DNA of 64,000 bases, from contig JAITVV010000011.1 of the NCBI GenBank assembly GCA_031285625.1, forward strand, positions 1 to 64,000. Direction: 5' to 3'. How positions within the stretch are numbered: position 1 is the stretch's first letter; each line of letters starts with the position of its first letter. Position numbers and translations under genes: made by a program. Below, in pieces: positions 1 to 64,000 of this stretch. Origin of the DNA: Prevotella sp. GTDB taxonomy: Bacteria > Bacteroidota > Bacteroidia > Bacteroidales > Dysgonomonadaceae. The notes beneath the pieces are model-generated. The model ran no database searches and was not told the origin of the DNA. It saw only the letters and a program-made list of their open reading frames with translations.

Positions 1-277
1 CTATATTGTTTCAAGTTAATAAGTAAGTAATCTCCATTACCAAAATTAACTAAAACTTATAGCTTATATTTTTGCTATCTATCCATCGCTTCCGATTTTA
101 AACATAGGAACTTTTTATATTTAGGCTATTTAATAAAATTATTTACAAATATAGGAATCTCATTTGAATATCGGCTACATATATCGATTATACATTATAG
201 AAATAACTATTTTTAGTACAATAAAAAATAGCTATCATATTTTCTTTAACATAATACATTGATTTAAAATATATTAT

Positions 278-285
278 TATATTTG
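278..285 (+). promoter_or_regulatory. Bacteroidota sigma70 -7 box (TATATTTG)
   Basis: Matches TAnnTTTG about 95 nt upstream of ATG 382, with TTG at 259-261 as a possible -33 element. Confidence 0.55.
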
Positions 286-381
286 CAAAAATCAAATGAC
301 ACAGAATACCTAAGCCTTCAATAATTTCTTTTATAATTTATACCTGAATAACTTTATATACATTATATAATATACATAACC

Positions 382-1566
382 ATGAAAAAGAAAGGTGTTA
401 ACAGAAGGGATTTTCTACGGCTTTCAGCTACAGTTGGTGCTGGAGCATTATTTATACCCGGAACTACGGCTTCCACACTAGACAAAAGTAATTTTACAAA
501 AAGTAAATATCCGTTACGCACACTAGGAAAAACAGGTATACAACTACCGATCCTCAGTATGGGAGTGATGCGTGCTGATAATCCGAACCTATTAAGGGCT
601 GCATATAATTCCGGTATATTTCATTTTGATACGGCACATGGCTATCAGAATGGAAGAAATGAAGAGATGGTTGGTACATTCTTTGAAGGAAAACCTCGTG
701 ATTCCTTTTTTATTGCAACAAAAGTAAAGATTGATCACCCATTCAAAGACAATTTTGAACAAGAATTGAATGAGAAATTAGATTTAAGTCTGAAGCGTCT
801 TAAAATGGAGTATGTAGATATCTTTTATGCGCATGCATATCAAACTACTGATGAAGTAAAAGATGAAAGAATGATTGCTGAATTGAAAAAAATCAAGGAG
901 AGTGGTAAAGCCCGCTTCATAGGATTTTCGACCCATGCCCATAAACCCGAACAGATCGATGCAGCTATAGAAGCCGGGATATACGATGTAATACTTCTAA
1001 GTTATAACTTCAAGTTACAAAATCTGAAAGAAACGCAGGAAGCTGTTGAAAGAGCAGCTAAAGCCGGAATTGGAATTGTAGCAATGAAAACAATGACAGG
1101 AGGCACAGAAGATGCCGAAGGAAAAAAGAAGATCAATGCACAAGCTTGCCTCAAATGGGCTTGGGAGAATGAATATATCACCACGGCAATCCCAGGATTT
1201 ACAAATTACGATGAATTGGATGAGTGTCTGGCTGCTGCTGAGCATCCCGATATGACAAAGGAAGACAAAGAATATATAGCGATGTTGACTGAGAAAGAGT
1301 TGATGTTCTGTCAGCAATGTGAGCAATGTAAATCGCAGTGTACTGAAAACTTACCTATTCCTGATATAATGCGCGCTTATATGTATACTTATGGATATAA
1401 ATATTCTCAACTATCTAAGGAAACACTTTTAGAGTTAAACTTATCACAGAATGCTTGCTCTTCCTGTGATAGTTGCAGAGTTATCTGCCCTTCAGGGTTT
1501 AACATTGCCGAAAAAATTGCCGCCATAACTCCTGTTATGCAAATACCAAATGAGTTCTTAACATAA
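382..1566 (+). CDS. Aldo/keto reductase with Tat signal and C-terminal 4Fe-4S cysteine cluster
   Basis: NRRDFL twin-arginine leader; R-LGKTG, FDTAHGY and SLKRL..YVD AKR motifs; CxxCxxCxxxC at C-terminus twice. Confidence 0.9.
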   Translation: MKKKGVNRRDFLRLSATVGAGALFIPGTTASTLDKSNFTKSKYPLRTLGKTGIQLPILSMGVMRADNPNLLRAAYNSGIFHFDTAHGYQNGRNEEMVGTFFEGKPRDSFFIATKVKIDHPFKDNFEQELNEKLDLSLKRLKMEYVDIFYAHAYQTTDEVKDERMIAELKKIKESGKARFIGFSTHAHKPEQIDAAIEAGIYDVILLSYNFKLQNLKETQEAVERAAKAGIGIVAMKTMTGGTEDAEGKKKINAQACLKWAWENEYITTAIPGFTNYDELDECLAAAEHPDMTKEDKEYIAMLTEKELMFCQQCEQCKSQCTENLPIPDIMRAYMYTYGYKYSQLSKETLLELNLSQNACSSCDSCRVICPSGFNIAEKIAAITPVMQIPNEFLT

Positions 1567-1577
1567 TATAGAATCAT

Positions 1578-2435
1578 ATGAAATTTATAATAAAAGGATT
1601 TATTCTTCTTTGTTTTTCTGTACAATGTGCACTTGCGCAAACGCCTCAGGAATTAAAATCATACTTACCGGCTATTCCTGATTGGACTATTTCGGAAAAG
1701 GTTGAAATATTTTCCCCTGACAATCTCTTTGACAGGATAAATGGTGCTGCGCCTCTATTTATCGAAAATAATTTCAGGGAGATGACTTCAATGGAGTATG
1801 CAAATGCTGACAACTATATTACAATACAAGCATATCGTCATGCAACACCCGAAGATGCATTTGGTATGTATGCATCCGAACGCTCTCCCGATCTTACATT
1901 CTTCCCTTTTGCAGGAGAGGCGCAAGGTGATGACAGCAGTGTGTTCTTTTTTGCCGGAAATATATATGTAAAGATGTGGTGTAGTTCATCTGAAAATATT
2001 AGTGATATATTGCAGTCTATAGCTAAAGGCCTTTCCGAAAAGATTGATCCGAAAGCAGGCTATCCTGATATTTTGAAGAAATTCCCTACAGAGGATAAGA
2101 TAGTACATAGTGAAACATATATAACATCCAGTTACATAGGCCATGAATTCCTTAAATGTGTATATACTGCTAAATATAAAAAGGACGGTAAATCTTTTCA
2201 GGTTTTTATAGTAGATGGAAAAACAAAAGAAGGTGCAAAAGAAATTTTAGATAAATACTTCACTTTTACCAAGCAACCACTGGATTATAAGGAAGGAAAA
2301 CTATTAATAACAGACAGGTATAATGGGGATATTCCTGTAATATGGAAAAACCAATATATAATAGGTATATTCTCTGAAGATGGCAATGTAATTACAGGTG
2401 ATGATTTCCTAACAGGAATCTCCAGTAAATTATAA
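1578..2435 (+). CDS. Exported protein, DUF6599-like
   Basis: Signal peptide; LFDRINGAA and DAFGMYASER motifs resemble the family usually found next to Tat AKRs; 11 nt after the AKR stop. Confidence 0.65.
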   Translation: MKFIIKGFILLCFSVQCALAQTPQELKSYLPAIPDWTISEKVEIFSPDNLFDRINGAAPLFIENNFREMTSMEYANADNYITIQAYRHATPEDAFGMYASERSPDLTFFPFAGEAQGDDSSVFFFAGNIYVKMWCSSSENISDILQSIAKGLSEKIDPKAGYPDILKKFPTEDKIVHSETYITSSYIGHEFLKCVYTAKYKKDGKSFQVFIVDGKTKEGAKEILDKYFTFTKQPLDYKEGKLLITDRYNGDIPVIWKNQYIIGIFSEDGNVITGDDFLTGISSKL

Positions 2436-2455
2436 TGAGTCCTTACACAGTATAG

Positions 2456-2487
2456 AAAGCTCAATGTCACTTATACATTGAGCTTTT
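2456..2487 (+). terminator. Intrinsic terminator
   Basis: AAAGCTCAATGT-cacttat-ACATTGAGCTTT perfect 12-bp stem followed by T-rich sequence. Confidence 0.8.
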
Positions 2488-2627
2488 GTCTTTATAATAT
2501 TTCATCAAACACCATCTTAACTGTGAATAAACATTAAAAATTCAATAGCAGATTAAACCTTTATATTTATTTTATATCTGACATTTGGGTGTCATATATT
2601 TCCACCTCAATATAGATTAATTTCACC

Positions 2628-3731
2628 ATGAACAAAAAGACAAAAATAGCTCTGATTATCATCATTGTGCTGCTTATTGCCGGAATGGCCTTTTATCCAA
2701 AAATTAAAGCTATCATTACAGCTAGTGACGACCCTGCTCCGGTAACGGATAGTAAAGGAAGTGGAGGCAGGACAATATTAAACGTAAATGCACAGGTACT
2801 GAAACACGAAAATCTGAATGATGTAATCAGAGTAAAAGGGCTTCTTATACCAGATGAAGAAGTGGACCTCTCTTTCGAAACTTCCGGTAAAATAACAGAA
2901 ATACATTTTAAAGAAGGTTCTAATGTAAGAAAAGGCCAATTGTTGGCAAAAGTAAACGATAAACCATTACAAGCTGAATTACTCAAATTAGAAGCACAGA
3001 TTCCCCTTGCTGAAGACCGGGTTTTCCGGCAAAAATCTTTATTAGCAAAGGATGCTGTCAGTCAGGAAGCATACGAATCTGTAAATACCGAACTTGAAAA
3101 ACTGAAAGCCGATATAGAACTGGTTAAATCGAGAATATTGCAAACAGAACTACGGGCACCCTTTGATGGTGTTATAGGATTAAGGCAGGTTAGTGAAGGC
3201 ACATACGCATCGCCTTCGATAATAATATCCCGGTTAACGCGAATCACTCCGTTAAAAATAGAATTTTCCGTAAACGAGTCGCAGGTAAATAATGTTAAGC
3301 CAGGTACTCCCCTGACCTTTACATTTGATAACGATTTGAACAAATATCAAGCTAGCGTATACGCGGTTGAGTCTAATCTGGACAGACAAACCCTCACATT
3401 AAAAGCCCGTGCACTATATCCAAATCCGGGAGGCAAACTTAAACCGGGTCTTTCTACAAACATTGAAATTAAATTACAGGAAATAAAAAATACAATAGTC
3501 ATACCAAGTCTGTCAACTATTGCAGAAATGGGACGAGATATAGCCTATGTTTACAAAGAAGGCAAAGCACATCAGGTAGTTCTAAAAAAAGGTATGCGTA
3601 CAGCATCTTCAGTACAAATATTGAACGGACTAAATATAGGAGATACACTACTTGTTACAGGAGTTATGCAATTGCGTGACGGACTACCTGTTACTATAGA
3701 TAACTTTGTAGTAAATGAACCAGTAAACTAA
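2628..3731 (+). CDS. RND efflux periplasmic adaptor (MFP) subunit
   Basis: N-terminal membrane anchor; G..V.KGQLL and LRAPFDGVIG lipoyl-like motifs; directly upstream of RND permease. Confidence 0.93.
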   Translation: MNKKTKIALIIIIVLLIAGMAFYPKIKAIITASDDPAPVTDSKGSGGRTILNVNAQVLKHENLNDVIRVKGLLIPDEEVDLSFETSGKITEIHFKEGSNVRKGQLLAKVNDKPLQAELLKLEAQIPLAEDRVFRQKSLLAKDAVSQEAYESVNTELEKLKADIELVKSRILQTELRAPFDGVIGLRQVSEGTYASPSIIISRLTRITPLKIEFSVNESQVNNVKPGTPLTFTFDNDLNKYQASVYAVESNLDRQTLTLKARALYPNPGGKLKPGLSTNIEIKLQEIKNTIVIPSLSTIAEMGRDIAYVYKEGKAHQVVLKKGMRTASSVQILNGLNIGDTLLVTGVMQLRDGLPVTIDNFVVNEPVN

Positions 3732-3753
3732 ATAGAGAAATCAGAACTAACAA

Positions 3754-6700
3754 ATGACAATATCTGAATTAAGTATTAAGCGTCCGGTATTAGCTACAGT
3801 TTTTGTACTGATTATATTCTTATTGGGAATGATTGGTTACACCTATCTGGGCGTACGGGAGTATCCCAACATTGATAATCCTATTATTTCGGTAAATGTA
3901 ACTTACCCTGGGGCAAATGCCGAGATCATTGAAAATCAGATAACAGAGCCTCTGGAACAAAACATAAACGGCATCCCCGGTATCAGATCTTTAACCAGTA
4001 GCAGTAGTCAGGGTTCTTGTAGAATTACTGTAGAATTTGAATTATCGGTGGATCTGGAAACTGCTGCAAATGACGTCAGGGATAAGGTATCACGTGCTCA
4101 GCGTTATCTACCCCGCGACTGTGACCCTCCTACTGTATCAAAGGCCGATGCCGATGCAAATCCAATTATACAGATCAGTATTCAGAGCGAAAAACGTTCT
4201 TTACTGGAACTCAGTGAAATTGCTGAGTTAACTGTAAAAGAGAGACTACAAACCATTCCAAATGTAAGTGCTGTTGAAATATGGGGACAAAACCGATACT
4301 CGATGCGCTTATGGCTTGACCCTGTAAAAATGGCATCGTATGGTATAACTCCTATGGATGTAAAAAATGCTGTAGACAGGGAAAATGTGGAACTTCCTTC
4401 GGGTAGTATCGAAGGTGATAATCTGGAACTCTCTATCCGTACCTTGGGATTGATGCAAACTCCTGAAGAATTTAACAACATGATTATCAAAGAAGATAAT
4501 TACAATGTTGTAAGATTTATGGACGTAGGTACGGCTGAACTAGGTACAGAAAATCATAGAAGCATAATGCGGCGTAACGGAGTACCAGCAGTCAGCACAG
4601 TTATTATCCCACAGCCCGGAGCAAACCAGATAGAGATATCAGATGAAGCAATGATTCGTCTGGAGCAATTAAAAAAAGACTTACCGGAAGATGTTGAAAT
4701 CGGTGTTGCGTTTGATAATACAAAATTTATTAGAGCATCTATAGCCGAAGTTGAAGAAACAGTCTATATAGCATTCATACTTGTTGTTATAATTATTTTC
4801 CTGTTTCTCCGTGATTGGCGTGTAACACTTGTCCCATGCGTCGTGATCCCGGTGTCTCTGGTTGGTGCATTCTTTGTTATGTATGTCGCCGGGTTTTCTA
4901 TCAATGTATTGTCTATGCTTGCCGTAGTACTTGCTGTAGGCTTGGTGGTAGATGATGCTATTGTTGTCACGGAAAATATCTACCTGAAAATAGAAAGCGG
5001 TATGACCCCGAAAGAAGCGGGAATAGAGGGCTCTAAGGAAATCTTTTTTGCTGTAATTTCTACAACAATCACCTTAGTGGCCGTGTTCTTTCCTATCGTC
5101 TTTCTGGAAGGAATGACTGGACGGTTGTTCCGGGAATTCAGTATTGTGGTGGCCGGAGCTGTATTAATATCAGCTTTTGTAGCTCTGACTTTTACACCAA
5201 TGTTATCAACAAAATTGCTAAAAAAGGTCGATCAGCCGAATTGGTTTTATCGCAAAACTGAACCATTTTTCCAATGGTTAACAAATGGCTATCATAACGG
5301 GTTACAACATTTCCTCAAATATAAAGTGATTATATGGCCCATAATAGCACTAACCTTAGCAGGTATTGGCTATTTAGTAAGTATAATTCCCTCTGAGATG
5401 GCTCCTTTGGAAGACCGTTCACAAATAACTATCAGAACGAGTGGTCCTGAGGGCTCTACATATGAATATAACAGAAATTACACTGAAAAAATTGCCGTAA
5501 TTGCAGACTCTGTATCTCCCGAAAGACTTATAAATACAATGCGAGTATGGACTGGTGGAGGTATGGTTAGTTTAAATCTACCGGATATAAAAGATCGTAA
5601 ACGAAGCCAGATGGAGATTGCGGGCGAATTAACCAAAGCTGTGAGAAAAGAAACTGCAGCCAGAACATTCGTACAACAACAATCCACATTTGGGGGAAGG
5701 CGTTCCAGTATGCCTATACAATATGTATTACAAGCTAATAATATTGCAAAACTGGAAGAATTCATCCCCGAATTTATGAAGAAAGTACAGGAAAGCCCGA
5801 TGTTTCAGATGGCAGATGTGAACCTTAAGTTTACAAAGCCTGAAACACGAATCATAATAGACAGGGATAAAGCTGCACTGCTAGGTGTCAGTACACGTGA
5901 CATAGGGCAAACGCTGCAATATGCACTTAGCGGGCAACGTATGGGATACTTCTATATGAATGGAAAGCAATACCAGATATTGGGTGAGATTAATCGTCAG
6001 CAACGAAATACCCCTCTGGATCTAAAGTCTATATATCTGAAAAATCTGACAGGAGGTATGATTCAGATGGATAATCTGGTCAGATTGGAAGAAAGTGTTG
6101 CACCTCCGCAATTATATCGCTACAATAGGTTTAACTCTGCAACAATTTCCGCAGGATTGTCACCAGGTGTTACTATCGGTGCAGGATTGGACGAAATGGA
6201 TCGTATTGCAAAAGAAACTCTTGACGATACTTTCCGTACAGCACTTGCCGGAGATTCTAAAGATTTCAGGGAAAGCTCCTCCAGCCTTATGTTTGCATTT
6301 ATATTGGCTATATTACTTATCTTCCTTATTCTGGCAGCACAGTTCGAGAGTTTTAAAGATCCGTTTGTTATCATGCTTACAGTACCTTTAGCTATCGCCG
6401 GAGCTCTATTATTTATGTACGTCAAAGATATAACAATGAATATATTCAGTCAGATTGGTATAATCATGCTAATAGGACTGGTTGCAAAAAACGGTATTCT
6501 GATTGTTGAATTTGCAAATCAGAGACAAGATGCGGGAATGAGTAAACTGGAAGCTATCCAGGGAGCAGCTGTTCAGCGTTTACGTCCTATCCTAATGACC
6601 AGTTTCTCTACAGTTTTGGGACTATTACCATTGGTATTTGCCAGTGCAGAAGGTGCCAACGGACGTATGGCTATGGGGGTTGCTGTAATCGGGGGTATGA

Positions 6701-6786
6701 TGGTATCTACATTGTTAACGATCTTTATAGTACCTGCCATGTATTTATATATATCTACAAATAGAGAGAAGAAAATAGTTAAGTAA
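3754..6786 (+). CDS. RND efflux permease (AcrB/AcrD/AcrF family)
   Basis: 1010 aa; SIKRPV start, GLVVDDAIVVTENI, GLVAKNGILIVEFA and RLRPILMT motifs. Confidence 0.96.
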   Translation: MTISELSIKRPVLATVFVLIIFLLGMIGYTYLGVREYPNIDNPIISVNVTYPGANAEIIENQITEPLEQNINGIPGIRSLTSSSSQGSCRITVEFELSVDLETAANDVRDKVSRAQRYLPRDCDPPTVSKADADANPIIQISIQSEKRSLLELSEIAELTVKERLQTIPNVSAVEIWGQNRYSMRLWLDPVKMASYGITPMDVKNAVDRENVELPSGSIEGDNLELSIRTLGLMQTPEEFNNMIIKEDNYNVVRFMDVGTAELGTENHRSIMRRNGVPAVSTVIIPQPGANQIEISDEAMIRLEQLKKDLPEDVEIGVAFDNTKFIRASIAEVEETVYIAFILVVIIIFLFLRDWRVTLVPCVVIPVSLVGAFFVMYVAGFSINVLSMLAVVLAVGLVVDDAIVVTENIYLKIESGMTPKEAGIEGSKEIFFAVISTTITLVAVFFPIVFLEGMTGRLFREFSIVVAGAVLISAFVALTFTPMLSTKLLKKVDQPNWFYRKTEPFFQWLTNGYHNGLQHFLKYKVIIWPIIALTLAGIGYLVSIIPSEMAPLEDRSQITIRTSGPEGSTYEYNRNYTEKIAVIADSVSPERLINTMRVWTGGGMVSLNLPDIKDRKRSQMEIAGELTKAVRKETAARTFVQQQSTFGGRRSSMPIQYVLQANNIAKLEEFIPEFMKKVQESPMFQMADVNLKFTKPETRIIIDRDKAALLGVSTRDIGQTLQYALSGQRMGYFYMNGKQYQILGEINRQQRNTPLDLKSIYLKNLTGGMIQMDNLVRLEESVAPPQLYRYNRFNSATISAGLSPGVTIGAGLDEMDRIAKETLDDTFRTALAGDSKDFRESSSSLMFAFILAILLIFLILAAQFESFKDPFVIMLTVPLAIAGALLFMYVKDITMNIFSQIGIIMLIGLVAKNGILIVEFANQRQDAGMSKLEAIQGAAVQRLRPILMTSFSTVLGLLPLVFASAEGANGRMAMGVAVIGGMMVSTLLTIFIVPAMYLYISTNREKKIVK

Positions 6787-6872
6787 TTTATCTATAATAA
6801 ACAGATTTAGAATAAAGGTTACAAAAGGTAACATAAAATAACCATTAAAAGCTGTTACTTTTGTCACTTTTT
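6786..6872 (+). repeat. GTAACA/TGTTACTTTTGTCAC intergenic element, copy 1
   Basis: TTATCT 6788, GTAACA ending 6833, core TGTTACTTTTGTCACTTTT 6853-6871. Confidence 0.8.
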
Positions 6873-6893
6873 AGAGAAAGTATAATTAAAATT

Positions 6894-8216
6894 ATGAAAA
6901 AATATTTTTCAATCGTAGTACTGCTCATAGCTTTCCCATGCATATCTGATGCACAAGTTGTGTATAACTTGAAAAGATGTATCGAGACCGGATTAAGGCA
7001 AAACTATGATATCCGTATAATACGTAATAACCAAGAGATTTCAGATAATAATCTCACTATTGGAAATGCCGGGTATTTACCGACGATTGATCTAAATGGA
7101 GGATATTCGGGAACTCTGAATAATACTACCCAGAATTTATCCAATGGAGATAAAAACAAGGATAACGGTGTGCTCAACCAAACACTAAATGCAGGGGTAA
7201 ATCTCAATTGGACTGTTTTTGATGGATTCAACATTCAGACAAACTACAAACGACTGAAAGAATTGCAGAAAATGGGCGAACTCAATACTCGATTGACAAT
7301 CGAAAATTTTATTTCCAATCTGACTTCAGAATATTATAACTATATACAGCAAACTATACGTTTAAAGAATCTCAAATCAGCTGTAAAGCTATCAAAAGAA
7401 CGTTTACGCATAGTTGAGGCGCGTTACGAAATCGGAGCAGGATCACGTTTGGATATGCAACAGGCGAAAGTAGACTTCAATAGCGATAGTTCAAGGTTGA
7501 TTAAGCAATATGAAGTATTGCACACATCACGCACATTATTGAATCAATTGATGGCTGCTGATAATATCGACCAGATAATTATTACGTCCGATTCCGTTAT
7601 AAAATTCAATGAATATCTGAATAAAGAGAATATCTGGCAAAACACACTGTCGTCAAATTCATTTCTATTATTAGCGGGAAAAAATAAAAACCTAAGCCTG
7701 CTTGACCTGAAGGCCGCTCAAAGCGAGAATTACCCATATCTCAGACTAAATGCAGGGTATGGTTATACAAAGAATATATATAATACAGGAACAATAGATA
7801 ATCAGAATAATCTTGGATTGAGTTATGGACTAACAGTAGGATTTAATCTATTTAACGGCTTTAATAATAAAAGAAAACAAAAAAATGCCCGGATAGAGAT
7901 TGAAAATAAAGAACTGGAATATCAGCAAACTATACTATCGTTGAAAGCCGATCTATCTAACATATGGATGGCTTACAAAAATAATATAGAACTAACGAAT
8001 CTGGAGAAAGAAAATGTAGAGACTGCCCGGGAAAATCATGAGATTGCAATAGAACGTTACAAGCTGGGAGACCTATCGGGAATAGAATTACGTGAGGCTC
8101 AAAATAGTTTACTCGAAGCTGAAGAACGATTAGTGCAGGCAGAATATAATACTAAACTATGTGAGATATCATTGATGCAAATAAGTGGGCAAGTTCTTTC
8201 ATATTCTGAGCAATAA
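6894..8216 (+). CDS. TolC family outer membrane efflux channel
   Basis: ATG 6894 gives a signal peptide (MKKYFSIVVLL); the upstream TTG 6861 lies inside the repeat; YLPTIDL, ARYEIGAGSRLD and RYKLGDLSGIELREAQ OEP repeats. Confidence 0.92.
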   Translation: MKKYFSIVVLLIAFPCISDAQVVYNLKRCIETGLRQNYDIRIIRNNQEISDNNLTIGNAGYLPTIDLNGGYSGTLNNTTQNLSNGDKNKDNGVLNQTLNAGVNLNWTVFDGFNIQTNYKRLKELQKMGELNTRLTIENFISNLTSEYYNYIQQTIRLKNLKSAVKLSKERLRIVEARYEIGAGSRLDMQQAKVDFNSDSSRLIKQYEVLHTSRTLLNQLMAADNIDQIIITSDSVIKFNEYLNKENIWQNTLSSNSFLLLAGKNKNLSLLDLKAAQSENYPYLRLNAGYGYTKNIYNTGTIDNQNNLGLSYGLTVGFNLFNGFNNKRKQKNARIEIENKELEYQQTILSLKADLSNIWMAYKNNIELTNLEKENVETARENHEIAIERYKLGDLSGIELREAQNSLLEAEERLVQAEYNTKLCEISLMQISGQVLSYSEQ

Positions 8217-8394
8217 AACAACGAACACATAATATTATTAAACAAAAATCATATATTCGCAACAAAATATACAGATCAGATACAGAAATCAATATATACT
8301 AATAAACAATTAATATGCAACACTATAAACAACGAGAATATCTGATAAAACGAATAAAATTACACCTATTCGCAACCAATAAAAATGAAGCGCA

Positions 8395-9018
8395 TCATTT
8401 CCGTCCAAAGTCAGCAGGAATTTCTCCCCATTCGCTTGTTTTCCATTTGATAATGGGAGTACTATAAGTGTTTTCTCTCAACCATTTTTCGGCACGCTCT
8501 ATCATATAAAACAAAGATTCATTTTCAGGAACTCTTTCCAATTTAGTCTTGCATTTCTTCTCTCTTACCCATTTTATAGCATTCACACTATCTGAATAAA
8601 TAGGTATGGAAAGGTTCTTCTGCTTCAGTAATGCTAATCCATGTACTAAAGCCAAGAACTCACCAATATTATTTGTACCTTGTTCGAAAGGGCCTTGCTT
8701 GAATACTTCTTCTCCAGTCTTAATATAGACCCCTCTATATTCGAGTAAACCGGGATTACCACTACATGCAGCATCTACAGAAAGACTGTCTTTTATTATT
8801 TCGGGTATATTATTTATAGATACTTTCTTCTTTTCAGCCTGCTTTCCAACATAAAGCCAGGGACTATCATTATAAGCTTTTTCAGCAGCCTCCTTATTTG
8901 GAAACGATTTATAAATAGCCCCATCATAACCATCTACTTGTGCCTTACATTCAGGCCAAGATGAATATACTCCAGGCTTAATACCATTCCAAACTACATA
9001 AAAATTCTTTTTTGCCAC
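8395..9018 (-). CDS. rnhA: Ribonuclease HI with N-terminal hybrid-binding (viroplasmin) domain
   Basis: FYVVWNG.KPGVY.SW.EC N-domain; VDAACSGNPG, TNNIGEFLA, YSDS and WGEIPADFGRK. Confidence 0.92.
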   Translation of the reverse strand: MAKKNFYVVWNGIKPGVYSSWPECKAQVDGYDGAIYKSFPNKEAAEKAYNDSPWLYVGKQAEKKKVSINNIPEIIKDSLSVDAACSGNPGLLEYRGVYIKTGEEVFKQGPFEQGTNNIGEFLALVHGLALLKQKNLSIPIYSDSVNAIKWVREKKCKTKLERVPENESLFYMIERAEKWLRENTYSTPIIKWKTSEWGEIPADFGRK

Positions 9019-9036
9019 AATATTATGTCATAAAAC

Positions 9037-9074
9037 AAAAAATATCTGTAAGGATTCTTACAGATACCTTTTTT
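9037..9074 (-). terminator. Intrinsic terminator (possibly bidirectional)
   Basis: TATCTGTAAG-gatt-CTTACAGATA stem flanked by A and T runs. Confidence 0.7.
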
Positions 9075-9089
9075 AATCTATAGTGCTAT

Positions 9090-9374
9090 TTATTTTTCAT
9101 CGAAAAAATCAGAGGCTTTCTTACGAGCCTTATCTGCAATATCATCAACTTTATCTACAAATTTATCTGTATAGCTTTGGGTTTGTTTCGATACATCTGA
9201 AAATAAATTTCTTGCTTTAGAGAGGAAATCTTCCGTTTTTCCTTTAAAGAATTTATCCCAATCGATATCAAGACCTTCCTTATCCATATAGTCTTTAACT
9301 ATAGATACAGCTTTTACAGCTTGTTCTGTTGTCAGTCCGGCTTCGTCCTGTAGTTTCTTTATTAAATTTTCCAT
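9090..9374 (-). CDS. Small hypothetical protein
   Basis: 94 aa, helical and charged, followed by a terminator. Confidence 0.7.
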   Translation of the reverse strand: MENLIKKLQDEAGLTTEQAVKAVSIVKDYMDKEGLDIDWDKFFKGKTEDFLSKARNLFSDVSKQTQSYTDKFVDKVDDIADKARKKASDFFDEK

Positions 9375-9458
9375 TGTAAAACCTTTTAATGCCTATTAGT
9401 AATCTATTTAGTTAGAAAACAATCAGACGATATATAAAGTTTGAAAATTCATATAAAA

Positions 9459-10196
9459 TCAGAAACGGAAACCGATAGAGGCTGAAAAGTTGCGATTCTT
9501 TAACTCCGGATTGCTGCGTGAAATATTATAAAGCCCATACTCATATGATATAATGAAAGTATATATATCATATATCACTCCCACATGAGCATTTAAACCA
9601 TAATCTAACCGCCTCCACATATCAGGGGTAAATGTGTCATATTCACCATCACTCTTATCAGTAACAGGATCAACTCCTTCCGGACCATTTCGATAAGTTA
9701 CTTCTGTGGCAAAATCTCCTTTTCCTTTATAGCCATAGGCTAAATATGCTCCAGCATTAATATTAAAGGCCCATAGTTTGGTAACATATAATTCATAACC
9801 CAAATTGAATGGCACCTGTAAATAGTTACCTGTAGTAGTTCTACGCTCACTGTAATTCAGAACATATATATTGGGATCAGAAGCCCCAAAACCATCCGGA
9901 GCCTTTTTTATATGTTGTTTCAAACCTTTTTTAGTAACAAAGAATCCGGTTTGAAACTGAAAATTATCTATAAGTTTATAATTTACATTAATCCCCAGAT
10001 TTAAACCAATTTTGGGTTGCTTAAATTTATTAACCCCTACTTCATTTACGGCATCCCACATATCCATTTCAGAAATGTTCACTCCTGCACGAATATCAAC
10101 TGTAAGCCTTTTTTTAGGTATATATTGAGCATTAACAGCCGTAATGCTACAAAGAAAGAAACTAATAAGTAGTGATATTTTTATAACTATTTTCAT
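9459..10196 (-). CDS. Outer membrane beta-barrel protein (porin/PorT-like family)
   Basis: Signal peptide; RAGVNIS, NYLQVP and C-terminal SIGFRF; TAACTTTG promoter at 10215-10222 (-). Confidence 0.85.
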   Translation of the reverse strand: MKIVIKISLLISFFLCSITAVNAQYIPKKRLTVDIRAGVNISEMDMWDAVNEVGVNKFKQPKIGLNLGINVNYKLIDNFQFQTGFFVTKKGLKQHIKKAPDGFGASDPNIYVLNYSERRTTTGNYLQVPFNLGYELYVTKLWAFNINAGAYLAYGYKGKGDFATEVTYRNGPEGVDPVTDKSDGEYDTFTPDMWRRLDYGLNAHVGVIYDIYTFIISYEYGLYNISRSNPELKNRNFSASIGFRF

Positions 10197-10228
10197 AAAG
10201 TCAGCATATTACTGCAAAGTTAGAATAA

Positions 10229-11452
10229 TTAATTATATATTAAAGAAAACAAGTTCTTTTCATCAAAAATTTCGTTAGCCACAGCCAGAATCTGATCACT
10301 TGTTATTGATTCTATTTTACTGAAAGTTTCCTCAAAAGAATCATAGTGATTAAAATGTAAGAAACTTTTACCTAAAGATAATGCCATATTTTCATGGTTA
10401 TCGCTCATCACTCCTATTTGCCCAATCAATTGCTTCTTTGCCGCATACAATTGAGCTGTAGTTAACTTATTGTCTTTTAACTTATTCAACTCTTTATGAA
10501 CAAGGCTGATACACTTATCCACATTTTGCTTATCACTACCAAAATAGATCGATGTGATTCCTGTATCCGAGTATGAGGTAACAGATGAATCGACACTATA
10601 TACATAGCCCTTTTTTTCCCGCAGTGATATATTTAAACGGCTATTCATACCCGGTCCGCCTAATATATTGTTAAGTAAGTTTAGTATCCTTCTATTGGGA
10701 TTATCTAAAGAATATGAACGTCCTCCTATCAAAACATGTGATTGTGAAGTTTCTTTCTGCTCTTTTTGGGTAGCAGATGATATTTGCATTGGAGATGACC
10801 TCTGCCCCACTCGCTTGCATACAGGCAAATCAGATAAATATTTTTCTGAAAAGTATATTATTTTCTTAAATTCGGTATTTCCCAATGAGAAAAAAACTGC
10901 ATTGGAAGGTATATAATATCTGTTTACAAATACTTTTGCCTTTTCAGTATTGAAAGTTGATAGTGAGTCCGGATCGCCTAATATGTTATGTCCTATTTCC
11001 GATTCATAAAAAACGAGGTTTTCAAATTCATCAAATATGAGTTCCGACGGATTATCTTCATATGAATGTATCTCATCTACAATAACATCTATTTCTTTCT
11101 CTATTTCTGCTTGAGGAAAGACAGAATGAAAGGTAATATCTGATAATAATTCTATAGCACGGCTAAAGTGTTGTTCCAGAAAAATCGAATATATAACAGT
11201 TTCTTCTTTATTGGTATATGCATTCAGTTCACCACCTACATTTTCCATACGGTTTATGATGTGATGTGAACGTCGTTTGCTTGTCCCCTTAAACAACATA
11301 TGTTCAACAAAATGAGCCATACCGTACTCATCTTGCTTTTCGTCCCGGGTACCTGCATTTACAATAAACCCACAATAAGAAACATTTCCCTCGATAGGTT
11401 TATGTACGATACGGAGACCGTTTTTTAATGTATATGTCTGATAATTTATCAT
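10229..11452 (-). CDS. M16 (pitrilysin) family zinc peptidase
   Basis: Inverted Zn motif HFVEH, LNAYT, GGPGMNSRLNISLREKKG. Confidence 0.93.
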   Translation of the reverse strand: MINYQTYTLKNGLRIVHKPIEGNVSYCGFIVNAGTRDEKQDEYGMAHFVEHMLFKGTSKRRSHHIINRMENVGGELNAYTNKEETVIYSIFLEQHFSRAIELLSDITFHSVFPQAEIEKEIDVIVDEIHSYEDNPSELIFDEFENLVFYESEIGHNILGDPDSLSTFNTEKAKVFVNRYYIPSNAVFFSLGNTEFKKIIYFSEKYLSDLPVCKRVGQRSSPMQISSATQKEQKETSQSHVLIGGRSYSLDNPNRRILNLLNNILGGPGMNSRLNISLREKKGYVYSVDSSVTSYSDTGITSIYFGSDKQNVDKCISLVHKELNKLKDNKLTTAQLYAAKKQLIGQIGVMSDNHENMALSLGKSFLHFNHYDSFEETFSKIESITSDQILAVANEIFDEKNLFSLIYN

Positions 11453-12150
11453 TTCTCCATGTATAATGTACGTTCTTCAGGCGTAAGTTTTTCTATCGAA
11501 TAACGTAACATTGTACGGGGCATTTCTTTAGAATGAAGATTCAGAAAGTTTATTAAAGCATTTTTATCTCTTTTGCCAACTTCACGCAGCATCCAACCAA
11601 TGGCCTTATGCATCAGATCATGTTTATGAGGCAATAATTTCTCTGATAACAAGAGAATATCTTTATGGTCGTTTCGCCTGATAAAAGCAAATGTAGCAAT
11701 AATTGCTATCCGCTGATCCCAAAGTAAAGAACTATCAGCCAATTTATACAGGTCAGAACGATCTTTATCAACCAAGTATTCACCTACTATATCTTTTGCA
11801 CTGATATCCACCAAGTCCCAGTTGTTTATTTGTCTGGTTTGCGAGAGATAGAGATCATAAATCTGCTTCCGTCCCTCCATATTCTTAGTTTTCTTAAAAC
11901 GTTCTACTAAGATCAATAAAGCGCATAAACGACACTCATGATATTCATTCCCTAGCAAGCTAATAACTGCATCAAATGGAATATCTCTATATTTTTTAGC
12001 TATCTTACGGATATCAGGAACGACTACTCCTAAGAATTTGTCACCTTCCCCGTACTGTCCTTTACCTGCTTTGAAAAAGGAAGGAAAGAATTCTTTCTTT
12101 TCAGGAATTGAATATGATTCTAATTCTAACTGGATATCTTTTACAATCAT
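11449..12150 (-). CDS. DNA alkylation repair protein (AlkD-like)
   Basis: GQYGEGDKFLGV, INNWDLVD, HKAIGWMLREVGKR; 4-nt overlap with the M16 peptidase gene. Confidence 0.88.
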   Translation of the reverse strand: MIVKDIQLELESYSIPEKKEFFPSFFKAGKGQYGEGDKFLGVVVPDIRKIAKKYRDIPFDAVISLLGNEYHECRLCALLILVERFKKTKNMEGRKQIYDLYLSQTRQINNWDLVDISAKDIVGEYLVDKDRSDLYKLADSSLLWDQRIAIIATFAFIRRNDHKDILLLSEKLLPHKHDLMHKAIGWMLREVGKRDKNALINFLNLHSKEMPRTMLRYSIEKLTPEERTLYMEK

Positions 12151-12157
12151 GCTTTTA

Positions 12158-12249
12158 CAAAAAGTAACAAAGGTGACAAAAGTAACAAGTATAAGACTAT
12201 ATTTTATTGTTACTTTTCAACTAAAGATATAGTCTCTTTATAAGATAAA
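12158..12249 (-). repeat. GTAACA/TGTTACTTTTGTCAC intergenic element, copy 2
   Basis: Plus strand reads AAAGGTGACAAAAGTAACA 12169-12187, TGTTACTTTT 12208-12217, AGATAA 12243-12248. Confidence 0.8.
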
Positions 12250-12279
12250 TATTCTGATTATTGTTTATAGAGCTGCTTA

Positions 12280-13755
12280 TTACTTAAGCTTCCATTCAGC
12301 ACCATCTTTACCATCCTTGATTTCGAACCCGGCATTGCTAAGTTCATTTCTTATTTGGTCTGATGTTGCCCAATCCTTATTTTCTTTTGCCTTCTGGCGT
12401 ATATCCAACAGAATATCTACGGCTTTGGCAAAGGCATCATTATTTCCACTGTTTACACCCATCGAATCATTACGAATACCTAGTATACCAAAGAAAAACA
12501 CGTCAAACAGATCTTTCAACTCAGATATATCTTCTTTAGTCAGGGTAATATTACCTGCACAAGCGGAATTTATGATGGTACTTCCTTCGCATAAATGGGC
12601 GATGGCCATAGCTGAATTTAAGTCATCATTCAATGCTTCATAACATTTACCCCGCAGCCCTTTTATATCTACAGAAGATGTATCGGATTCCGGAATTCTG
12701 GATATTCTGTCATATGAATCCAATAAACGCTCTAATCCTTTCTCGGATGCTTGCAAAGCTTCGTTGCTGAAATCAACCGTACTACGATAATGGGCTTGTA
12801 AGATAAAGAAACGTATCGTCATAGGTGAATATGCCTGAGTAAGCATTTTATGAGAACCTGTAAAAAACTCATCTAATGTAATAAAATTACCTAATGATTT
12901 TCCCATTTTTTGTCCACCAACAGTAATCATGTTGTTGTGCATCCAATATCTCACAACCTGATGTTTTTCCATTGCCGTATTCTGGGCAATCTCACATTCA
13001 TGATGCGGAAACATCAAATCCAATCCCCCACCATGTATATCAAATTCCTTTCCAAGGTATTTGATACTCATTGTTGAACACTCGATATGCCATCCCGGGA
13101 AACCTTCGCTCCAAGGAGAAGGCCAACGCATTATATGTTCGGGAGCTGCTTTTTTCCACAAAGCGAAATCCACTTTACTTCGTTTCTCATCCTGACCATC
13201 AAGTTCACGTGTGGTATTTAGCATCTCTTCAATATTACGATGAGAGAGGATACCATAGTCGTAATCTTTATTATATTTTTCTACGTCAAAGTAGACAGAA
13301 CCATTGCTCTCATATGCATAACCACTATCCAGAATTTCTTTGATCGCTTCAATTTGCTCTATTATATGTCCGGATGCATGAGGTTCGATAGAAGGAGACA
13401 ATACATTCAAAGCATCCATAGCTTTATGATAACGGTTCATGTAATATTGTACCACTTCCATTGGCTCGAGTTGCTCTAACCGGGCTTTTTTAGCTATTTT
13501 ATCTTCTCCTGTATCAGCATCATTCTCCAAATGTCCTACATCAGTTATATTACGCACATAACGTACCTTATAACCTATATGTGTAAGATACCGAAATAGT
13601 AAATCGAACGTAATAGCAGGACGTGCATGCCCGAGATGACCATCACCATATACTGTAGGGCCACAAACATACATTCCCACATGGGGTGCATGAAGTGGTT
13701 CGAATAGTTCTTTCTTTCGTGTAAGTGTATTATAAATAGATAGTTCTTGTTCCAT
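12280..13755 (-). CDS. cysS: Cysteine--tRNA ligase
   Basis: [32 protein letters not shown]; TATTTTTG promoter at 13782-13789 (-). Confidence 0.98.
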
Positions 13756-13865
13756 AAAACAGGTTGTAATTTTTAGAAATACAAAAATAAGAAAAAAAGT
13801 AATAAGTGATAAGTTATTAGCAAGTGAGTTGTAAGTTATAAAAGCTTTGCTACTTTATTGAAATC

Positions 13866-14207
13866 TTAAGATAAAAAAGAGATTAGATACCAAACAAAAA
13901 TTAAAAATATAAAGCTTGCATAGAATGTAGGCCCTACACCAAATATCATTCCCAATACATAAAGCTTTTCATTTTTCTTATATGCTCTGACAGCACAAAT
14001 AACAGCCAGGGTTATAAACAGTGGAATACTAAAGAATAGTACTGTAAAAAATACCTGATATATCACATCCCATTGTTTAAACATTATATCTGTTGTAAAA
14101 TAAAATATACCGAAAGATACAACGGAAATAAAGCCTGCGGTAATACCAAAAACGGATGCTAAAGCTGTATATGAAATAAGATCTGCCAGTTTGTTCAACA
14201 TAATCAA
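13866..14207 (-). CDS. Small membrane protein (about 3 TM helices), hypothetical
   Basis: Hydrophobic 113 aa; TTGA overlap with dusB stop (alternative ATG at 14201). Confidence 0.6.
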   Translation of the reverse strand: MIMLNKLADLISYTALASVFGITAGFISVVSFGIFYFTTDIMFKQWDVIYQVFFTVLFFSIPLFITLAVICAVRAYKKNEKLYVLGMIFGVGPTFYASFIFLIFVWYLISFLS

Positions 14208-15190
14208 TCTAATTGGAACTGATTAGGTATATTATCTATTATAGAAAAAAGTTCTTCAACAGATTCTGTGCGTAACATTGCAACCCTTATTTTTTTAAAA
14301 TCGGGAATACCCTTAAATACAGAACTGGCAGCCAGATGACGGCGACTATGTATAATACCGCCCCGTTCACCCGAATAAGCAACATTTTTATTTATTAGGT
14401 CTTTGAGTACCTCCAGGTACCATGTAAATTCTTTTTTAGGTAATCTATTCCCTGTATTCAAAAAATGTTTAATCTCTTCAAATATCCAAGGACTACCAAT
14501 ACTTCCCCTTCCAACCATTACCGCATCAACTCCTGTTTCTTCAAACCGCTGTTTACATATTTCAGGAGAAGTTACATCACCATTCCCAATAATAGGAATA
14601 TGCATACGTGGATTGTTCTTTACATCACCAATAAGCGACCAGTCCGCCTCTCCTGTATACATTTGGGAACGGGTACGCCCATGTATAGTCAAAGCTTGTA
14701 TTCCAGTATCCTGTAAACGTTCTGCTAATTCAATTATTATTTTAGAGTCATTATCCCATCCCAAGCGTGTTTTGACTGTTACCGGTATTTTCACTGCTTT
14801 TACTACCGCCTGAGTTATCTCAACCATCAGATCAGGAGTTCTCATCATTCCGGAACCGGCACCTTTACCTGCTACTTTTTTCACAGGACAGCCAAAATTT
14901 ATATCAAGTATATCGGGATTGGCTTCTTCACATATCCTTGCGGCTTCTACCATTGCATCCACTTCCCGCCCGTATATCTGAATTGCTACCGGACGTTCTT
15001 CTTCACTGATAGCAAGCTTTTCCTTTGTCTTATTCACATGACGAATGAGAGCATCACTCGATACAAATTCAGTATATACCATATCGGCGCCAAAGCGCTT
15101 ACATTCAAGGCGGAATCCCATATCTGTCACATCCTCCATCGGCGCAAGAAAGACAGGGTTTTCCGGAAAGATTATATTACCAATCTTCAT
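14204..15190 (-). CDS. dusB: tRNA dihydrouridine synthase DusB
   Basis: LAPMEDVTD, DINFGCP, TIHGRTR, IGNGDV; TATATTTG promoter at 15306-15313 (-). Confidence 0.94.
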   Translation of the reverse strand: MKIGNIIFPENPVFLAPMEDVTDMGFRLECKRFGADMVYTEFVSSDALIRHVNKTKEKLAISEEERPVAIQIYGREVDAMVEAARICEEANPDILDINFGCPVKKVAGKGAGSGMMRTPDLMVEITQAVVKAVKIPVTVKTRLGWDNDSKIIIELAERLQDTGIQALTIHGRTRSQMYTGEADWSLIGDVKNNPRMHIPIIGNGDVTSPEICKQRFEETGVDAVMVGRGSIGSPWIFEEIKHFLNTGNRLPKKEFTWYLEVLKDLINKNVAYSGERGGIIHSRRHLAASSVFKGIPDFKKIRVAMLRTESVEELFSIIDNIPNQFQLD

Positions 15191-15372
15191 AGATAATCCA
15201 TTATTAAGGTCTCAGACCCAGTTTACCACTTTAATAAGCAAACTAACAATTGCTTGTTGATTCGAAAATATTATTTAATACTTATTGTTGCTTATAAAGT
15301 GAGTACAAATATAGATAAGTTTTATCAGATAGAGAAAAATCAGATGAAGCCTTAACTTTTTCAAAGTAACTA

Positions 15373-16074
15373 TCAGACAAGTTTTGTAGCTCTTAACATC
15401 TCACGTTTACCCGGAGGCCCCGGCAGGCGTTCTACTTTATAACCGGCCTGCTGCATCATCCGGCGAACAGCACCTTTAGCACAGTAAGTTACAAGAATTC
15501 CCTGATGATTAGTGATAGAATACAATCGATTAAAAATATCCTGAGTCCACATTTCTGATTGTTTATCAGGGGCGAAGGCATCAAAATAAATCAGATCAAT
15601 TTGTTCTTTGATAAACGAAAAGTTAAACTGAGTAAGGTCAGCCTCTATTTTTGTTAAGTAGAAATTAGGCAATATCTCCACTTCTTTCTCCCACTCTGCA
15701 CCATGTAGCTTATGATATAAATATTGCTCTTCGGTGGAATGCCCTTCGGTATAATTCAAGTTTTTAATTATTGAGGCTGGTAAAGGATAGGCTTCTATTC
15801 CTGTATAATGTACCTTCTTTTGTGTATCCTTTATATTCAACAAGGTTAGAAAAGCGTTTAACCCTGTACCAAATCCAATTTCGAAAATATTGATTTCATC
15901 ACGACCGCAGGCATGTAGACCAGTGTTGATAAATACATGTGTAGATTCCTGTATTGCTCCGTTTACCGAATGATAGTGTTCGTTCAGTTCGGATACGAAA
16001 AGAGTGTGAGACCCATCGGCTGTAAGCTCAATTTTTGGTTTCACACTCATTTCTTCTTTGTGTCTAATTATCAC
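15373..16074 (-). CDS. mnmD: tRNA mnm5s2U34 methyltransferase MnmD
   Basis: TADGSHTL, HYHSVNGA, EIGFGTGLN, YFDAFAP, PGPPGKREM; GTGA overlap with ispF (alternative ATG at 16050). Confidence 0.9.
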   Translation of the reverse strand: MIIRHKEEMSVKPKIELTADGSHTLFVSELNEHYHSVNGAIQESTHVFINTGLHACGRDEINIFEIGFGTGLNAFLTLLNIKDTQKKVHYTGIEAYPLPASIIKNLNYTEGHSTEEQYLYHKLHGAEWEKEVEILPNFYLTKIEADLTQFNFSFIKEQIDLIYFDAFAPDKQSEMWTQDIFNRLYSITNHQGILVTYCAKGAVRRMMQQAGYKVERLPGPPGKREMLRATKLV

Positions 16075-16550
16075 TCCTTTTCAATTAAAGCAACAGCGTA
16101 TGCGGCAAAACCTTCCTCACGCCCAACAAACCCCATTTTCTCAGAGGTTGTTGCTTTAATTGATATATCTTCAACAGAAATTTGAAGTATTTCTGCCATT
16201 ACTTTTTGCATTTGGGGTATGTGCGGATTTATTTTAGGACGTTCGGCACAAATAGTTGCATCTATATTACCTATCCGATAGCCTTTTTCAGTAATTACTT
16301 CCAATGTTTTTTTGAGTAATATCTTACTGTCTACATCCTTATATTCATTGGCTGTATCCGGAAAATGAAAACCTATATCCCGCAAGTTAGCTGCGCCTAG
16401 TATAGCATCGCAAACAGCATGTATAAGTACATCAGCATCAGAATGTCCTAAAAGTCCCTGACTATGCTCTATTTTTATACCCCCCAGCCATAAATCTCTA
16501 TTATCTGCAAGACGGTGTACATCATAGCCAAAACCTACCCTAACCTTCAT
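16071..16550 (-). CDS. ispF: 2-C-methyl-D-erythritol 2,4-cyclodiphosphate synthase
   Basis: GYDVH, GHSDADVLIHA, KATTSEKMGFVGREEG. Confidence 0.97.
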   Translation of the reverse strand: MKVRVGFGYDVHRLADNRDLWLGGIKIEHSQGLLGHSDADVLIHAVCDAILGAANLRDIGFHFPDTANEYKDVDSKILLKKTLEVITEKGYRIGNIDATICAERPKINPHIPQMQKVMAEILQISVEDISIKATTSEKMGFVGREEGFAAYAVALIEKE

Positions 16551-16565
16551 TATATTATAACGTTC

Positions 16566-17729
16566 TTATTTAAATAAATTCTTCATTGCGTCAATGTCAA
16601 ATCCAAGGGAGAAACGTAATGTTTGATCCAGTGGATTTTGTTGTGCTGTAGCCATCATGTACGCTACATCAAGCTGGAATGCACTTAATTTAAATCCGGC
16701 TCCGAATGACATATATTGACGGTTACCTTTCATTTTATTCTCATGGAAATAACCCGTACGCAAGCGGAACTTATTATCATAATCATATTCAGCACCTAAA
16801 GACCACATTATTTCTTTTAGTTCTTCTGAAAATCCACCAGGTGCATCTCCAAACGATTTGAAAATACCGGAAATCGGATTCATTTCACGATAATCAAGCA
16901 TGCGGTCAGCAAATTCCGATGCGGTTTCTCCTTCTTTCTGAACCGGAGGAGTCGGTACAAGATACTTATTTATATCTAAACTAACAGATAATGTACTTAC
17001 ATCATTCATTGGATACATTAACGATGCACCCAGACGTAAATTTGTAGGTAGGAAGTCATGTCTTTCTCCTCCAGTTGTAGCTATCTTGGTACCAATATTT
17101 GATATATTGAAACCAAAGCTCAATAAACTTTCAGATTGTCCCAATGTAATATATGATTCATTATAACCTGCAATATCCGCAGCAAATGCACTACCTGCAG
17201 ATGTACCTTCCGAAGCACCTGTATAGTCTGTACGAATATAACGAACTGTAACGGCTCCAGAGAACGTTTCTGTTAATTTACGGGAATAGCCTATATCGAA
17301 TGCCATCTCATACGGGGATACACTATTAAGGAAGCCTCCATATCCGTCAGTAATACTAACATCTCCGATAGAGAAATAACGGATAGAAGCACTGATAGCC
17401 TGGTTATTTTCATTACCAAGTTTGTAATAACCAACACCATATACTAGAGCTACGTCGTTTATAATCTTTCTTAACCAAGGAGTATATGACAATCCAAATC
17501 CTGCCTTACTCGGATTAAACGCATATTTAGCCGGATTCCAATGTTGGGAATACACATCCGGAGCCGTTGCTACACCGGCATCTCCCATACCGCCACCTCG
17601 GGCGTCCGGAGCTATAACTAACGATGGTACACCCGTAGTTATCGGATTCACATCATCTTGCGCATATGCACCAAGTGCAATTAATGTAAAAATATTTACA
17701 AGCAAGACTACTTTCAAAAAACTCTTCAT
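16566..17729 (-). CDS. porV: Type IX secretion outer membrane shuttle PorV (FadL-like barrel)
   Basis: VPSLVIAPDARGGGMGD, SQHWNPAKYAF, SYTPWL, KGNRQY, NPLDQTLRFSL; adjacent to ispF. Confidence 0.92.
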   Translation of the reverse strand: MKSFLKVVLLVNIFTLIALGAYAQDDVNPITTGVPSLVIAPDARGGGMGDAGVATAPDVYSQHWNPAKYAFNPSKAGFGLSYTPWLRKIINDVALVYGVGYYKLGNENNQAISASIRYFSIGDVSITDGYGGFLNSVSPYEMAFDIGYSRKLTETFSGAVTVRYIRTDYTGASEGTSAGSAFAADIAGYNESYITLGQSESLLSFGFNISNIGTKIATTGGERHDFLPTNLRLGASLMYPMNDVSTLSVSLDINKYLVPTPPVQKEGETASEFADRMLDYREMNPISGIFKSFGDAPGGFSEELKEIMWSLGAEYDYDNKFRLRTGYFHENKMKGNRQYMSFGAGFKLSAFQLDVAYMMATAQQNPLDQTLRFSLGFDIDAMKNLFK

Positions 17730-17871
17730 TTATTCTACTATTTTTTAAGTAATTAATTTAATTTGCTAAGGTTTAATTATAGTTTGTTAGTATCTTTCTT
17801 AAATCTTAATATATAGATAACACTTTTTTATACTATTTATTGTTTCCTCTTGTTTTTTTAACATTTTTCTC

Positions 17872-18498
17872 TCAATAAATATTTATATCCAATAATTCTT
17901 CGCCTTCAAGTTCCCCTATTAGCTTATTTCCAATTGATACTTTACCCACTCCGGCAGGAGTTCCTGTAAATATAAGATCACCTGTCTTTAATGTAAAGAA
18001 ACGACTGGCATATGCTATTATTTTATCTACAGGGTGAATCATTTCTGATGTATTTGCCGACTGTACAATTATATCATCTATTTTCAGCGAAAAGTTTAGA
18101 TTATCAATAGCCTTCCCAAATTTTTCTTTTGGTATAAATCTGCCTACAGCAGCAGAATTATCAAAAGCTTTGGCAATCTCCCAGGGAAGACTCTTTTTTT
18201 TCAATTCTGACTGAATATCTCTGGCTGTAAAATCTATTCCCAAACTTATTTCTTCATAATAGCGATGAGCAAAACGTTCAGCAATATTCTTCCCCATCTT
18301 ATTTATCTTTACTACAACTTCGGTTTCATAATGTATCTCAGACGAAAAACCGGGAATATAAAAATCCTTTTTGTCTCCTGTTAAAAGCGAAGTCTCAGGC
18401 TTCATAAAAAGAACAGGATCATCATCTTTACTGGATAATGCCCTGTTCATTTCTTTATTATGCGATTGGTAGTTTTGACCTACACAAATTATTTTCAT
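17872..18498 (-). CDS. Fumarylacetoacetate hydrolase family protein
   Basis: MKIICVGQNY, HYETE, DFTARD, WEIAKAFD, GDLIFTGTPAG; start moved to 18498 because a TATCTTTG promoter lies at 18522-18529. Confidence 0.92.
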   Translation of the reverse strand: MKIICVGQNYQSHNKEMNRALSSKDDDPVLFMKPETSLLTGDKKDFYIPGFSSEIHYETEVVVKINKMGKNIAERFAHRYYEEISLGIDFTARDIQSELKKKSLPWEIAKAFDNSAAVGRFIPKEKFGKAIDNLNFSLKIDDIIVQSANTSEMIHPVDKIIAYASRFFTLKTGDLIFTGTPAGVGKVSIGNKLIGELEGEELLDINIY

Positions 18499-18538
18499 TC
18501 TCAAGCCGTTAAAAAACACAGCAAAGATACATAAGATT

Positions 18539-19276
18539 TTAATTCTTTTTATGTATTCCTCCAAACATTTGTCTCAAACGCATGGTAATAACCCCAAAAA
18601 CACCTTCTGCAAATATTCCGGAATTCATCTTAGAAGTCCCCAGCATCCTGTTTACAAACACGATTGACACCTCTTTAATTTTAAATTTCAGACAATAGGC
18701 TGTATACTTCATTTCTACCTGAAAAGCGTAGCCTTTGAAACGGATATTATCAAGATCAATAGTTTCGAGCACAATACGCCTGTAACAAACAAACCCTGCA
18801 GTTGCATCATGCACCTTCATTCCGGTAATAATGCGAACATACCTAGAAGCAAAATAAGACATCAATACACGCCCCATAGGCCAGTTTACAACATTAACAC
18901 CGCTATAGTAACGGGAACCTACTGCCAGATCGGCCCCATCATTGGTACAAGCATCATATAGACGTAGTAGATCATTGGGATTGTGAGAGAAATCAGCATC
19001 CATCTCGAATATATATCCATAGTCACGCTCCAGTGTCCATTTAAAACCGGCTATATAAGCTGTTCCCAATCCAAGTTTTCCTGCACGTTCTATAATATGT
19101 AATCTGTTTGAGAATTCATGCTGCAAATCTTTTACTATAGCAGCTGTGCCATCCGGCGAACCGTCATCAATAACCAGAATATCAAATTCCTTTGGTAAAT
19201 CGAATACAGTTCTGATGATAGCCTCAATATTTTCCTTTTCGTTGTAAGTGGGTATGATGACTATTGAATCTGACAT
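18539..19276 (-). CDS. Polyprenol monophosphomannose synthase (GT2)
   Basis: IIPTYNE, DDGSPDGT, GLGTAY, EMDADFSH; TACATTTG promoter at 19299-19306 (-). Confidence 0.93.
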   Translation of the reverse strand: MSDSIVIIPTYNEKENIEAIIRTVFDLPKEFDILVIDDGSPDGTAAIVKDLQHEFSNRLHIIERAGKLGLGTAYIAGFKWTLERDYGYIFEMDADFSHNPNDLLRLYDACTNDGADLAVGSRYYSGVNVVNWPMGRVLMSYFASRYVRIITGMKVHDATAGFVCYRRIVLETIDLDNIRFKGYAFQVEMKYTAYCLKFKIKEVSIVFVNRMLGTSKMNSGIFAEGVFGVITMRLRQMFGGIHKKN

Positions 19277-19493
19277 TTCCTAAATAAATATTAAGTTACA
19301 AATGTAATATATTAAGTATTGATAAATAAGTTTTTCGTTAACAAAAAAAGAAAAAATATCGACGTAAATATTTATAAAAGAGCTTTTATCTATCATATTA
19401 AAAAAAATTAATACCTATTTATGGAATTTTAAAGTCTTTCATATCTATTAAGTACAAAGAGAACAATTGTATAACATTTTAAAACTTACAGAT

Positions 19494-20339
19494 ATGAAAA
19501 ACTCAGTAAACTTAAACTCGTCAGAATGGTGTGATATAATTTTTGAAGGAAAGAACAAATCATATGGAGCTTTTGAATTACGCCAGTCTTCATGGAAAAG
19601 ATATATCATCGCTTTTGGAATAATGTTGTTAATAGTTTCATTCGTAGCCGCACTACCTGCTATCATCAGTACTGTGAAAGCGGCAACAGGCACACGAGCA
19701 GAAAATGTAAAAGATATATATACAGTAATGGATATAGATAATACACCATTAAACAAAGTAGAAGAAGTTGTTAAACCAACTGTTCCGGAACCTCCTAAGT
19801 ATATGGCCATGACTAAGTTTGTGCCACCGACAATTACTAAAGATACAGAAGTACCAGATGATAATCCGGATATGGCAATCATGGATGACGTAGCAAAAGG
19901 AAATGATGCTATTGGAGCCTTCACTGTAGAAAATGGTTCAAAAGATGCTGATGCAATCCGTAAAGAAATAGAACGCGGTTTAGCCAGTGGAAACGGGACT
20001 AAAGAACCAGAAGATGCGCCTAAGACATTTGTAAGAGCCGAAGTTATGCCACAATTCCCCGGTGGAGACTCTGAAATGTATAAATTTATAGCAGATAATC
20101 TTAAATATCCTGTAGTAGACCAGGAAATGGGAGTACAAGGACGCGTTACAGTACGATTTGTAGTAAGCAAGACAGGAGAGATAACCAACATAGAATTGAT
20201 AAAAGGAATTAGCCCTACTTGTGACAAAGAAGCTTTAAGAGTAATAAAGAGCATGCCTAAATGGGTTCCGGGTAAACAAAGCGGAAATCCGGTACAAGTA
20301 TACTTCACTATGCCTATTGTTTTCAGATTGAAATCATAA
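19494..20339 (+). CDS. tonB: Energy transducer TonB
   Basis: DIIFEGKNKSYGAFELR, one TM helix, MPQFPGG, LKYP, QGRVTVRFVV, MPKWVPG TonB_C domain. Confidence 0.92.
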   Translation: MKNSVNLNSSEWCDIIFEGKNKSYGAFELRQSSWKRYIIAFGIMLLIVSFVAALPAIISTVKAATGTRAENVKDIYTVMDIDNTPLNKVEEVVKPTVPEPPKYMAMTKFVPPTITKDTEVPDDNPDMAIMDDVAKGNDAIGAFTVENGSKDADAIRKEIERGLASGNGTKEPEDAPKTFVRAEVMPQFPGGDSEMYKFIADNLKYPVVDQEMGVQGRVTVRFVVSKTGEITNIELIKGISPTCDKEALRVIKSMPKWVPGKQSGNPVQVYFTMPIVFRLKS

Positions 20340-20358
20340 CAAGTACTATCAGATTAAT

Positions 20359-20407
20359 AAATAAGGGAAGAGGCTGTTTCGATTGAATTCAGCCTCTTCT
20401 CTTATTT
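20359..20407 (+). terminator. Hairpin terminator after tonB
   Basis: AAATAAGGGAAGAGGCTG-N13-CAGCCTCTTCTCTTATTT inverted repeat. Confidence 0.75.
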
Positions 20408-20517
20408 GATTATTTTTTGAAAAATTGTATTGACTAAGATAGTTATAGAAAGGGTGGACATTTTTTTTCTTATCTTTAGCGAGAAAAGTAAATTCTAACA
20501 CAACTAACACAACCATT

Positions 20518-21576
20518 ATGAATCAATATGTATTTCCATTTTTTGGAGCAGGAGTATTTAAAGAATTCCCATATAAAACTATTCAATATTTTATTTGTTT
20601 CGAACAAAAACCAACAAAGAAGCAGTCTGAACAGATAGCAGACCTTGTTCCAGCCATAATGTTTATTCATGAGATTCTTCGAGATCAGTTGAGACTTAAA
20701 GGAATAGAGGGCTCAATCTTAGTATTACTTAGACCTCAGGCTGATGAAGTCATAGAGGAATTTAGCCAAACAGAAAATAATCCCTATGAGTTTTTTAACA
20801 ATGGAATGGAGCAAATTTTTCTAAAAATTCATGAAATATGCCCAATTATAGCAATAGTAAGAGAAAATGTTGAACTAAAAAATGGAATTTCACTTCCTCA
20901 AAGACAAAATAAGCTTTCGGATTGGCATAAATGGAGTTTATAGTTTGCAGATAATTTAATAAGAAGATGGAAAGAAAAACCAGATAAGGACATAAAGAAA
21001 ATTCTTCCTTCATTGATTAAAAATATATATTTATACCTTGAAGATGAAAACATAAAGCCTACACATTGTCAAGAGAGATCTTTTAGTGAGTATGAAGAAG
21101 ACAATGGAGGAGGAGAAGAAGATGATGATGAGAATAAATATGAAGAATTAAGTGAAGAATATTTCTCAACTGCGAATGGCGTCCTTGTACCTTTAATCAC
21201 TGAAGGCATAAAGAAAGCAATAAAGAAGTTTCGAAGTATCAAAGAAAAAGAAGGATTGGGCTTCTGCTGTATCTATGTGGATATGAATTATAAAAAGAAT
21301 ACTATGGAATTCTCATATGAAGATGAAGATTGCAATAAGTCTGGACATTTATATAGCTTTTTGATTGGTAGTGTTTTGTCAGAATGTTATGAAATGTTGG
21401 AACAAATGGAAGAATTAGGAGGAGGATATTCATACGAGCAAGCATTAAGCAACTGGTTTGAAGATGCTACTGCTGGTATATCTGTAAAAAGCTTCAAAGG
21501 ACTAAGTTTCTCTCTTAATGTTCCTGATGTTGGAGGTGATCCATATATTGAATGTTTCAATGAAGATAAAGCATAG
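20518..21576 (+). pseudogene. Hypothetical acidic protein interrupted by a single in-frame TAG at 20941-20943
   Basis: ORFs 20518-20943 and 21013-21576 share a frame and the 23 codons between them (FADNLIRRWKEKPDKDIKKILPS) contain no stop. Confidence 0.8.
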
Positions 21577-21593
21577 ATAAAAGGATAATTATC

Positions 21594-21631
21594 GTTTCAC
21601 TTTTGTAGAACATATTCTGCAAAAGTGAAAC
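21594..21631. terminator. Hairpin terminator between convergent genes
   Basis: GTTTCACTTTTGTAGAA-cata-TTCTGCAAAAGTGAAAC. Confidence 0.75.
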
Positions 21632-21635
21632 TAAA

Positions 21636-22397
21636 TTATTGTTTCTCAGTCAAATACTTCCAAAACCGTCTTGGCATATGCTGCCTTTGTAGTTTTAAAT
21701 TTATACGTTCCTTGATAGTCATTGATTTAAAATAGCCTTTCCATAATTCCTGAAATAACTTTTCATCATCGGCCATTAGCTTTTCATCCAGCTTCCCACT
21801 CAACAAATGTTCATCATTATCAAGGGTCATTTCGACCATTGTATCCAGATCATAATAATACCCATACTTTCGTTTAATATCATAGATAACCCATTTCTGG
21901 TCAGAAAACCGGTCTTTAAAATGCTCGACAGCAAGAGGTAAGGCATTATATTGCGGAGATATAGGTGCAAAGAAAATATCATCAGCAGCTTTCTGGAAAC
22001 GGACAAACTGTATTATGTAATGTTTTTCGTGAGACACTTTTTTTGCCAACTGATGAACTTCAAGAACATCTATATCTGCAAAGTTGGTTTCTATCGACAC
22101 CTTACTGTCAAATGTCTTCTTTATATAGCGAAACAATAACTCATCACTACCTTCTGCTTCCGACAACCATGTATATGTGAGCATATTACGTGCAAGCTTA
22201 CTCATCTTATTCTCTAACGACTTCCATACACGTGCAGATTTATCTTCTGCTGTAGTTACAGTATACTCTTCAGTCATAAACATAGGTGCAATTTCTCCAA
22301 TACCCAAAAGCCTGTCAGGAAATGTTTTCCGGCTATAGGCATCAAAAACTGCAGTCAGCAAGCCTTCAAAGGTTTTATCATAAAAGAATACCAACAT
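21636..22397 (-). CDS. TIGR03915 family putative DNA repair protein (DUF4130)
   Basis: YDKTFEGLLTAVF, FVRFQ, HFKDRF.DQ.W.IYD, QHMPRRFWKYLTE. Confidence 0.92.
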   Translation of the reverse strand: MLVFFYDKTFEGLLTAVFDAYSRKTFPDRLLGIGEIAPMFMTEEYTVTTAEDKSARVWKSLENKMSKLARNMLTYTWLSEAEGSDELLFRYIKKTFDSKVSIETNFADIDVLEVHQLAKKVSHEKHYIIQFVRFQKAADDIFFAPISPQYNALPLAVEHFKDRFSDQKWVIYDIKRKYGYYYDLDTMVEMTLDNDEHLLSGKLDEKLMADDEKLFQELWKGYFKSMTIKERINLKLQRQHMPRRFWKYLTEKQ

Positions 22398-22399
22398 AT

Positions 22400-23665
22400 T
22401 TAACTATCAGGAAAAATTATTGACAATTGGCTGTCATCTTTCTTCTTTTTCTTAGGTTCAGTCAGTATTTTACGTACATATTCGGGTGTAGCCTCATTTA
22501 CTGTATACATAGGCAGTTCATTGCATGTCATAAAATACTGCGCTTTTTTCATCACTACACCTATTTTCTTCAGATGAGTAGCATTCAGTCGCCCATGCCT
22601 GCGAGACATTACAATAAATTTTGCTGACTTCACCCCAATACCGGGTATACGCAATATCATAGAATAATCCGCCTTATTTATATCCACCGGAAACATTTCA
22701 GGATGACGAAGTGCCCATGCAAGTTTCGGATCAATTTCAAGGTCGAGGTCAGGATACGAATCATCTACAATTTCATCCGCTCTGTATTCATAAAACCTCA
22801 TGAGCCAATCTGCCTGATACAGACGATTTTCCCGTACCAACGGAGCCTGCTTCAAAGCCGGCAAACGACTATCGTAACTATTAACGGGAATAAAACCGGA
22901 ATAATACACCCGCCGCATCTGAGTCTGCTGATAAAGTATGGAAGAAACCCGTAAAATATCTTTATCTTTTTCATTCGTAGCCCCTACTATCATTTGTGTA
23001 CTTTGTCCGGCAGGAACAAAACGGGGTGCCTTCCTGAATTTTTTACGGTCTTCGATACTTTGTTGCATTCCCTGTTGAATATAGCGCATTGGTTTATACA
23101 CGCTACGATGATCTTTTTCGGGAGCTAATAACTTCAAGTTCGCTTCGGTTGGTATTTCCAGATTTACGCTCATACGATCGGCATACAGTCCGGCTTCGTT
23201 TACCAGTTCCGGACTCGATCCGGGAATACTTTTCATATGAATATACCCGTTAAAACGATGAGTCTCACGAAGATTCTTTACCACACGTACCATCCGCTCC
23301 ATAGTATAATCAGGATTATTGATCACTCCTGAACTAAGGAAAAGCCCCTCGATATAATTCCTCCTATAAAATTCAATTGTCAGATCGACCAGTTCGTTCA
23401 CCGTGAAAGTAGCTCTTCTTATATCATTACTTCTGCGATTGATACAGTAAGCACAATCATAGATGCAGAAATTAGTAAGCATTATTTTCAGTAATGAGAC
23501 ACATCGCCCATCCTCTGTAAAGCTGTGGCATATACCCATTCCACCTACCGTATTGCCCAGTCCGCCCGCTTTATTATTGCGGACAGTGCCACTGGAAGAA
23601 CAGGAAACATCATATTTTGCTGATTCTGCCAATACTTTCAGTTTTTCGAGTACATTATCGTTCAT
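22400..23665 (-). CDS. Putative DNA modification/repair radical SAM protein (TIGR03916)
   Basis: AKYDVSCSSSG, GICHSF, CIYDCAYC cluster motif, RENRLYQADWL, HhH LRIPGIGVKSA; TATTTTTG box at 23716-23723 (-). Confidence 0.95.
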   Translation of the reverse strand: MNDNVLEKLKVLAESAKYDVSCSSSGTVRNNKAGGLGNTVGGMGICHSFTEDGRCVSLLKIMLTNFCIYDCAYCINRRSNDIRRATFTVNELVDLTIEFYRRNYIEGLFLSSGVINNPDYTMERMVRVVKNLRETHRFNGYIHMKSIPGSSPELVNEAGLYADRMSVNLEIPTEANLKLLAPEKDHRSVYKPMRYIQQGMQQSIEDRKKFRKAPRFVPAGQSTQMIVGATNEKDKDILRVSSILYQQTQMRRVYYSGFIPVNSYDSRLPALKQAPLVRENRLYQADWLMRFYEYRADEIVDDSYPDLDLEIDPKLAWALRHPEMFPVDINKADYSMILRIPGIGVKSAKFIVMSRRHGRLNATHLKKIGVVMKKAQYFMTCNELPMYTVNEATPEYVRKILTEPKKKKKDDSQLSIIFPDS

Positions 23666-23900
23666 AAAATCGAAGACACTTTTTGATAAATGAGTAATAA
23701 TAAGTGATTATGATTCAAAAATATATGATCAAGTACTTATTGCATTTTCTTCTTACAAAGAAAGAAATTTTGATCGAGAGGCAGCAACAAAAAACATTAA
23801 AAGATTACAGCCTGTTGAAAAGTTTATTTTCCATAAAAAGCAACAAATAAAATGATACTTCAATAAATATAACTTACTATAAATCAACTATAAAATATAA

Positions 23901-23982
23901 AAAAGTGACAAAAGTAACAGTTTTTAGTCCGTTTTCAATTGTTACATTATCATCTAAACAAAGAGCTCTTTATATAAGATAA
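23901..23982 (-). repeat. GTAACA/TGTTACTTTTGTCAC intergenic element, copy 3
   Basis: Plus strand reads AAAAGTGACAAAAGTAACA 23901-23919, TGTTAC 23940, AGATAA 23977-23982. Confidence 0.8.
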
Positions 23983-24038
23983 TAATTGGATTATAAGTTA
24001 AAAATCATATAATGAGGTTGTCTCGAAAGTATCTTCAT

Positions 24039-24145
24039 TCTTTGTCATGTTGAACGGAGTGAATTGAAAATCGGCAGAGCGAAGCGGAGCCAAACTCTCG
24101 TGTCTGGAGGATCGAGATTCTTCACTACATTCAGAATGACAAAGA
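24039..24145 (+). repeat. TGTCAT...ATGACA palindromic (REP-like) repeat, long form, copy A
   Basis: TCTTTGTCAT/ATGACAAAGA ends; highly similar to 41150-41257 and to the reverse complement of 49790-49896. Confidence 0.9.
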
Positions 24146-24378
24146 TCGTATCACAGAATCTTAATATTTCATGCGAATCAGTATTTGAATAAAAGCAAAG
24201 TGTGCAGTATATTTTAAAGAATATATAAATTCATTATAGGATATTTTTAATTAGATACATATTTTCAATTATTTTAACCTAAAGTGAAAAAAAATAAGAT
24301 TGAAAATATAGTTAAAAACACTAGTTTTACTTATATTTGTATTATCACATCGATAATATTTACAGCAAATCAACAATT

Positions 24379-25578
24379 ATGAATAAACTATATATATTCT
24401 TCATTATAATATTGTGTTCTAACATATTATATGCACAAGACAAACCTGTATATAAACATTCCGAATTAGACATTATTGTCAACAATGTCAAAGAGCAATA
24501 TATTCCCGATAAAAGAATAAAAGTTTTTGATGTAAAAGTCGATGATAGCAACAGAAGACCAACTCTACAAGGAGTAACTTCCGATGTAACTGCATATAAT
24601 GAAGTGATCAGACAAGCCAAAGAAGCTTACGGATCGGACTTTGTAGATAAAATAAAATTATTACCTGAGAGTGACTTGGGAGATAAAACATATGGTGTAA
24701 TCACTCTATCGGTTGCAGATATACGCGTCGAAGGCAAATTTTCGGCAGAGATGGCCACTCAGGCTACACTAGGAACCCCAATCAGAATACTGCAAAAAGA
24801 CAGATGGAGCCGGATACAGACTCCCGACGGATATATAGCATGGACACAGGAGATAAACTACCAACCAATGACAAAACCGGAATATGAAAGCTGGAAAAAA
24901 TCTGAAAAGGTAATATTCACAGACTATTTTGGTTTCTCATATAAAGAACCGGATACAAAAAGCCAAACTGTATCTGATCTGGTTAGTAATAATATCATGA
25001 AACTTGAAGGAGATAGTGGAGACTTTTACAAAGTTTCATATCCCGACGGCCGTATTGGTTATATCTTAAAAAATCAGAGCAAACCTTACAATGAATGGCT
25101 AGCTTCTGTTAACATTACAGGAGATAGTTTTGTACAAAAAGCTTATACACTGATGGGAATCCCATATGTATGGGGAGGAACATCTGTTAAAGGAATGGAC
25201 TGTAGCGGGTTTACTAAAACAATAATGCTCATGCATGGCATCATACTCATGCGCGACGCCTCACAACAAGCATATACGGGGATTCCTGTAGATATAAGCA
25301 AAGGATATAAAAACCTACAAGTAGGAGATCTTATGTTCTTTGGTAAAAAAGCAGAAAAAGATAAAAAGGAACGTGTACGTCATGTTGCCTTTTATATAGG
25401 CAATAATAAATTTATTCATGCTTCGGGATATATCAGAATAAGCAGCCTAAACCCTGCAGACCCTGATTATGATGAAACAAACACTAAAGAATTTATCAGG
25501 GCATCACGTATTATCGGAGCTGTAGATAAGGAAGGATCAGGCATCTGGTCTATTTCAGGTAATTCTTTTTACAAATAA
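24379..25578 (+). CDS. NlpC/P60 (C40) peptidase with SH3b domains, gamma-D-Glu-diamino acid endopeptidase (YkfC/DPP VI-like)
   Basis: Signal peptide from ATG 24379 (TATATTTG at 24332-24339); PYVWGG, DCSG, RDASQQ, HVAFY, FIHAS. Confidence 0.92.
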   Translation: MNKLYIFFIIILCSNILYAQDKPVYKHSELDIIVNNVKEQYIPDKRIKVFDVKVDDSNRRPTLQGVTSDVTAYNEVIRQAKEAYGSDFVDKIKLLPESDLGDKTYGVITLSVADIRVEGKFSAEMATQATLGTPIRILQKDRWSRIQTPDGYIAWTQEINYQPMTKPEYESWKKSEKVIFTDYFGFSYKEPDTKSQTVSDLVSNNIMKLEGDSGDFYKVSYPDGRIGYILKNQSKPYNEWLASVNITGDSFVQKAYTLMGIPYVWGGTSVKGMDCSGFTKTIMLMHGIILMRDASQQAYTGIPVDISKGYKNLQVGDLMFFGKKAEKDKKERVRHVAFYIGNNKFIHASGYIRISSLNPADPDYDETNTKEFIRASRIIGAVDKEGSGIWSISGNSFYK

Positions 25579-25595
25579 ACCTAATACTATAAATC

Positions 25596-26741
25596 ATGCC
25601 TCAATCAAGACGGAAATTTCTAAAAGCGGCTGCATTTACAGCCATTGGAACAGGAATTTTAGCAGGAAATCCTTTAGAAGCATTTTCCTTGAATAACAAG
25701 AAAACAGTTTCTCTGAATAAGAAAATGAAGCTAAGCTTCAAATCTTATGATTTACAGTTGCGTCATGTATTCACAATAGCCAATTCATCACGCACCACAA
25801 CCCCTGTTGTGCTGACAGAAATCACATATGATGGCATAACCGGCTATGGGGAAGCATCCCTCCCACCCTATTTGGGAGAAACACAGGCCTCCGTAATCGA
25901 ATTTCTAAAAAAAGTAAATCTGGAACAATTCTCGAGTCCATTCGAACTGGAAGATATACTTAACTATATAGACAAAATAACAGAAAACAATACTGCTGCA
26001 AAAGCATCAATCGACATTGCTTTGCACGATCTGGCAGGTAAAATAATGGGACAACCCTGGTATAAAATATGGGGACTTGATAAAGAAAAAACACCGTCTA
26101 CAACCTTCACAATAGGAATTGATACAGATGAAGTTGTAAAACAAAAAACAAGAGAAGCTGCCCCATTGTATAATATACTGAAAGTAAAGCTGGGACGTGA
26201 TAATGATAAGCAGATGATCGAGGCCATACGCAGTGTAACCGATAAACCGATTGCTGTAGATGCCAATCAGGGCTGGAAAGATAAACATTATGCTCTGGAT
26301 ATGATAAACTGGCTGAAAGAACGTGGTATAGTCATGGTAGAGCAACCGATGCCCAAGTATAACCTGGAAGATGCAGCCTGGGTTACAGAGCGGAGTCCAT
26401 TACCTATATTTGCCGACGAATCATTCCAGCGCTTACACGATGTACTGCGGCTAAAAGGGGCATTTACAGGTGTAAATATAAAACTGATGAAATGTACCGG
26501 AATGCGCGAAGCCTGGAAAATCCTTACTGTTGCACGTGCCGCCAATATGCAGGTAATGGTAGGTTGTATGACCGAAACTTCGTGTGCTATATCAGCAGCA
26601 ACACAGATTTCGCCAGCTGTAGACTGGGCAGACCTGGATGGTAATTTACTTATAAGTAACGACTGTTTCAAAGGTGCGACTGTGATAAAAGGCAAACTCC
26701 ATCTGGATGATACTCCGGGTATTGGTGTTGAGAAGCTTTGA
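25596..26741 (+). CDS. L-Ala-D/L-Glu dipeptide epimerase (enolase superfamily) with Tat signal
   Basis: SRRKFL leader; KVK, DANQG, EQP, ADES, NIKLMK, GCM.E, DLDG. Confidence 0.92.
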   Translation: MPQSRRKFLKAAAFTAIGTGILAGNPLEAFSLNNKKTVSLNKKMKLSFKSYDLQLRHVFTIANSSRTTTPVVLTEITYDGITGYGEASLPPYLGETQASVIEFLKKVNLEQFSSPFELEDILNYIDKITENNTAAKASIDIALHDLAGKIMGQPWYKIWGLDKEKTPSTTFTIGIDTDEVVKQKTREAAPLYNILKVKLGRDNDKQMIEAIRSVTDKPIAVDANQGWKDKHYALDMINWLKERGIVMVEQPMPKYNLEDAAWVTERSPLPIFADESFQRLHDVLRLKGAFTGVNIKLMKCTGMREAWKILTVARAANMQVMVGCMTETSCAISAATQISPAVDWADLDGNLLISNDCFKGATVIKGKLHLDDTPGIGVEKL

Positions 26742-26827
26742 TAATTTTATTTAGATATAAAGATAGATTCCTGTATTTTATTTTGTTCTATCTTTGCGCA
26801 TATTTACCATAACTAATATAAAAATAC

Positions 26828-27676
26828 GTGATATTATTAGCTGAAAGTGGCTCTACAAAAACCGAATGGTGCATGGTTGACAGAAGTGGAATTGCAGAAC
26901 ATTTCTTGTCGGACGGTGTTAATCCTTTTTTCCAAACAAGAAAAGAGATCAGCCGTTTGATCCGTTTGCAATTGCCACCTATATTCTTTAAGACAAAATT
27001 CAGTAACATTTATTTTTATGGTGCAGGTTGCTCCTCCATTGAAAAGAAAGGTCTTGTAAAGGCATCATTAGAGGCACAATTCAAAACACCATCTATTATC
27101 GAAAGTGATTTACTAGGCTCCGCCCGTTCATTGTTTCAGGATGAAGCAGGCATAGCATGCATTTTAGGCACAGGCTCAAATTCCTGTTTTTATGATGGAA
27201 ATGAAATCGTTAAGAATGTCAAATCATTAGGATATATACTTGGTGATGAAGGAAGTGGAGCATCATTAGGCAAAGCCTTTTTATCCGATTGTTTAAAGGG
27301 ATTGGCACCCAAGGAATTAATAGACCCATTCTATAAGAAATACAAGATCGAGCCAGATGAAATAATGGATTACATCTACTCTAAACCATTCCCCAACAAG
27401 CTTTTATCAGTCCTTTCTTTTTTCTTATACGAATATCTCGAACACCCTTATGTGAACAATCTCGTTCGCAAGAACTTAAGATCTTTTTTTGAAAGAAATA
27501 TTCTACAATATGAATATACTGAATATCCGATACGCTTTGTTGGCTCGGTTGCCAAAATGTATTCATTCATACTGAGGGAAATAGCACAGGACATTGGCAT
27601 CTATATAGATGTGATAATTGAGAACCCTATAAAGGGGCTGATTGAATACCACCGCGAAAACGGGCAATTATTATAA
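26828..27676 (+). CDS. BadF/BadG/BcrA/BcrD family sugar kinase (MurNAc/GlcNAc kinase-like), paralog 1
   Basis: AESGSTKT, FYGAGC, CILGTGSNS, LGYILGDEGSG; TATCTTTG promoter at 26789-26796. Confidence 0.85.
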   Translation: MILLAESGSTKTEWCMVDRSGIAEHFLSDGVNPFFQTRKEISRLIRLQLPPIFFKTKFSNIYFYGAGCSSIEKKGLVKASLEAQFKTPSIIESDLLGSARSLFQDEAGIACILGTGSNSCFYDGNEIVKNVKSLGYILGDEGSGASLGKAFLSDCLKGLAPKELIDPFYKKYKIEPDEIMDYIYSKPFPNKLLSVLSFFLYEYLEHPYVNNLVRKNLRSFFERNILQYEYTEYPIRFVGSVAKMYSFILREIAQDIGIYIDVIIENPIKGLIEYHRENGQLL

Positions 27677-27681
27677 GATAA

Positions 27682-27709
27682 AAAAGGACACATTTACATG
27701 TGTCCTTTT
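27682..27709. terminator. Bidirectional intrinsic terminator
   Basis: AAAAGGACACAT-ttac-ATGTGTCCTTTT between convergent genes. Confidence 0.85.
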
Positions 27710-27728
27710 CAGTTTAGATATCAACCAT

Positions 27729-30700
27729 TTATTTAAATATGAATGAAAGAATATTTGACATAAGATCATATCGTTCTTTCTCATCTTTAATTACCTCAAA
27801 AGGGAATCCCAATACACATGTCTTATAACTTCCATTATAAGCAACACCCGCACTCAGATTATTTTCCGAGTACCTGAATATTGTATAGCTATTCTCGCCC
27901 ACAGGCTCTATGGCATCAGGAGATTCTACAGCATAGCAATCGGCATTCAGCTTCGAATGGAACTCGTAGTTTCCTGATAATACAGGAAGTGGAGAGGCAA
28001 TACATTTCACTTTACCTTCTACAGCAGCCCTGTCAACACGCCATTTATATTTCAATATATCAGCAGCAAACTGCTGATCTTCTTTCAATGGGTTTTCAGT
28101 ATCCCACAAATCAGAGGCTACATAGGCCCCACTAATAAATATATTACCTCCCTGCTTACAATATTCAGTGATCTTATTTTGTAATTCTACAGGGAAAGTT
28201 TTAAACTCAGCAGGATAAACACCTCTTCCTATTTTTGTTTGTTTTTGCTTTCCTAATATAAGGTCAACCAGTTTATATGATTTCATATCCACTTTATCAG
28301 AAACAATGGCATCGCGGCTCGCTGATACAAAAGAATACCCGGCATAGGCAATAGCAGCACCATGAATAGAAGGAAAATCGAATGTATTTCCTGCAACTAC
28401 CTTTGACTCAAAATTAGCATTACTGGCACCAAATCCGGGAGCATCATCATCCATCCAGGGAATAATCCTTCTGAATTCGTACTGGTTACCAATATAATTA
28501 TACTCTACCTTATCAGGCACACCATGATCTATAAAGTCTAAGAATCCTGCAATACTATCTGTAGATGCGAAACTATATGGTGCTGATATACGATCAAAAC
28601 CATTCACAATCAACACTTGTCCTTTTTCGTTTGATTTACGGCAAACCGAGAGTATCTCTGAAGGGAAACTCTCACCTCCGTCATTTACAGCAGCTATTTT
28701 ATAACTATAAATCTTATCTTTTTCTATCGGCAAAATAGCATTGGATTTACTTACAATCTGTCCATTGTCAAAGTCACCATCACCAATACGGGTATAAATA
28801 ATATATCTATCCGGCGTTGCTGTCGGTTCCGACACATCATTCACAGGAACCCAGTTTAGCTTTACTTGTGTATCACCTGAAAATTCTGCACTGAAAGATG
28901 TAACAGGTAATGGTTGTACGACAAAATCATTTCCATATTGATAAGCCACAAACTTAAGCATCCCCTTATAAATAGATCTGCTAACAGTAAACCTGAAACG
29001 TGGATCAAGACCATATTTCATATCAGCAAAATTCTGATGCGATAATAGCTCAAGAAGCATAGTAGGCACATTGGGTACACGGGCCTCACTGTATGACCTG
29101 TTCCACATATGCCTGCGTGTCCATTCCGGTTCGTATTTTAACCGTATATCTTTCACAATCTCATCCATAATAATATTAGTGAGATCGCGGGATGCCCAGC
29201 GAGACTTACCATTATCAAATATCTCTTCATTATGATGTGTCATATATATACCCAATGTCCCAATAATAGAATCATTAAATGTTGTTCCCGCATCGGTATG
29301 AAAGGCCATTGCCAGATCGACCGGAATATTCAACCCATCGCTCTTAGGTAAAACAGAAGAACCTCCTGCTATATAGTTCACCCAGAAGCCCCGGCTTTGA
29401 TAGTCATCGGTATAATCATTCTTACTTTCACTCTTATTATAAACACTATCCGGTGCCCCAGCCCACTGTAGCCAATATCTGGCTCCTTCGGTATACCGCG
29501 GATAACCACTTATTTCCGGTTTATAGTCTATAACAGGAAGCTTCTTTATATTGTCAGCATCAATAGATTCAGAACTTTTTGCATTATCAGTAACTACACC
29601 ACTTGAATGAGGTAAGCGGGCAATATTACCCATTCCCCCTCCTATCTTTACAGCATCTGCCGTAATTACGCGTCCGGCTTTATTACTTTTATTGCTAAGA
29701 ACAATCTTTAGATTTTCATTTACTCCTTTGTCAAAAGAGAAAAAGCCCAGGAATATCCATGTTCCACCACCCATTTTCTGGTTAATACTAAATTCGGTTT
29801 TTCCCCCTAAGTGATAAACTGTATATTTGGCATCATCTGCACTGTTTTTTAAAGTTTTATATGAAATATACACCCCATATTGGCCTTTTTCCGGTATATC
29901 GGGAATCCACTCACAAAAGCTTTCATCACCTTTGCTTATTGTTTTCACCTGACGATAAGAGCCCGATCTGAATGGATTTTCTCCATCCAGATATGACTCT
30001 TTCAAATTTGCAAACCCTTCTAGTAAGCCAGCTGTCCAGCTGTCTTTTCCATTTTCTTCTCTATAAATGGAATTACTTTTAACCTTATCGTTGTCTACTA
30101 TTATTTCATGTTTTTGAATATCTCTTTCGCGTGGCAATAATACATTTGCCCCTGCATTTTCCAGCATAGGTACTAAATATGGCAATACATAACTTTGCGT
30201 ATACAAGTCTTCCACCGTTTGCAGTACACGAGCGCGTTGCCATTCCCATCGTGCCAGTTTTTGCTCATAATACCATCCATGACTCTGCCACAATGCCAAG
30301 TGATGGTTTTCTAATCCTTTCCCGGCTGTATATGGTTTTGATAAATTCCTAATCAGAGGTTTGTCTAATTTATTCGCGAATAAATCTTTTTTGTTTCGGG
30401 CAAATAAAACAAGATCTTCAATCTTTTGAGTATCAGTTATGAGTTCTAATTTATATTTTTTATATTCAGATGGGAGGATATCCCTTATTCGGGAATAGAC
30501 ATCCTCTACATCCTTTTGATTAACAGGTATATATGACAAATTAACTCCGGCAAATAAACTGATTGTTTTCTTTTTTATGTCAACCGAATCTATTTTCACC
30601 TTACCGACAGTTACATCTTTATTAGCAAACCCTGTAAGGTAGTTTCCTATCTCGGAACGAATATGTTCTGAAATATCCTGTGCTTTTATTTCATGGATTG

Positions 30701-30752
30701 AAAAACATGAGATAAATAAAATAGAAGTAAGTAAAGCTAAACTTTTTTTCAT
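27729..30752 (-). CDS. Secreted 'xanthan lyase'/golvesin-domain FN3 protein, probable N-acetylmuramoyl-L-alanine amidase (Amidase_3 fold)
   Basis: Signal peptide; ALWQSHG, VEDL, AFHTDAG and PTMLLELLSH resemble Amidase_3 H/E/H/E residues; golvesin-like IIVDN...GGGTWIFLG...ADAVK; FN3 YSYKIAAVNDGGES. Confidence 0.75.
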   Translation of the reverse strand: MKKSLALLTSILFISCFSIHEIKAQDISEHIRSEIGNYLTGFANKDVTVGKVKIDSVDIKKKTISLFAGVNLSYIPVNQKDVEDVYSRIRDILPSEYKKYKLELITDTQKIEDLVLFARNKKDLFANKLDKPLIRNLSKPYTAGKGLENHHLALWQSHGWYYEQKLARWEWQRARVLQTVEDLYTQSYVLPYLVPMLENAGANVLLPRERDIQKHEIIVDNDKVKSNSIYREENGKDSWTAGLLEGFANLKESYLDGENPFRSGSYRQVKTISKGDESFCEWIPDIPEKGQYGVYISYKTLKNSADDAKYTVYHLGGKTEFSINQKMGGGTWIFLGFFSFDKGVNENLKIVLSNKSNKAGRVITADAVKIGGGMGNIARLPHSSGVVTDNAKSSESIDADNIKKLPVIDYKPEISGYPRYTEGARYWLQWAGAPDSVYNKSESKNDYTDDYQSRGFWVNYIAGGSSVLPKSDGLNIPVDLAMAFHTDAGTTFNDSIIGTLGIYMTHHNEEIFDNGKSRWASRDLTNIIMDEIVKDIRLKYEPEWTRRHMWNRSYSEARVPNVPTMLLELLSHQNFADMKYGLDPRFRFTVSRSIYKGMLKFVAYQYGNDFVVQPLPVTSFSAEFSGDTQVKLNWVPVNDVSEPTATPDRYIIYTRIGDGDFDNGQIVSKSNAILPIEKDKIYSYKIAAVNDGGESFPSEILSVCRKSNEKGQVLIVNGFDRISAPYSFASTDSIAGFLDFIDHGVPDKVEYNYIGNQYEFRRIIPWMDDDAPGFGASNANFESKVVAGNTFDFPSIHGAAIAYAGYSFVSASRDAIVSDKVDMKSYKLVDLILGKQKQTKIGRGVYPAEFKTFPVELQNKITEYCKQGGNIFISGAYVASDLWDTENPLKEDQQFAADILKYKWRVDRAAVEGKVKCIASPLPVLSGNYEFHSKLNADCYAVESPDAIEPVGENSYTIFRYSENNLSAGVAYNGSYKTCVLGFPFEVIKDEKERYDLMSNILSFIFK

Positions 30753-30764
30753 TGTATATTATTA

Positions 30765-30791
30765 AAAGAACAGAGGGACGAATCCCTCTGT
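30765..30791 (-). terminator. Intrinsic terminator after susD-like gene
   Basis: Minus strand ACAGAGGGA-TTCG-TCCCTCTGT then TCTTTT. Confidence 0.75.
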
Positions 30792-30820
30792 AAATATTCT
30801 AAAATGAAAAATAACAAAAT

Positions 30821-32302
30821 TTATCTTGGGTTTTGAGTAATGATACCATTATTTTTATCAATTTCATCTTGAGGTATAGGCAATATTTCATCTCGATTGG
30901 CTACAAATCCTTTAAATAATTGAGGGCCTTTACCAAAACGAACCACATCCCAGAAACGGAATCCTTCCATTGCAAGTTCCAGACGTCTTTCTTTCAGAAT
31001 ATCTTCAACTAACTGATCTCCTGATGATGTAATAGCCGGTAATCCAACCCTGTCGCGCAACAGTTTCAAATACTTCTTCGCCTCCCCTTCGTTCTTTGTT
31101 GCACCTCTGGTACAAGCCTCTGCATAATTTAAATATACCTCAGCCAAACGGATAAGCTGGATATTCAGTGGATTATTTCTAATTTCTTTAGAGCGTTCAC
31201 TTGGAGGCAAATAATATTTTTGATTAAAATAACCAGTTCTGTTACGTTCCAGTTTCGCAAAATCTTCTGCAGACTCCCATGCTTTCAGGTCATCTTCGGT
31301 CAACAAAGTTGCATCTTTTCTCTCTGTATCACCAATTGCATCAAATGCATCTGCCAGAGCCTGATATGGCTGATTGATTCCGTAACCGTAAGTTACTCCG
31401 AACGGCATCATCATCAACACATGGAAATTACCGTTATTACTTGTTGCAGCCGATTGTGAAGGCGAATCGTAATGATTTATCTCCAGAATAGATTCAGTAC
31501 TATGCTCTCCAGCCAAAGTAAACTGATAACCATAATCATCTACAAGTTTGTAATCACCGGATTCTATTACTTTCAATGCAGCCGTTTTAGCTTCATCAAA
31601 CTTTTCTTCATACAGATATACTCTGGAAAGCATTGCATAAGCAGCACCTTGTGTAATACGACCTGCATAATCTGCATAGTTAACTTCAGAGCGACGTGGC
31701 AATGCTGCTGCAGCTGCATTCAGGTCAATTTCAATCTGAGCATATACTTCAGCTTTAGGTGTCCGGGGTTTCCCTTTATCCGCAACAGTAGGAGTTGCAG
31801 TCAATAAAGGTACATCACCAAAACATTTTACTAATTCGTGATAGAAATATCCTCTGAGAAAAAGAGCCTCGCCTAGTAATGCATTTTTCTTGTAAACAGA
31901 GAATAATGCATCATCCATCTTGTTAATGCCATCTATGGTTTGATTAGCCTTATTTATAGCCCTGTAGCATAACATATATCTATTTAATATACGTCCATTA
32001 TCAGCAGGATAATCGTAAGCTTCCATACGTGCATACCCGGAAACGTCGGCATCGGAACCACTATAAGTAGCGTCATCGGATAATATATCACCAAATGCCC
32101 ACAATGTCCATGTATACCGGTAGTCTTTCATATCTGAATAAGCTGCGGTCAAAGATTGGAAAGCTTCTTCTTCTGTTTTGAAAAAATTATCGGTAGTAAG
32201 GCTTCCTAACTTACTTTTATCTAGGGCATCATCACAGCTATTCATCAGGAACATACTGAGTCCGATAAATAAACATAATATTTTATTTGTTTTCATTGTC
32301 AT
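30821..32302 (-). CDS. RagB/SusD family lipoprotein
   Basis: Lipobox MNSC; GEALFLRG, FGDVPL, IRLAEVYL, ERRLELAMEG.RFWD, PIPQ.EI. Confidence 0.95.
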   Translation of the reverse strand: MTMKTNKILCLFIGLSMFLMNSCDDALDKSKLGSLTTDNFFKTEEEAFQSLTAAYSDMKDYRYTWTLWAFGDILSDDATYSGSDADVSGYARMEAYDYPADNGRILNRYMLCYRAINKANQTIDGINKMDDALFSVYKKNALLGEALFLRGYFYHELVKCFGDVPLLTATPTVADKGKPRTPKAEVYAQIEIDLNAAAAALPRRSEVNYADYAGRITQGAAYAMLSRVYLYEEKFDEAKTAALKVIESGDYKLVDDYGYQFTLAGEHSTESILEINHYDSPSQSAATSNNGNFHVLMMMPFGVTYGYGINQPYQALADAFDAIGDTERKDATLLTEDDLKAWESAEDFAKLERNRTGYFNQKYYLPPSERSKEIRNNPLNIQLIRLAEVYLNYAEACTRGATKNEGEAKKYLKLLRDRVGLPAITSSGDQLVEDILKERRLELAMEGFRFWDVVRFGKGPQLFKGFVANRDEILPIPQDEIDKNNGIITQNPR

Positions 32303-32314
32303 ATTCCTTTTTAA

Positions 32315-35300
32315 TTAAAATGTTATACTCACGCCACCTGTTATAGTCATAGCCTGTGGATATGTACCGATATCAACACCTCTACTTAAATAGTTAGTTG
32401 AAGTAATCTGTCCAACTTCAGGGTCTGCTCCGCTATAGTCCGTAAATGTAAACAGGTTTTGTCCTGTTACATATATTCTCAACTTCTGCATATAAGCTTT
32501 CTTTGAAAAAGACACAGGGAATGTATAGCCTAATTGGATATTACGCAAACGCAAATATGATCCATCCTCTACATAGCGGTCAGAAATACGCATATTATCA
32601 TTCACATCACTACCAGCCAGACGAGGTATATTTGTATTTGTATTGTCCGGTCTCCAATAGTTTAATACAGCCACATCTTTATTTGTCACAGAAGAAAGAT
32701 CATATGTATAATAACGCATAGCATTAAATATATCATTACCATATGTACCTCCCCATTGCATATTCAGGTCAAATCCTTTATAACCGAATCCTAGATTGAT
32801 ACCATAAATAAAATCAGGAATAGGATTTCCTATTACAACCTTATCTTGGTCATTTAATGATTCATCTCCATTTGTATTTACAAAAACGACATCTCCTAGT
32901 TGTGCATTTGGTTGTAGTTTCCTTACTTCAGTAAGTTGTGCTTCAGTTTGTACCAGTCCATTTGTCTTATAACCGTAGAATGCTCCTATAGGATCTCCCA
33001 CACGGGTTAATGTTGCATTACCATTTCTTAAAGCGCCCCCTGTTATTGGAGAACCACTACCAATACTTAACATTTTGTTTTTAATTGTAGAGATATTAAA
33101 TCCGACATTGTAACTGAAATCTCCGATCTGATCGCGCCAATCTATATTGAATTCAAATCCTTTATTTTCAGCACTACCAATATTCGTCATCGGACCAGTT
33201 TCAAATCCTAAGTAATTAGGGATAGGTTCGGTAATTAACATGTCCTTTGTTTTCTTATAATAATATTCACCACTAAATGTCAAGCGACCACTTAAGAAGT
33301 TTGCATCAAGTCCGATATTGGTTGACTCTGTCGTTTCCCATTTTACATTTGCATTACCCATTTTTACGGCAACCAAGCCCTGATATAATTGTTGAGCCGA
33401 ACCATTACCAAATAAATATGAATATTGAATATTAGAAGATAATAAGTTCTGATACATATAGTTATCTATATTCTGATTACCTATACGTCCCCAACCGGCT
33501 CTCAATTTTAAAGAAGACACCCATCCTGCATTCAGGTTTTTAAAGAAATCTTCATTCGAAACTTTCCATCCTAAAGCAAATGAAGGGAAGTTACCATATT
33601 GATGATCACTACCAAATCTGGAAGAACCATCGCGACGAATAGAAGCCGTAAACAGATAACGATCATCGAAATCATAGTTGATACGTCCCAGATAAGAAAT
33701 CAAAGCAGACTCATATGCAGTACCTACAGCTGTTGCTGAAGATCCATCTTGTGCTGCATCCAGATATTGTAAATCAAAATCATTATTTGGTGTATTCTTT
33801 TTCGAGCCTTCTAGTGTTTCTGTGCGTCCCCATTCTCTGGTGTAACCGACAAGAGCGTTCACACTGTGTTTTTCAGCAAATGTCCTTGTATAATTTAATG
33901 TGTTTTCCCAAACAAAATAATCAGATTTAAGATAACCGCGAGTAACCATATTCACAGGATTTTTCTGATAACTGGAAACTTCGTAGGTAGGATTAAATAT
34001 ATAATCATCGGTTTTTCTCATATCCACACCGAAACTTGATTTGAACTTAAAGTATTTCAAAAAATTCAGGTCAGCATATATATTTCCAACGATACTGGTT
34101 GTTTTACTTTTATTATTTGTAAAGTCAATATCAGCTACAGGGTTATTATAGTCTACATATGGAGAAAATCCATAATTTCCATCCTCATCACGTACAGGAA
34201 TTACAGGTTCTAGCTTGATTGCAGAGTTTACAATACCGACAGTATTACTTCCTTCCAGAATTTTATTCGTTCTGGATTGAGATATATTCAGATTTGTCCC
34301 TAATACCAGAGTCTTTTTAATAATCGTTTTCTCTATATTTTGTCTAAAAGAAAGACGTTGATAGTCTGTTTTTTTAATCGTACCTTCCTGATCAATATAT
34401 CCTACCCCCAAATTGTATGTATATTCATCAACCATACCACCTGATATTCCCAGATTATAACTTTGAATAGCAGCAGTACGTGTAATTTCTTTCATCCAGT
34501 CTGTAGAAGTGTTGCGATCTACCTTAGAAAGATCGATAGGAGCACTTCCTCTTACTTTATTTATCTCTGTCTGTAGATCATACCATTGAGGTCCATCCAG
34601 TAAGTCGAGTTTATTAACAACCTTACTTGCCCCATAATATGCATCCAATGTTACAGTTGTTTTACCCGCTTTCCCTTGTTTAGTCGTGATCAACACCACA
34701 CCATTTGCACCTCTGGCTCCATAAATAGCTGTAGCCGAGGCATCTTTTAAGATTTCCATCGACTGTATGTCTGACGTACTAAGGTAATCGATGTTACTTA
34801 CAGGCATTCCATCGACTACATATAATGGGTCTGAATTATTAACAGTACCAATACCTCTGATACGTACATTTATAGAACCACCTGGAGCTCCTGAATTTGA
34901 TGTAACGATAACACCCGGAACTTGTCCCTGCAAGGCCTGTGCTACATTGGCTACAGGTTGTCTTGATATCGCATCGGATTTTACTGAAGATATAGCTCCT
35001 GTAACATCACTCTTTTTCATCACTCCATATCCTACAACAATTACCTCATCCATCATCTGGGCATCTTCTTCCATTGTTATACTGATATTTGTCTGATTAC
35101 CTACAGCAATCGATTGAGCTTTGTATCCTATATAAGTAAACACTAATGTAGCATCAGAAGTCGTTGCAATACTATATGCCCCATCTATATCAGTCATAGT
35201 TCCATTAGTAGTTCCCTTTATCGTTACACTAACTCCCACTAAGGGTTCTCCCTGTGAATCTATAACTTTCCCTTGAACTGTAACTCTTGCTTGTTGTTGT

Positions 35301-35413
35301 TCCACAACACCATCTGATTTCAGACTGTAAGCATATATATTTCCTACAGACGAGCAAATTAGCCCGATGGCCAACAAACAAAGAATTTTCATGTGTGTTT
35401 TTGAGTTATTCAT
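32315..35413 (-). CDS. SusC/RagA TonB-dependent transporter
   Basis: GTMTDIDG, VVGYG, LKDASATAIYGARGANGVVLITTK, terminal Phe; TATATTTG box at 35667-35674 (-). Confidence 0.96.
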   Translation of the reverse strand: MNNSKTHMKILCLLAIGLICSSVGNIYAYSLKSDGVVEQQQARVTVQGKVIDSQGEPLVGVSVTIKGTTNGTMTDIDGAYSIATTSDATLVFTYIGYKAQSIAVGNQTNISITMEEDAQMMDEVIVVGYGVMKKSDVTGAISSVKSDAISRQPVANVAQALQGQVPGVIVTSNSGAPGGSINVRIRGIGTVNNSDPLYVVDGMPVSNIDYLSTSDIQSMEILKDASATAIYGARGANGVVLITTKQGKAGKTTVTLDAYYGASKVVNKLDLLDGPQWYDLQTEINKVRGSAPIDLSKVDRNTSTDWMKEITRTAAIQSYNLGISGGMVDEYTYNLGVGYIDQEGTIKKTDYQRLSFRQNIEKTIIKKTLVLGTNLNISQSRTNKILEGSNTVGIVNSAIKLEPVIPVRDEDGNYGFSPYVDYNNPVADIDFTNNKSKTTSIVGNIYADLNFLKYFKFKSSFGVDMRKTDDYIFNPTYEVSSYQKNPVNMVTRGYLKSDYFVWENTLNYTRTFAEKHSVNALVGYTREWGRTETLEGSKKNTPNNDFDLQYLDAAQDGSSATAVGTAYESALISYLGRINYDFDDRYLFTASIRRDGSSRFGSDHQYGNFPSFALGWKVSNEDFFKNLNAGWVSSLKLRAGWGRIGNQNIDNYMYQNLLSSNIQYSYLFGNGSAQQLYQGLVAVKMGNANVKWETTESTNIGLDANFLSGRLTFSGEYYYKKTKDMLITEPIPNYLGFETGPMTNIGSAENKGFEFNIDWRDQIGDFSYNVGFNISTIKNKMLSIGSGSPITGGALRNGNATLTRVGDPIGAFYGYKTNGLVQTEAQLTEVRKLQPNAQLGDVVFVNTNGDESLNDQDKVVIGNPIPDFIYGINLGFGYKGFDLNMQWGGTYGNDIFNAMRYYTYDLSSVTNKDVAVLNYWRPDNTNTNIPRLAGSDVNDNMRISDRYVEDGSYLRLRNIQLGYTFPVSFSKKAYMQKLRIYVTGQNLFTFTDYSGADPEVGQITSTNYLSRGVDIGTYPQAMTITGGVSITF

Positions 35414-36150
35414 AATACTTTGTTTATTAATTATTTTGATACTTTCCCTATTTACTGTGAATTAATAGCACTGAGCTATCATACATTTTATGAGCAGATT
35501 CCCGATTCAACAATAAGTACTAAAACATGAGAAGATTTAAAGACTAGACTAGACCAGATTCAAAGCTTTTTTTTCATAAGTTCGTTTTATAGAGGTTATA
35601 CATATTTTGAGAAATGAGTCTTAAACTATTGGAATAATTAAGATCGCTATTCGATTTAGAGCTTTACAAATATAAAATGTTTTTATATATCTTTTTAGAG
35701 TCATTTAATTATTTTAATATTTATTATATTTAGTTTGTATATTTTTACATTAATAAAACTATGAATTATATATAAATATCTAATTAAAAGTATTTTAATA
35801 TACAAATAATAAATACAATAAGAATTATATTTTTATATCATACATATATTTTCACATTTATTAAATACAATATGCATTAAAATTAGAACATAGAAGAACA
35901 CAGAAGCCTGAAAAGAAATCTATATATAGAAATATTTAGCAATAATCAGATTCAATAAATATAAATAATTAAATATTTGTATATAAATACAAATTATTGT
36001 TAATTTAATGATTTTAACAAAGTAGAAATTATTCAATTTAAATATATCATCTTATATTTGCTCAATAATCCAACAAAATAAGAACCACATATCATTATAA
36101 TCTCTAATCTTTTATCTTTGGCAATTAAAAACAAATTAAAGGATTAAACT

Positions 36151-37317
36151 ATGAAAAGATTAATTAATATAACACTGCTATTCTTATGCACATTGGTTAT
36201 TAATGCGCAAAATGGTCAAGTCATAACAGGAGCAGAATCTATAAATGAGTACTTCCCCTTAATAAAAGGGAAAAGAGTTGCTCTGGTTTCTAATCACACC
36301 GGTATGATAAAGGATCAGCATGTAGTAGATATATTAGTAAAAGAGAATATAAATGTAACAGCTATATTTTCTCCGGAACACGGATTCAGAGGAAATGCCG
36401 ATGCAGGAGAACATGTTGCCAGTTCTGTTGACAAAAAAACAGGAATTCCAATTCGTTCACTGTATGATGGAAAAAGTAGAAAACCCAGCAAACAATCAAT
36501 GGAACTTTTCGATGTTCTTTTATTTGATATTCAAGATGTAGGCCTAAGATTTTACACCTATTATATAACAATGTTCAGATTGATGGACGTGTGCGCAGAA
36601 TATAACAAAGCGATGATCATACTTGACAGACCAAATCCAAACGGGCATTATGTAGATGGTCCCATAATGAATATGAAATACAAATCAGGTGTAGGATACC
36701 TGCCAATCCCCGTAGTACATGGTATGACTCTGGGAGAACTGGCTCTAATGATCAATGGAGAAGGTTGGCTGCCCGAGTCGAAAAAATGTGATATAACAAT
36801 AGTGAAATGCAAAAACTATACGCATAAGACAATGTACCAACTACCGATAGCACCTTCGCCTAATCTGCCAAATATGAAATCAATATATCTGTATCCATCC
36901 ACATGCTTATTTGAAGGCACACCTGTGAGCCTGGGTAGAGGGACATCTTATCCGTTCCAGGTATATGGACACCCTCAAATGAAAGGATATACATTTAGTT
37001 TTACACCCAAAAGCATCCCCGGAGCAAAGAATCCTCCTCTGCTAAATCAAAAATGTTTTGGAGTAGATTTAAGAAATATACCTGACGAAAATATATATAC
37101 AAAAGGTATCGATCTTTCCTACATAATAGACGCTTATAAGAATCTGAAAATGGGAAATAAATTTTTCACCTCATTCTTTGAGAATCTGATTGGCGTTGAT
37201 TATGTAAGGAAAATGATTGTACAAGGTAAATCAGCAGATGAAATTAAGGAAATGTGGAAAGATGATGTTGAAAAGTTCAAACAACAGCGTAAACCATATT
37301 TATTATATGAAGAATAA
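36151..37317 (+). CDS. namZ: Exo-beta-N-acetylmuramidase NamZ family (DUF1343), copy 1
   Basis: Signal peptide; NHTG, FSPEHG, DIQDVG.RFYTY, LDRPNP, HGMTLGELA, PSPNLP; promoter boxes at 36053-36060 and 36113-36120. Confidence 0.92.
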   Translation: MKRLINITLLFLCTLVINAQNGQVITGAESINEYFPLIKGKRVALVSNHTGMIKDQHVVDILVKENINVTAIFSPEHGFRGNADAGEHVASSVDKKTGIPIRSLYDGKSRKPSKQSMELFDVLLFDIQDVGLRFYTYYITMFRLMDVCAEYNKAMIILDRPNPNGHYVDGPIMNMKYKSGVGYLPIPVVHGMTLGELALMINGEGWLPESKKCDITIVKCKNYTHKTMYQLPIAPSPNLPNMKSIYLYPSTCLFEGTPVSLGRGTSYPFQVYGHPQMKGYTFSFTPKSIPGAKNPPLLNQKCFGVDLRNIPDENIYTKGIDLSYIIDAYKNLKMGNKFFTSFFENLIGVDYVRKMIVQGKSADEIKEMWKDDVEKFKQQRKPYLLYEE

Positions 37318-37342
37318 TCACAATCTAAATAAATAACCAAAA

Positions 37343-38800
37343 ATGAAAATCAATTGTTTTATACCTTTTCAAAGCACGGACCAAGTTAGAGCAACTATAG
37401 CTTCTTTAAAATCATCCAGTCTTGTTGGTAAAGTATTTTTACTAACAGATAACAACTGTAAAGATATGGTAGATGACTGTGAGATAATCAATATAGATTC
37501 ATTACGGTCGACCGAAACAATAAAGAAAATAGCATCTAAAGCAAATACTGAATATACATTAATCTATACCAAACCGGCAGATCTTCGATTAGGCATGTTT
37601 GCTCTCGATCGCATGCTGCAAATAGCCAAAGACTCGGGTGCAGGATTAGTATATGCAGACCATTATCAGTCGGCAAACGACGAAAAGAAAAACAGCCCTG
37701 TTATTGCTTATCAGAAGGGTAGTCTGCGCGATGATTTCAATTTTGGTTCTGTACTGATATATAAATCAGAAAGCCTGAAAAAGGCTGTTTCTGAAATGGA
37801 TACAGCGTATAAGTTTGCAGGATTATATGACCTGCGCTTAAAAGTATCACAAGGAGCTGAACTTGTACATATCAACGAATATTTGTATACAGAGGTGGAG
37901 AACGACACCCGTAAAAGTGGGGAGAAAATATTCGACTATGTAGACCCGAAAAACAGGGATATGCAAATAGAAATGGAGAAAGTCTGTACCGATCATCTGA
38001 AGAAAATAGGTGCATACCTTGTTCCTGAATTCAAGAAAGTAGAGTTCAACCAATCTGAATTTGAATATGAAGCTTCCGTTATTATCCCAGTAAGAGATCG
38101 TATACGAACAGTTGCTGATGCGATAAAATCAGTGTTAAATCAAAAGACCAATTTTAAGTTCAACCTTATTGTGGTAGACAATTATTCTACTGACGGAACA
38201 ACAGAAGCGATAGATAAATTCGCTTCCGACGAGCGCTTAATCCACGTTATCCCTGAGAATAAAGAATTAGGAATCGGCGGGTGTTGGAATGCGGGTGTTC
38301 ACCATCCTAAATGCGGTAAATTTGCTATACAATTAGATAGTGATGATGTATATTCCGATGAAAATACTTTACAAAAAATAGTGGATGCATTTTACGCACA
38401 AAATTGTGCTATGGTAGTTGGGACATATATGCTTACCGACTTCGATATGAATATGATACCTCCGGGAATTATCGACCATAAAGAATGGACACCCGAAAAT
38501 GGAAGAAACAATGCTTTAAGAATCAACGGACTTGGAGCTCCCCGCGCTTTCTATACTCCGGTACTGAGAGATATAAAAGTACCAAATACCAGCTATGGTG
38601 AAGATTATGCATTGGGATTGTATTTCTCCAGAGAGTATCAGATAGGACGCATATATGATGTATTATATCTATGCCGCCGTTGGGATGATAACTCAGATGC
38701 CTCGCTGGATATCGTAAAAATGAATGCACACAATACATATAAAGACAGAATCCGTACATGGGAAGTAGAAGCTCGTATTGCTTTAAATAAGAGCAAGTGA
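37343..38800 (+). CDS. Glycosyltransferase family 2 with a degenerate N-terminal GT-A-like domain
   Basis: C-half SVIIPVR, VVDNYSTDGT, LDSDD, YGEDY; N-half GLVYAD...YDLRLK...HINEYLY resembles GT2. Confidence 0.85.
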   Translation: MKINCFIPFQSTDQVRATIASLKSSSLVGKVFLLTDNNCKDMVDDCEIINIDSLRSTETIKKIASKANTEYTLIYTKPADLRLGMFALDRMLQIAKDSGAGLVYADHYQSANDEKKNSPVIAYQKGSLRDDFNFGSVLIYKSESLKKAVSEMDTAYKFAGLYDLRLKVSQGAELVHINEYLYTEVENDTRKSGEKIFDYVDPKNRDMQIEMEKVCTDHLKKIGAYLVPEFKKVEFNQSEFEYEASVIIPVRDRIRTVADAIKSVLNQKTNFKFNLIVVDNYSTDGTTEAIDKFASDERLIHVIPENKELGIGGCWNAGVHHPKCGKFAIQLDSDDVYSDENTLQKIVDAFYAQNCAMVVGTYMLTDFDMNMIPPGIIDHKEWTPENGRNNALRINGLGAPRAFYTPVLRDIKVPNTSYGEDYALGLYFSREYQIGRIYDVLYLCRRWDDNSDASLDIVKMNAHNTYKDRIRTWEVEARIALNKSK

Positions 38801-38824
38801 CAAATTGTAGTTAAACAAGTTTTG

Positions 38825-38872
38825 AAAAAGTGAGAGTCAGAAAAACTACTCATGATAAGGCTCTCACTTTTT
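38825..38872 (+). terminator. Intergenic hairpin (terminator or mRNA stability element)
   Basis: AAAAAGTGAGAGTC-N20-GGCTCTCACTTTTT. Confidence 0.55.
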
Positions 38873-38891
38873 GATCTAAACAAAAAAAAGT

Positions 38892-39824
38892 ATGAACTTA
38901 ACTTCAAAAATAGCGAAAGATTTACTCCGGGATCAACTTGATGAATGGCCTCTGGCTAAAACCAATTTTGATGCACTGAAAGGTGTAAAATCCAAAGAAT
39001 TCCAATTCGATGATTTTATTATCAAAGTACAGTTTAATCCTGCCCGTATTCAATCATCAGCAGCTAAAGTGGATGCAAAGTCTATTCAGGAGAGAAAATG
39101 CTTTTTGTGTCCGGCTAACTTACCTAAGGAGCAAAAAGGAATTCCATTTGGTGATTATCAGCTACTCGTTAATCCGTTTCCTATATTTCCGGAGCATTTT
39201 ACTATACCTGCTTATGAGCATACTGACCAATTGATCTTAAACAGATATGGCGATATGCTTGATCTGGCTAAAAGCCTGGATAAATATACTGTATTTTATA
39301 ACGGACCAAAATGTGGAGCTTCGGCACCGGATCATGTGCATTTTCAAGCCGGAAGCAGAGGTTTTCTACCCTTAGAAATTGAAATAGAGAACATACCCAG
39401 AGAAATAATATACAGAACGAATGAACTCAATGTATTTATCATCCACAACTATCTGAGAAATAGTTTCTTTATAGAGACTAAAAATAGAGAGCAAGCCATA
39501 CAGTTCTTTAAACAGCTATACTCTTTACTTGAAATAAAAGAAGGTGATAACGAGCCGATGATGAATATTCTGACATGGTACGAAAATGGAATATGGTACA
39601 GTTACATTATACCTCGCGAAAAACACCGTCCTGCCTGCTTCTTCGCAGAAGGAGATGATAATATACTGATCAGTCCTGCTGCTGTAGATCTGGGAGGTGT
39701 GTTCATTACTCCTTTAGAAAAGGATTTTAATAAAATCACCTCGGATGATATAAAAGGAATTCTAAAAGAAATATGCATCAGCAATCAAAAGATGCGCTCA
39801 ATCATTGAAAAATTAAAACGATAA
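38892..39824 (+). CDS. DUF4922 family protein (HIT/GalT-like nucleotidyltransferase or phosphorylase fold)
   Basis: QFNPARI, CFLC, LVNPFPI, YNGPKCGASAPDHVHFQ (HxHxQ motif). Confidence 0.85.
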   Translation: MNLTSKIAKDLLRDQLDEWPLAKTNFDALKGVKSKEFQFDDFIIKVQFNPARIQSSAAKVDAKSIQERKCFLCPANLPKEQKGIPFGDYQLLVNPFPIFPEHFTIPAYEHTDQLILNRYGDMLDLAKSLDKYTVFYNGPKCGASAPDHVHFQAGSRGFLPLEIEIENIPREIIYRTNELNVFIIHNYLRNSFFIETKNREQAIQFFKQLYSLLEIKEGDNEPMMNILTWYENGIWYSYIIPREKHRPACFFAEGDDNILISPAAVDLGGVFITPLEKDFNKITSDDIKGILKEICISNQKMRSIIEKLKR

Positions 39825-39829
39825 TAAAC

Positions 39830-41125
39830 ATGGAACCAAAAGTAAGTGTCGGCATCTTATGGAATAACAGAATATCATTTATTCTGAGTTCTGGTTACTT
39901 ATATCAGGGAAAACAAGTCTCTGACGTAAATACTGTTTCATACATAGATGGAAAAATATTATGGAATGGGAAAACGTATGATGAATTATATTTTGAACCA
40001 ACAGCTAATAATGCCTCATTTATCATTAAGGATGTTGTTATTGGTATTAATTTTCATTGGGAACGCAAAGAAGACCAGGAATTTCAGGGAGCACTGAAAT
40101 TGATAGTTGAAAACAATATGATAACAGCTATCAACATCATCAAAGTAGAAGACTACCTTACCAGTGTTATATCATCAGAAATGAGTGCGACGGCTTCGCT
40201 GGAGCTACTTAAAGCACATGCTGTAATATCGCGTAGCTGGCTTTTGGCACAGATAGAAAAGAATAAAGAAATTGTTGCAAGCAAAGAACAATACACAACA
40301 TTTACCGAAACCGAAAATGAACGTATCCGCTGGTATGACAGGGAAGACCATACAAACTTTGATGTATGTGCCGATGACCATTGTCAGCGATACCAAGGAA
40401 TAACACGTACTTTTGCCAATATAGAAGTGGTAAAGAAAGCCATAAACGAAACAAGAGGACAGGTATTAAAATCGGAAAATAAAATATGCGATGCCCGTTT
40501 TTCCAAATGCTGCGGAGGAATTGCAGAAGAGTTTCAAAACTGTTGGGAAGATATCAAATTCCCCTATCTGGTAAAACTCAGGGATGACGATAAAATTCAG
40601 GATATACCCGATCTTACACAGGAAAGCGAATCTGTAAAATGGATTCAAACCCGCCCTTCGGCTTTCTGTAATACCAAAGACAAAAAAATACTAGAACAGG
40701 TCTTAAATAATTACGATCAGGAAACGACTGATTTTTATCGTTGGCAAGTTGTTTATAGCCAAAAAGAATTATCTGAACTGGCTTATAAACGCTCAGGAAT
40801 AGATTTTGGAACCATAGAAGAGTTGATTCCTGTTGAGAGGGGTACATCAGGACGCCTTATAAAGCTAAAGATAGTAGGTTCAAAAAAAACTATGACCATT
40901 GGTAAAGAACTGGAAATACGCCGTACATTATCTACCTCGCACTTATATAGCTCTGCATTTATTGTTGACAAAAAAGATGATAAATTCATCCTTACTGGTG
41001 GAGGTTGGGGGCATGGTGTAGGACTATGTCAGATAGGTGCAGCAGTTATGGGCGAAAAAGGATATTCATACGATAAGATTTTATTGCATTACTATATTGA
41101 TGCAACCATTGAGAATTTATATTAA
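39830..41125 (+). CDS. SpoIID/LytB domain protein
   Basis: EDYL.SVISSEM, LKAHAV..RS, CQRYQG, GWGHGVGLCQIGA, ILLHYY; no signal peptide apparent. Confidence 0.92.
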   Translation: MEPKVSVGILWNNRISFILSSGYLYQGKQVSDVNTVSYIDGKILWNGKTYDELYFEPTANNASFIIKDVVIGINFHWERKEDQEFQGALKLIVENNMITAINIIKVEDYLTSVISSEMSATASLELLKAHAVISRSWLLAQIEKNKEIVASKEQYTTFTETENERIRWYDREDHTNFDVCADDHCQRYQGITRTFANIEVVKKAINETRGQVLKSENKICDARFSKCCGGIAEEFQNCWEDIKFPYLVKLRDDDKIQDIPDLTQESESVKWIQTRPSAFCNTKDKKILEQVLNNYDQETTDFYRWQVVYSQKELSELAYKRSGIDFGTIEELIPVERGTSGRLIKLKIVGSKKTMTIGKELEIRRTLSTSHLYSSAFIVDKKDDKFILTGGGWGHGVGLCQIGAAVMGEKGYSYDKILLHYYIDATIENLY

Positions 41126-41149
41126 GAGTTGTTTAAAATATTTCCGTTT

Positions 41150-41257
41150 CTTTTGTCATGTTGAACGCAGTGAATTGAAAATCGGCAGAGCGAAGGGGAG
41201 CCAAACTCTCGTGTTAATTAGGATCGAGATTCTATGTTACACTCAGAATGACAAAGA
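41150..41257 (+). repeat. TGTCAT...ATGACA palindromic repeat, long form, copy B
   Basis: Highly similar to 24039-24145. Confidence 0.9.
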
Positions 41258-41321
41258 AGATAAACTTTAAATAATGTGATATCACTTTTAAGAAAGCCAA
41301 AATACAACTAAACATAAAATC

Positions 41322-43193
41322 ATGAAAGAAAATAAGAAATCGCCGTGGGCATGGATACCGTCACTTTATCTGGCAGAAGGGTTACCATATGTTGCAGTAA
41401 TGACCATTTCGGTGATCATGTACAAGCGCATGGGTATATCCAATACCGATATAGCACTATATACCAGCTGGTTGTACCTACCTTGGGTTATTAAACCATT
41501 CTGGAGTCCCTTCGTTGATTTACTGAAAACAAAGCGCTGGTGGATTGTAACCATGCAAATACTCATTGGCGCAGGGTTTGCCGGTATAGCATTTACAATA
41601 CCCCTACCCTTCTTCTTTCAGGCTACTTTAGCATTCTTTTGGCTATTAGCTTTTAGCTCGGCAACACACGATATTGCTGCCGACGGATTCTATATGTTGG
41701 GATTAAATACGAATCAGCAAGCCAAATATGTAGGTATAAGAAGTACATTTTACCGTGTTGCTACCATTATGGGACAAGGTGTACTTATTATTCTGGCTGG
41801 TTTTTTAGAAAGTACCTCAGGGTGTGAACCTGTAAAAATAAATATAGATGCCTCGCCACAATATACACAGTCGACACTAATCTTACCACAAACACCAGAT
41901 ATTGCAGCTCAGGATGTAGAAATTCATTTTATAGTAGACAAAGATATTGTGCAGATAGGTACACATGGTGTTGATAAAGACAGTCTGCAGTCTTTTTTAG
42001 ATAAGGTAATAGCCTTAAACCAGGATAACGGATTTGTGGCAAAAGAACATACTTCCGATGCAAATATAACTGAAAAGAAAGAAAGCGTATGGACAAGGAA
42101 TGTATCTAAACCCTTCGGTGACTGGATAAAAAGTAACTTTGGAGAGAAACGCTATGTTACAGAATCGGAACATACAGGGAATGTTGCTGTTGCTGCAGTA
42201 AGACTATCCAAACAGCCAGAAGATAATAAAGAAATGATACTAAACACAACCATGAACAGAGGTGATAATAGTATAGCCCTGTTACATGGTGAACGTCTGG
42301 CTTTCAACAATACAAACTGGAACAAACCAGCTTATCTTATTTTCCAGATCGATCCGAAACTAACTACTACCAGTACAGCCGAATATAAAGGACTGTCGGG
42401 AAATATACCATTTGCATGGTCTATCACATTCTTTGTATTGGCCGGATTGTTTATATTCTTTAGTTTCTATCACAGGGTAGTACTCCCTAAACCAGATTCA
42501 GACAAGGCTCATGCACATATAACAGCGAAATCTATTTTTACTGAGTTTGGTCAAACATTCAAAAGTTTCTTTAAGAAACCACAGGCTGCCGCCGCTATAT
42601 TCTTTATGCTTACCTTCCGCTTTTCAGAAGCGCAATTGCTTAAACTCATCAATCCGTTCCTACTAGATTCGAGGGACATCGGAGGGTTAGGTTTAACGAC
42701 AGGTGAAGTAGGACTTGTATATGGAACAATTGGTATTATAGGGCTTACATTAGGCGGTATTATCGGAGGTTTTGTTGCTGCCAAAGGCGGACTAAAAAGA
42801 TGGGTATGGCCTATGACACTAAGCATGTTGCTGACTATCGCCACTTTCCTCTATTTGAGCTTCACACAAACAGATAGCCTGATCATCATCAATATTTGCG
42901 TATTTATTGAACAATTCGGGTATGGATTCGGATTTACAGCATATATGCTATACCTTATCTATTTCTCGGAAGGAACACATAAAACAGCTCATTATGCCTT
43001 CTGTACCGGATTTATGGCGTTGGGTATGATGGTTCCGGGTATGTTTGCCGGATGGCTGCAAGAACAATTAGGATATAACCACTTCTTTATTTGGGTAATG
43101 ATATGCTCTATTGTTCCTATCATCGCTGTTTCGCTGTTGAAGATCGATCCTAATTATGGAAAGGCGAAAGAAGAAACTGGAAATGAACAATAA
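41322..43193 (+). CDS. ampG: AmpG-like MFS muropeptide permease with ~190-aa hydrophilic insertion
   Basis: LYLAEGLP, LPWVIKPFWSP, SATHDIAADG, KTAHYAFCTGFMAL; peptidoglycan recycling context. Confidence 0.88.
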   Translation: MKENKKSPWAWIPSLYLAEGLPYVAVMTISVIMYKRMGISNTDIALYTSWLYLPWVIKPFWSPFVDLLKTKRWWIVTMQILIGAGFAGIAFTIPLPFFFQATLAFFWLLAFSSATHDIAADGFYMLGLNTNQQAKYVGIRSTFYRVATIMGQGVLIILAGFLESTSGCEPVKINIDASPQYTQSTLILPQTPDIAAQDVEIHFIVDKDIVQIGTHGVDKDSLQSFLDKVIALNQDNGFVAKEHTSDANITEKKESVWTRNVSKPFGDWIKSNFGEKRYVTESEHTGNVAVAAVRLSKQPEDNKEMILNTTMNRGDNSIALLHGERLAFNNTNWNKPAYLIFQIDPKLTTTSTAEYKGLSGNIPFAWSITFFVLAGLFIFFSFYHRVVLPKPDSDKAHAHITAKSIFTEFGQTFKSFFKKPQAAAAIFFMLTFRFSEAQLLKLINPFLLDSRDIGGLGLTTGEVGLVYGTIGIIGLTLGGIIGGFVAAKGGLKRWVWPMTLSMLLTIATFLYLSFTQTDSLIIINICVFIEQFGYGFGFTAYMLYLIYFSEGTHKTAHYAFCTGFMALGMMVPGMFAGWLQEQLGYNHFFIWVMICSIVPIIAVSLLKIDPNYGKAKEETGNEQ

Positions 43194-43196
43194 ATA

Positions 43197-43271
43197 TTTT
43201 GTCATGCTGAGGTAACGAAGCATCTCGTCTCCTTTCAGGCAAGAAATTTCACTCCGTTCAAAATGACAAAA
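43197..43271 (-). repeat. TGTCAT...ATGACA palindromic repeat, short form, copy D
   Basis: TTTTGTCATGCTGAGGTAACGAAGCATCTCG...ATTTCACTCCGTTCAAAATGACAAAA shares both arms with copy C but has a short different centre. Confidence 0.8.
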
Positions 43272-43283
43272 AATAAAAAAGTT

Positions 43284-44519
43284 ATGAAAAAAACATCAAT
43301 TATATTATCTGTATTCTGCTTACTCTCATTCACCTGTTTTGCACAAAAGATAAAAATCAAAACAGGGATTGAGGTACTGAAAGAACAGAACTTTAAAGTA
43401 CTGGAAGGCAAGCGTGTAGGACTTATCACCAATCCTACCGGGGTAGATAATAATATGAAATCTACAATTGACATCTTACACGAAGCCAGAAATGTGCAAT
43501 TAGTAGCCCTTTTCGCTCCCGAACATGGAGTGAGAGGTGATGCCCATGCCGGAGACCATGTGGATAATGTAAAAGATCCAAACACCGGACTCCCGGTATA
43601 CTCATTACATGGAAAAACTAAAATTCCCACTGCAGATATGCTCAAGGGAATTGATGCTTTGGTGTATGATATTCAGGATATAGGTTGCCGCTCATTTACC
43701 TATGTAAGCACAATGGGGCTTGGGATGCAGGCCGCTGCTGAAAACAATATCGAATTTATTGTCCTCGACAGGCCAAACCCTCTTGGAGGATTAAAGGTAG
43801 AAGGTGGCTTGGTTGACGAAAAATTTATTTCCTTTGTAAGCCAATTCAAAATACCTTATGTATACGGATTGACTTGTGGCGAACTGGCTCAGTTGCTTAA
43901 CGGAGAAAATATGCTCAGTAAACAATGTAAGCTACAAGTAGTAAAAATGAAAAGTTGGAAACGCAAAATGACATATGAACAAACAGGACTGCAATGGATC
44001 CCATCGTCTCCGCATATCCCCCAGCCCATTTCTGCAGTGATGTATCCTGTATCGGGCATTTTGGGTGAACTAGGTTATATGTCTATTGGTGTTGGATATA
44101 CAATCCCGTTTCAGATGTTTGCTACCGAATGGATAAAAGCGGACGAACTGGCAAACAGTCTCAACAGACTACGTTTACCCGGAATTCATTTCCGGCCTCT
44201 CTACATCAAACCATTCTACTCTGTGGGGCAAGGTAAACAACTGGAAGGGGTACAGGTACATATAATGGATTATGAAAAAGCCCGCTTATCTGAAATACAA
44301 TTCTATGTTATGCAGGAAGTAGCACGGTTATACCCTGATAAAGCAGTATTTGATAATGCAAATGATAAACGCTACAGAATGTTTGATCAGGTGTGCGGCA
44401 GTGATTATGTCAGGCTTACTTTTGCAAAGAATAATAAATTCGAAGATATTAAAGATTTTTGGTACAAAGAAACCGAACCATTTAAAAAGATATCAAAGAA
44501 ATACTATCTGTATAAATAA
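43284..44519 (+). CDS. namZ: Exo-beta-N-acetylmuramidase NamZ family (DUF1343), copy 2
   Basis: Signal peptide from ATG 43284 (ATG 43263 belongs to the repeat); NPTG, FAPEHG, DIQDIG.RSFTY, LDRPNP. Confidence 0.92.
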   Translation: MKKTSIILSVFCLLSFTCFAQKIKIKTGIEVLKEQNFKVLEGKRVGLITNPTGVDNNMKSTIDILHEARNVQLVALFAPEHGVRGDAHAGDHVDNVKDPNTGLPVYSLHGKTKIPTADMLKGIDALVYDIQDIGCRSFTYVSTMGLGMQAAAENNIEFIVLDRPNPLGGLKVEGGLVDEKFISFVSQFKIPYVYGLTCGELAQLLNGENMLSKQCKLQVVKMKSWKRKMTYEQTGLQWIPSSPHIPQPISAVMYPVSGILGELGYMSIGVGYTIPFQMFATEWIKADELANSLNRLRLPGIHFRPLYIKPFYSVGQGKQLEGVQVHIMDYEKARLSEIQFYVMQEVARLYPDKAVFDNANDKRYRMFDQVCGSDYVRLTFAKNNKFEDIKDFWYKETEPFKKISKKYYLYK

Positions 44520-44530
44520 CTGAACACAAT

Positions 44531-44621
44531 TTTATCTATATAATGCAGATAACAAGTAGATTATCCGATAAAAAAGGTTACAATAAAAAGTAACTGAAAT
44601 GTGTTACTTTTGTCACCTTTT
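44531..44621 (+). repeat. GTAACA/TGTTACTTTTGTCAC intergenic element, copy 4
   Basis: TTATCT 44532, GTTACA ending 44582, TGTTACTTTTGTCACCTTT 44602-44620; extra TGTTACCTTTT near 44668. Confidence 0.8.
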
Positions 44622-44716
44622 AATATATAATAATATGATTATAAGCAATATAACAATTTAATAATTGTGTTACCTTTTATTAAAATACAGATCCTAACGA
44701 ATAAAGAAATAGTATT

Positions 44717-45889
44717 ATGACCCAGAAACCCAATAATAATAGATTATTATCTCTTGATATACTAAGGGGAATCACCATTGCCGGCATGATAATGGTAAAC
44801 AATCCTGGATCATGGAATTATGTATATGAGCCGTTAAGGCATGCTGCATGGAACGGGCTTACCCCTACCGACTTGGTTTTTCCATTCTTCATGTTCATTA
44901 TGGGGATATCTACCTTTATTTCTTTACGGAAATTCAATTTCGAGTTTAGTAAGCCTACCTTATTCAAAATAATAAAAAGAACGATTATTATATTCCTTAT
45001 TGGTCTTGGTTTAGGTTGGCTATCTCTTTCATTCAGAACATTCGGTAACCTATCCGGTGAAGAATTAGGGTTCTTCGAAAGATTCTTCAAAGCCATTACC
45101 GATTTTGAACATATACGCATACTGGGTGTAATGCAACGCCTAGCCATTACATACGGAGCTACAGCCTTGATAGCTATTCTGGTTAAGCATAAATATATAC
45201 CTTATATTATTGTGGTTACACTATTCGGCTATTTCTTGCTCCTGCTATTTGGAAACGGATTCGAATTTAGTGAAGATAATATTATTTCTGTTCTCGACAG
45301 AGCTATACTTGGAACGAATCATATGTACAAGGATAGTGGTCTGGCAATTGATCCGGAAGGATTATTAAGTACAATTCCGGCCATCTGTCATGTATTGATA
45401 GGATTCTGTTGCGGAGAACTGCTATTGTCAACAAAGGATAATCACGAACGGATACAACGACTATTTATAATTGGTGCTATAATGACATTTCTTGGTTTTC
45501 TACTTAGTTATGGTTGCCCGATCAATAAAAAGATATGGTCACCGACATTTGTTATAGCTACATGCGGACTGGCAGCTACACTATTAGCTTTATTAATATG
45601 GATAATAGACATCAAGGGATATAAAAAATGGAGTGTATTCTTTGAATCATTCGGTGTGAACCCTCTGTTTATATATGTAGCAGCAGGCGTATTCTCGGTA
45701 TTATTAGCCAATATTCAATTCACATATTATGGAAACTTAATAAGTATTAAAGATTTCGCATATCAAAAATGTATACATCCACTTTTCGGAAATTATTTAG
45801 GATCATTGGTGTATGCATTATTATTTGTCGGATTCAACTGGGTGATAGGTAATATATTGTATAAAAAGAAAATCTATATAAAGATATGA
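44717..45889 (+). CDS. Heparan-alpha-glucosaminide N-acetyltransferase-like membrane protein (NagX/DUF5009; position of Tannerella MurT)
   Basis: RLLSLDILRG, HAAWNGLTPTDLVFPFFMFIMG, GVMQRLA, DPEGLL, PINKKIWS; multi-TM. Confidence 0.88.
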   Translation: MTQKPNNNRLLSLDILRGITIAGMIMVNNPGSWNYVYEPLRHAAWNGLTPTDLVFPFFMFIMGISTFISLRKFNFEFSKPTLFKIIKRTIIIFLIGLGLGWLSLSFRTFGNLSGEELGFFERFFKAITDFEHIRILGVMQRLAITYGATALIAILVKHKYIPYIIVVTLFGYFLLLLFGNGFEFSEDNIISVLDRAILGTNHMYKDSGLAIDPEGLLSTIPAICHVLIGFCCGELLLSTKDNHERIQRLFIIGAIMTFLGFLLSYGCPINKKIWSPTFVIATCGLAATLLALLIWIIDIKGYKKWSVFFESFGVNPLFIYVAAGVFSVLLANIQFTYYGNLISIKDFAYQKCIHPLFGNYLGSLVYALLFVGFNWVIGNILYKKKIYIKI

Positions 45890-46746
45890 TATTACTAGCG
45901 GACGGAGGATCTACCAAAGTCGATTGGCGTTTGGTAGATGGTAGCAAAGAGATAAAACAGATTTCCACAAAAGGGTCTAATCCGTTTTTTCGTACGAGAG
46001 AAGATATTAGTGACGAAATAAAGGCTGTTATAAAACCGGCTGTGGAAAACTATGTAATCGATGCTGTATTCTTTTTTGGAGCAGGGTGTGCCACTCCTGA
46101 AAAAAGTATGGTAATAAAGAATGCAATAGCCGATAATATAAAAACTCCCTATATAGAAGTTGACAGTGATCTGCTTGCTGCGGCAAAAGGCCTCTGTGGT
46201 ACAAATGAAGGCATAGCCTGTATCCTGGGTACAGGATCAAACTCGTGCTTCTATGACGGAATAGCCATAAAAGAAAATATCTCACCTTTGGGTTATATAC
46301 TTGGGGATGAGGGAAGCGGTGCTGTCCTGGGCAGACTGTTTATAGGAGCATGTTTGAAAAACCAACTAACAAAAGGACTTAAAGAGAAGTTCCTCAAGGA
46401 GTTTGATCTTACACCGGCTACTATTCTGGATACTGTATATAAACAACCAATGGCTAACCGCTTTCTGGCAAGTCTCTCTCCTTTCCTGATAGAGAACATA
46501 CAGGACGAAAGCGTCTATAATCTTGTCTATAATGCATTTAAAGATTTCTTTGTAAAGAACGTAATGCAATATGACTATAAAAATAATGATGTACATTTTA
46601 CAGGATCTGTGGCATACCACTACAAAGACATATTACATAAAGTAGGTTCTGACATCGGCATCAAAATAGGTACTATTGCACAATCGCCAATGGAAGGCCT
46701 TATCAGATACTATGCAGGAGAATGTCAAACAATATATAACAGATAA
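45886..46746 (+). CDS. murK: N-acetylmuramate kinase (BadF-type), paralog 2
   Basis: ADGGSTK, FFGAGC, CILGTGSNS, GDEGSG; ATGA-coupled and located between the MurT-like gene and murQ. Confidence 0.82.
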   Translation: MILLADGGSTKVDWRLVDGSKEIKQISTKGSNPFFRTREDISDEIKAVIKPAVENYVIDAVFFFGAGCATPEKSMVIKNAIADNIKTPYIEVDSDLLAAAKGLCGTNEGIACILGTGSNSCFYDGIAIKENISPLGYILGDEGSGAVLGRLFIGACLKNQLTKGLKEKFLKEFDLTPATILDTVYKQPMANRFLASLSPFLIENIQDESVYNLVYNAFKDFFVKNVMQYDYKNNDVHFTGSVAYHYKDILHKVGSDIGIKIGTIAQSPMEGLIRYYAGECQTIYNR

Positions 46747-46750
46747 TAAA

Positions 46751-47575
46751 ATGACTTTTGTAAAAATCACAGAACAACCTTCACTATATGATAATCTGGA
46801 AGATAAATCCGTTTTGGAGTTACTGACAGATATAAACAACGAAGATAAGAAAGTCGCACTTGCAGTAGAAAAAGCAATACCACAGATAGAAAAGTTGGTT
46901 TTACAAATAGTTCCACGGATACAGCAGGGAGGGCGTATTTTCTATATGGGAGCAGGAACCAGCGGTCGTCTCGGTGTGCTTGATGCATCAGAGATTCCAC
47001 CTACATTTGGCATGCCCAATACGCTGGTTATAGGACTAATAGCCGGAGGCGATACTGCATTACGCAATCCGGTGGAAAAAGCTGAAGATAATATGGAAAC
47101 CGGATGGAAAGAATTAGAAGCTCATAATATAAATGAGAAAGATACTGTGATAGGTATTGCGGCTTCAGGTACTACCCCGTATGTAGTAGGAGTTCTCCGT
47201 GAAGCCCGCAAACATGGGATACTCACAGCATCTATATCGAGTAATCCCGATTCCCCGATTGCACAGGAAGCAGAGATTCCTATCGAGATGATTGTCGGTC
47301 CGGAGTTTGTTACAGGTAGTTCTCGTATGAAGTCGGGTACAGGGCAGAAAATGATACTGAATATGATAACTACATCAACAATGATAAAACTCGGCCGTGT
47401 AAAGGGTAACCGCATGGTTAACATGCAATTATCCAATGCAAAATTGGTAGACAGAGGTACGCGTATGGTATCAGAAGAACTCGGTCTTGATTACGATCAG
47501 GCCAACAGGTTATTACTATTACACGGCTCAGTAAAAAAGGCTGTTGATGCATACAAAGCAGACAACAAGCAGTGA
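46751..47575 (+). CDS. murQ: N-acetylmuramic acid 6-phosphate etherase
   Basis: GAGTSGRLGVLDASEIPPTFG, AASGTTPY, GPEFVTGSSRMKSGT; start moved to ATG 46751. Confidence 0.96.
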   Translation: MTFVKITEQPSLYDNLEDKSVLELLTDINNEDKKVALAVEKAIPQIEKLVLQIVPRIQQGGRIFYMGAGTSGRLGVLDASEIPPTFGMPNTLVIGLIAGGDTALRNPVEKAEDNMETGWKELEAHNINEKDTVIGIAASGTTPYVVGVLREARKHGILTASISSNPDSPIAQEAEIPIEMIVGPEFVTGSSRMKSGTGQKMILNMITTSTMIKLGRVKGNRMVNMQLSNAKLVDRGTRMVSEELGLDYDQANRLLLLHGSVKKAVDAYKADNKQ

Positions 47576-47579
47576 AAGG

Positions 47580-47611
47580 AAAAGGAATAGTCAGATATGG
47601 TTATTCCTTTT
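47580..47611. terminator. Bidirectional terminator
   Basis: AAAAGGAATA...TATTCCTTTT between convergent murQ and HAD genes. Confidence 0.75.
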
Positions 47612-48264
47612 TAACTAAATAAAAGATCAGATAATCCTTTAATGTCCTCGACAATATAAGTAGCTCCTGCGAGATTCAATTCATCATAATCACCATATCC
47701 GTATAATACACCAACAGAGTCAATTCCTACATTTTTAGCTCCGATAATGTCATGTTTACGGTCTCCTATCATTATCGTTTGTGAGAGATCAGTTATATTA
47801 TTTATTTGCAGGACATGCTCTATTACAGCCGTTTTTGTATTACGTGAATTGTCTAAGCTACTGCCACCTATAAATGTAAAGTAATTTATCAGATTAAAGT
47901 GGTCAAGTATTCTTTCGGCAAAAACCGTCGGTTTTGAGGTAGCCAGATAGAGTTTAAACCCAGATGAGTCCAGATACTCAAGAATGTCCTTCATTCCCTC
48001 ATAAAGATAGTTCTCGTACAACCCTATTTCTGAGTATCTTTCGCGGTATTTTGCCAATGCAATTTCTATTTGGTCATCGGATAAGCTATAAAATTCCCTG
48101 AACGAATCTTTTAAGGGAGGTCCGATAAAAGGACACAGATCGGTCAGATCATTTACATCGATACCTAAATGGTTCAAAGCAAACTCTACAGATTTTGTGA
48201 TTCCAATCATAGGATCGGTAATAGTACCATCCAGATCAAAGAGAATATGTTTATAATTTCCCAT
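47611..48264 (-). CDS. HAD family hydrolase (phosphoglycolate phosphatase/5'-nucleotidase-like)
   Basis: FDLDGT, ATSK, IGDRKHD; likely start ATG 48264. Confidence 0.92.
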   Translation of the reverse strand: MGNYKHILFDLDGTITDPMIGITKSVEFALNHLGIDVNDLTDLCPFIGPPLKDSFREFYSLSDDQIEIALAKYRERYSEIGLYENYLYEGMKDILEYLDSSGFKLYLATSKPTVFAERILDHFNLINYFTFIGGSSLDNSRNTKTAVIEHVLQINNITDLSQTIMIGDRKHDIIGAKNVGIDSVGVLYGYGDYDELNLAGATYIVEDIKGLSDLLFS

Positions 48265-48438
48265 AAAGATTAAACTCTGCGAAATTAATATTTTACAATA
48301 ACATAATATCGAATGAATGGCAAAATTCTTATATATATTTACAGTATCAGAACAGATTATCTCATTTGATAATGTATCAGGAACACACATTTTTATTATC
48401 TTTACCCTCTGTATTTTATTTATTAAACCTAAATCAAT

Positions 48439-49728
48439 ATGATGTTTACAGTAAAAAAAATGATGATGAAAAGCCTTTTGGTATGCTCTGTAGCTGCCTT
48501 ATCTTTTACATCCTGCGATGGTGGAGGTCAGCCCAATACTCTCACCGAACAAGAAAAAGCAGACGGATGGCAACTTTTATTTGATGGAACCACGATGACC
48601 GGATGGCGGGACTATAACGGGACAAGCCTTACCGAGCCATGGCATGTAGTAGACGGATGCATACAAGCCAAGGGAGATGGAAGTGATGCCAGTGGTTATA
48701 TTGTTACAGACAAACAATATGAAAACTTTGAACTTTCATGGGACTGGAAGCTATCAAAAGGTGGAAATAGCGGTATGCTATATCATGTTGTAGAAAGGCC
48801 TCAGTATAAAGTACCTTATGTAACAGGACCTGAGTACCAGCTTATCGATACTCCTAATTTTCCTGAAAAGCTGGAAGATTGGCAAGATATGGGTGCTGAC
48901 TATGCAATGTATGTTCCGGATAAAGCCAAGATGAAAGTTAACCCTCAGGGAGAATGGAATAATTCTAAGATTGTGTTTGATAATGGCCATGTAGAACATT
49001 GGTTGAATGGAGTTAAGATAGTAGAATTTGAAGCATGGACAGAAGACTGGTTCGCCCGTAAAAATAGCGGAAAATGGAATGATGCTCCTGAATATGGTTT
49101 AGCAAGAAAAGGCGTATTGTGCTTACAAGATCATGGATATCCGGCATCTTTCCGCAATATTAAAATAAAAGAGCTTCCTCGTAAGAATAAAGAAGTAAAT
49201 CTTTTTAATGGAAAAGATTTAGATGGATGGCAAGCATACGGAACAGAGAAATGGTATGTAAAAGATGACCTGCTAATATGCGAAAGTGGCCCGGATAAAC
49301 AATATGGCTATCTTGCCACTCGTGAATACTATGATGATTTTGATCTGACAGTTGAGTTTAAGCAAGAAGCTGACGGTAACTCAGGTGTATTTATCCGTTC
49401 GTTTATTGAAGAAGGAGTTAAAGTAAACGGATGGCAGGTAGAAGTGGCTCCAAAAGGACATGGCACCGGTGGTATCTATGAATCTTATGGAAGAGGCTGG
49501 CTGATACAAATACCAAAAGAAAAAGAAGAGTTTCTTAAAGTAGGAGACTGGAACACCATGCGTATCCTTGTACAAGGCGATAAAGTAACCACTTGGCTGA
49601 ACGGACAAGAGATGGTTAACTTCCAGGATGATAAAATAGGTGCGGGTCAAGGCCGCATTGCATTACAAATCCATGATGGAGGAGGTATAAAAGTATTATG
49701 GCGTAACTTGAAACTGAAAACACTGTAA
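48439..49728 (+). CDS. Lipoprotein with two DUF1080 (3-keto-disaccharide hydrolase) domains
   Basis: Lipobox FTSC; duplicated LF.G....GW, GNSG and LQ.H motifs. Confidence 0.9.
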   Translation: MMFTVKKMMMKSLLVCSVAALSFTSCDGGGQPNTLTEQEKADGWQLLFDGTTMTGWRDYNGTSLTEPWHVVDGCIQAKGDGSDASGYIVTDKQYENFELSWDWKLSKGGNSGMLYHVVERPQYKVPYVTGPEYQLIDTPNFPEKLEDWQDMGADYAMYVPDKAKMKVNPQGEWNNSKIVFDNGHVEHWLNGVKIVEFEAWTEDWFARKNSGKWNDAPEYGLARKGVLCLQDHGYPASFRNIKIKELPRKNKEVNLFNGKDLDGWQAYGTEKWYVKDDLLICESGPDKQYGYLATREYYDDFDLTVEFKQEADGNSGVFIRSFIEEGVKVNGWQVEVAPKGHGTGGIYESYGRGWLIQIPKEKEEFLKVGDWNTMRILVQGDKVTTWLNGQEMVNFQDDKIGAGQGRIALQIHDGGGIKVLWRNLKLKTL

Positions 49729-49744
49729 CTATATTCTCATAATA

Positions 49745-49930
49745 AAGAAGGTGTGTCAAAAGTAAAACAGCACAATCAAAGTGTTAGCCTCTTTGTCATC
49801 CTGAGTGTAACGAAGAATCTCGATCCTAATTAACACGAGAGTTTGGCTCCGCTTCGCTCTGCCGATTTTCAATTCACTGCGTTCAACATGACAAAAAGAA
49901 AGTGAAAATTACTTTTGACACAGCCTCTTA
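49745..49930. mobile_element. MITE-like element with TGTGTCAAAAGTAA terminal inverted repeats enclosing palindromic repeat copy C (49790-49896, minus orientation)
   Basis: Perfect 14-bp inverted repeat at 49752-49765 and 49909-49922, extending imperfectly outward; inner segment is the reverse complement of copies A/B. Confidence 0.7.
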
Positions 49931-49982
49931 TTTTCAACTCTTCCCTTTCAATTCTTTCGAAGTTTATAAAGTTCAATATTAA

Positions 49983-50069
49983 TTATCTTATTATACAACT
50001 TCACTAATTTGTGAAAAGAAAAGTAACAAGTTCAAAATAATAAAATACCTGTTACTTTTGTCACCTTTT
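49983..50069 (+). repeat. GTAACA/TGTTACTTTTGTCAC intergenic element, copy 5
   Basis: TTATCT 49983, GTAACA 50023-50028, TGTTACTTTTGTCACCTTT 50050-50068. Confidence 0.8.
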
Positions 50070-50161
50070 GTAATCGAGTTTAAGGTTTATTCACCGTCAA
50101 TTAAAAGTTGTATGTATTACAAAAAACTGATACCTTTGAAGCCATAAAAATAACTGAATAT

Positions 50162-52255
50162 ATGAAATACAAATCAATTATGGTATTAATTTTTGGTGCG
50201 GCATTAGTATCCTGTAACTCAACTAAAAAAGAGAATACGGAACCGGAAGCACCTATTATTGGTAAATCAAACGTCAAGGTGGAGAATAGTATAATGACAC
50301 CCGAGATCCTGTACAGTTTTGGACGAGTATCAGATCTTCAGGTATCTCCGGATAAATCTAAGATATTGTATGGAGTAACATATATTAGTATTGATCAGAA
50401 TAAGACTAATCGTGAGTTATTTACGATGAACGTAGATGGTTCTGAGAAAAAACAGATAACTCAAACACCCAAAAGTGAGAATAATGCAATATGGGTAAAG
50501 GGCGGAGCTAAAATAGCATTTCTGTCAGGAGAAAGCGGCTCGTCCCAAATATGGGAAATGAATGCCGATGGTACTGAACGTATGCAAATCAGTAATATTG
50601 AAGGAGACATTAACGGCTTCTCATATTCGCCTGACGGAAACAAGATAATGTACATCAAAAACATAAAGTTCGGAGAACGTACCAGTGATCGTTATAGTGA
50701 CTTGCCTAAAGCTTCAGGCCGTATTATAGATGACCTGATGTATAAGCACTGGTCTGAATGGGTAGAAGAAATACCTCATACCTTCATTGCAGACTTTGAT
50801 GGCACTAAAATATCTGAGGGAATAGATATCCTTGGTGATGAGCCATACGAATGCCCAATGCTTCCTTTTGGAGGGGTTGAACAATTAGCTTGGAGCCCCG
50901 ACAGTAAAACAGTTGCTTATACCTGCCGTAAGAAAAAAGGTTTAGAATACGCCCTATCTACTAACTCTGATATTTATCTATATAATATAGAGACCAAGCA
51001 AACATCTAACCTGACAGAAGGAATGATGGGCTATGATACCAATCCTGTCTTTTCACCTGATGGAAAATACATAGCATGGCAAAGTATGGAGCGTGATGGT
51101 TATGAGTCTGATAAGAACAGAATGTTTGTAATGAATCTTGCTACCAATGAAAAGATGTATGTAACTGAAAATTTTGATTACAACACTGACTACTTGGCTT
51201 GGAATGAAGATAATCAAAGTATCTACTTCGTTTCGTGCGTAGAAGCGAAAACTCATTTGTTTCAAGTATATATACATACTAAAGAAATTAAACAAATCAC
51301 CAAAGGCGATTATGATTATGAATCATTTGGCATAGCAGGTGATAAGCTGTTAGCCCTTCGTCACTCGATGTCGAAACCAAATGAAATTTATTCTGTTAAT
51401 ATAGTATCCGGAGAAGCTACAGAGCTAAGTTTTGAAAATAAGGAAATTCTAGACCAGCTTACAATGGGTAAAGTTGAAGAGCGTTGGATCCCAACTACTG
51501 ATGGTAAAAAGATGCTGACATGGGTTGTGTATCCACCAAACTTTGACCCGAATAAGAAATACCCTACCCTACTCTATTGCCAGGGTGGTCCACAAAGTAC
51601 AGTGAGCCAGTTTTGGTCGTATCGTTGGAATCTACAGATGATGGCTGCGAACGGTTACATAATTGTTGCTCCTAACCGCAGAGGCTTACCGGGTTTTGGT
51701 CAAGAGTGGCTGGAACAGATCAGCAAAGATTATGGTGGTCAAAATATGAAGGATTACTTATCGGCCATCGATACTATGTCTAAAGAACCTTTTGTCAATA
51801 CCGACAAATTAGGTTGTACAGGAGCTAGTTATGGTGGTTTTTCAGTGTATTGGCTAGCTGGTAATCATAACAAACGCTTCAAAGCATTTCTCGCCCATGC
51901 AGGTATATTCAATCTGGAAGCTCAATATCTGGAAACGGAAGAGATGTGGTTTGCAAACTGGGATTTAGGCGGATCGTTCTGGGACAGGAGTAACACTATA
52001 GCTCAACGTTCTTATGCTAACTCGCCTCACAAGTTTGTCGATAAATGGGATACTCCTATAATGATAACACATGGAGAACGGGATTACCGTATCCTCGCAT
52101 CACAAGGGATGATGGCTTTCAATGCTGCCAAATTGAGAGGTATTCCAGCCCGTATGCTCATTTATCCGAACGAAAACCACTGGATAGCGCAACCTCAGAA
52201 CGGAATACTATTCCAAAGAGAGTTCTTCCGCTGGTTTGATACATATTTAAAATAA
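50162..52255 (+). CDS. S9 family peptidase lipoprotein (dipeptidyl-peptidase 5-like)
   Basis: Lipobox LVSC; PD40-like repeats (SPD), GGPQ, GASYGG, D and ENHW triad; TACCTTTG promoter at 50131-50138. Confidence 0.93.
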   Translation: MKYKSIMVLIFGAALVSCNSTKKENTEPEAPIIGKSNVKVENSIMTPEILYSFGRVSDLQVSPDKSKILYGVTYISIDQNKTNRELFTMNVDGSEKKQITQTPKSENNAIWVKGGAKIAFLSGESGSSQIWEMNADGTERMQISNIEGDINGFSYSPDGNKIMYIKNIKFGERTSDRYSDLPKASGRIIDDLMYKHWSEWVEEIPHTFIADFDGTKISEGIDILGDEPYECPMLPFGGVEQLAWSPDSKTVAYTCRKKKGLEYALSTNSDIYLYNIETKQTSNLTEGMMGYDTNPVFSPDGKYIAWQSMERDGYESDKNRMFVMNLATNEKMYVTENFDYNTDYLAWNEDNQSIYFVSCVEAKTHLFQVYIHTKEIKQITKGDYDYESFGIAGDKLLALRHSMSKPNEIYSVNIVSGEATELSFENKEILDQLTMGKVEERWIPTTDGKKMLTWVVYPPNFDPNKKYPTLLYCQGGPQSTVSQFWSYRWNLQMMAANGYIIVAPNRRGLPGFGQEWLEQISKDYGGQNMKDYLSAIDTMSKEPFVNTDKLGCTGASYGGFSVYWLAGNHNKRFKAFLAHAGIFNLEAQYLETEEMWFANWDLGGSFWDRSNTIAQRSYANSPHKFVDKWDTPIMITHGERDYRILASQGMMAFNAAKLRGIPARMLIYPNENHWIAQPQNGILFQREFFRWFDTYLK

Positions 52256-52270
52256 GAAACTATCAGATAC

Positions 52271-52301
52271 AAAAAGGATTGTCTATTGGACAATCCTTTT
52301 T
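52271..52301 (+). terminator. Intrinsic terminator
   Basis: AAAAAGGATTGTC-tattg-GACAATCCTTTTT. Confidence 0.85.
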
Positions 52302-52319
52302 CATTTTTATATAGACAGA

Positions 52320-52346
52320 GAGGTCGCCCTGAAACAAGGCGACCTC
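52320..52346 (-). terminator. GC-rich hairpin downstream of the minus-strand susC/D unit
   Basis: GAGGTCGCC-ctgaaacaa-GGCGACCTC. Confidence 0.65.
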
Positions 52347-52382
52347 AAAAATAATACTAATAATAACCAGAATCCCTAGCGC

Positions 52383-53219
52383 TTATTTCTTAGGTACAAA
52401 CACCCAGAAGTAACAGTCGCCCCATGCTTTTGTACCTGCCGGAGAGTAAGCTAAAATAAGTTCATCTTCTGTAAGTTTGATAATATCATATGTGCTTACC
52501 ATTTCTATAGGATCTGAGTTTAAGAAATATGGACAAAGAACTGTTGTCCCTATCGTATTCAGTTCCCCTTTAGCCCATACTGTCTTCTCATCTTCCATTA
52601 GCTTAATTTTGGTCATATCTAAAGTAAAACGTCCGGTTTCCTCTGTTCCATTATTCCTTAGTTTAGTTAAGGCAGCCTTCTTTATAGAAAACACCAAGCT
52701 AGCTCCTATCGTTTCTCCTGGAGCGTCTTGCTCCCCTCTTTCGGATCCCGGTTGCCACCACCAACCAGGTTCTACAGTACCCAGATAGCCGGCCAGTCCC
52801 CAACTTAGGTCAGATTTCCAAGTCCATTCTTTTTCACCTTCACCAAAAAGCATAGCATATTCCGGAGGAACGGAAAAAGACATTTCTTCAACATCAACAG
52901 TTAGAGTTTTAGTGATTTTAGTACCATCTGCATTAAGTCCAGTAAATTCTATTTCATTAAGTCCTTGTTTGAAAAGTAACACTGTATCGGTTTGTTTACT
53001 GCTAGATAAAACACCACACTCCCAATTAGATAAGACAGGGCTGTGATTAACAACTATCACTTTATTGGCTCTTTTTCCATCTACTGTTACTAATGTTGCA
53101 GAAACATCCAATTGGTCTACAGTTATTGCCCCACTAATAGTCTCTCTATCTACAACCGGATCACATGCCATAAATGTCATGACAGCTAACAGTATGAAAT
53201 ATATAATTGATTTATTCAT
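52383..53219 (-). CDS. PUL-associated surface lipoprotein (putative glycan-binding protein)
   Basis: Lipobox FMAC from ATG 53219; Trp-rich C-terminal domain; directly downstream of susD-like gene. Confidence 0.75.
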   Translation of the reverse strand: MNKSIIYFILLAVMTFMACDPVVDRETISGAITVDQLDVSATLVTVDGKRANKVIVVNHSPVLSNWECGVLSSSKQTDTVLLFKQGLNEIEFTGLNADGTKITKTLTVDVEEMSFSVPPEYAMLFGEGEKEWTWKSDLSWGLAGYLGTVEPGWWWQPGSERGEQDAPGETIGASLVFSIKKAALTKLRNNGTEETGRFTLDMTKIKLMEDEKTVWAKGELNTIGTTVLCPYFLNSDPIEMVSTYDIIKLTEDELILAYSPAGTKAWGDCYFWVFVPKK

Positions 53220-53252
53220 AATCTTATAATTAAGTATTAACATTATTAAATA

Positions 53253-54971
53253 TTACCATCCCGTAAATTCAGCCTCAGGTATTCCCCATCCTTTATTCTG
53301 AAGTAACACACCCTCAGATAAAGATATTTGAGTTTCGGGAATTGGCCAGAATCCGCCAGTCGCTTCATATCGAGCTTTATAACCGCCACCAAATGCTTTA
53401 TTAACAGCATCAACATTTTTATTCTTGAATGATACACCTTCTTGTTTTGCTAGTAATGCCGGAGCATCTCCCCAACGCATAATATCAAACCAGCGCAAAC
53501 CCTCAAAAGCTAATTCAAACCGACGTTCTCTCTTTATAGCATCAAGAGAATATGCGACAGCAGGTAAACCGACACGTGCACGTACCAAGTTCAAGTTTGC
53601 AGCATCTTGTTTTAATTCTGAATGCATTAATAATACATCAGCAAAGCGGATTAGTACTAAATCCTGAGTATTTGCTAACTGATAATCTCCACCCTGATAA
53701 TTATCTTTCTGGACTGAATATGATATATCAAGTTTTCCCGTCTGCTTATTATAGGCCTTTATTGGCATATACTTTTTTTGCCAAAAGCCTGTTTCCTCCA
53801 TCTGATTATCAGCACCCCATGAATAATCTGCTAATTCAGTAGTAATATCCAGAATAGAAGCTACGCGCCTTATATCATTAGGCTCAGCACTTCTCCAGTC
53901 GTTCCATAAGGTTGTATTTACAGTTCCAGCCCCCCATCCTACACCATAAGGGAATGTGTTTACTTCTCCGTTAGGACCGCGAAGGCCAAAATGTAATGCA
54001 AGCTGATTAGACTGACCTATCGAATTTTCATTTCCCCAAGCTCCTTTGATTGAAAACTTTATAGCAAATACTGTCTCTTTATTACCGTCTCCTGCCCATA
54101 GCAAATTGTTATCTTTAGCATATTTGTAATCAGAATTAGTAAATTCATTGCCATAAGGCCATAGATTCCGAAAATCTGAGATCAAACCATGTCCACTATT
54201 AGATATACAATCCTCGAGCCAACTTATTACTTGTGTTTTTGTAACGCTTCCACCACTTTCACCGGCAACAGAGATAGCCTCTTTATTATAATAACCGGTA
54301 TAGAATAAAAATACTCGTGCCATTAATGCTTCCGCAGCCCATTTTGTGGCATGTCCAGATTCCGCAGCAGTAGAAGGCCTGTTATACATCAGGTCAATAG
54401 CTTGAATCAAATCATAAGCAATTTGGGCATAGATTTCATCAGCAGATGCCTTTGGTAAATTTACAGGTTCTGTAGTGATTACTAAAGGCACTTCTCCAAA
54501 CATCTGAGCCAATTCGAAATAGAACAATGCTCTCAAAAAATATGCTTCACCCAAAAATTGTTTTTTCTGGTCATCAGTACACTCTATACACTTATCCATT
54601 CCTGTAATGGCCAAATTCGCGCGATAGATTCCCTGATAGCGAGCAGACCAGAAATTAGCAAAACGATCCGGTTTTGTATTCATTAAACGGTCAAGCCCCT
54701 GCATATCTTTATCATTTTCACCTCCGCCTCCAAATCGTTCATCTGAAGCTAGCTCTGCCATATAGAAATGGGTCTCTACCGGAAATTCAACAGCTTTTTG
54801 TAAAGTAGAATAAATACCTGTAAGCATTTGCTCTGCATCCTTTACTGTGGTAGGAACGTTTCCACTATCTTTTTTTGTATAATTCTGAGAATCCAAAAAA
54901 CTCTCACAACCCCAAAAAGATAATGTGGTGAATATAACCAATCCTGTATATATTATTTTTTTCATAATCAT
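53253..54971 (-). CDS. RagB/SusD family lipoprotein
   Basis: Lipobox FWGC; GEAYFLRA, IRFADVLL, ERRFELAFEGLRWFD. Confidence 0.95.
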   Translation of the reverse strand: MIMKKIIYTGLVIFTTLSFWGCESFLDSQNYTKKDSGNVPTTVKDAEQMLTGIYSTLQKAVEFPVETHFYMAELASDERFGGGGENDKDMQGLDRLMNTKPDRFANFWSARYQGIYRANLAITGMDKCIECTDDQKKQFLGEAYFLRALFYFELAQMFGEVPLVITTEPVNLPKASADEIYAQIAYDLIQAIDLMYNRPSTAAESGHATKWAAEALMARVFLFYTGYYNKEAISVAGESGGSVTKTQVISWLEDCISNSGHGLISDFRNLWPYGNEFTNSDYKYAKDNNLLWAGDGNKETVFAIKFSIKGAWGNENSIGQSNQLALHFGLRGPNGEVNTFPYGVGWGAGTVNTTLWNDWRSAEPNDIRRVASILDITTELADYSWGADNQMEETGFWQKKYMPIKAYNKQTGKLDISYSVQKDNYQGGDYQLANTQDLVLIRFADVLLMHSELKQDAANLNLVRARVGLPAVAYSLDAIKRERRFELAFEGLRWFDIMRWGDAPALLAKQEGVSFKNKNVDAVNKAFGGGYKARYEATGGFWPIPETQISLSEGVLLQNKGWGIPEAEFTGW

Positions 54972-54977
54972 AATTAA

Positions 54978-57900
54978 TTAAAATTTAAGATTAACACCTA
55001 TAAGATAAGTTCTTGGAGTCGAATAAAATCCCAGATCTATACCTCTGGCCCAAGAAGCTGAATTACCATCAATCTCAGAACTATAGCCGACTTCCGGATC
55101 CTGTCCTTTATAACCGGTTATTGTAAACAGGTTTTGAGCAGTTAGGTATACCCTAGCTTGTCCCAATGGCATACGAGGAAATAGTCTTTTAAAATCATAG
55201 CCAAGAGTCAGATTCTGTAATTTTATATAGTCAGCATCTTCTACATATAAATCTGATATATATTGTGTATTAGGATGGCTACCACTGATCAAACGAGGTA
55301 TTCTATTTGATGTACCTTCACCATGCCATCTATCAAATATTTCTGTAGTATAATTATTATAAGGGCTATCTGCAAATGAACGGTAAGATCTGGCAATCTG
55401 ATGGCCAAATGCACCATTTGCTGTGATCGATAAATCAAATCCTTTATAACCAAAATTCAAATTGATACCTAATATTACATCCGGATTTGGATCACCAATC
55501 ATTGTTTTATCCTTATCTGTAATAAATCCATCACCATCGTTATCCACAAAAATAACGTCTCCAGCTTGTGCACCAGATAGCTTAGCTTTTGTAGATGCTA
55601 CTTGTTCTGCATTCTGGAATATACCAGCTGTTTTATATCCATAGAAATAGCCTATAGGAAAACCTTCTTCGAAGCGGGATATAAAATTTGTGGACTGACT
55701 CAATACATCAGTTGGGCCATTTATGTATCCAGCACCGTTATTTACAGTTGTAACCTTATTTTTATTATAACTAAAGTTAATACCTGCACCATATGTGAAG
55801 TCTCCAATATTATCATTCCAAGTTAAGCCTAACTCCACTCCCTTATTTTCAACATCACCTGCATTTCTCCAAGGTGCATCTGCACCCCATGACGCCAATA
55901 TTTGAGGAACAAATAATAAATCCTTATTTTTCTTTACATAATAATCAAAAACAACTCCGAATCTGCCATTAAGGAATCTGGAATCAAAGCCTAAGTCGAG
56001 CTGCTCAGATGTTTCCCACTTCAAATCTGGATTTGGTATTAAAGTCGGGAATAATCCGATATTAGGATTCGATTTATCGTCACCGAAGAAATACTGGCTC
56101 TTATTATTAGATGAATAAGTAGCTAAATATTGTAAATTTGGTGTATTTGATATATTTGCATTCTGTCCCCAACTGCCCCTTAGTTTGAAAAAATCTAACC
56201 AACTACGAGTACCTTCCATAAAGGATTCGTTGGTCAATACCCAACCCAAAGATACTGAAGGATAATAACCCCATCTGTTACCTCTGGCAAACTTAGAAGA
56301 ACCATCAGCACGGAAAATTACTGTTGCCAGATATGTTTCTTTAAAGTTATAGTTTATACGCCCAAAGAATGAAGCTAACATTCCATCTTCCCATGGAGCG
56401 CCATTAATAGTTGATGATGCAGAAACTGGTTGAGTATTGTCTATCCATGCATGATCCCAAGAACCTGGAAAGTTTGAATTTAAGTTACCAATGGATAAAC
56501 CTTCTCCAAGCCCCCATTTTTCAGCTGATTGCCCAACAACAACATCGAAGTTATGCTCATTAGTTTTAAATGCATATGAAATAGTATTATCTAATGTCCA
56601 GCTACGCCCTGAACTTTGATTCTGATTTACGACGTCATTTGTATTAACAGTACTGGAAGAAAGATTATATGCAGGAACATAAGAACGATAACTGTTAGCT
56701 TCCATCTTATAACCATAACTACTCCTGAATTTTAAATTCTTGATAGGTTGTATTTCCAAATAAACGTTTGCAAATAGATTATGATTCTTACTTATATTCT
56801 GTCCACGTCTGTAAACCATGTCTGCAACAGGATTTACGGCTGTATTATCAAATGTCCATTTATCACCGGTCTTACTTGGTTGGTCGTAATACCCGCCATT
56901 ACTATTATATACCGGCATTAACGGATTTGCGATTAAAGCATTATGAATATCATTCCAGTATATATCGCCAATACCGATACCTGATTTCTCAGAATATGTA
57001 TATGTAATGTTTTCTCCAATCTTTATTGCATCAAAATCTTTTATCTTTAGGACAACATGCTCTGAATTAACACGTAATGTATATCGTTCAAATTTAGGCT
57101 CAACTGGCTTACCATATATACCATCTTGTCTGGAATATGAAAAACCACCTGAGAATCTGGACATCTCATTTCCTCCGGTCAAACCAATAGCATGATTGTG
57201 AGTTATAGCATTCTTATTACGTATTTCTTCTAACCAGTTCGTACCGTTCCATGTACCATCCATTATTGATTGATATTGATTTGGAATAAGGGTAGCAAAG
57301 TCATATGGCGCTTTTCCTTCATTAAACATTCTCTCATTTTGCATTTGCATATATTCTTTAGCATTCAGCAAAGAGGGTTCTCTATATGGATTCTGCCAAC
57401 CAAAATATCCGTCATAAGTTAATTGCATTTTTCCGGCTTTCCCTTGCTTGGTAGTAATTAAGATCACACCATTAGCAGCACGGGCACCATATATTGCAGC
57501 TGAAGCAGCATCTTTTAAGACGTCAATAGATTCAATATCCGAAGGATTTATATTATTTATATTACCTCCAGCAACACCATCAATTACATAAAGGGGTTGA
57601 TATCCACCATTTGTACCAAGACCACGTATTACAACACGAAAATCTTCGCCCGGCATACCCGAGCTCTGTGTGATATTCATTCCAGGAGCCATCGTTTTCA
57701 ATGCATCTAAAGCATTAGTCGTACTCATTTTAGACAAATCATCACCTTTAACTTGCACTGTTGCACCTGTTATCAATTTTTTCTTTTGCACCCCATAACC
57801 AACCACCACCACTTCTTCGAGAAAAGCATCCTTACTTTTCATTACTATTGAGATATCAGTTTTATTATTAACTGCAATCTCCTGTGTATCAAAACCAACA

Positions 57901-58193
57901 TAAGTAAAAACAAGAACAGTGTTATTGTTAGGAATAGATAGTGAATACCGACCGTCCATGTCAGTCATTGTACCGGTAGTAGTACCTTTTATACTTACAC
58001 TTACTCCAATTAGTGGATCTCCAAGATCATCAGTAACTGTACCAGAAATAGTCCTTTCTTGCTTTACACCATTATTTTCATAATTTTCGGCAAAAGCACA
58101 AGGTACACTTATCAATAAAAATAAGATCATCAATGTTGTAAATCGACTAATCTTTTTCTTCGATTTTTCATGTAAAACTTGTATGTTCTTCAT
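54978..58193 (-). CDS. SusC/RagA TonB-dependent transporter
   Basis: GTMTDMDG, VVVGYG, LKDAASAAIYGARAANGVILITTK, LKWETSEQ, terminal Phe. Confidence 0.96.
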   Translation of the reverse strand: MKNIQVLHEKSKKKISRFTTLMILFLLISVPCAFAENYENNGVKQERTISGTVTDDLGDPLIGVSVSIKGTTTGTMTDMDGRYSLSIPNNNTVLVFTYVGFDTQEIAVNNKTDISIVMKSKDAFLEEVVVVGYGVQKKKLITGATVQVKGDDLSKMSTTNALDALKTMAPGMNITQSSGMPGEDFRVVIRGLGTNGGYQPLYVIDGVAGGNINNINPSDIESIDVLKDAASAAIYGARAANGVILITTKQGKAGKMQLTYDGYFGWQNPYREPSLLNAKEYMQMQNERMFNEGKAPYDFATLIPNQYQSIMDGTWNGTNWLEEIRNKNAITHNHAIGLTGGNEMSRFSGGFSYSRQDGIYGKPVEPKFERYTLRVNSEHVVLKIKDFDAIKIGENITYTYSEKSGIGIGDIYWNDIHNALIANPLMPVYNSNGGYYDQPSKTGDKWTFDNTAVNPVADMVYRRGQNISKNHNLFANVYLEIQPIKNLKFRSSYGYKMEANSYRSYVPAYNLSSSTVNTNDVVNQNQSSGRSWTLDNTISYAFKTNEHNFDVVVGQSAEKWGLGEGLSIGNLNSNFPGSWDHAWIDNTQPVSASSTINGAPWEDGMLASFFGRINYNFKETYLATVIFRADGSSKFARGNRWGYYPSVSLGWVLTNESFMEGTRSWLDFFKLRGSWGQNANISNTPNLQYLATYSSNNKSQYFFGDDKSNPNIGLFPTLIPNPDLKWETSEQLDLGFDSRFLNGRFGVVFDYYVKKNKDLLFVPQILASWGADAPWRNAGDVENKGVELGLTWNDNIGDFTYGAGINFSYNKNKVTTVNNGAGYINGPTDVLSQSTNFISRFEEGFPIGYFYGYKTAGIFQNAEQVASTKAKLSGAQAGDVIFVDNDGDGFITDKDKTMIGDPNPDVILGINLNFGYKGFDLSITANGAFGHQIARSYRSFADSPYNNYTTEIFDRWHGEGTSNRIPRLISGSHPNTQYISDLYVEDADYIKLQNLTLGYDFKRLFPRMPLGQARVYLTAQNLFTITGYKGQDPEVGYSSEIDGNSASWARGIDLGFYSTPRTYLIGVNLKF

Positions 58194-58358
58194 ATAACTA
58201 TTATTTGTTTGTGAAACTTCGCATTTCCATTAGGTATTAGAAAATACTTTAAATAATTTACTTAGGGATCTGTGATAAAAACAATCAAGTTATCTAATTT
58301 ACAAAAGAATACACTCAATAATTAATACAAAAAGCCTATCTCCAATAACTATATATTA

Positions 58359-58580
<222 letters not shown>

Positions 58581-59264
58581 ATTAATATGATCTTATCATC
58601 AATTTAATAATTTAGTTTCTGTAGTAAATGTGATTTGCGATCTTTTGTATTAGACTTACTGAATTTACGTTGTATTATTTGTACTATTCATTCATAAGCT
58701 CTCAGAATTTTGGTTAAACAATATTACTATTTGGTAGTATTAATATTAAAAATGTATCATTAAGCTAACACTTCTTTTTCCAGAATCAATGATTTTGCTT
58801 ATAACACATATAAACAAATCTATTCTTTCAAAATGACAGAAAAGAAGTAAAATAATTGCATATATATTGATCAGTCATAGCTTCAATCACAAGTTAAACA
58901 TAGTTTGATCCAAAATAGTTCACATTTTTTAATAAATCGATTAAAAAATGTTTATACAAACATACACTTTTATTTTAAATGCAAACAGTATTTTAATATA
59001 AAAAAGAGCAGATATGCTAAAAAAGCATCATTTTTAACATTAAGTTTGTATCAGTTATTAAAATAGAAATTACAGCATATGGAATAATTACCTAAAAATA
59101 AGAAAATTATCACATATAAGATAAAATTAACAAAATCCACACATATGTTAAATAACATATGATCAGTAAATTTCTTACATTAAAAAAAATAATCTTTATC
59201 TCATCCAAGATTCGTATTAACAGAATTTTAAGAGTAACTTTGCGATTATAGAAATTTGCAAACA

Positions 59265-60938
59265 ATGAAACATACCAGAACATATTGTATTACAATTATA
59301 TCTATTATATGCCTGGCCTGCAATACAAAACACAATACTGCAGATCAATATCTAAAAGAAGCGGAGCAAATAGTAGAGATAAATCCTGATAGCACTTTAT
59401 CTTTATTGGATTCTATTCTCATACCAGAAAATCTAAAAGGCAAAAGATATTATGACTTTTTGCTTCTGCAGGTGAAGGCAAAAGATAAATCAAACAAAAA
59501 CATATCTGAAGATACTACCATCTTTGATGTAAAAAACTATTATATAAAAAATAATGACTTGGATAAAGCTACAATGGCTAGCTTTTACTCCGGCCGAGTA
59601 TTAGAAGTTCAGAAAAAACATAAAGAAGCAATGGCTGCTTATATAGAGGCCGAATCATACGCAGACAAAACAACTGAGAATTACAACTTAAAAGGTTTGA
59701 TTCAATCTTATATTGGATATTTATATTATGACCAATTATTACAGGATGAAGCTCTTGTGAGATTTAAAAAAGCTGCTGATTATTTTCAACAAGCCGAAAA
59801 CTATAGAAATGAAGCCTATACATTCAGAGACATAGGGAGCAGTTTTTTACTCAAAAAGGAAACAGATAGTGCATATTATTACTACCAGAAAGGAATAGAG
59901 ATAGCTAATACAGCCAATGACTCTGTATGCCAATCTAGTATAAGACAAAATATAGGGCTAATATTCAGGAAACAAGGAAATTATAAGAAATCGAAGGAAT
60001 ATCTTGCACAAGCGATTCCTTTTGCAACTAATAATATAACCAGAGCAAAGATATATTCAAATATAGCTCAAGTTCTCTACACAGAAAATAAAACTGACTC
60101 GGCTGTATTATATTTTCAAAAATCGCTAGTATTATTAGACAATAGTGACGATTCTTTTTTAAAAGCTAAAATATACGAATTCCTATCAAATATAGAAGCT
60201 GCGAGAGGAAACCATAAAATATCATTAGATCATAATAAAAATCGCATTGAAAATTTAAAAAATATCTTTGATAAAAACGAAAGTCAAACAATTCTAAATA
60301 TACAAAAGAAGTATAATTACGAATTAGTAAAAAACACAAATAATAAACTATTAATTCAACGGCAATTTTTATTCATTGTATTATTGGCTTTGGGGCTGGC
60401 CATAGTTGTAATTATATTTTTATATCGTCAAAAAAGCCTAAAGAAAGAGCGAGATTTATTTGAAGCAGAGCAAAAAATAAGCCAACTAAGCCAAATGGCA
60501 AAGAGTTATGATAAAAAAGAAGATTCTTTCAGGAGTAAGTTACTACATCATTTTGATATATTAAAAAAATCCGCTTTACTGGAAGGATTCCTTAGAGAGG
60601 ATGAAAAAAAACATGGACAAAAATTATTAAAGAAATTCAACGAGATTGTATATAATCAGGCATCTTTAGATTGGAATCTCCTATATCAAACAATGAATGA
60701 ATTGCATAATGGATTTTTCGATTCTCTTCGGGAAACTTTTCCACAATTAGATGAATCTGAATTCAAGATATGTTGTCTCATCTATTCTGATTTTACAAAT
60801 GCAGAGATTGCTATAATTATAGGACAAAGTATTAATACAATTACAGCAAAACGATCTTCAATCAGGAAGAAAATAGGAGTAAAAGACTATGGAAATATTG
60901 TCGATTATCTCAATAATAATGTAAAAAAGAAAAAATAA
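59265..60938 (+). CDS. Membrane-spanning TPR-repeat sensor with C-terminal LuxR-type HTH
   Basis: Lipoprotein-like leader CLAC, TPR repeats, TM FLFIVLLALGLAIVVIIFLY, FPQLDESE..CCL...NAEIA...TI..KRSSIRKK; TAACTTTG promoter at 59235-59242. Confidence 0.85.
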   Translation: MKHTRTYCITIISIICLACNTKHNTADQYLKEAEQIVEINPDSTLSLLDSILIPENLKGKRYYDFLLLQVKAKDKSNKNISEDTTIFDVKNYYIKNNDLDKATMASFYSGRVLEVQKKHKEAMAAYIEAESYADKTTENYNLKGLIQSYIGYLYYDQLLQDEALVRFKKAADYFQQAENYRNEAYTFRDIGSSFLLKKETDSAYYYYQKGIEIANTANDSVCQSSIRQNIGLIFRKQGNYKKSKEYLAQAIPFATNNITRAKIYSNIAQVLYTENKTDSAVLYFQKSLVLLDNSDDSFLKAKIYEFLSNIEAARGNHKISLDHNKNRIENLKNIFDKNESQTILNIQKKYNYELVKNTNNKLLIQRQFLFIVLLALGLAIVVIIFLYRQKSLKKERDLFEAEQKISQLSQMAKSYDKKEDSFRSKLLHHFDILKKSALLEGFLREDEKKHGQKLLKKFNEIVYNQASLDWNLLYQTMNELHNGFFDSLRETFPQLDESEFKICCLIYSDFTNAEIAIIIGQSINTITAKRSSIRKKIGVKDYGNIVDYLNNNVKKKK

Positions 60939-61105
60939 AAGTCATATTTTGAGCTCACAACAAACATAGTAAATACTTAATAAATAAATATTTACATAAA
61001 ATTTAAAGTAAAAAAAAGTCATATCACCTCTTCTGACATCAACAACCATCATATATCCTGTTTAATTTTATAGTGTGGAACACTAAAATTAAACAAGGGC
61101 ATATT

Positions 61106-61483
61106 ATGAAAAAGTCAATTTATTTTTTTACAGCTATTCTTTTAATGGTTTCTTTATCAATCAGTGCTGGTATAAAGAACGACGATCACAAAATAGATAT
61201 AATGGGAGATATATCTAGTGAGGACAGAACAAAATCTTACATTGAAAATCCGATAGAAATATTTAAAACATCTTCATCGATAGATGTATATTTCTATGTT
61301 AACACGAATTTCAAAATAGATGTATACACTAACACCGGAGCATTACTTTATACCAAAACTGTAAACAGGTATGGAGGGCAAATATTAAATATAAACACGA
61401 AAGGCTGGAGTGCAGGTAAATATAAAATAGTTATAACTAATATAACTGATAATAAAACAGCCTACGGACAATTTAATATATAG
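61106..61483 (+). CDS. Small secreted Ig-like protein (DUF3244/T9SS-CTD-like)
   Basis: Signal peptide; IDVYTNTGALLY, INTKGWSAGKYKIVI, terminal YGQFNI; follows the TPR regulator. Confidence 0.75.
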   Translation: MKKSIYFFTAILLMVSLSISAGIKNDDHKIDIMGDISSEDRTKSYIENPIEIFKTSSSIDVYFYVNTNFKIDVYTNTGALLYTKTVNRYGGQILNINTKGWSAGKYKIVITNITDNKTAYGQFNI

Positions 61484-61608
61484 AATATAAAGTAGTTTTT
61501 CTGATTTTCATACCGTAGTGCTGGTACTTACTTTGCTTTTCAACACTTCTTATTTACAACCATGCACTACGGTTATTTTTGAGGAAGGAAATAAAGAATA
61601 TTGTATTC

Positions 61609-61638
61609 AGTCTGGCATATCAATGCCAGACTTTTTAT
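61609..61638. terminator. Terminator between convergent genes
   Basis: AGTCTGGCAT-atca-ATGCCAGACT followed by T run. Confidence 0.8.
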
Positions 61639-61639
61639 T

Positions 61640-61858
61640 TTAAACTGTTTCTATTTTAAAACCTGCATTTTGTACAATTTTCATAATCTCGCCTTCTGGT
61701 ATCCCATCTGATACAACCGTTAATATTTTATCTTTATTTGCTGTATCTACTTTCCAACTGGATATTCCTTTAGCAGAATCAAGAAATGGAGTAACTTTAG
61801 CTATACATCCACCACAATTGATATTGGTCTTAAACGTAAAAATCTTGTTCTTTTCCAT
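61640..61858 (-). CDS. Heavy-metal-associated (HMA) domain protein, CopZ-like
   Basis: FKTNINCGGC metal-binding motif; downstream of P1B ATPase. Confidence 0.88.
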   Translation of the reverse strand: MEKNKIFTFKTNINCGGCIAKVTPFLDSAKGISSWKVDTANKDKILTVVSDGIPEGEIMKIVQNAGFKIETV

Positions 61859-61881
61859 AATTTCATTATTTAATTTGTAAT

Positions 61882-63999
61882 TTATTTTTTCCATTTTAGT
61901 CTCAAACTATTACTGACAACACTTACACTACTCAAAGCCATTGCAGCCCCGGCAATCATCGGATTTAGAAGAAATCCGGTAAAAGGATAAAGGATCCCTG
62001 CTGCGACCGGAATTCCTATAAGATTATATATAAAAGCCCAAAATAGATTCTGTTTTATAGTATTTACTGTCTGTTTCGAAAGTTTTATGGCTTCGGGTAT
62101 CTTGTTTAAATCTGATGATATTATAGTCATTTTAGCTACATCCATTGCTATATCACTCCCCTTTCCCATTGCAATACTCAGATCTGCCTGAGCTAATGCC
62201 GTACTATCGTTAATTCCATCACCTACCATGGCAACCATTTTCCCCTCAGCCTGCAATTGCTTGATAAATTCAGACTTCTCATGTGGCAAAACCTCTGCTT
62301 TATAATGCTTAATTCCTGTAGCTTTAGCGATCTCCTGTGCAGTAGATTCATTATCACCGGTCAACATATACACCTCTATCTTAGAAGATTGAAGCTGTTG
62401 TATAGCTGCTTTCGATGTTGATTTCACTTTATCTGCAATAGCAATAGAAGCAAGGGCATGGTCACTATTTGCAAACCAAATAATAGTCTTTGATTGATCA
62501 CTTGATTTTTGAACTTTATCCTTTAACTGATTATCAATAGAAATGTTATTCTCAAGCAACAATTTATAATTTCCTACAAAATAAGTTTGTCCATCAATAA
62601 CACCTTTTGCTCCTTTGCCTGTAATACTTTCAAAATCTGTCATAGGGACAGGCAGTATATCATTAAAATAGAGACTAACAGCATCAGCCAATGGATGCTC
62701 CGATTGCTTTTCCAGACTAAGTAAAAATACACTCTTACTATCATCTCCATTCAACCACGAAATGTCTGTAACAACAGGTCTTCCTTCTGTTATTGTTCCG
62801 GTTTTATCTAGCACTATTGCATTTACTTTTTTTGCCAATTCCAAGCTTTCTGCATCTTTTATCAGAATTCCATTTTCTGCGCCCTTACCTACTCCAACCA
62901 TTATTGCTGTTGGCGTAGCCAATCCCAGAGCACAAGGACAAGCTATAATCAACACAGTTACTAAAGCCAATAACCCTTGAGTAAATCCATTTGTGCCTCC
63001 CAATATTAACCAGAAAACAAAGGAAAGGATAGCAATACTAATAACAACAGGAACAAATATCCCAGCTATTTTATCAACTAGTTTCTGCACTGGAGCTTTG
63101 CTTCCCTGTGCCTCCTGTACCATTTTGATAATGTGAGCCAACATTGTATCAGAACCTACTTTTTCTGCCTTAAACTGAAAACTTCCTTTCTGATTGATCG
63201 TTCCTGCAAAAACTCTGTCATTCTCTTGTTTCAAGACGGGTATTGGTTCCCCACTTAACATACTTTCATCAACATATGATGTACCCTCAGTAACAAGTCC
63301 GTCAACTGCAATCTTTTCACCGGGTTTCACAAGTAAAATATCATCAATACCTATCCTTTCTACAGGCAATTGCACATGAGTACCATCTTGAATAAGTGTC
63401 ACTGTCTTAGGCTGCAATCCCATTAATCTTTTTATTGCAGAAGATGTATTTCCCTTTGCTTTTTCTTCTAATAACCGACCTAGTAATATAAATGCAATAA
63501 TAACACTTGCTGCCTCAAAGTATACATGAGGCTGAATTCCTCTTTGTAACCAAAAAACAGGAAACAATGTATTGAATACACTAAACAGATAGGCTACACT
63601 GGTACTTAATGCGACAAGAGTATCCATATTGGCAGAACGATGTTTAGCCTGTTTCCATGCATTCACAAAGAAATCTTTACCAAGCCAGAATATAACAGGA
63701 GTAGAAAGTATCCACATTATTTCGTTCGCATATGGGATATCCATAAAGAACATACCTATAATAACAACTGGTAATGACAGTATTATAGCCCAGATAGTGC
63801 GACGTTTTAAACTATCAAACTTCTTTGTATGAATCTCATCTAAAATATCTGTTTTATCACCTTCATCATTCTCAATGAGTAAGTCATATCCCCCATCCTG
63901 TACAGCCTTACGTATTTCCTTCGGAGAAATAACATCAGGAGCATATTCTACAGCAACACTTTCTGTTGCAAAATTAACAGAAGCAGCAGTAACTCCCTC
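61882..63999 (-). CDS. copA: Copper-translocating P1B-type ATPase (5' partial, runs off window)
   Basis: [35 protein letters not shown]; frame stays open to 63999 through an HMA half-domain (ASVNFATE...GY). Confidence 0.95.
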
Positions 64000-64000
64000 A

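Follow-up and report, generated by a model that had tools for sequence, protein, structure and literature searches.

The five copies of a short intergenic element in the window, that is, the whole 64-kb stretch of DNA that was analysed, probably (we put the likelihood at roughly 60%) belong to a repeat family whose ~190 short, non-coding members derive from a ~0.8-kb unit carrying an HTH gene; in the genomes searched, the family is confined to Dysgonomonas. The first-pass annotation had offered four readings of the element: a portable promoter-operator cassette, a new regulon, a recombination or nucleoid-organising site, or relics of a small mobile element. The last of these fits best, because the copies are a version of a ~0.8-kb unit with its coding region deleted, because congeners hold from 0 to 514 copies per genome, and because two species at 81% amino-acid identity have about half of their sites in common.

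All five copies claimed in the window were present at their positions, each with an exact match to TGTTACTTTTGTCAC (Table 1). The core is beyond chance: with up to two mismatches allowed, it matched seven times in the window, as compared with 0.22 expected, and none of 100 shuffled sequences reached seven. The common layout was likewise borne out, consisting of a TTATCT box, an inverted AAGTNACA box, a spacer of 20-22 nt and the core, and all five copies (5/5) face the downstream gene on its own strand. These genes encode an outer-membrane efflux (OEP/TolC-like) protein (ATG at 6894), a DNA alkylation repair enzyme (start at 12150), a radical SAM protein (start at 23665, 234 nt from copy 3, which lies within a divergent gap), a protein without a Pfam match (start at 44717) and an S9 peptidase; the S9 gene has, as had been cautioned, its own conserved -7-type box closer to its start. 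On the upstream side, the TTATCT box of copy 1 lies 1 nt past the stop of an AcrB-type pump gene, cysS precedes copy 2, and a NamZ-like gene (stop at 44519) precedes copy 4. An extra direct box of the kind seen after copy 4 occurs at +65/+66 in 20 of 189 family members. In contigs assembled from sequencing runs, joints or loose ends fall at 6873, 12187-12188 and 23900, where assemblers break at the repeat.

Table 1. Copies of the element in the 64-kb window and their parts.
Feature	Position	Strand	Exact match to TGTTACTTTTGTCAC	Parts and remarks
Copy 1, whole	6788..6872	+	6853	TTATCT box 6788-6793; inverted boxes 6814-6823 and 6824-6833
Copy 1, core	6853-6872	+		two 9-bp boxes and T-run
Copy 2, whole	12159..12248	-	12173	TTATCT box 12248-12243; inverted box 12217-12208
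Copy 2, core	12187-12159	-		three tandem 9-bp boxes
Copy 3, whole	23900..23972	-	23905	TTATCT box 23972-23967; inverted box 23948-23940; core 23919-23900
Copy 4, whole	44532..44621	+	44602	TTATCT box 44532-44537; core 44602-44621
Copy 4, inverted boxes	44573-44582 and 44586-44594	+
Extra single direct box GTTACCTTTT	44669..44678	+		67 nt past the start of the copy 4 core
Copy 5, whole	49983..50069	+	50050	TTATCT box 49983-49988; inverted box 50020-50028; core 50050-50069

The element is real but is not limited to the five copies first described, as exact matches to the 15-nt core number 81 in the 4.84-Mb Dysgonomonas genome (G000) and a profile gave 191 unique matches genome-wide. Family members are non-coding, AT-rich and about 85-90 bp long. 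What had been taken for a 19-bp core unit is two tandem 9-bp boxes (GTYACYTTT), each of which may read GTTAC or GTCAC. The inverted pair reported earlier is present, but its spacing is 27 bp from centre to centre, or ~2.6 helical turns, and not two; the inverted box lies 27 bp upstream of the core box, and the TTATCT box 55-74 nt upstream. Among the 173 copies that have an inverted box, 158 have a spacer of 20-22 nt to the core (mode 21 nt). The TTATCT-type box, absent from 35 of 192 profile matches, forms the left edge, beyond which nothing is conserved, and direct 9-bp boxes form the right edge, the order from box to box being mostly direct. Tandem half-sites of the response-regulator type, which have a period of 10-11 bp, were dropped as a candidate on account of the 9-bp period of the boxes. 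The 72 nt upstream of the core showed a median best-neighbour identity of only 0.76 among the G000 copies, indicating that most of these copies are old.

At its 3' end, a multi-copy gene of ~220 aa proved to be colinear with the right half of the element, and the stop codon of this gene lies within the inverted box. Three G000 copies (C26, C41 and C89) extend leftward, at 98% mutual identity, into this gene end (...PPGYRYRR), where the TGA stop in the inverted box is followed by a 21-nt spacer to the core. The repeat profile matched these gene ends with E-values of 2.6e-17 to 5.6e-16, and two further G000 paralogues with values of 2e-8 and 1e-6. Tandem boxes were found 3' of 8/8 paralogues in G032, G038, G008, G005 and G003 and of 5/7 in G016, G039 and G004; for the 17 paralogues of G003, they lie within 80 nt downstream in 12 and within 150 nt in 14. 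The TTATCT box was present in the 5' leader of 8/8 paralogues and of 17/17 in a second set, as well as at five of the six G000 gene 5' ends shown; at C87, a TTATCT lies further upstream. At the level of sequence, it can be shown that both ends of the unit persist in the short element: on the 5' side, the leader that holds the TTATCT box, and on the 3' side, the final codons and a flank in which one inverted and two direct boxes lie. The coding region between them has been lost. The ~0.8-kb unit is itself multi-copy, with up to 23 gene paralogues per genome. At contig ends, the assembly is broken by no fewer than three nearly identical copies of the gene, and these would count as a sign of recent copying.

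The tandem boxes attached to the gene family come in versions that are specific to a species or subfamily, as seen for members in six genomes. The pair GTCAGATGT-GTCAGGTTT lies within the last codons of one protein subfamily in both G003 and G000, a GTTACTTTC-GTTAC variant occurs in G008 and G003, and the GTCAGGTTT variant in G016; the variant that predominates among the solo copies of a genome is, in every case, also the one that accompanies its most numerous paralogues. Such co-variation of box and protein subfamily could reflect common descent of the gene and its flank, rather than recognition.

Across 35 genomes of the genus, the numbers of genes and repeats were correlated (Spearman 0.67). 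The gene was found in all 21 genomes having at least 15 elements, eight congeners have no elements, and the five gene-less genomes contained 0, 0, 0, 3 and 0. Exceptions to the co-occurrence were G035, with six genes and no elements by pattern search, and G039, with 13 genes and 15 elements. Within the order, the gene family and the repeats were almost never found outside Dysgonomonas in the genomes searched. A comparison of G000 with G038 (81% amino-acid identity), in which filled and empty sites were aligned, gave 8/14 and 7/16 sites in common, and one G000 copy falls between two genes whose G038 counterparts share a 4-nt overlap. Between G038 and G032, which are ~93% identical, 13 of 14 sites were unchanged and one differed, and the mobility of the element is therefore low at best. 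No target-site duplication was detected, the longest flank repeats in 128 copies being distributed as in shuffled pairs, and no terminal inverted repeats were seen, the sole inverted repeat being internal.

The ~220-aa protein matched the Pfam families PF07141 Phage_term_sma (1e-7, above the cut-off), PF20901 Sf6_terminase (6e-7) and HTH_Tnp_1 (6e-6), together with PHROG 309, a terminase small subunit (6e-12). Its N-terminal fold resembles those of Sf6 gp1 and phBC6A51, although the Foldseek matches to 3hef and 2ao9, with probabilities of 0.9-0.99 over 65-79 columns, had E-values of 0.09-0.4. Domain and profile searches recognised no transposase, recombinase or nuclease domain in the protein. 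Public records label the gene 'bacteriophage terminase small subunit'. The gene stands alone amid housekeeping genes, and neither phage nor large-terminase genes were found beside the five paralogues whose neighbours were read or scanned. In G000, among the neighbours are genes for cobalamin synthesis, a CarboxypepD_reg-domain protein, a polysaccharide synthesis protein and proteins without Pfam matches; in G032, the one neighbour scanned is a MerR regulator, the other flanking ORFs in G032 and G003 being judged by reading alone. The HTH protein is a candidate binder of the 9-bp box array, and the protein-binding constraint suggested by the first-pass annotation is plausible.

We propose that the full unit consists of the TTATCT leader, the HTH gene of terminase-small-subunit/transposase type and an array of 9-bp GTNACYTTT boxes, which would be the binding array of the HTH protein, and that units and short derivatives spread, or may once have spread, into intergenic DNA without leaving a target duplication. 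A bolder version, which we regard as unlikely, is that the HTH protein, alone or together with either a packaging machine or the replication/recombination of the host, recognises the box arrays and thereby copies its own gene and the derivatives into transcribed intergenic DNA, or marks ~200 sites as pac-like packaging entry points or as a genus-wide operator set. If true, this would be a new kind of transposase-less genomic parasite or a domesticated network.

The placement of the copies is strongly biased. By custom ORF calling, 190 of 191 profile matches are intergenic; 170 of the 183 copies with a called downstream gene face its 5' end, as compared with ~59% expected, and in tandem gene contexts co-oriented copies outnumber opposed ones by 117:3. 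Copies are also found inside operons, as in the AcrB-TolC pair of the window. Of the 194 sites in G003, a genome in one contig, the first 100 showed + and - copies interleaved over tens of kb, which weakly disfavours an orientation directed by replication. Persistence would be limited to insertions co-oriented with local transcription, operon interiors included, because the element would be non-polar in that direction, with read-through passing or transcription starting outward.

Primary-sigma promoters of Bacteroidota have a -33 TTTG and a -7 TAnnTTTG. The -7 motif read earlier in the core was indeed found, as TAYTTTTG in the first core box, in 122 of 191 copies, but the other 69 lack it, mostly reading CAC. 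No -33 TTTG was present 19-21 nt upstream, where the consensus is A-rich (AATAAAAACA) and of low or A-specific information. At 52 genes, the core ends at most 46 nt before the start with no other -7 box between; here, as the sole possible promoter, the TA variant was not commoner than elsewhere (32/52 vs 66/104). In two thirds of the copies, the distance to the start exceeds 46 nt, and the genes behind these have a -7 box of their own in 40 of 104 cases, against a background of 601 of 1892. The portable promoter proposed in the first-pass annotation was not demonstrated: the -7-like match is missing in 69/191 copies, the -33 TTTG is missing, and the TA variant is unenriched where it would be needed. 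Genome-wide, -7 boxes peak 15-35 nt ahead of starts, and about a quarter of the copies have their first box at the usual promoter distance from the start codon. A promoter role is possible for roughly this quarter, and in copies 13-35 nt from the start codon the first box may double as a -7 box. Sequencing runs labelled RNA look like DNA, because their depth over window positions 5001-25000 was flat (~21-22) across all genes, with contigs of up to 21 kb.

These data also bear on whether the family is a working cis-regulatory network, in which the repeats, as portable promoters/operators with a TAYTTTTG -7 box, are kept by selection for regulation and not as selfish DNA, and paralogous HTH proteins activate or repress ~190 dispersed sites. 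The orientation bias, the TAnnTTTG cores, the 52 genes with a close core together with the genome-wide -7 peak, and the presence of a putative cognate DNA-binding protein family are consistent with this explanation, as is the finding that at orthologous sites of species with ~76% DNA identity the boxes are intact and the spacers diverged. We nevertheless consider it possible but doubtful, in view of the missing -33 element, the cores without TA, the unenriched TA variant at sole-promoter positions and the background rate of -7 boxes at the distant two thirds. Moreover, eight congeners manage with zero copies, the boxes of the parent unit lie after the putative regulator gene and not ahead of it, and the targets have no common theme: among the 156 downstream genes, paralogues cluster at most in pairs, and the set resembles the genome at large in length and signal-peptide share, so that the DNA-repair regulon suggested earlier was not supported.

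The strict co-orientation with transcription, and the position of 22 of 92 copies within 7 nt past stop codons, would also suit an RNA element, in which the inverted box pairs with the first direct box into a hairpin that acts in mRNA processing, stabilisation or termination. The right half does fold, at about -10 kcal/mol (z about -2.3), but the opposite strand folds equally well (z about -2.4), and a 20-nt loop would be closed by an AT-rich stem. At the centres of the paired boxes, the bases showed no co-variation (A:T 60, A:C 40, T:T 35, G:T 19, G:C 5), and Rfam gave 0 matches at the gathering score in the 64-kb window. The RNA hairpin was rejected on the missing co-variation and the equal folding of both strands, and we regard an RNA element as highly improbable.

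Co-oriented doublets and arrays are common: in all 15 G000 neighbour pairs within 300 bp, both members lie on the same strand, G003 has many such groups, and arrays of as many as 7, with a period of 92-100 bp, occur in one congener. Integron attC or CRISPR-like arrays were considered for the latter; the units there consist of the core and low-complexity filler. A second multi-copy repeat, at five contig ends, likewise terminates in the core; its interior is unassembled in G000 and was not detected in the 34 congeners searched. In three copies of G038/G032, a 29-nt module lies exactly between both boxes; it is polymorphic at one site and recurs centrally in another repeat family. Such arrangements would be expected if the core were mainly a target or attachment site, at which the HTH gene, the short element and other repeats pile up as cassettes. 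This explanation is very unlikely in our estimation: the retention of both ends of the HTH unit in solo copies is not what a pure target-site model predicts, no linked recombinase turned up at the sites, and unequal crossing-over can also yield tandem arrays.

In contrast to Proteobacteria and Firmicutes, where short dispersed repeats have been studied well, Bacteroidota have received little such attention, and to our knowledge the parent or partner protein of many repeat families is not known. Here, a repeat family of up to ~500 copies per genome is tied to one specific small gene, which yields both an annotation correction for genes named 'bacteriophage terminase small subunit' and a testable protein-site pair, and which may exemplify how repeats spread in the absence of a recognisable transposase. 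The co-orientation and the operon insertions, as in AcrB-TolC, offer a natural system for polarity avoidance or promoter supply in Bacteroidota. A repeat-plus-parent pair of this kind does not seem to have been described, as far as titles and abstracts reveal; among these, we found no paper on Dysgonomonas repeats and nothing on multi-copy terminase-small-subunit-like genes in Bacteroidota.

Among known systems, the closest are MITEs, such as the Correia elements of Neisseria, and their parent insertion sequences, in which short non-coding repeats share their ends with a longer unit. The present element is MITE-like in being short, non-coding and intergenic, in its tens to hundreds of copies with a patchy distribution among close species, and in having both ends in common with a longer coding unit; MITEs can also carry outward promoters, which we count as a likeness to the family. 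It differs from MITEs in having neither terminal inverted repeats nor target-site duplication, in a parent that encodes an HTH protein (HTH_Tnp_1, terminase small subunit) without a recognisable catalytic domain, and in a far stronger co-orientation with genes (117:3). The TAYTTTTG of 122/191 copies recalls the Bacteroidota primary-sigma promoter, from which the element differs by having no -33 and by frequent replacement of TA. As outlined in PMC2817692, REP/BIME sequences with their RAYT (Y1) partners are likewise high-copy, extragenic and tied to one gene family, often stand in regularly spaced clusters, and act as protein-binding sites, as the present element may do; however, the element is AT-rich with mostly direct 9-bp boxes rather than a GC-rich palindrome of 20-40 bp, and its clusters run head-to-tail and do not alternate as in BIMEs. 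A Y1 transposase partner was rejected for its inconsistent presence across genomes: PF01797 (Y1_Tnp) had 0 matches in G000 and G033 and single matches in G003, G005, G017 and G038, two of which carry internal stop codons, and the G003 match at 2.267 Mb had no core within 35 kb among the sites listed. The small terminases and pac sites of phages, as far as PMC4737164 outlines them, resemble our pair in an N-terminal HTH fold and a site array with A/T tracts in or beside the gene, whereas here a genome can hold as many as 23 paralogues, the solo site arrays number about 190, and no phage or large-terminase genes were seen adjacent to the five paralogues examined. Finally, the BrickBuilt MITE of Porphyromonas gingivalis (PMC4596501), which holds a minisatellite and for which the abstract states no link to an HTH gene, is likewise a modular short repeat in Bacteroidales, a likeness drawn from its description only.

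All five copies of the intergenic element that the first-pass annotation had described in the window were confirmed, each carrying its 15-nt core exactly. Seven matches with up to two mismatches lay in the window, where 0.22 were expected; no shuffled sequence out of 100 reached seven. The window is contig C34 of the studied Dysgonomonas genome (G000; 4.84 Mb, 96 contigs, 37% G+C), in which the exact core occurs 81 times. A genome scan with a profile made from these 81 copies yielded 192 matches at E<0.01, representing 191 distinct cores. When copies were stacked without gaps, conservation was confined to the stretch from −33 nt before the core through core base 20. The core had been described as a single, nearly invariant 19-bp unit; it consists of two tandem 9-bp boxes (GTYACYTTT), each with GTTAC or GTCAC followed by a TTTT or CTTT tail. 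Direct boxes were present at +1 and +10 in 181 of 189 copies, with a third at +19 in 15 and an additional one at +65/+66 in 20. An inverted box (AAGTNAC) was located at −26±1 in 164 of the 189, and its spacer to the core was 20–22 nt in 158 of 173 copies, which places the two 27 bp apart, centre to centre. A TT[AG]TC[TA] box was found upstream in 157 of the 192 matches (55–74 nt before the core in 122 of those), and no conserved sequence was detected to the left of it among these matches. Selection for an RNA hairpin, in which the inverted and direct boxes would pair, is unlikely, because no Rfam family matched the element, the centre bases of the boxes showed no co-variation (A:T 60, A:C 40, T:T 35, G:T 19, G:C 5), and the predicted fold was no better on one strand than on the other.

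The short element consists of both ends of a larger unit, here called the HTH unit, and lacks its gene. The copies in contigs C26, C41 and C89 of G000, at or near contig ends, were 98% identical leftward over 290 nt, and this stretch was the 3' end of a gene for a protein ending in ...PPGYRYRR, with its TGA stop falling within the inverted box and the core following after 21 nt. The 5' end of the gene was found at three other contig ends (C36, C86 and C81), and three diverged full-length copies at C80, C15 and C87. Among near-identical units, similarity stopped on the right directly after the core and on the left 20–45 nt before the TTATCT box, and several short elements retained the leader up to the bases immediately preceding the missing ATG. 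The repeat profile aligned with the ends of the HTH genes at E ~1e-16. In five other genomes, all eight paralogues examined were preceded by a TTATCT box and followed by the local tandem-box variant. Tandem boxes also followed five of seven paralogues in G016, G039 and G004, as well as 12 of 17 in G003 within 80 nt (14 of 17 within 150 nt); a TTATCT-type box lay upstream of all 17 in G003. Our own arithmetic from base composition gives a chance expectation of ~0.17 such boxes per 300 nt. Of the readings proposed in the first pass, the relic of a mobile element is the best supported.

The protein encoded by the unit is ~220 residues long and appears in public records as bacteriophage terminase small subunit, phBC6A51-type HTH protein, transposase or hypothetical protein. 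It matched Phage_term_sma, Sf6_terminase and HTH_Tnp_1 in Pfam, small-terminase families in PHROGs, and, only weakly, HTH parts of transposases in NCBIfam; no catalytic domain was recognised in these three collections. An AlphaFold model (mean pLDDT 69.7, from a 9-row alignment) began with a three-helix HTH, which was followed by a long helix and a beta hairpin, and then by two further helices and a disordered tail. Foldseek matches to Sf6 gp1 and the phBC6A51 protein covered only the first 65–79 aligned columns, with high probability and weak E-values. Around five paralogues, the neighbours to which a family could be assigned were ordinary chromosomal genes, not phage genes, as judged by a Pfam scan in G000 and by reading the flanking ORFs in G032 and G003, where a MerR-type one alone was scanned. 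At one G000 locus (L216, C15:56298-58709), a full HTH unit immediately precedes a 171-aa ORF that matched no Pfam family and a polysaccharide-synthesis (Polysacc_synt) gene, and heads what may be a capsule locus. At three loci of G016 (L184, L185 and L187), GC-rich palindromic blocks of the GGCCCC...GGGGCC type lie between the TTATCT box and the HTH gene start and recur after the gene's stop; they look REP-like and the species' own family.

We found that the gene and the element occur together among genomes. The HTH family profile gave 0 to 23 matches per genome within the genus, and gene counts correlated with counts of a degenerate 19-mer, TGTYACYTTTGTYACYTTT, over 35 genomes (Spearman's rho 0.67, a purely descriptive figure, as the genomes are kin). 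The five genomes without an HTH gene had 0, 0, 0, 3 and 0 elements, and all 21 genomes with at least 15 elements had the gene. An apparent exception, G016, with 18 HTH genes and one element by the 19-mer, uses a different box, GTCAGGTTT, which follows its HTH genes and occurs there 33 times; G035 (6 genes, 0 elements) and G039 (13 genes, 15 elements) still stand as exceptions. Box variants tracked protein subfamilies across genomes. Outside the genus, the order was represented by 166 genomes, of which two matched the family at 1e-15, each with a single match of ~170 aa. In a library of 1.84 billion proteins, the profile matched 75 representatives at 1e-30, rising to 1881 at 1e-3.

In a scan of species-representative genomes, the record titles of exact-core matches were Dysgonomonas species almost throughout, and the exact core had no match in 12 genomes of other families. 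Judging by record titles, carriers of the element family include type strains. Besides G000, the exact 15-mer was common only in one congener (389 copies), where it often forms head-to-tail arrays that repeat every 92–100 bp. Such arrays (L001, G011:C26:180-900) hold up to seven cores, with low-complexity filler of short TACAAG/TGCAAG-like repeats between them and one TTATCT box at the start. The 19-mer occurred in 27 of the 35 genomes of the genus (0 to 514 copies), with the preferred box variant differing species by species. Copies 1 and 2 recurred at the corresponding positions in the nearest relatives (genes ~76% identical in DNA), where the boxes have been preserved and the spacers have diverged; the two copies had no match in segments, which may not all span the gap, of eight and four more distant genomes, respectively. 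A 388-kb contig of G038 was also compared with G000 (median amino-acid identity 81%). Of its 14 elements, 8 were matched by one in front of the orthologous gene in G000; conversely, 7 of 16 G000 elements were matched in G038. Filled and empty sites aligned between these genomes differed by discrete blocks, and one G000 element, with ~230 bp in all, stands between two genes whose G038 counterparts overlap by 4 nt. When G038 was compared with G032 (flanks mostly 91–96% identical), 13 of 14 sites were kept and the sequence was replaced at one. The element is old at many sites and recently copied at some.

Placement in G000 was assessed on our own simple ORF calls (3899 genes, 89% coding), by which 190 of 191 copies were intergenic. 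The co-orientation noted in the window held genome-wide: 170 of 191 copies pointed to the 5' end of a downstream gene on their own strand, as compared with ~59% expected from the mix of intergenic types, while 13 pointed at a 3' end and 8 had no called neighbour. Between tandem genes, 117 elements ran with the genes and 3 against, and the HTH units themselves are placed co-oriented between genes. The element persists almost exclusively when co-oriented with transcription, and its sense orientation would be non-polar. Of 92 copies in tandem contexts, 22 have a TTATCT box that begins no more than 7 nt from the stop codon of the preceding gene, and in 48 the distance is no more than 26 nt; copy 1 lies within an efflux operon, where it separates an AcrB-type pump gene from its outer-membrane partner. 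The core ended 13–35 nt before the next start codon in ~45 copies, the others spreading up to 600 nt. The proposed regulon with DNA-repair targets was not borne out, as the 156 downstream genes contained no paralogue group larger than two and resembled the rest of the genome in length and a crude signal-peptide score.

It had also been proposed that the element embeds a −7 promoter box. G000 employs the usual −7 box: TAnnTTTG peaks 15–35 nt before start codons, far over a reversed control. The first box of the core supplies this motif in 122 of 191 copies; the remainder lack it, and there is no −33 TTTG at the right distance. Where the core ended within 46 nt of the start (52 genes), no gene had another −7 box, so for about one downstream gene in four the element could be the sole promoter. 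The TA form was present before 32 of these 52 and before 66 of the 104 genes with a more distant core, of which 40 kept their own −7 box (background 601 of 1892); these counts show no selection for the element as the only promoter. The promoter-operator reading is possible but less well supported than that of a mobile-element relic. Over window positions 5001-25000, two RNA-Seq-labelled runs gave multi-kb contigs and a flat depth of ~21–22 across the whole 20 kb, behaving like genomic DNA, not transcripts.

As to how the element spreads, the boxes would bind the HTH protein, and spread would leave no target duplication. A Y1 transposase as the element's partner was not supported. The core may attract other inserts too. 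In three elements of G038 (C23 near 14214, 119994 and 170952) and their G032 counterparts (L136-L175), a 29-nt module lies exactly between the two 9-bp boxes. One site is polymorphic, with the module present in G032 and not in G038; in G000 the module forms the centre of TTGTCAT-type repeat copies (C28, C52, C80, C86, C91 and C96). Another multi-copy repeat ends in the same tandem-box core without the inverted box (Table); at least five copies exist in G000, their interior unassembled, and none was found in 34 congeners. A second repeat family of ~70–100 bp has true terminal inverted repeats (TTGTCATNNTGA ... reverse complement), with eight ends in the window against 0.28 expected, and its copies often adjoin or sit inside the studied element. 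It looks recently mobile, because one copy in G038 is missing from the same site in G032. In related-strain contigs of public runs, ~461 bp at window 13755-14217 are swapped for 435 other letters and 41–45 bp at 15233-15283 are skipped; both are strain-level indels unrelated to the element.

Table. Repeats that share the core with, or lie near, the studied element.
Feature	Location	Coordinates	Note
Core-ending multi-copy repeat	G000	C12:1-125	contig end
Core-ending multi-copy repeat	G000	C46:1-117	contig end
Core-ending multi-copy repeat	G000	C49:3-209	contig end
Core-ending multi-copy repeat	G000	C58:3-209	contig end
Core-ending multi-copy repeat	G000	C83:39134-39250	contig end
Second repeat family	window	24042-24142	terminal inverted repeats
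Second repeat family	window	41153-41254	terminal inverted repeats
Second repeat family	window	43199-43269	terminal inverted repeats
Second repeat family	window	49793-49894	terminal inverted repeats

Taken together, the element family is real and abundant: a family of dispersed repeats whose parent gene is unusual.
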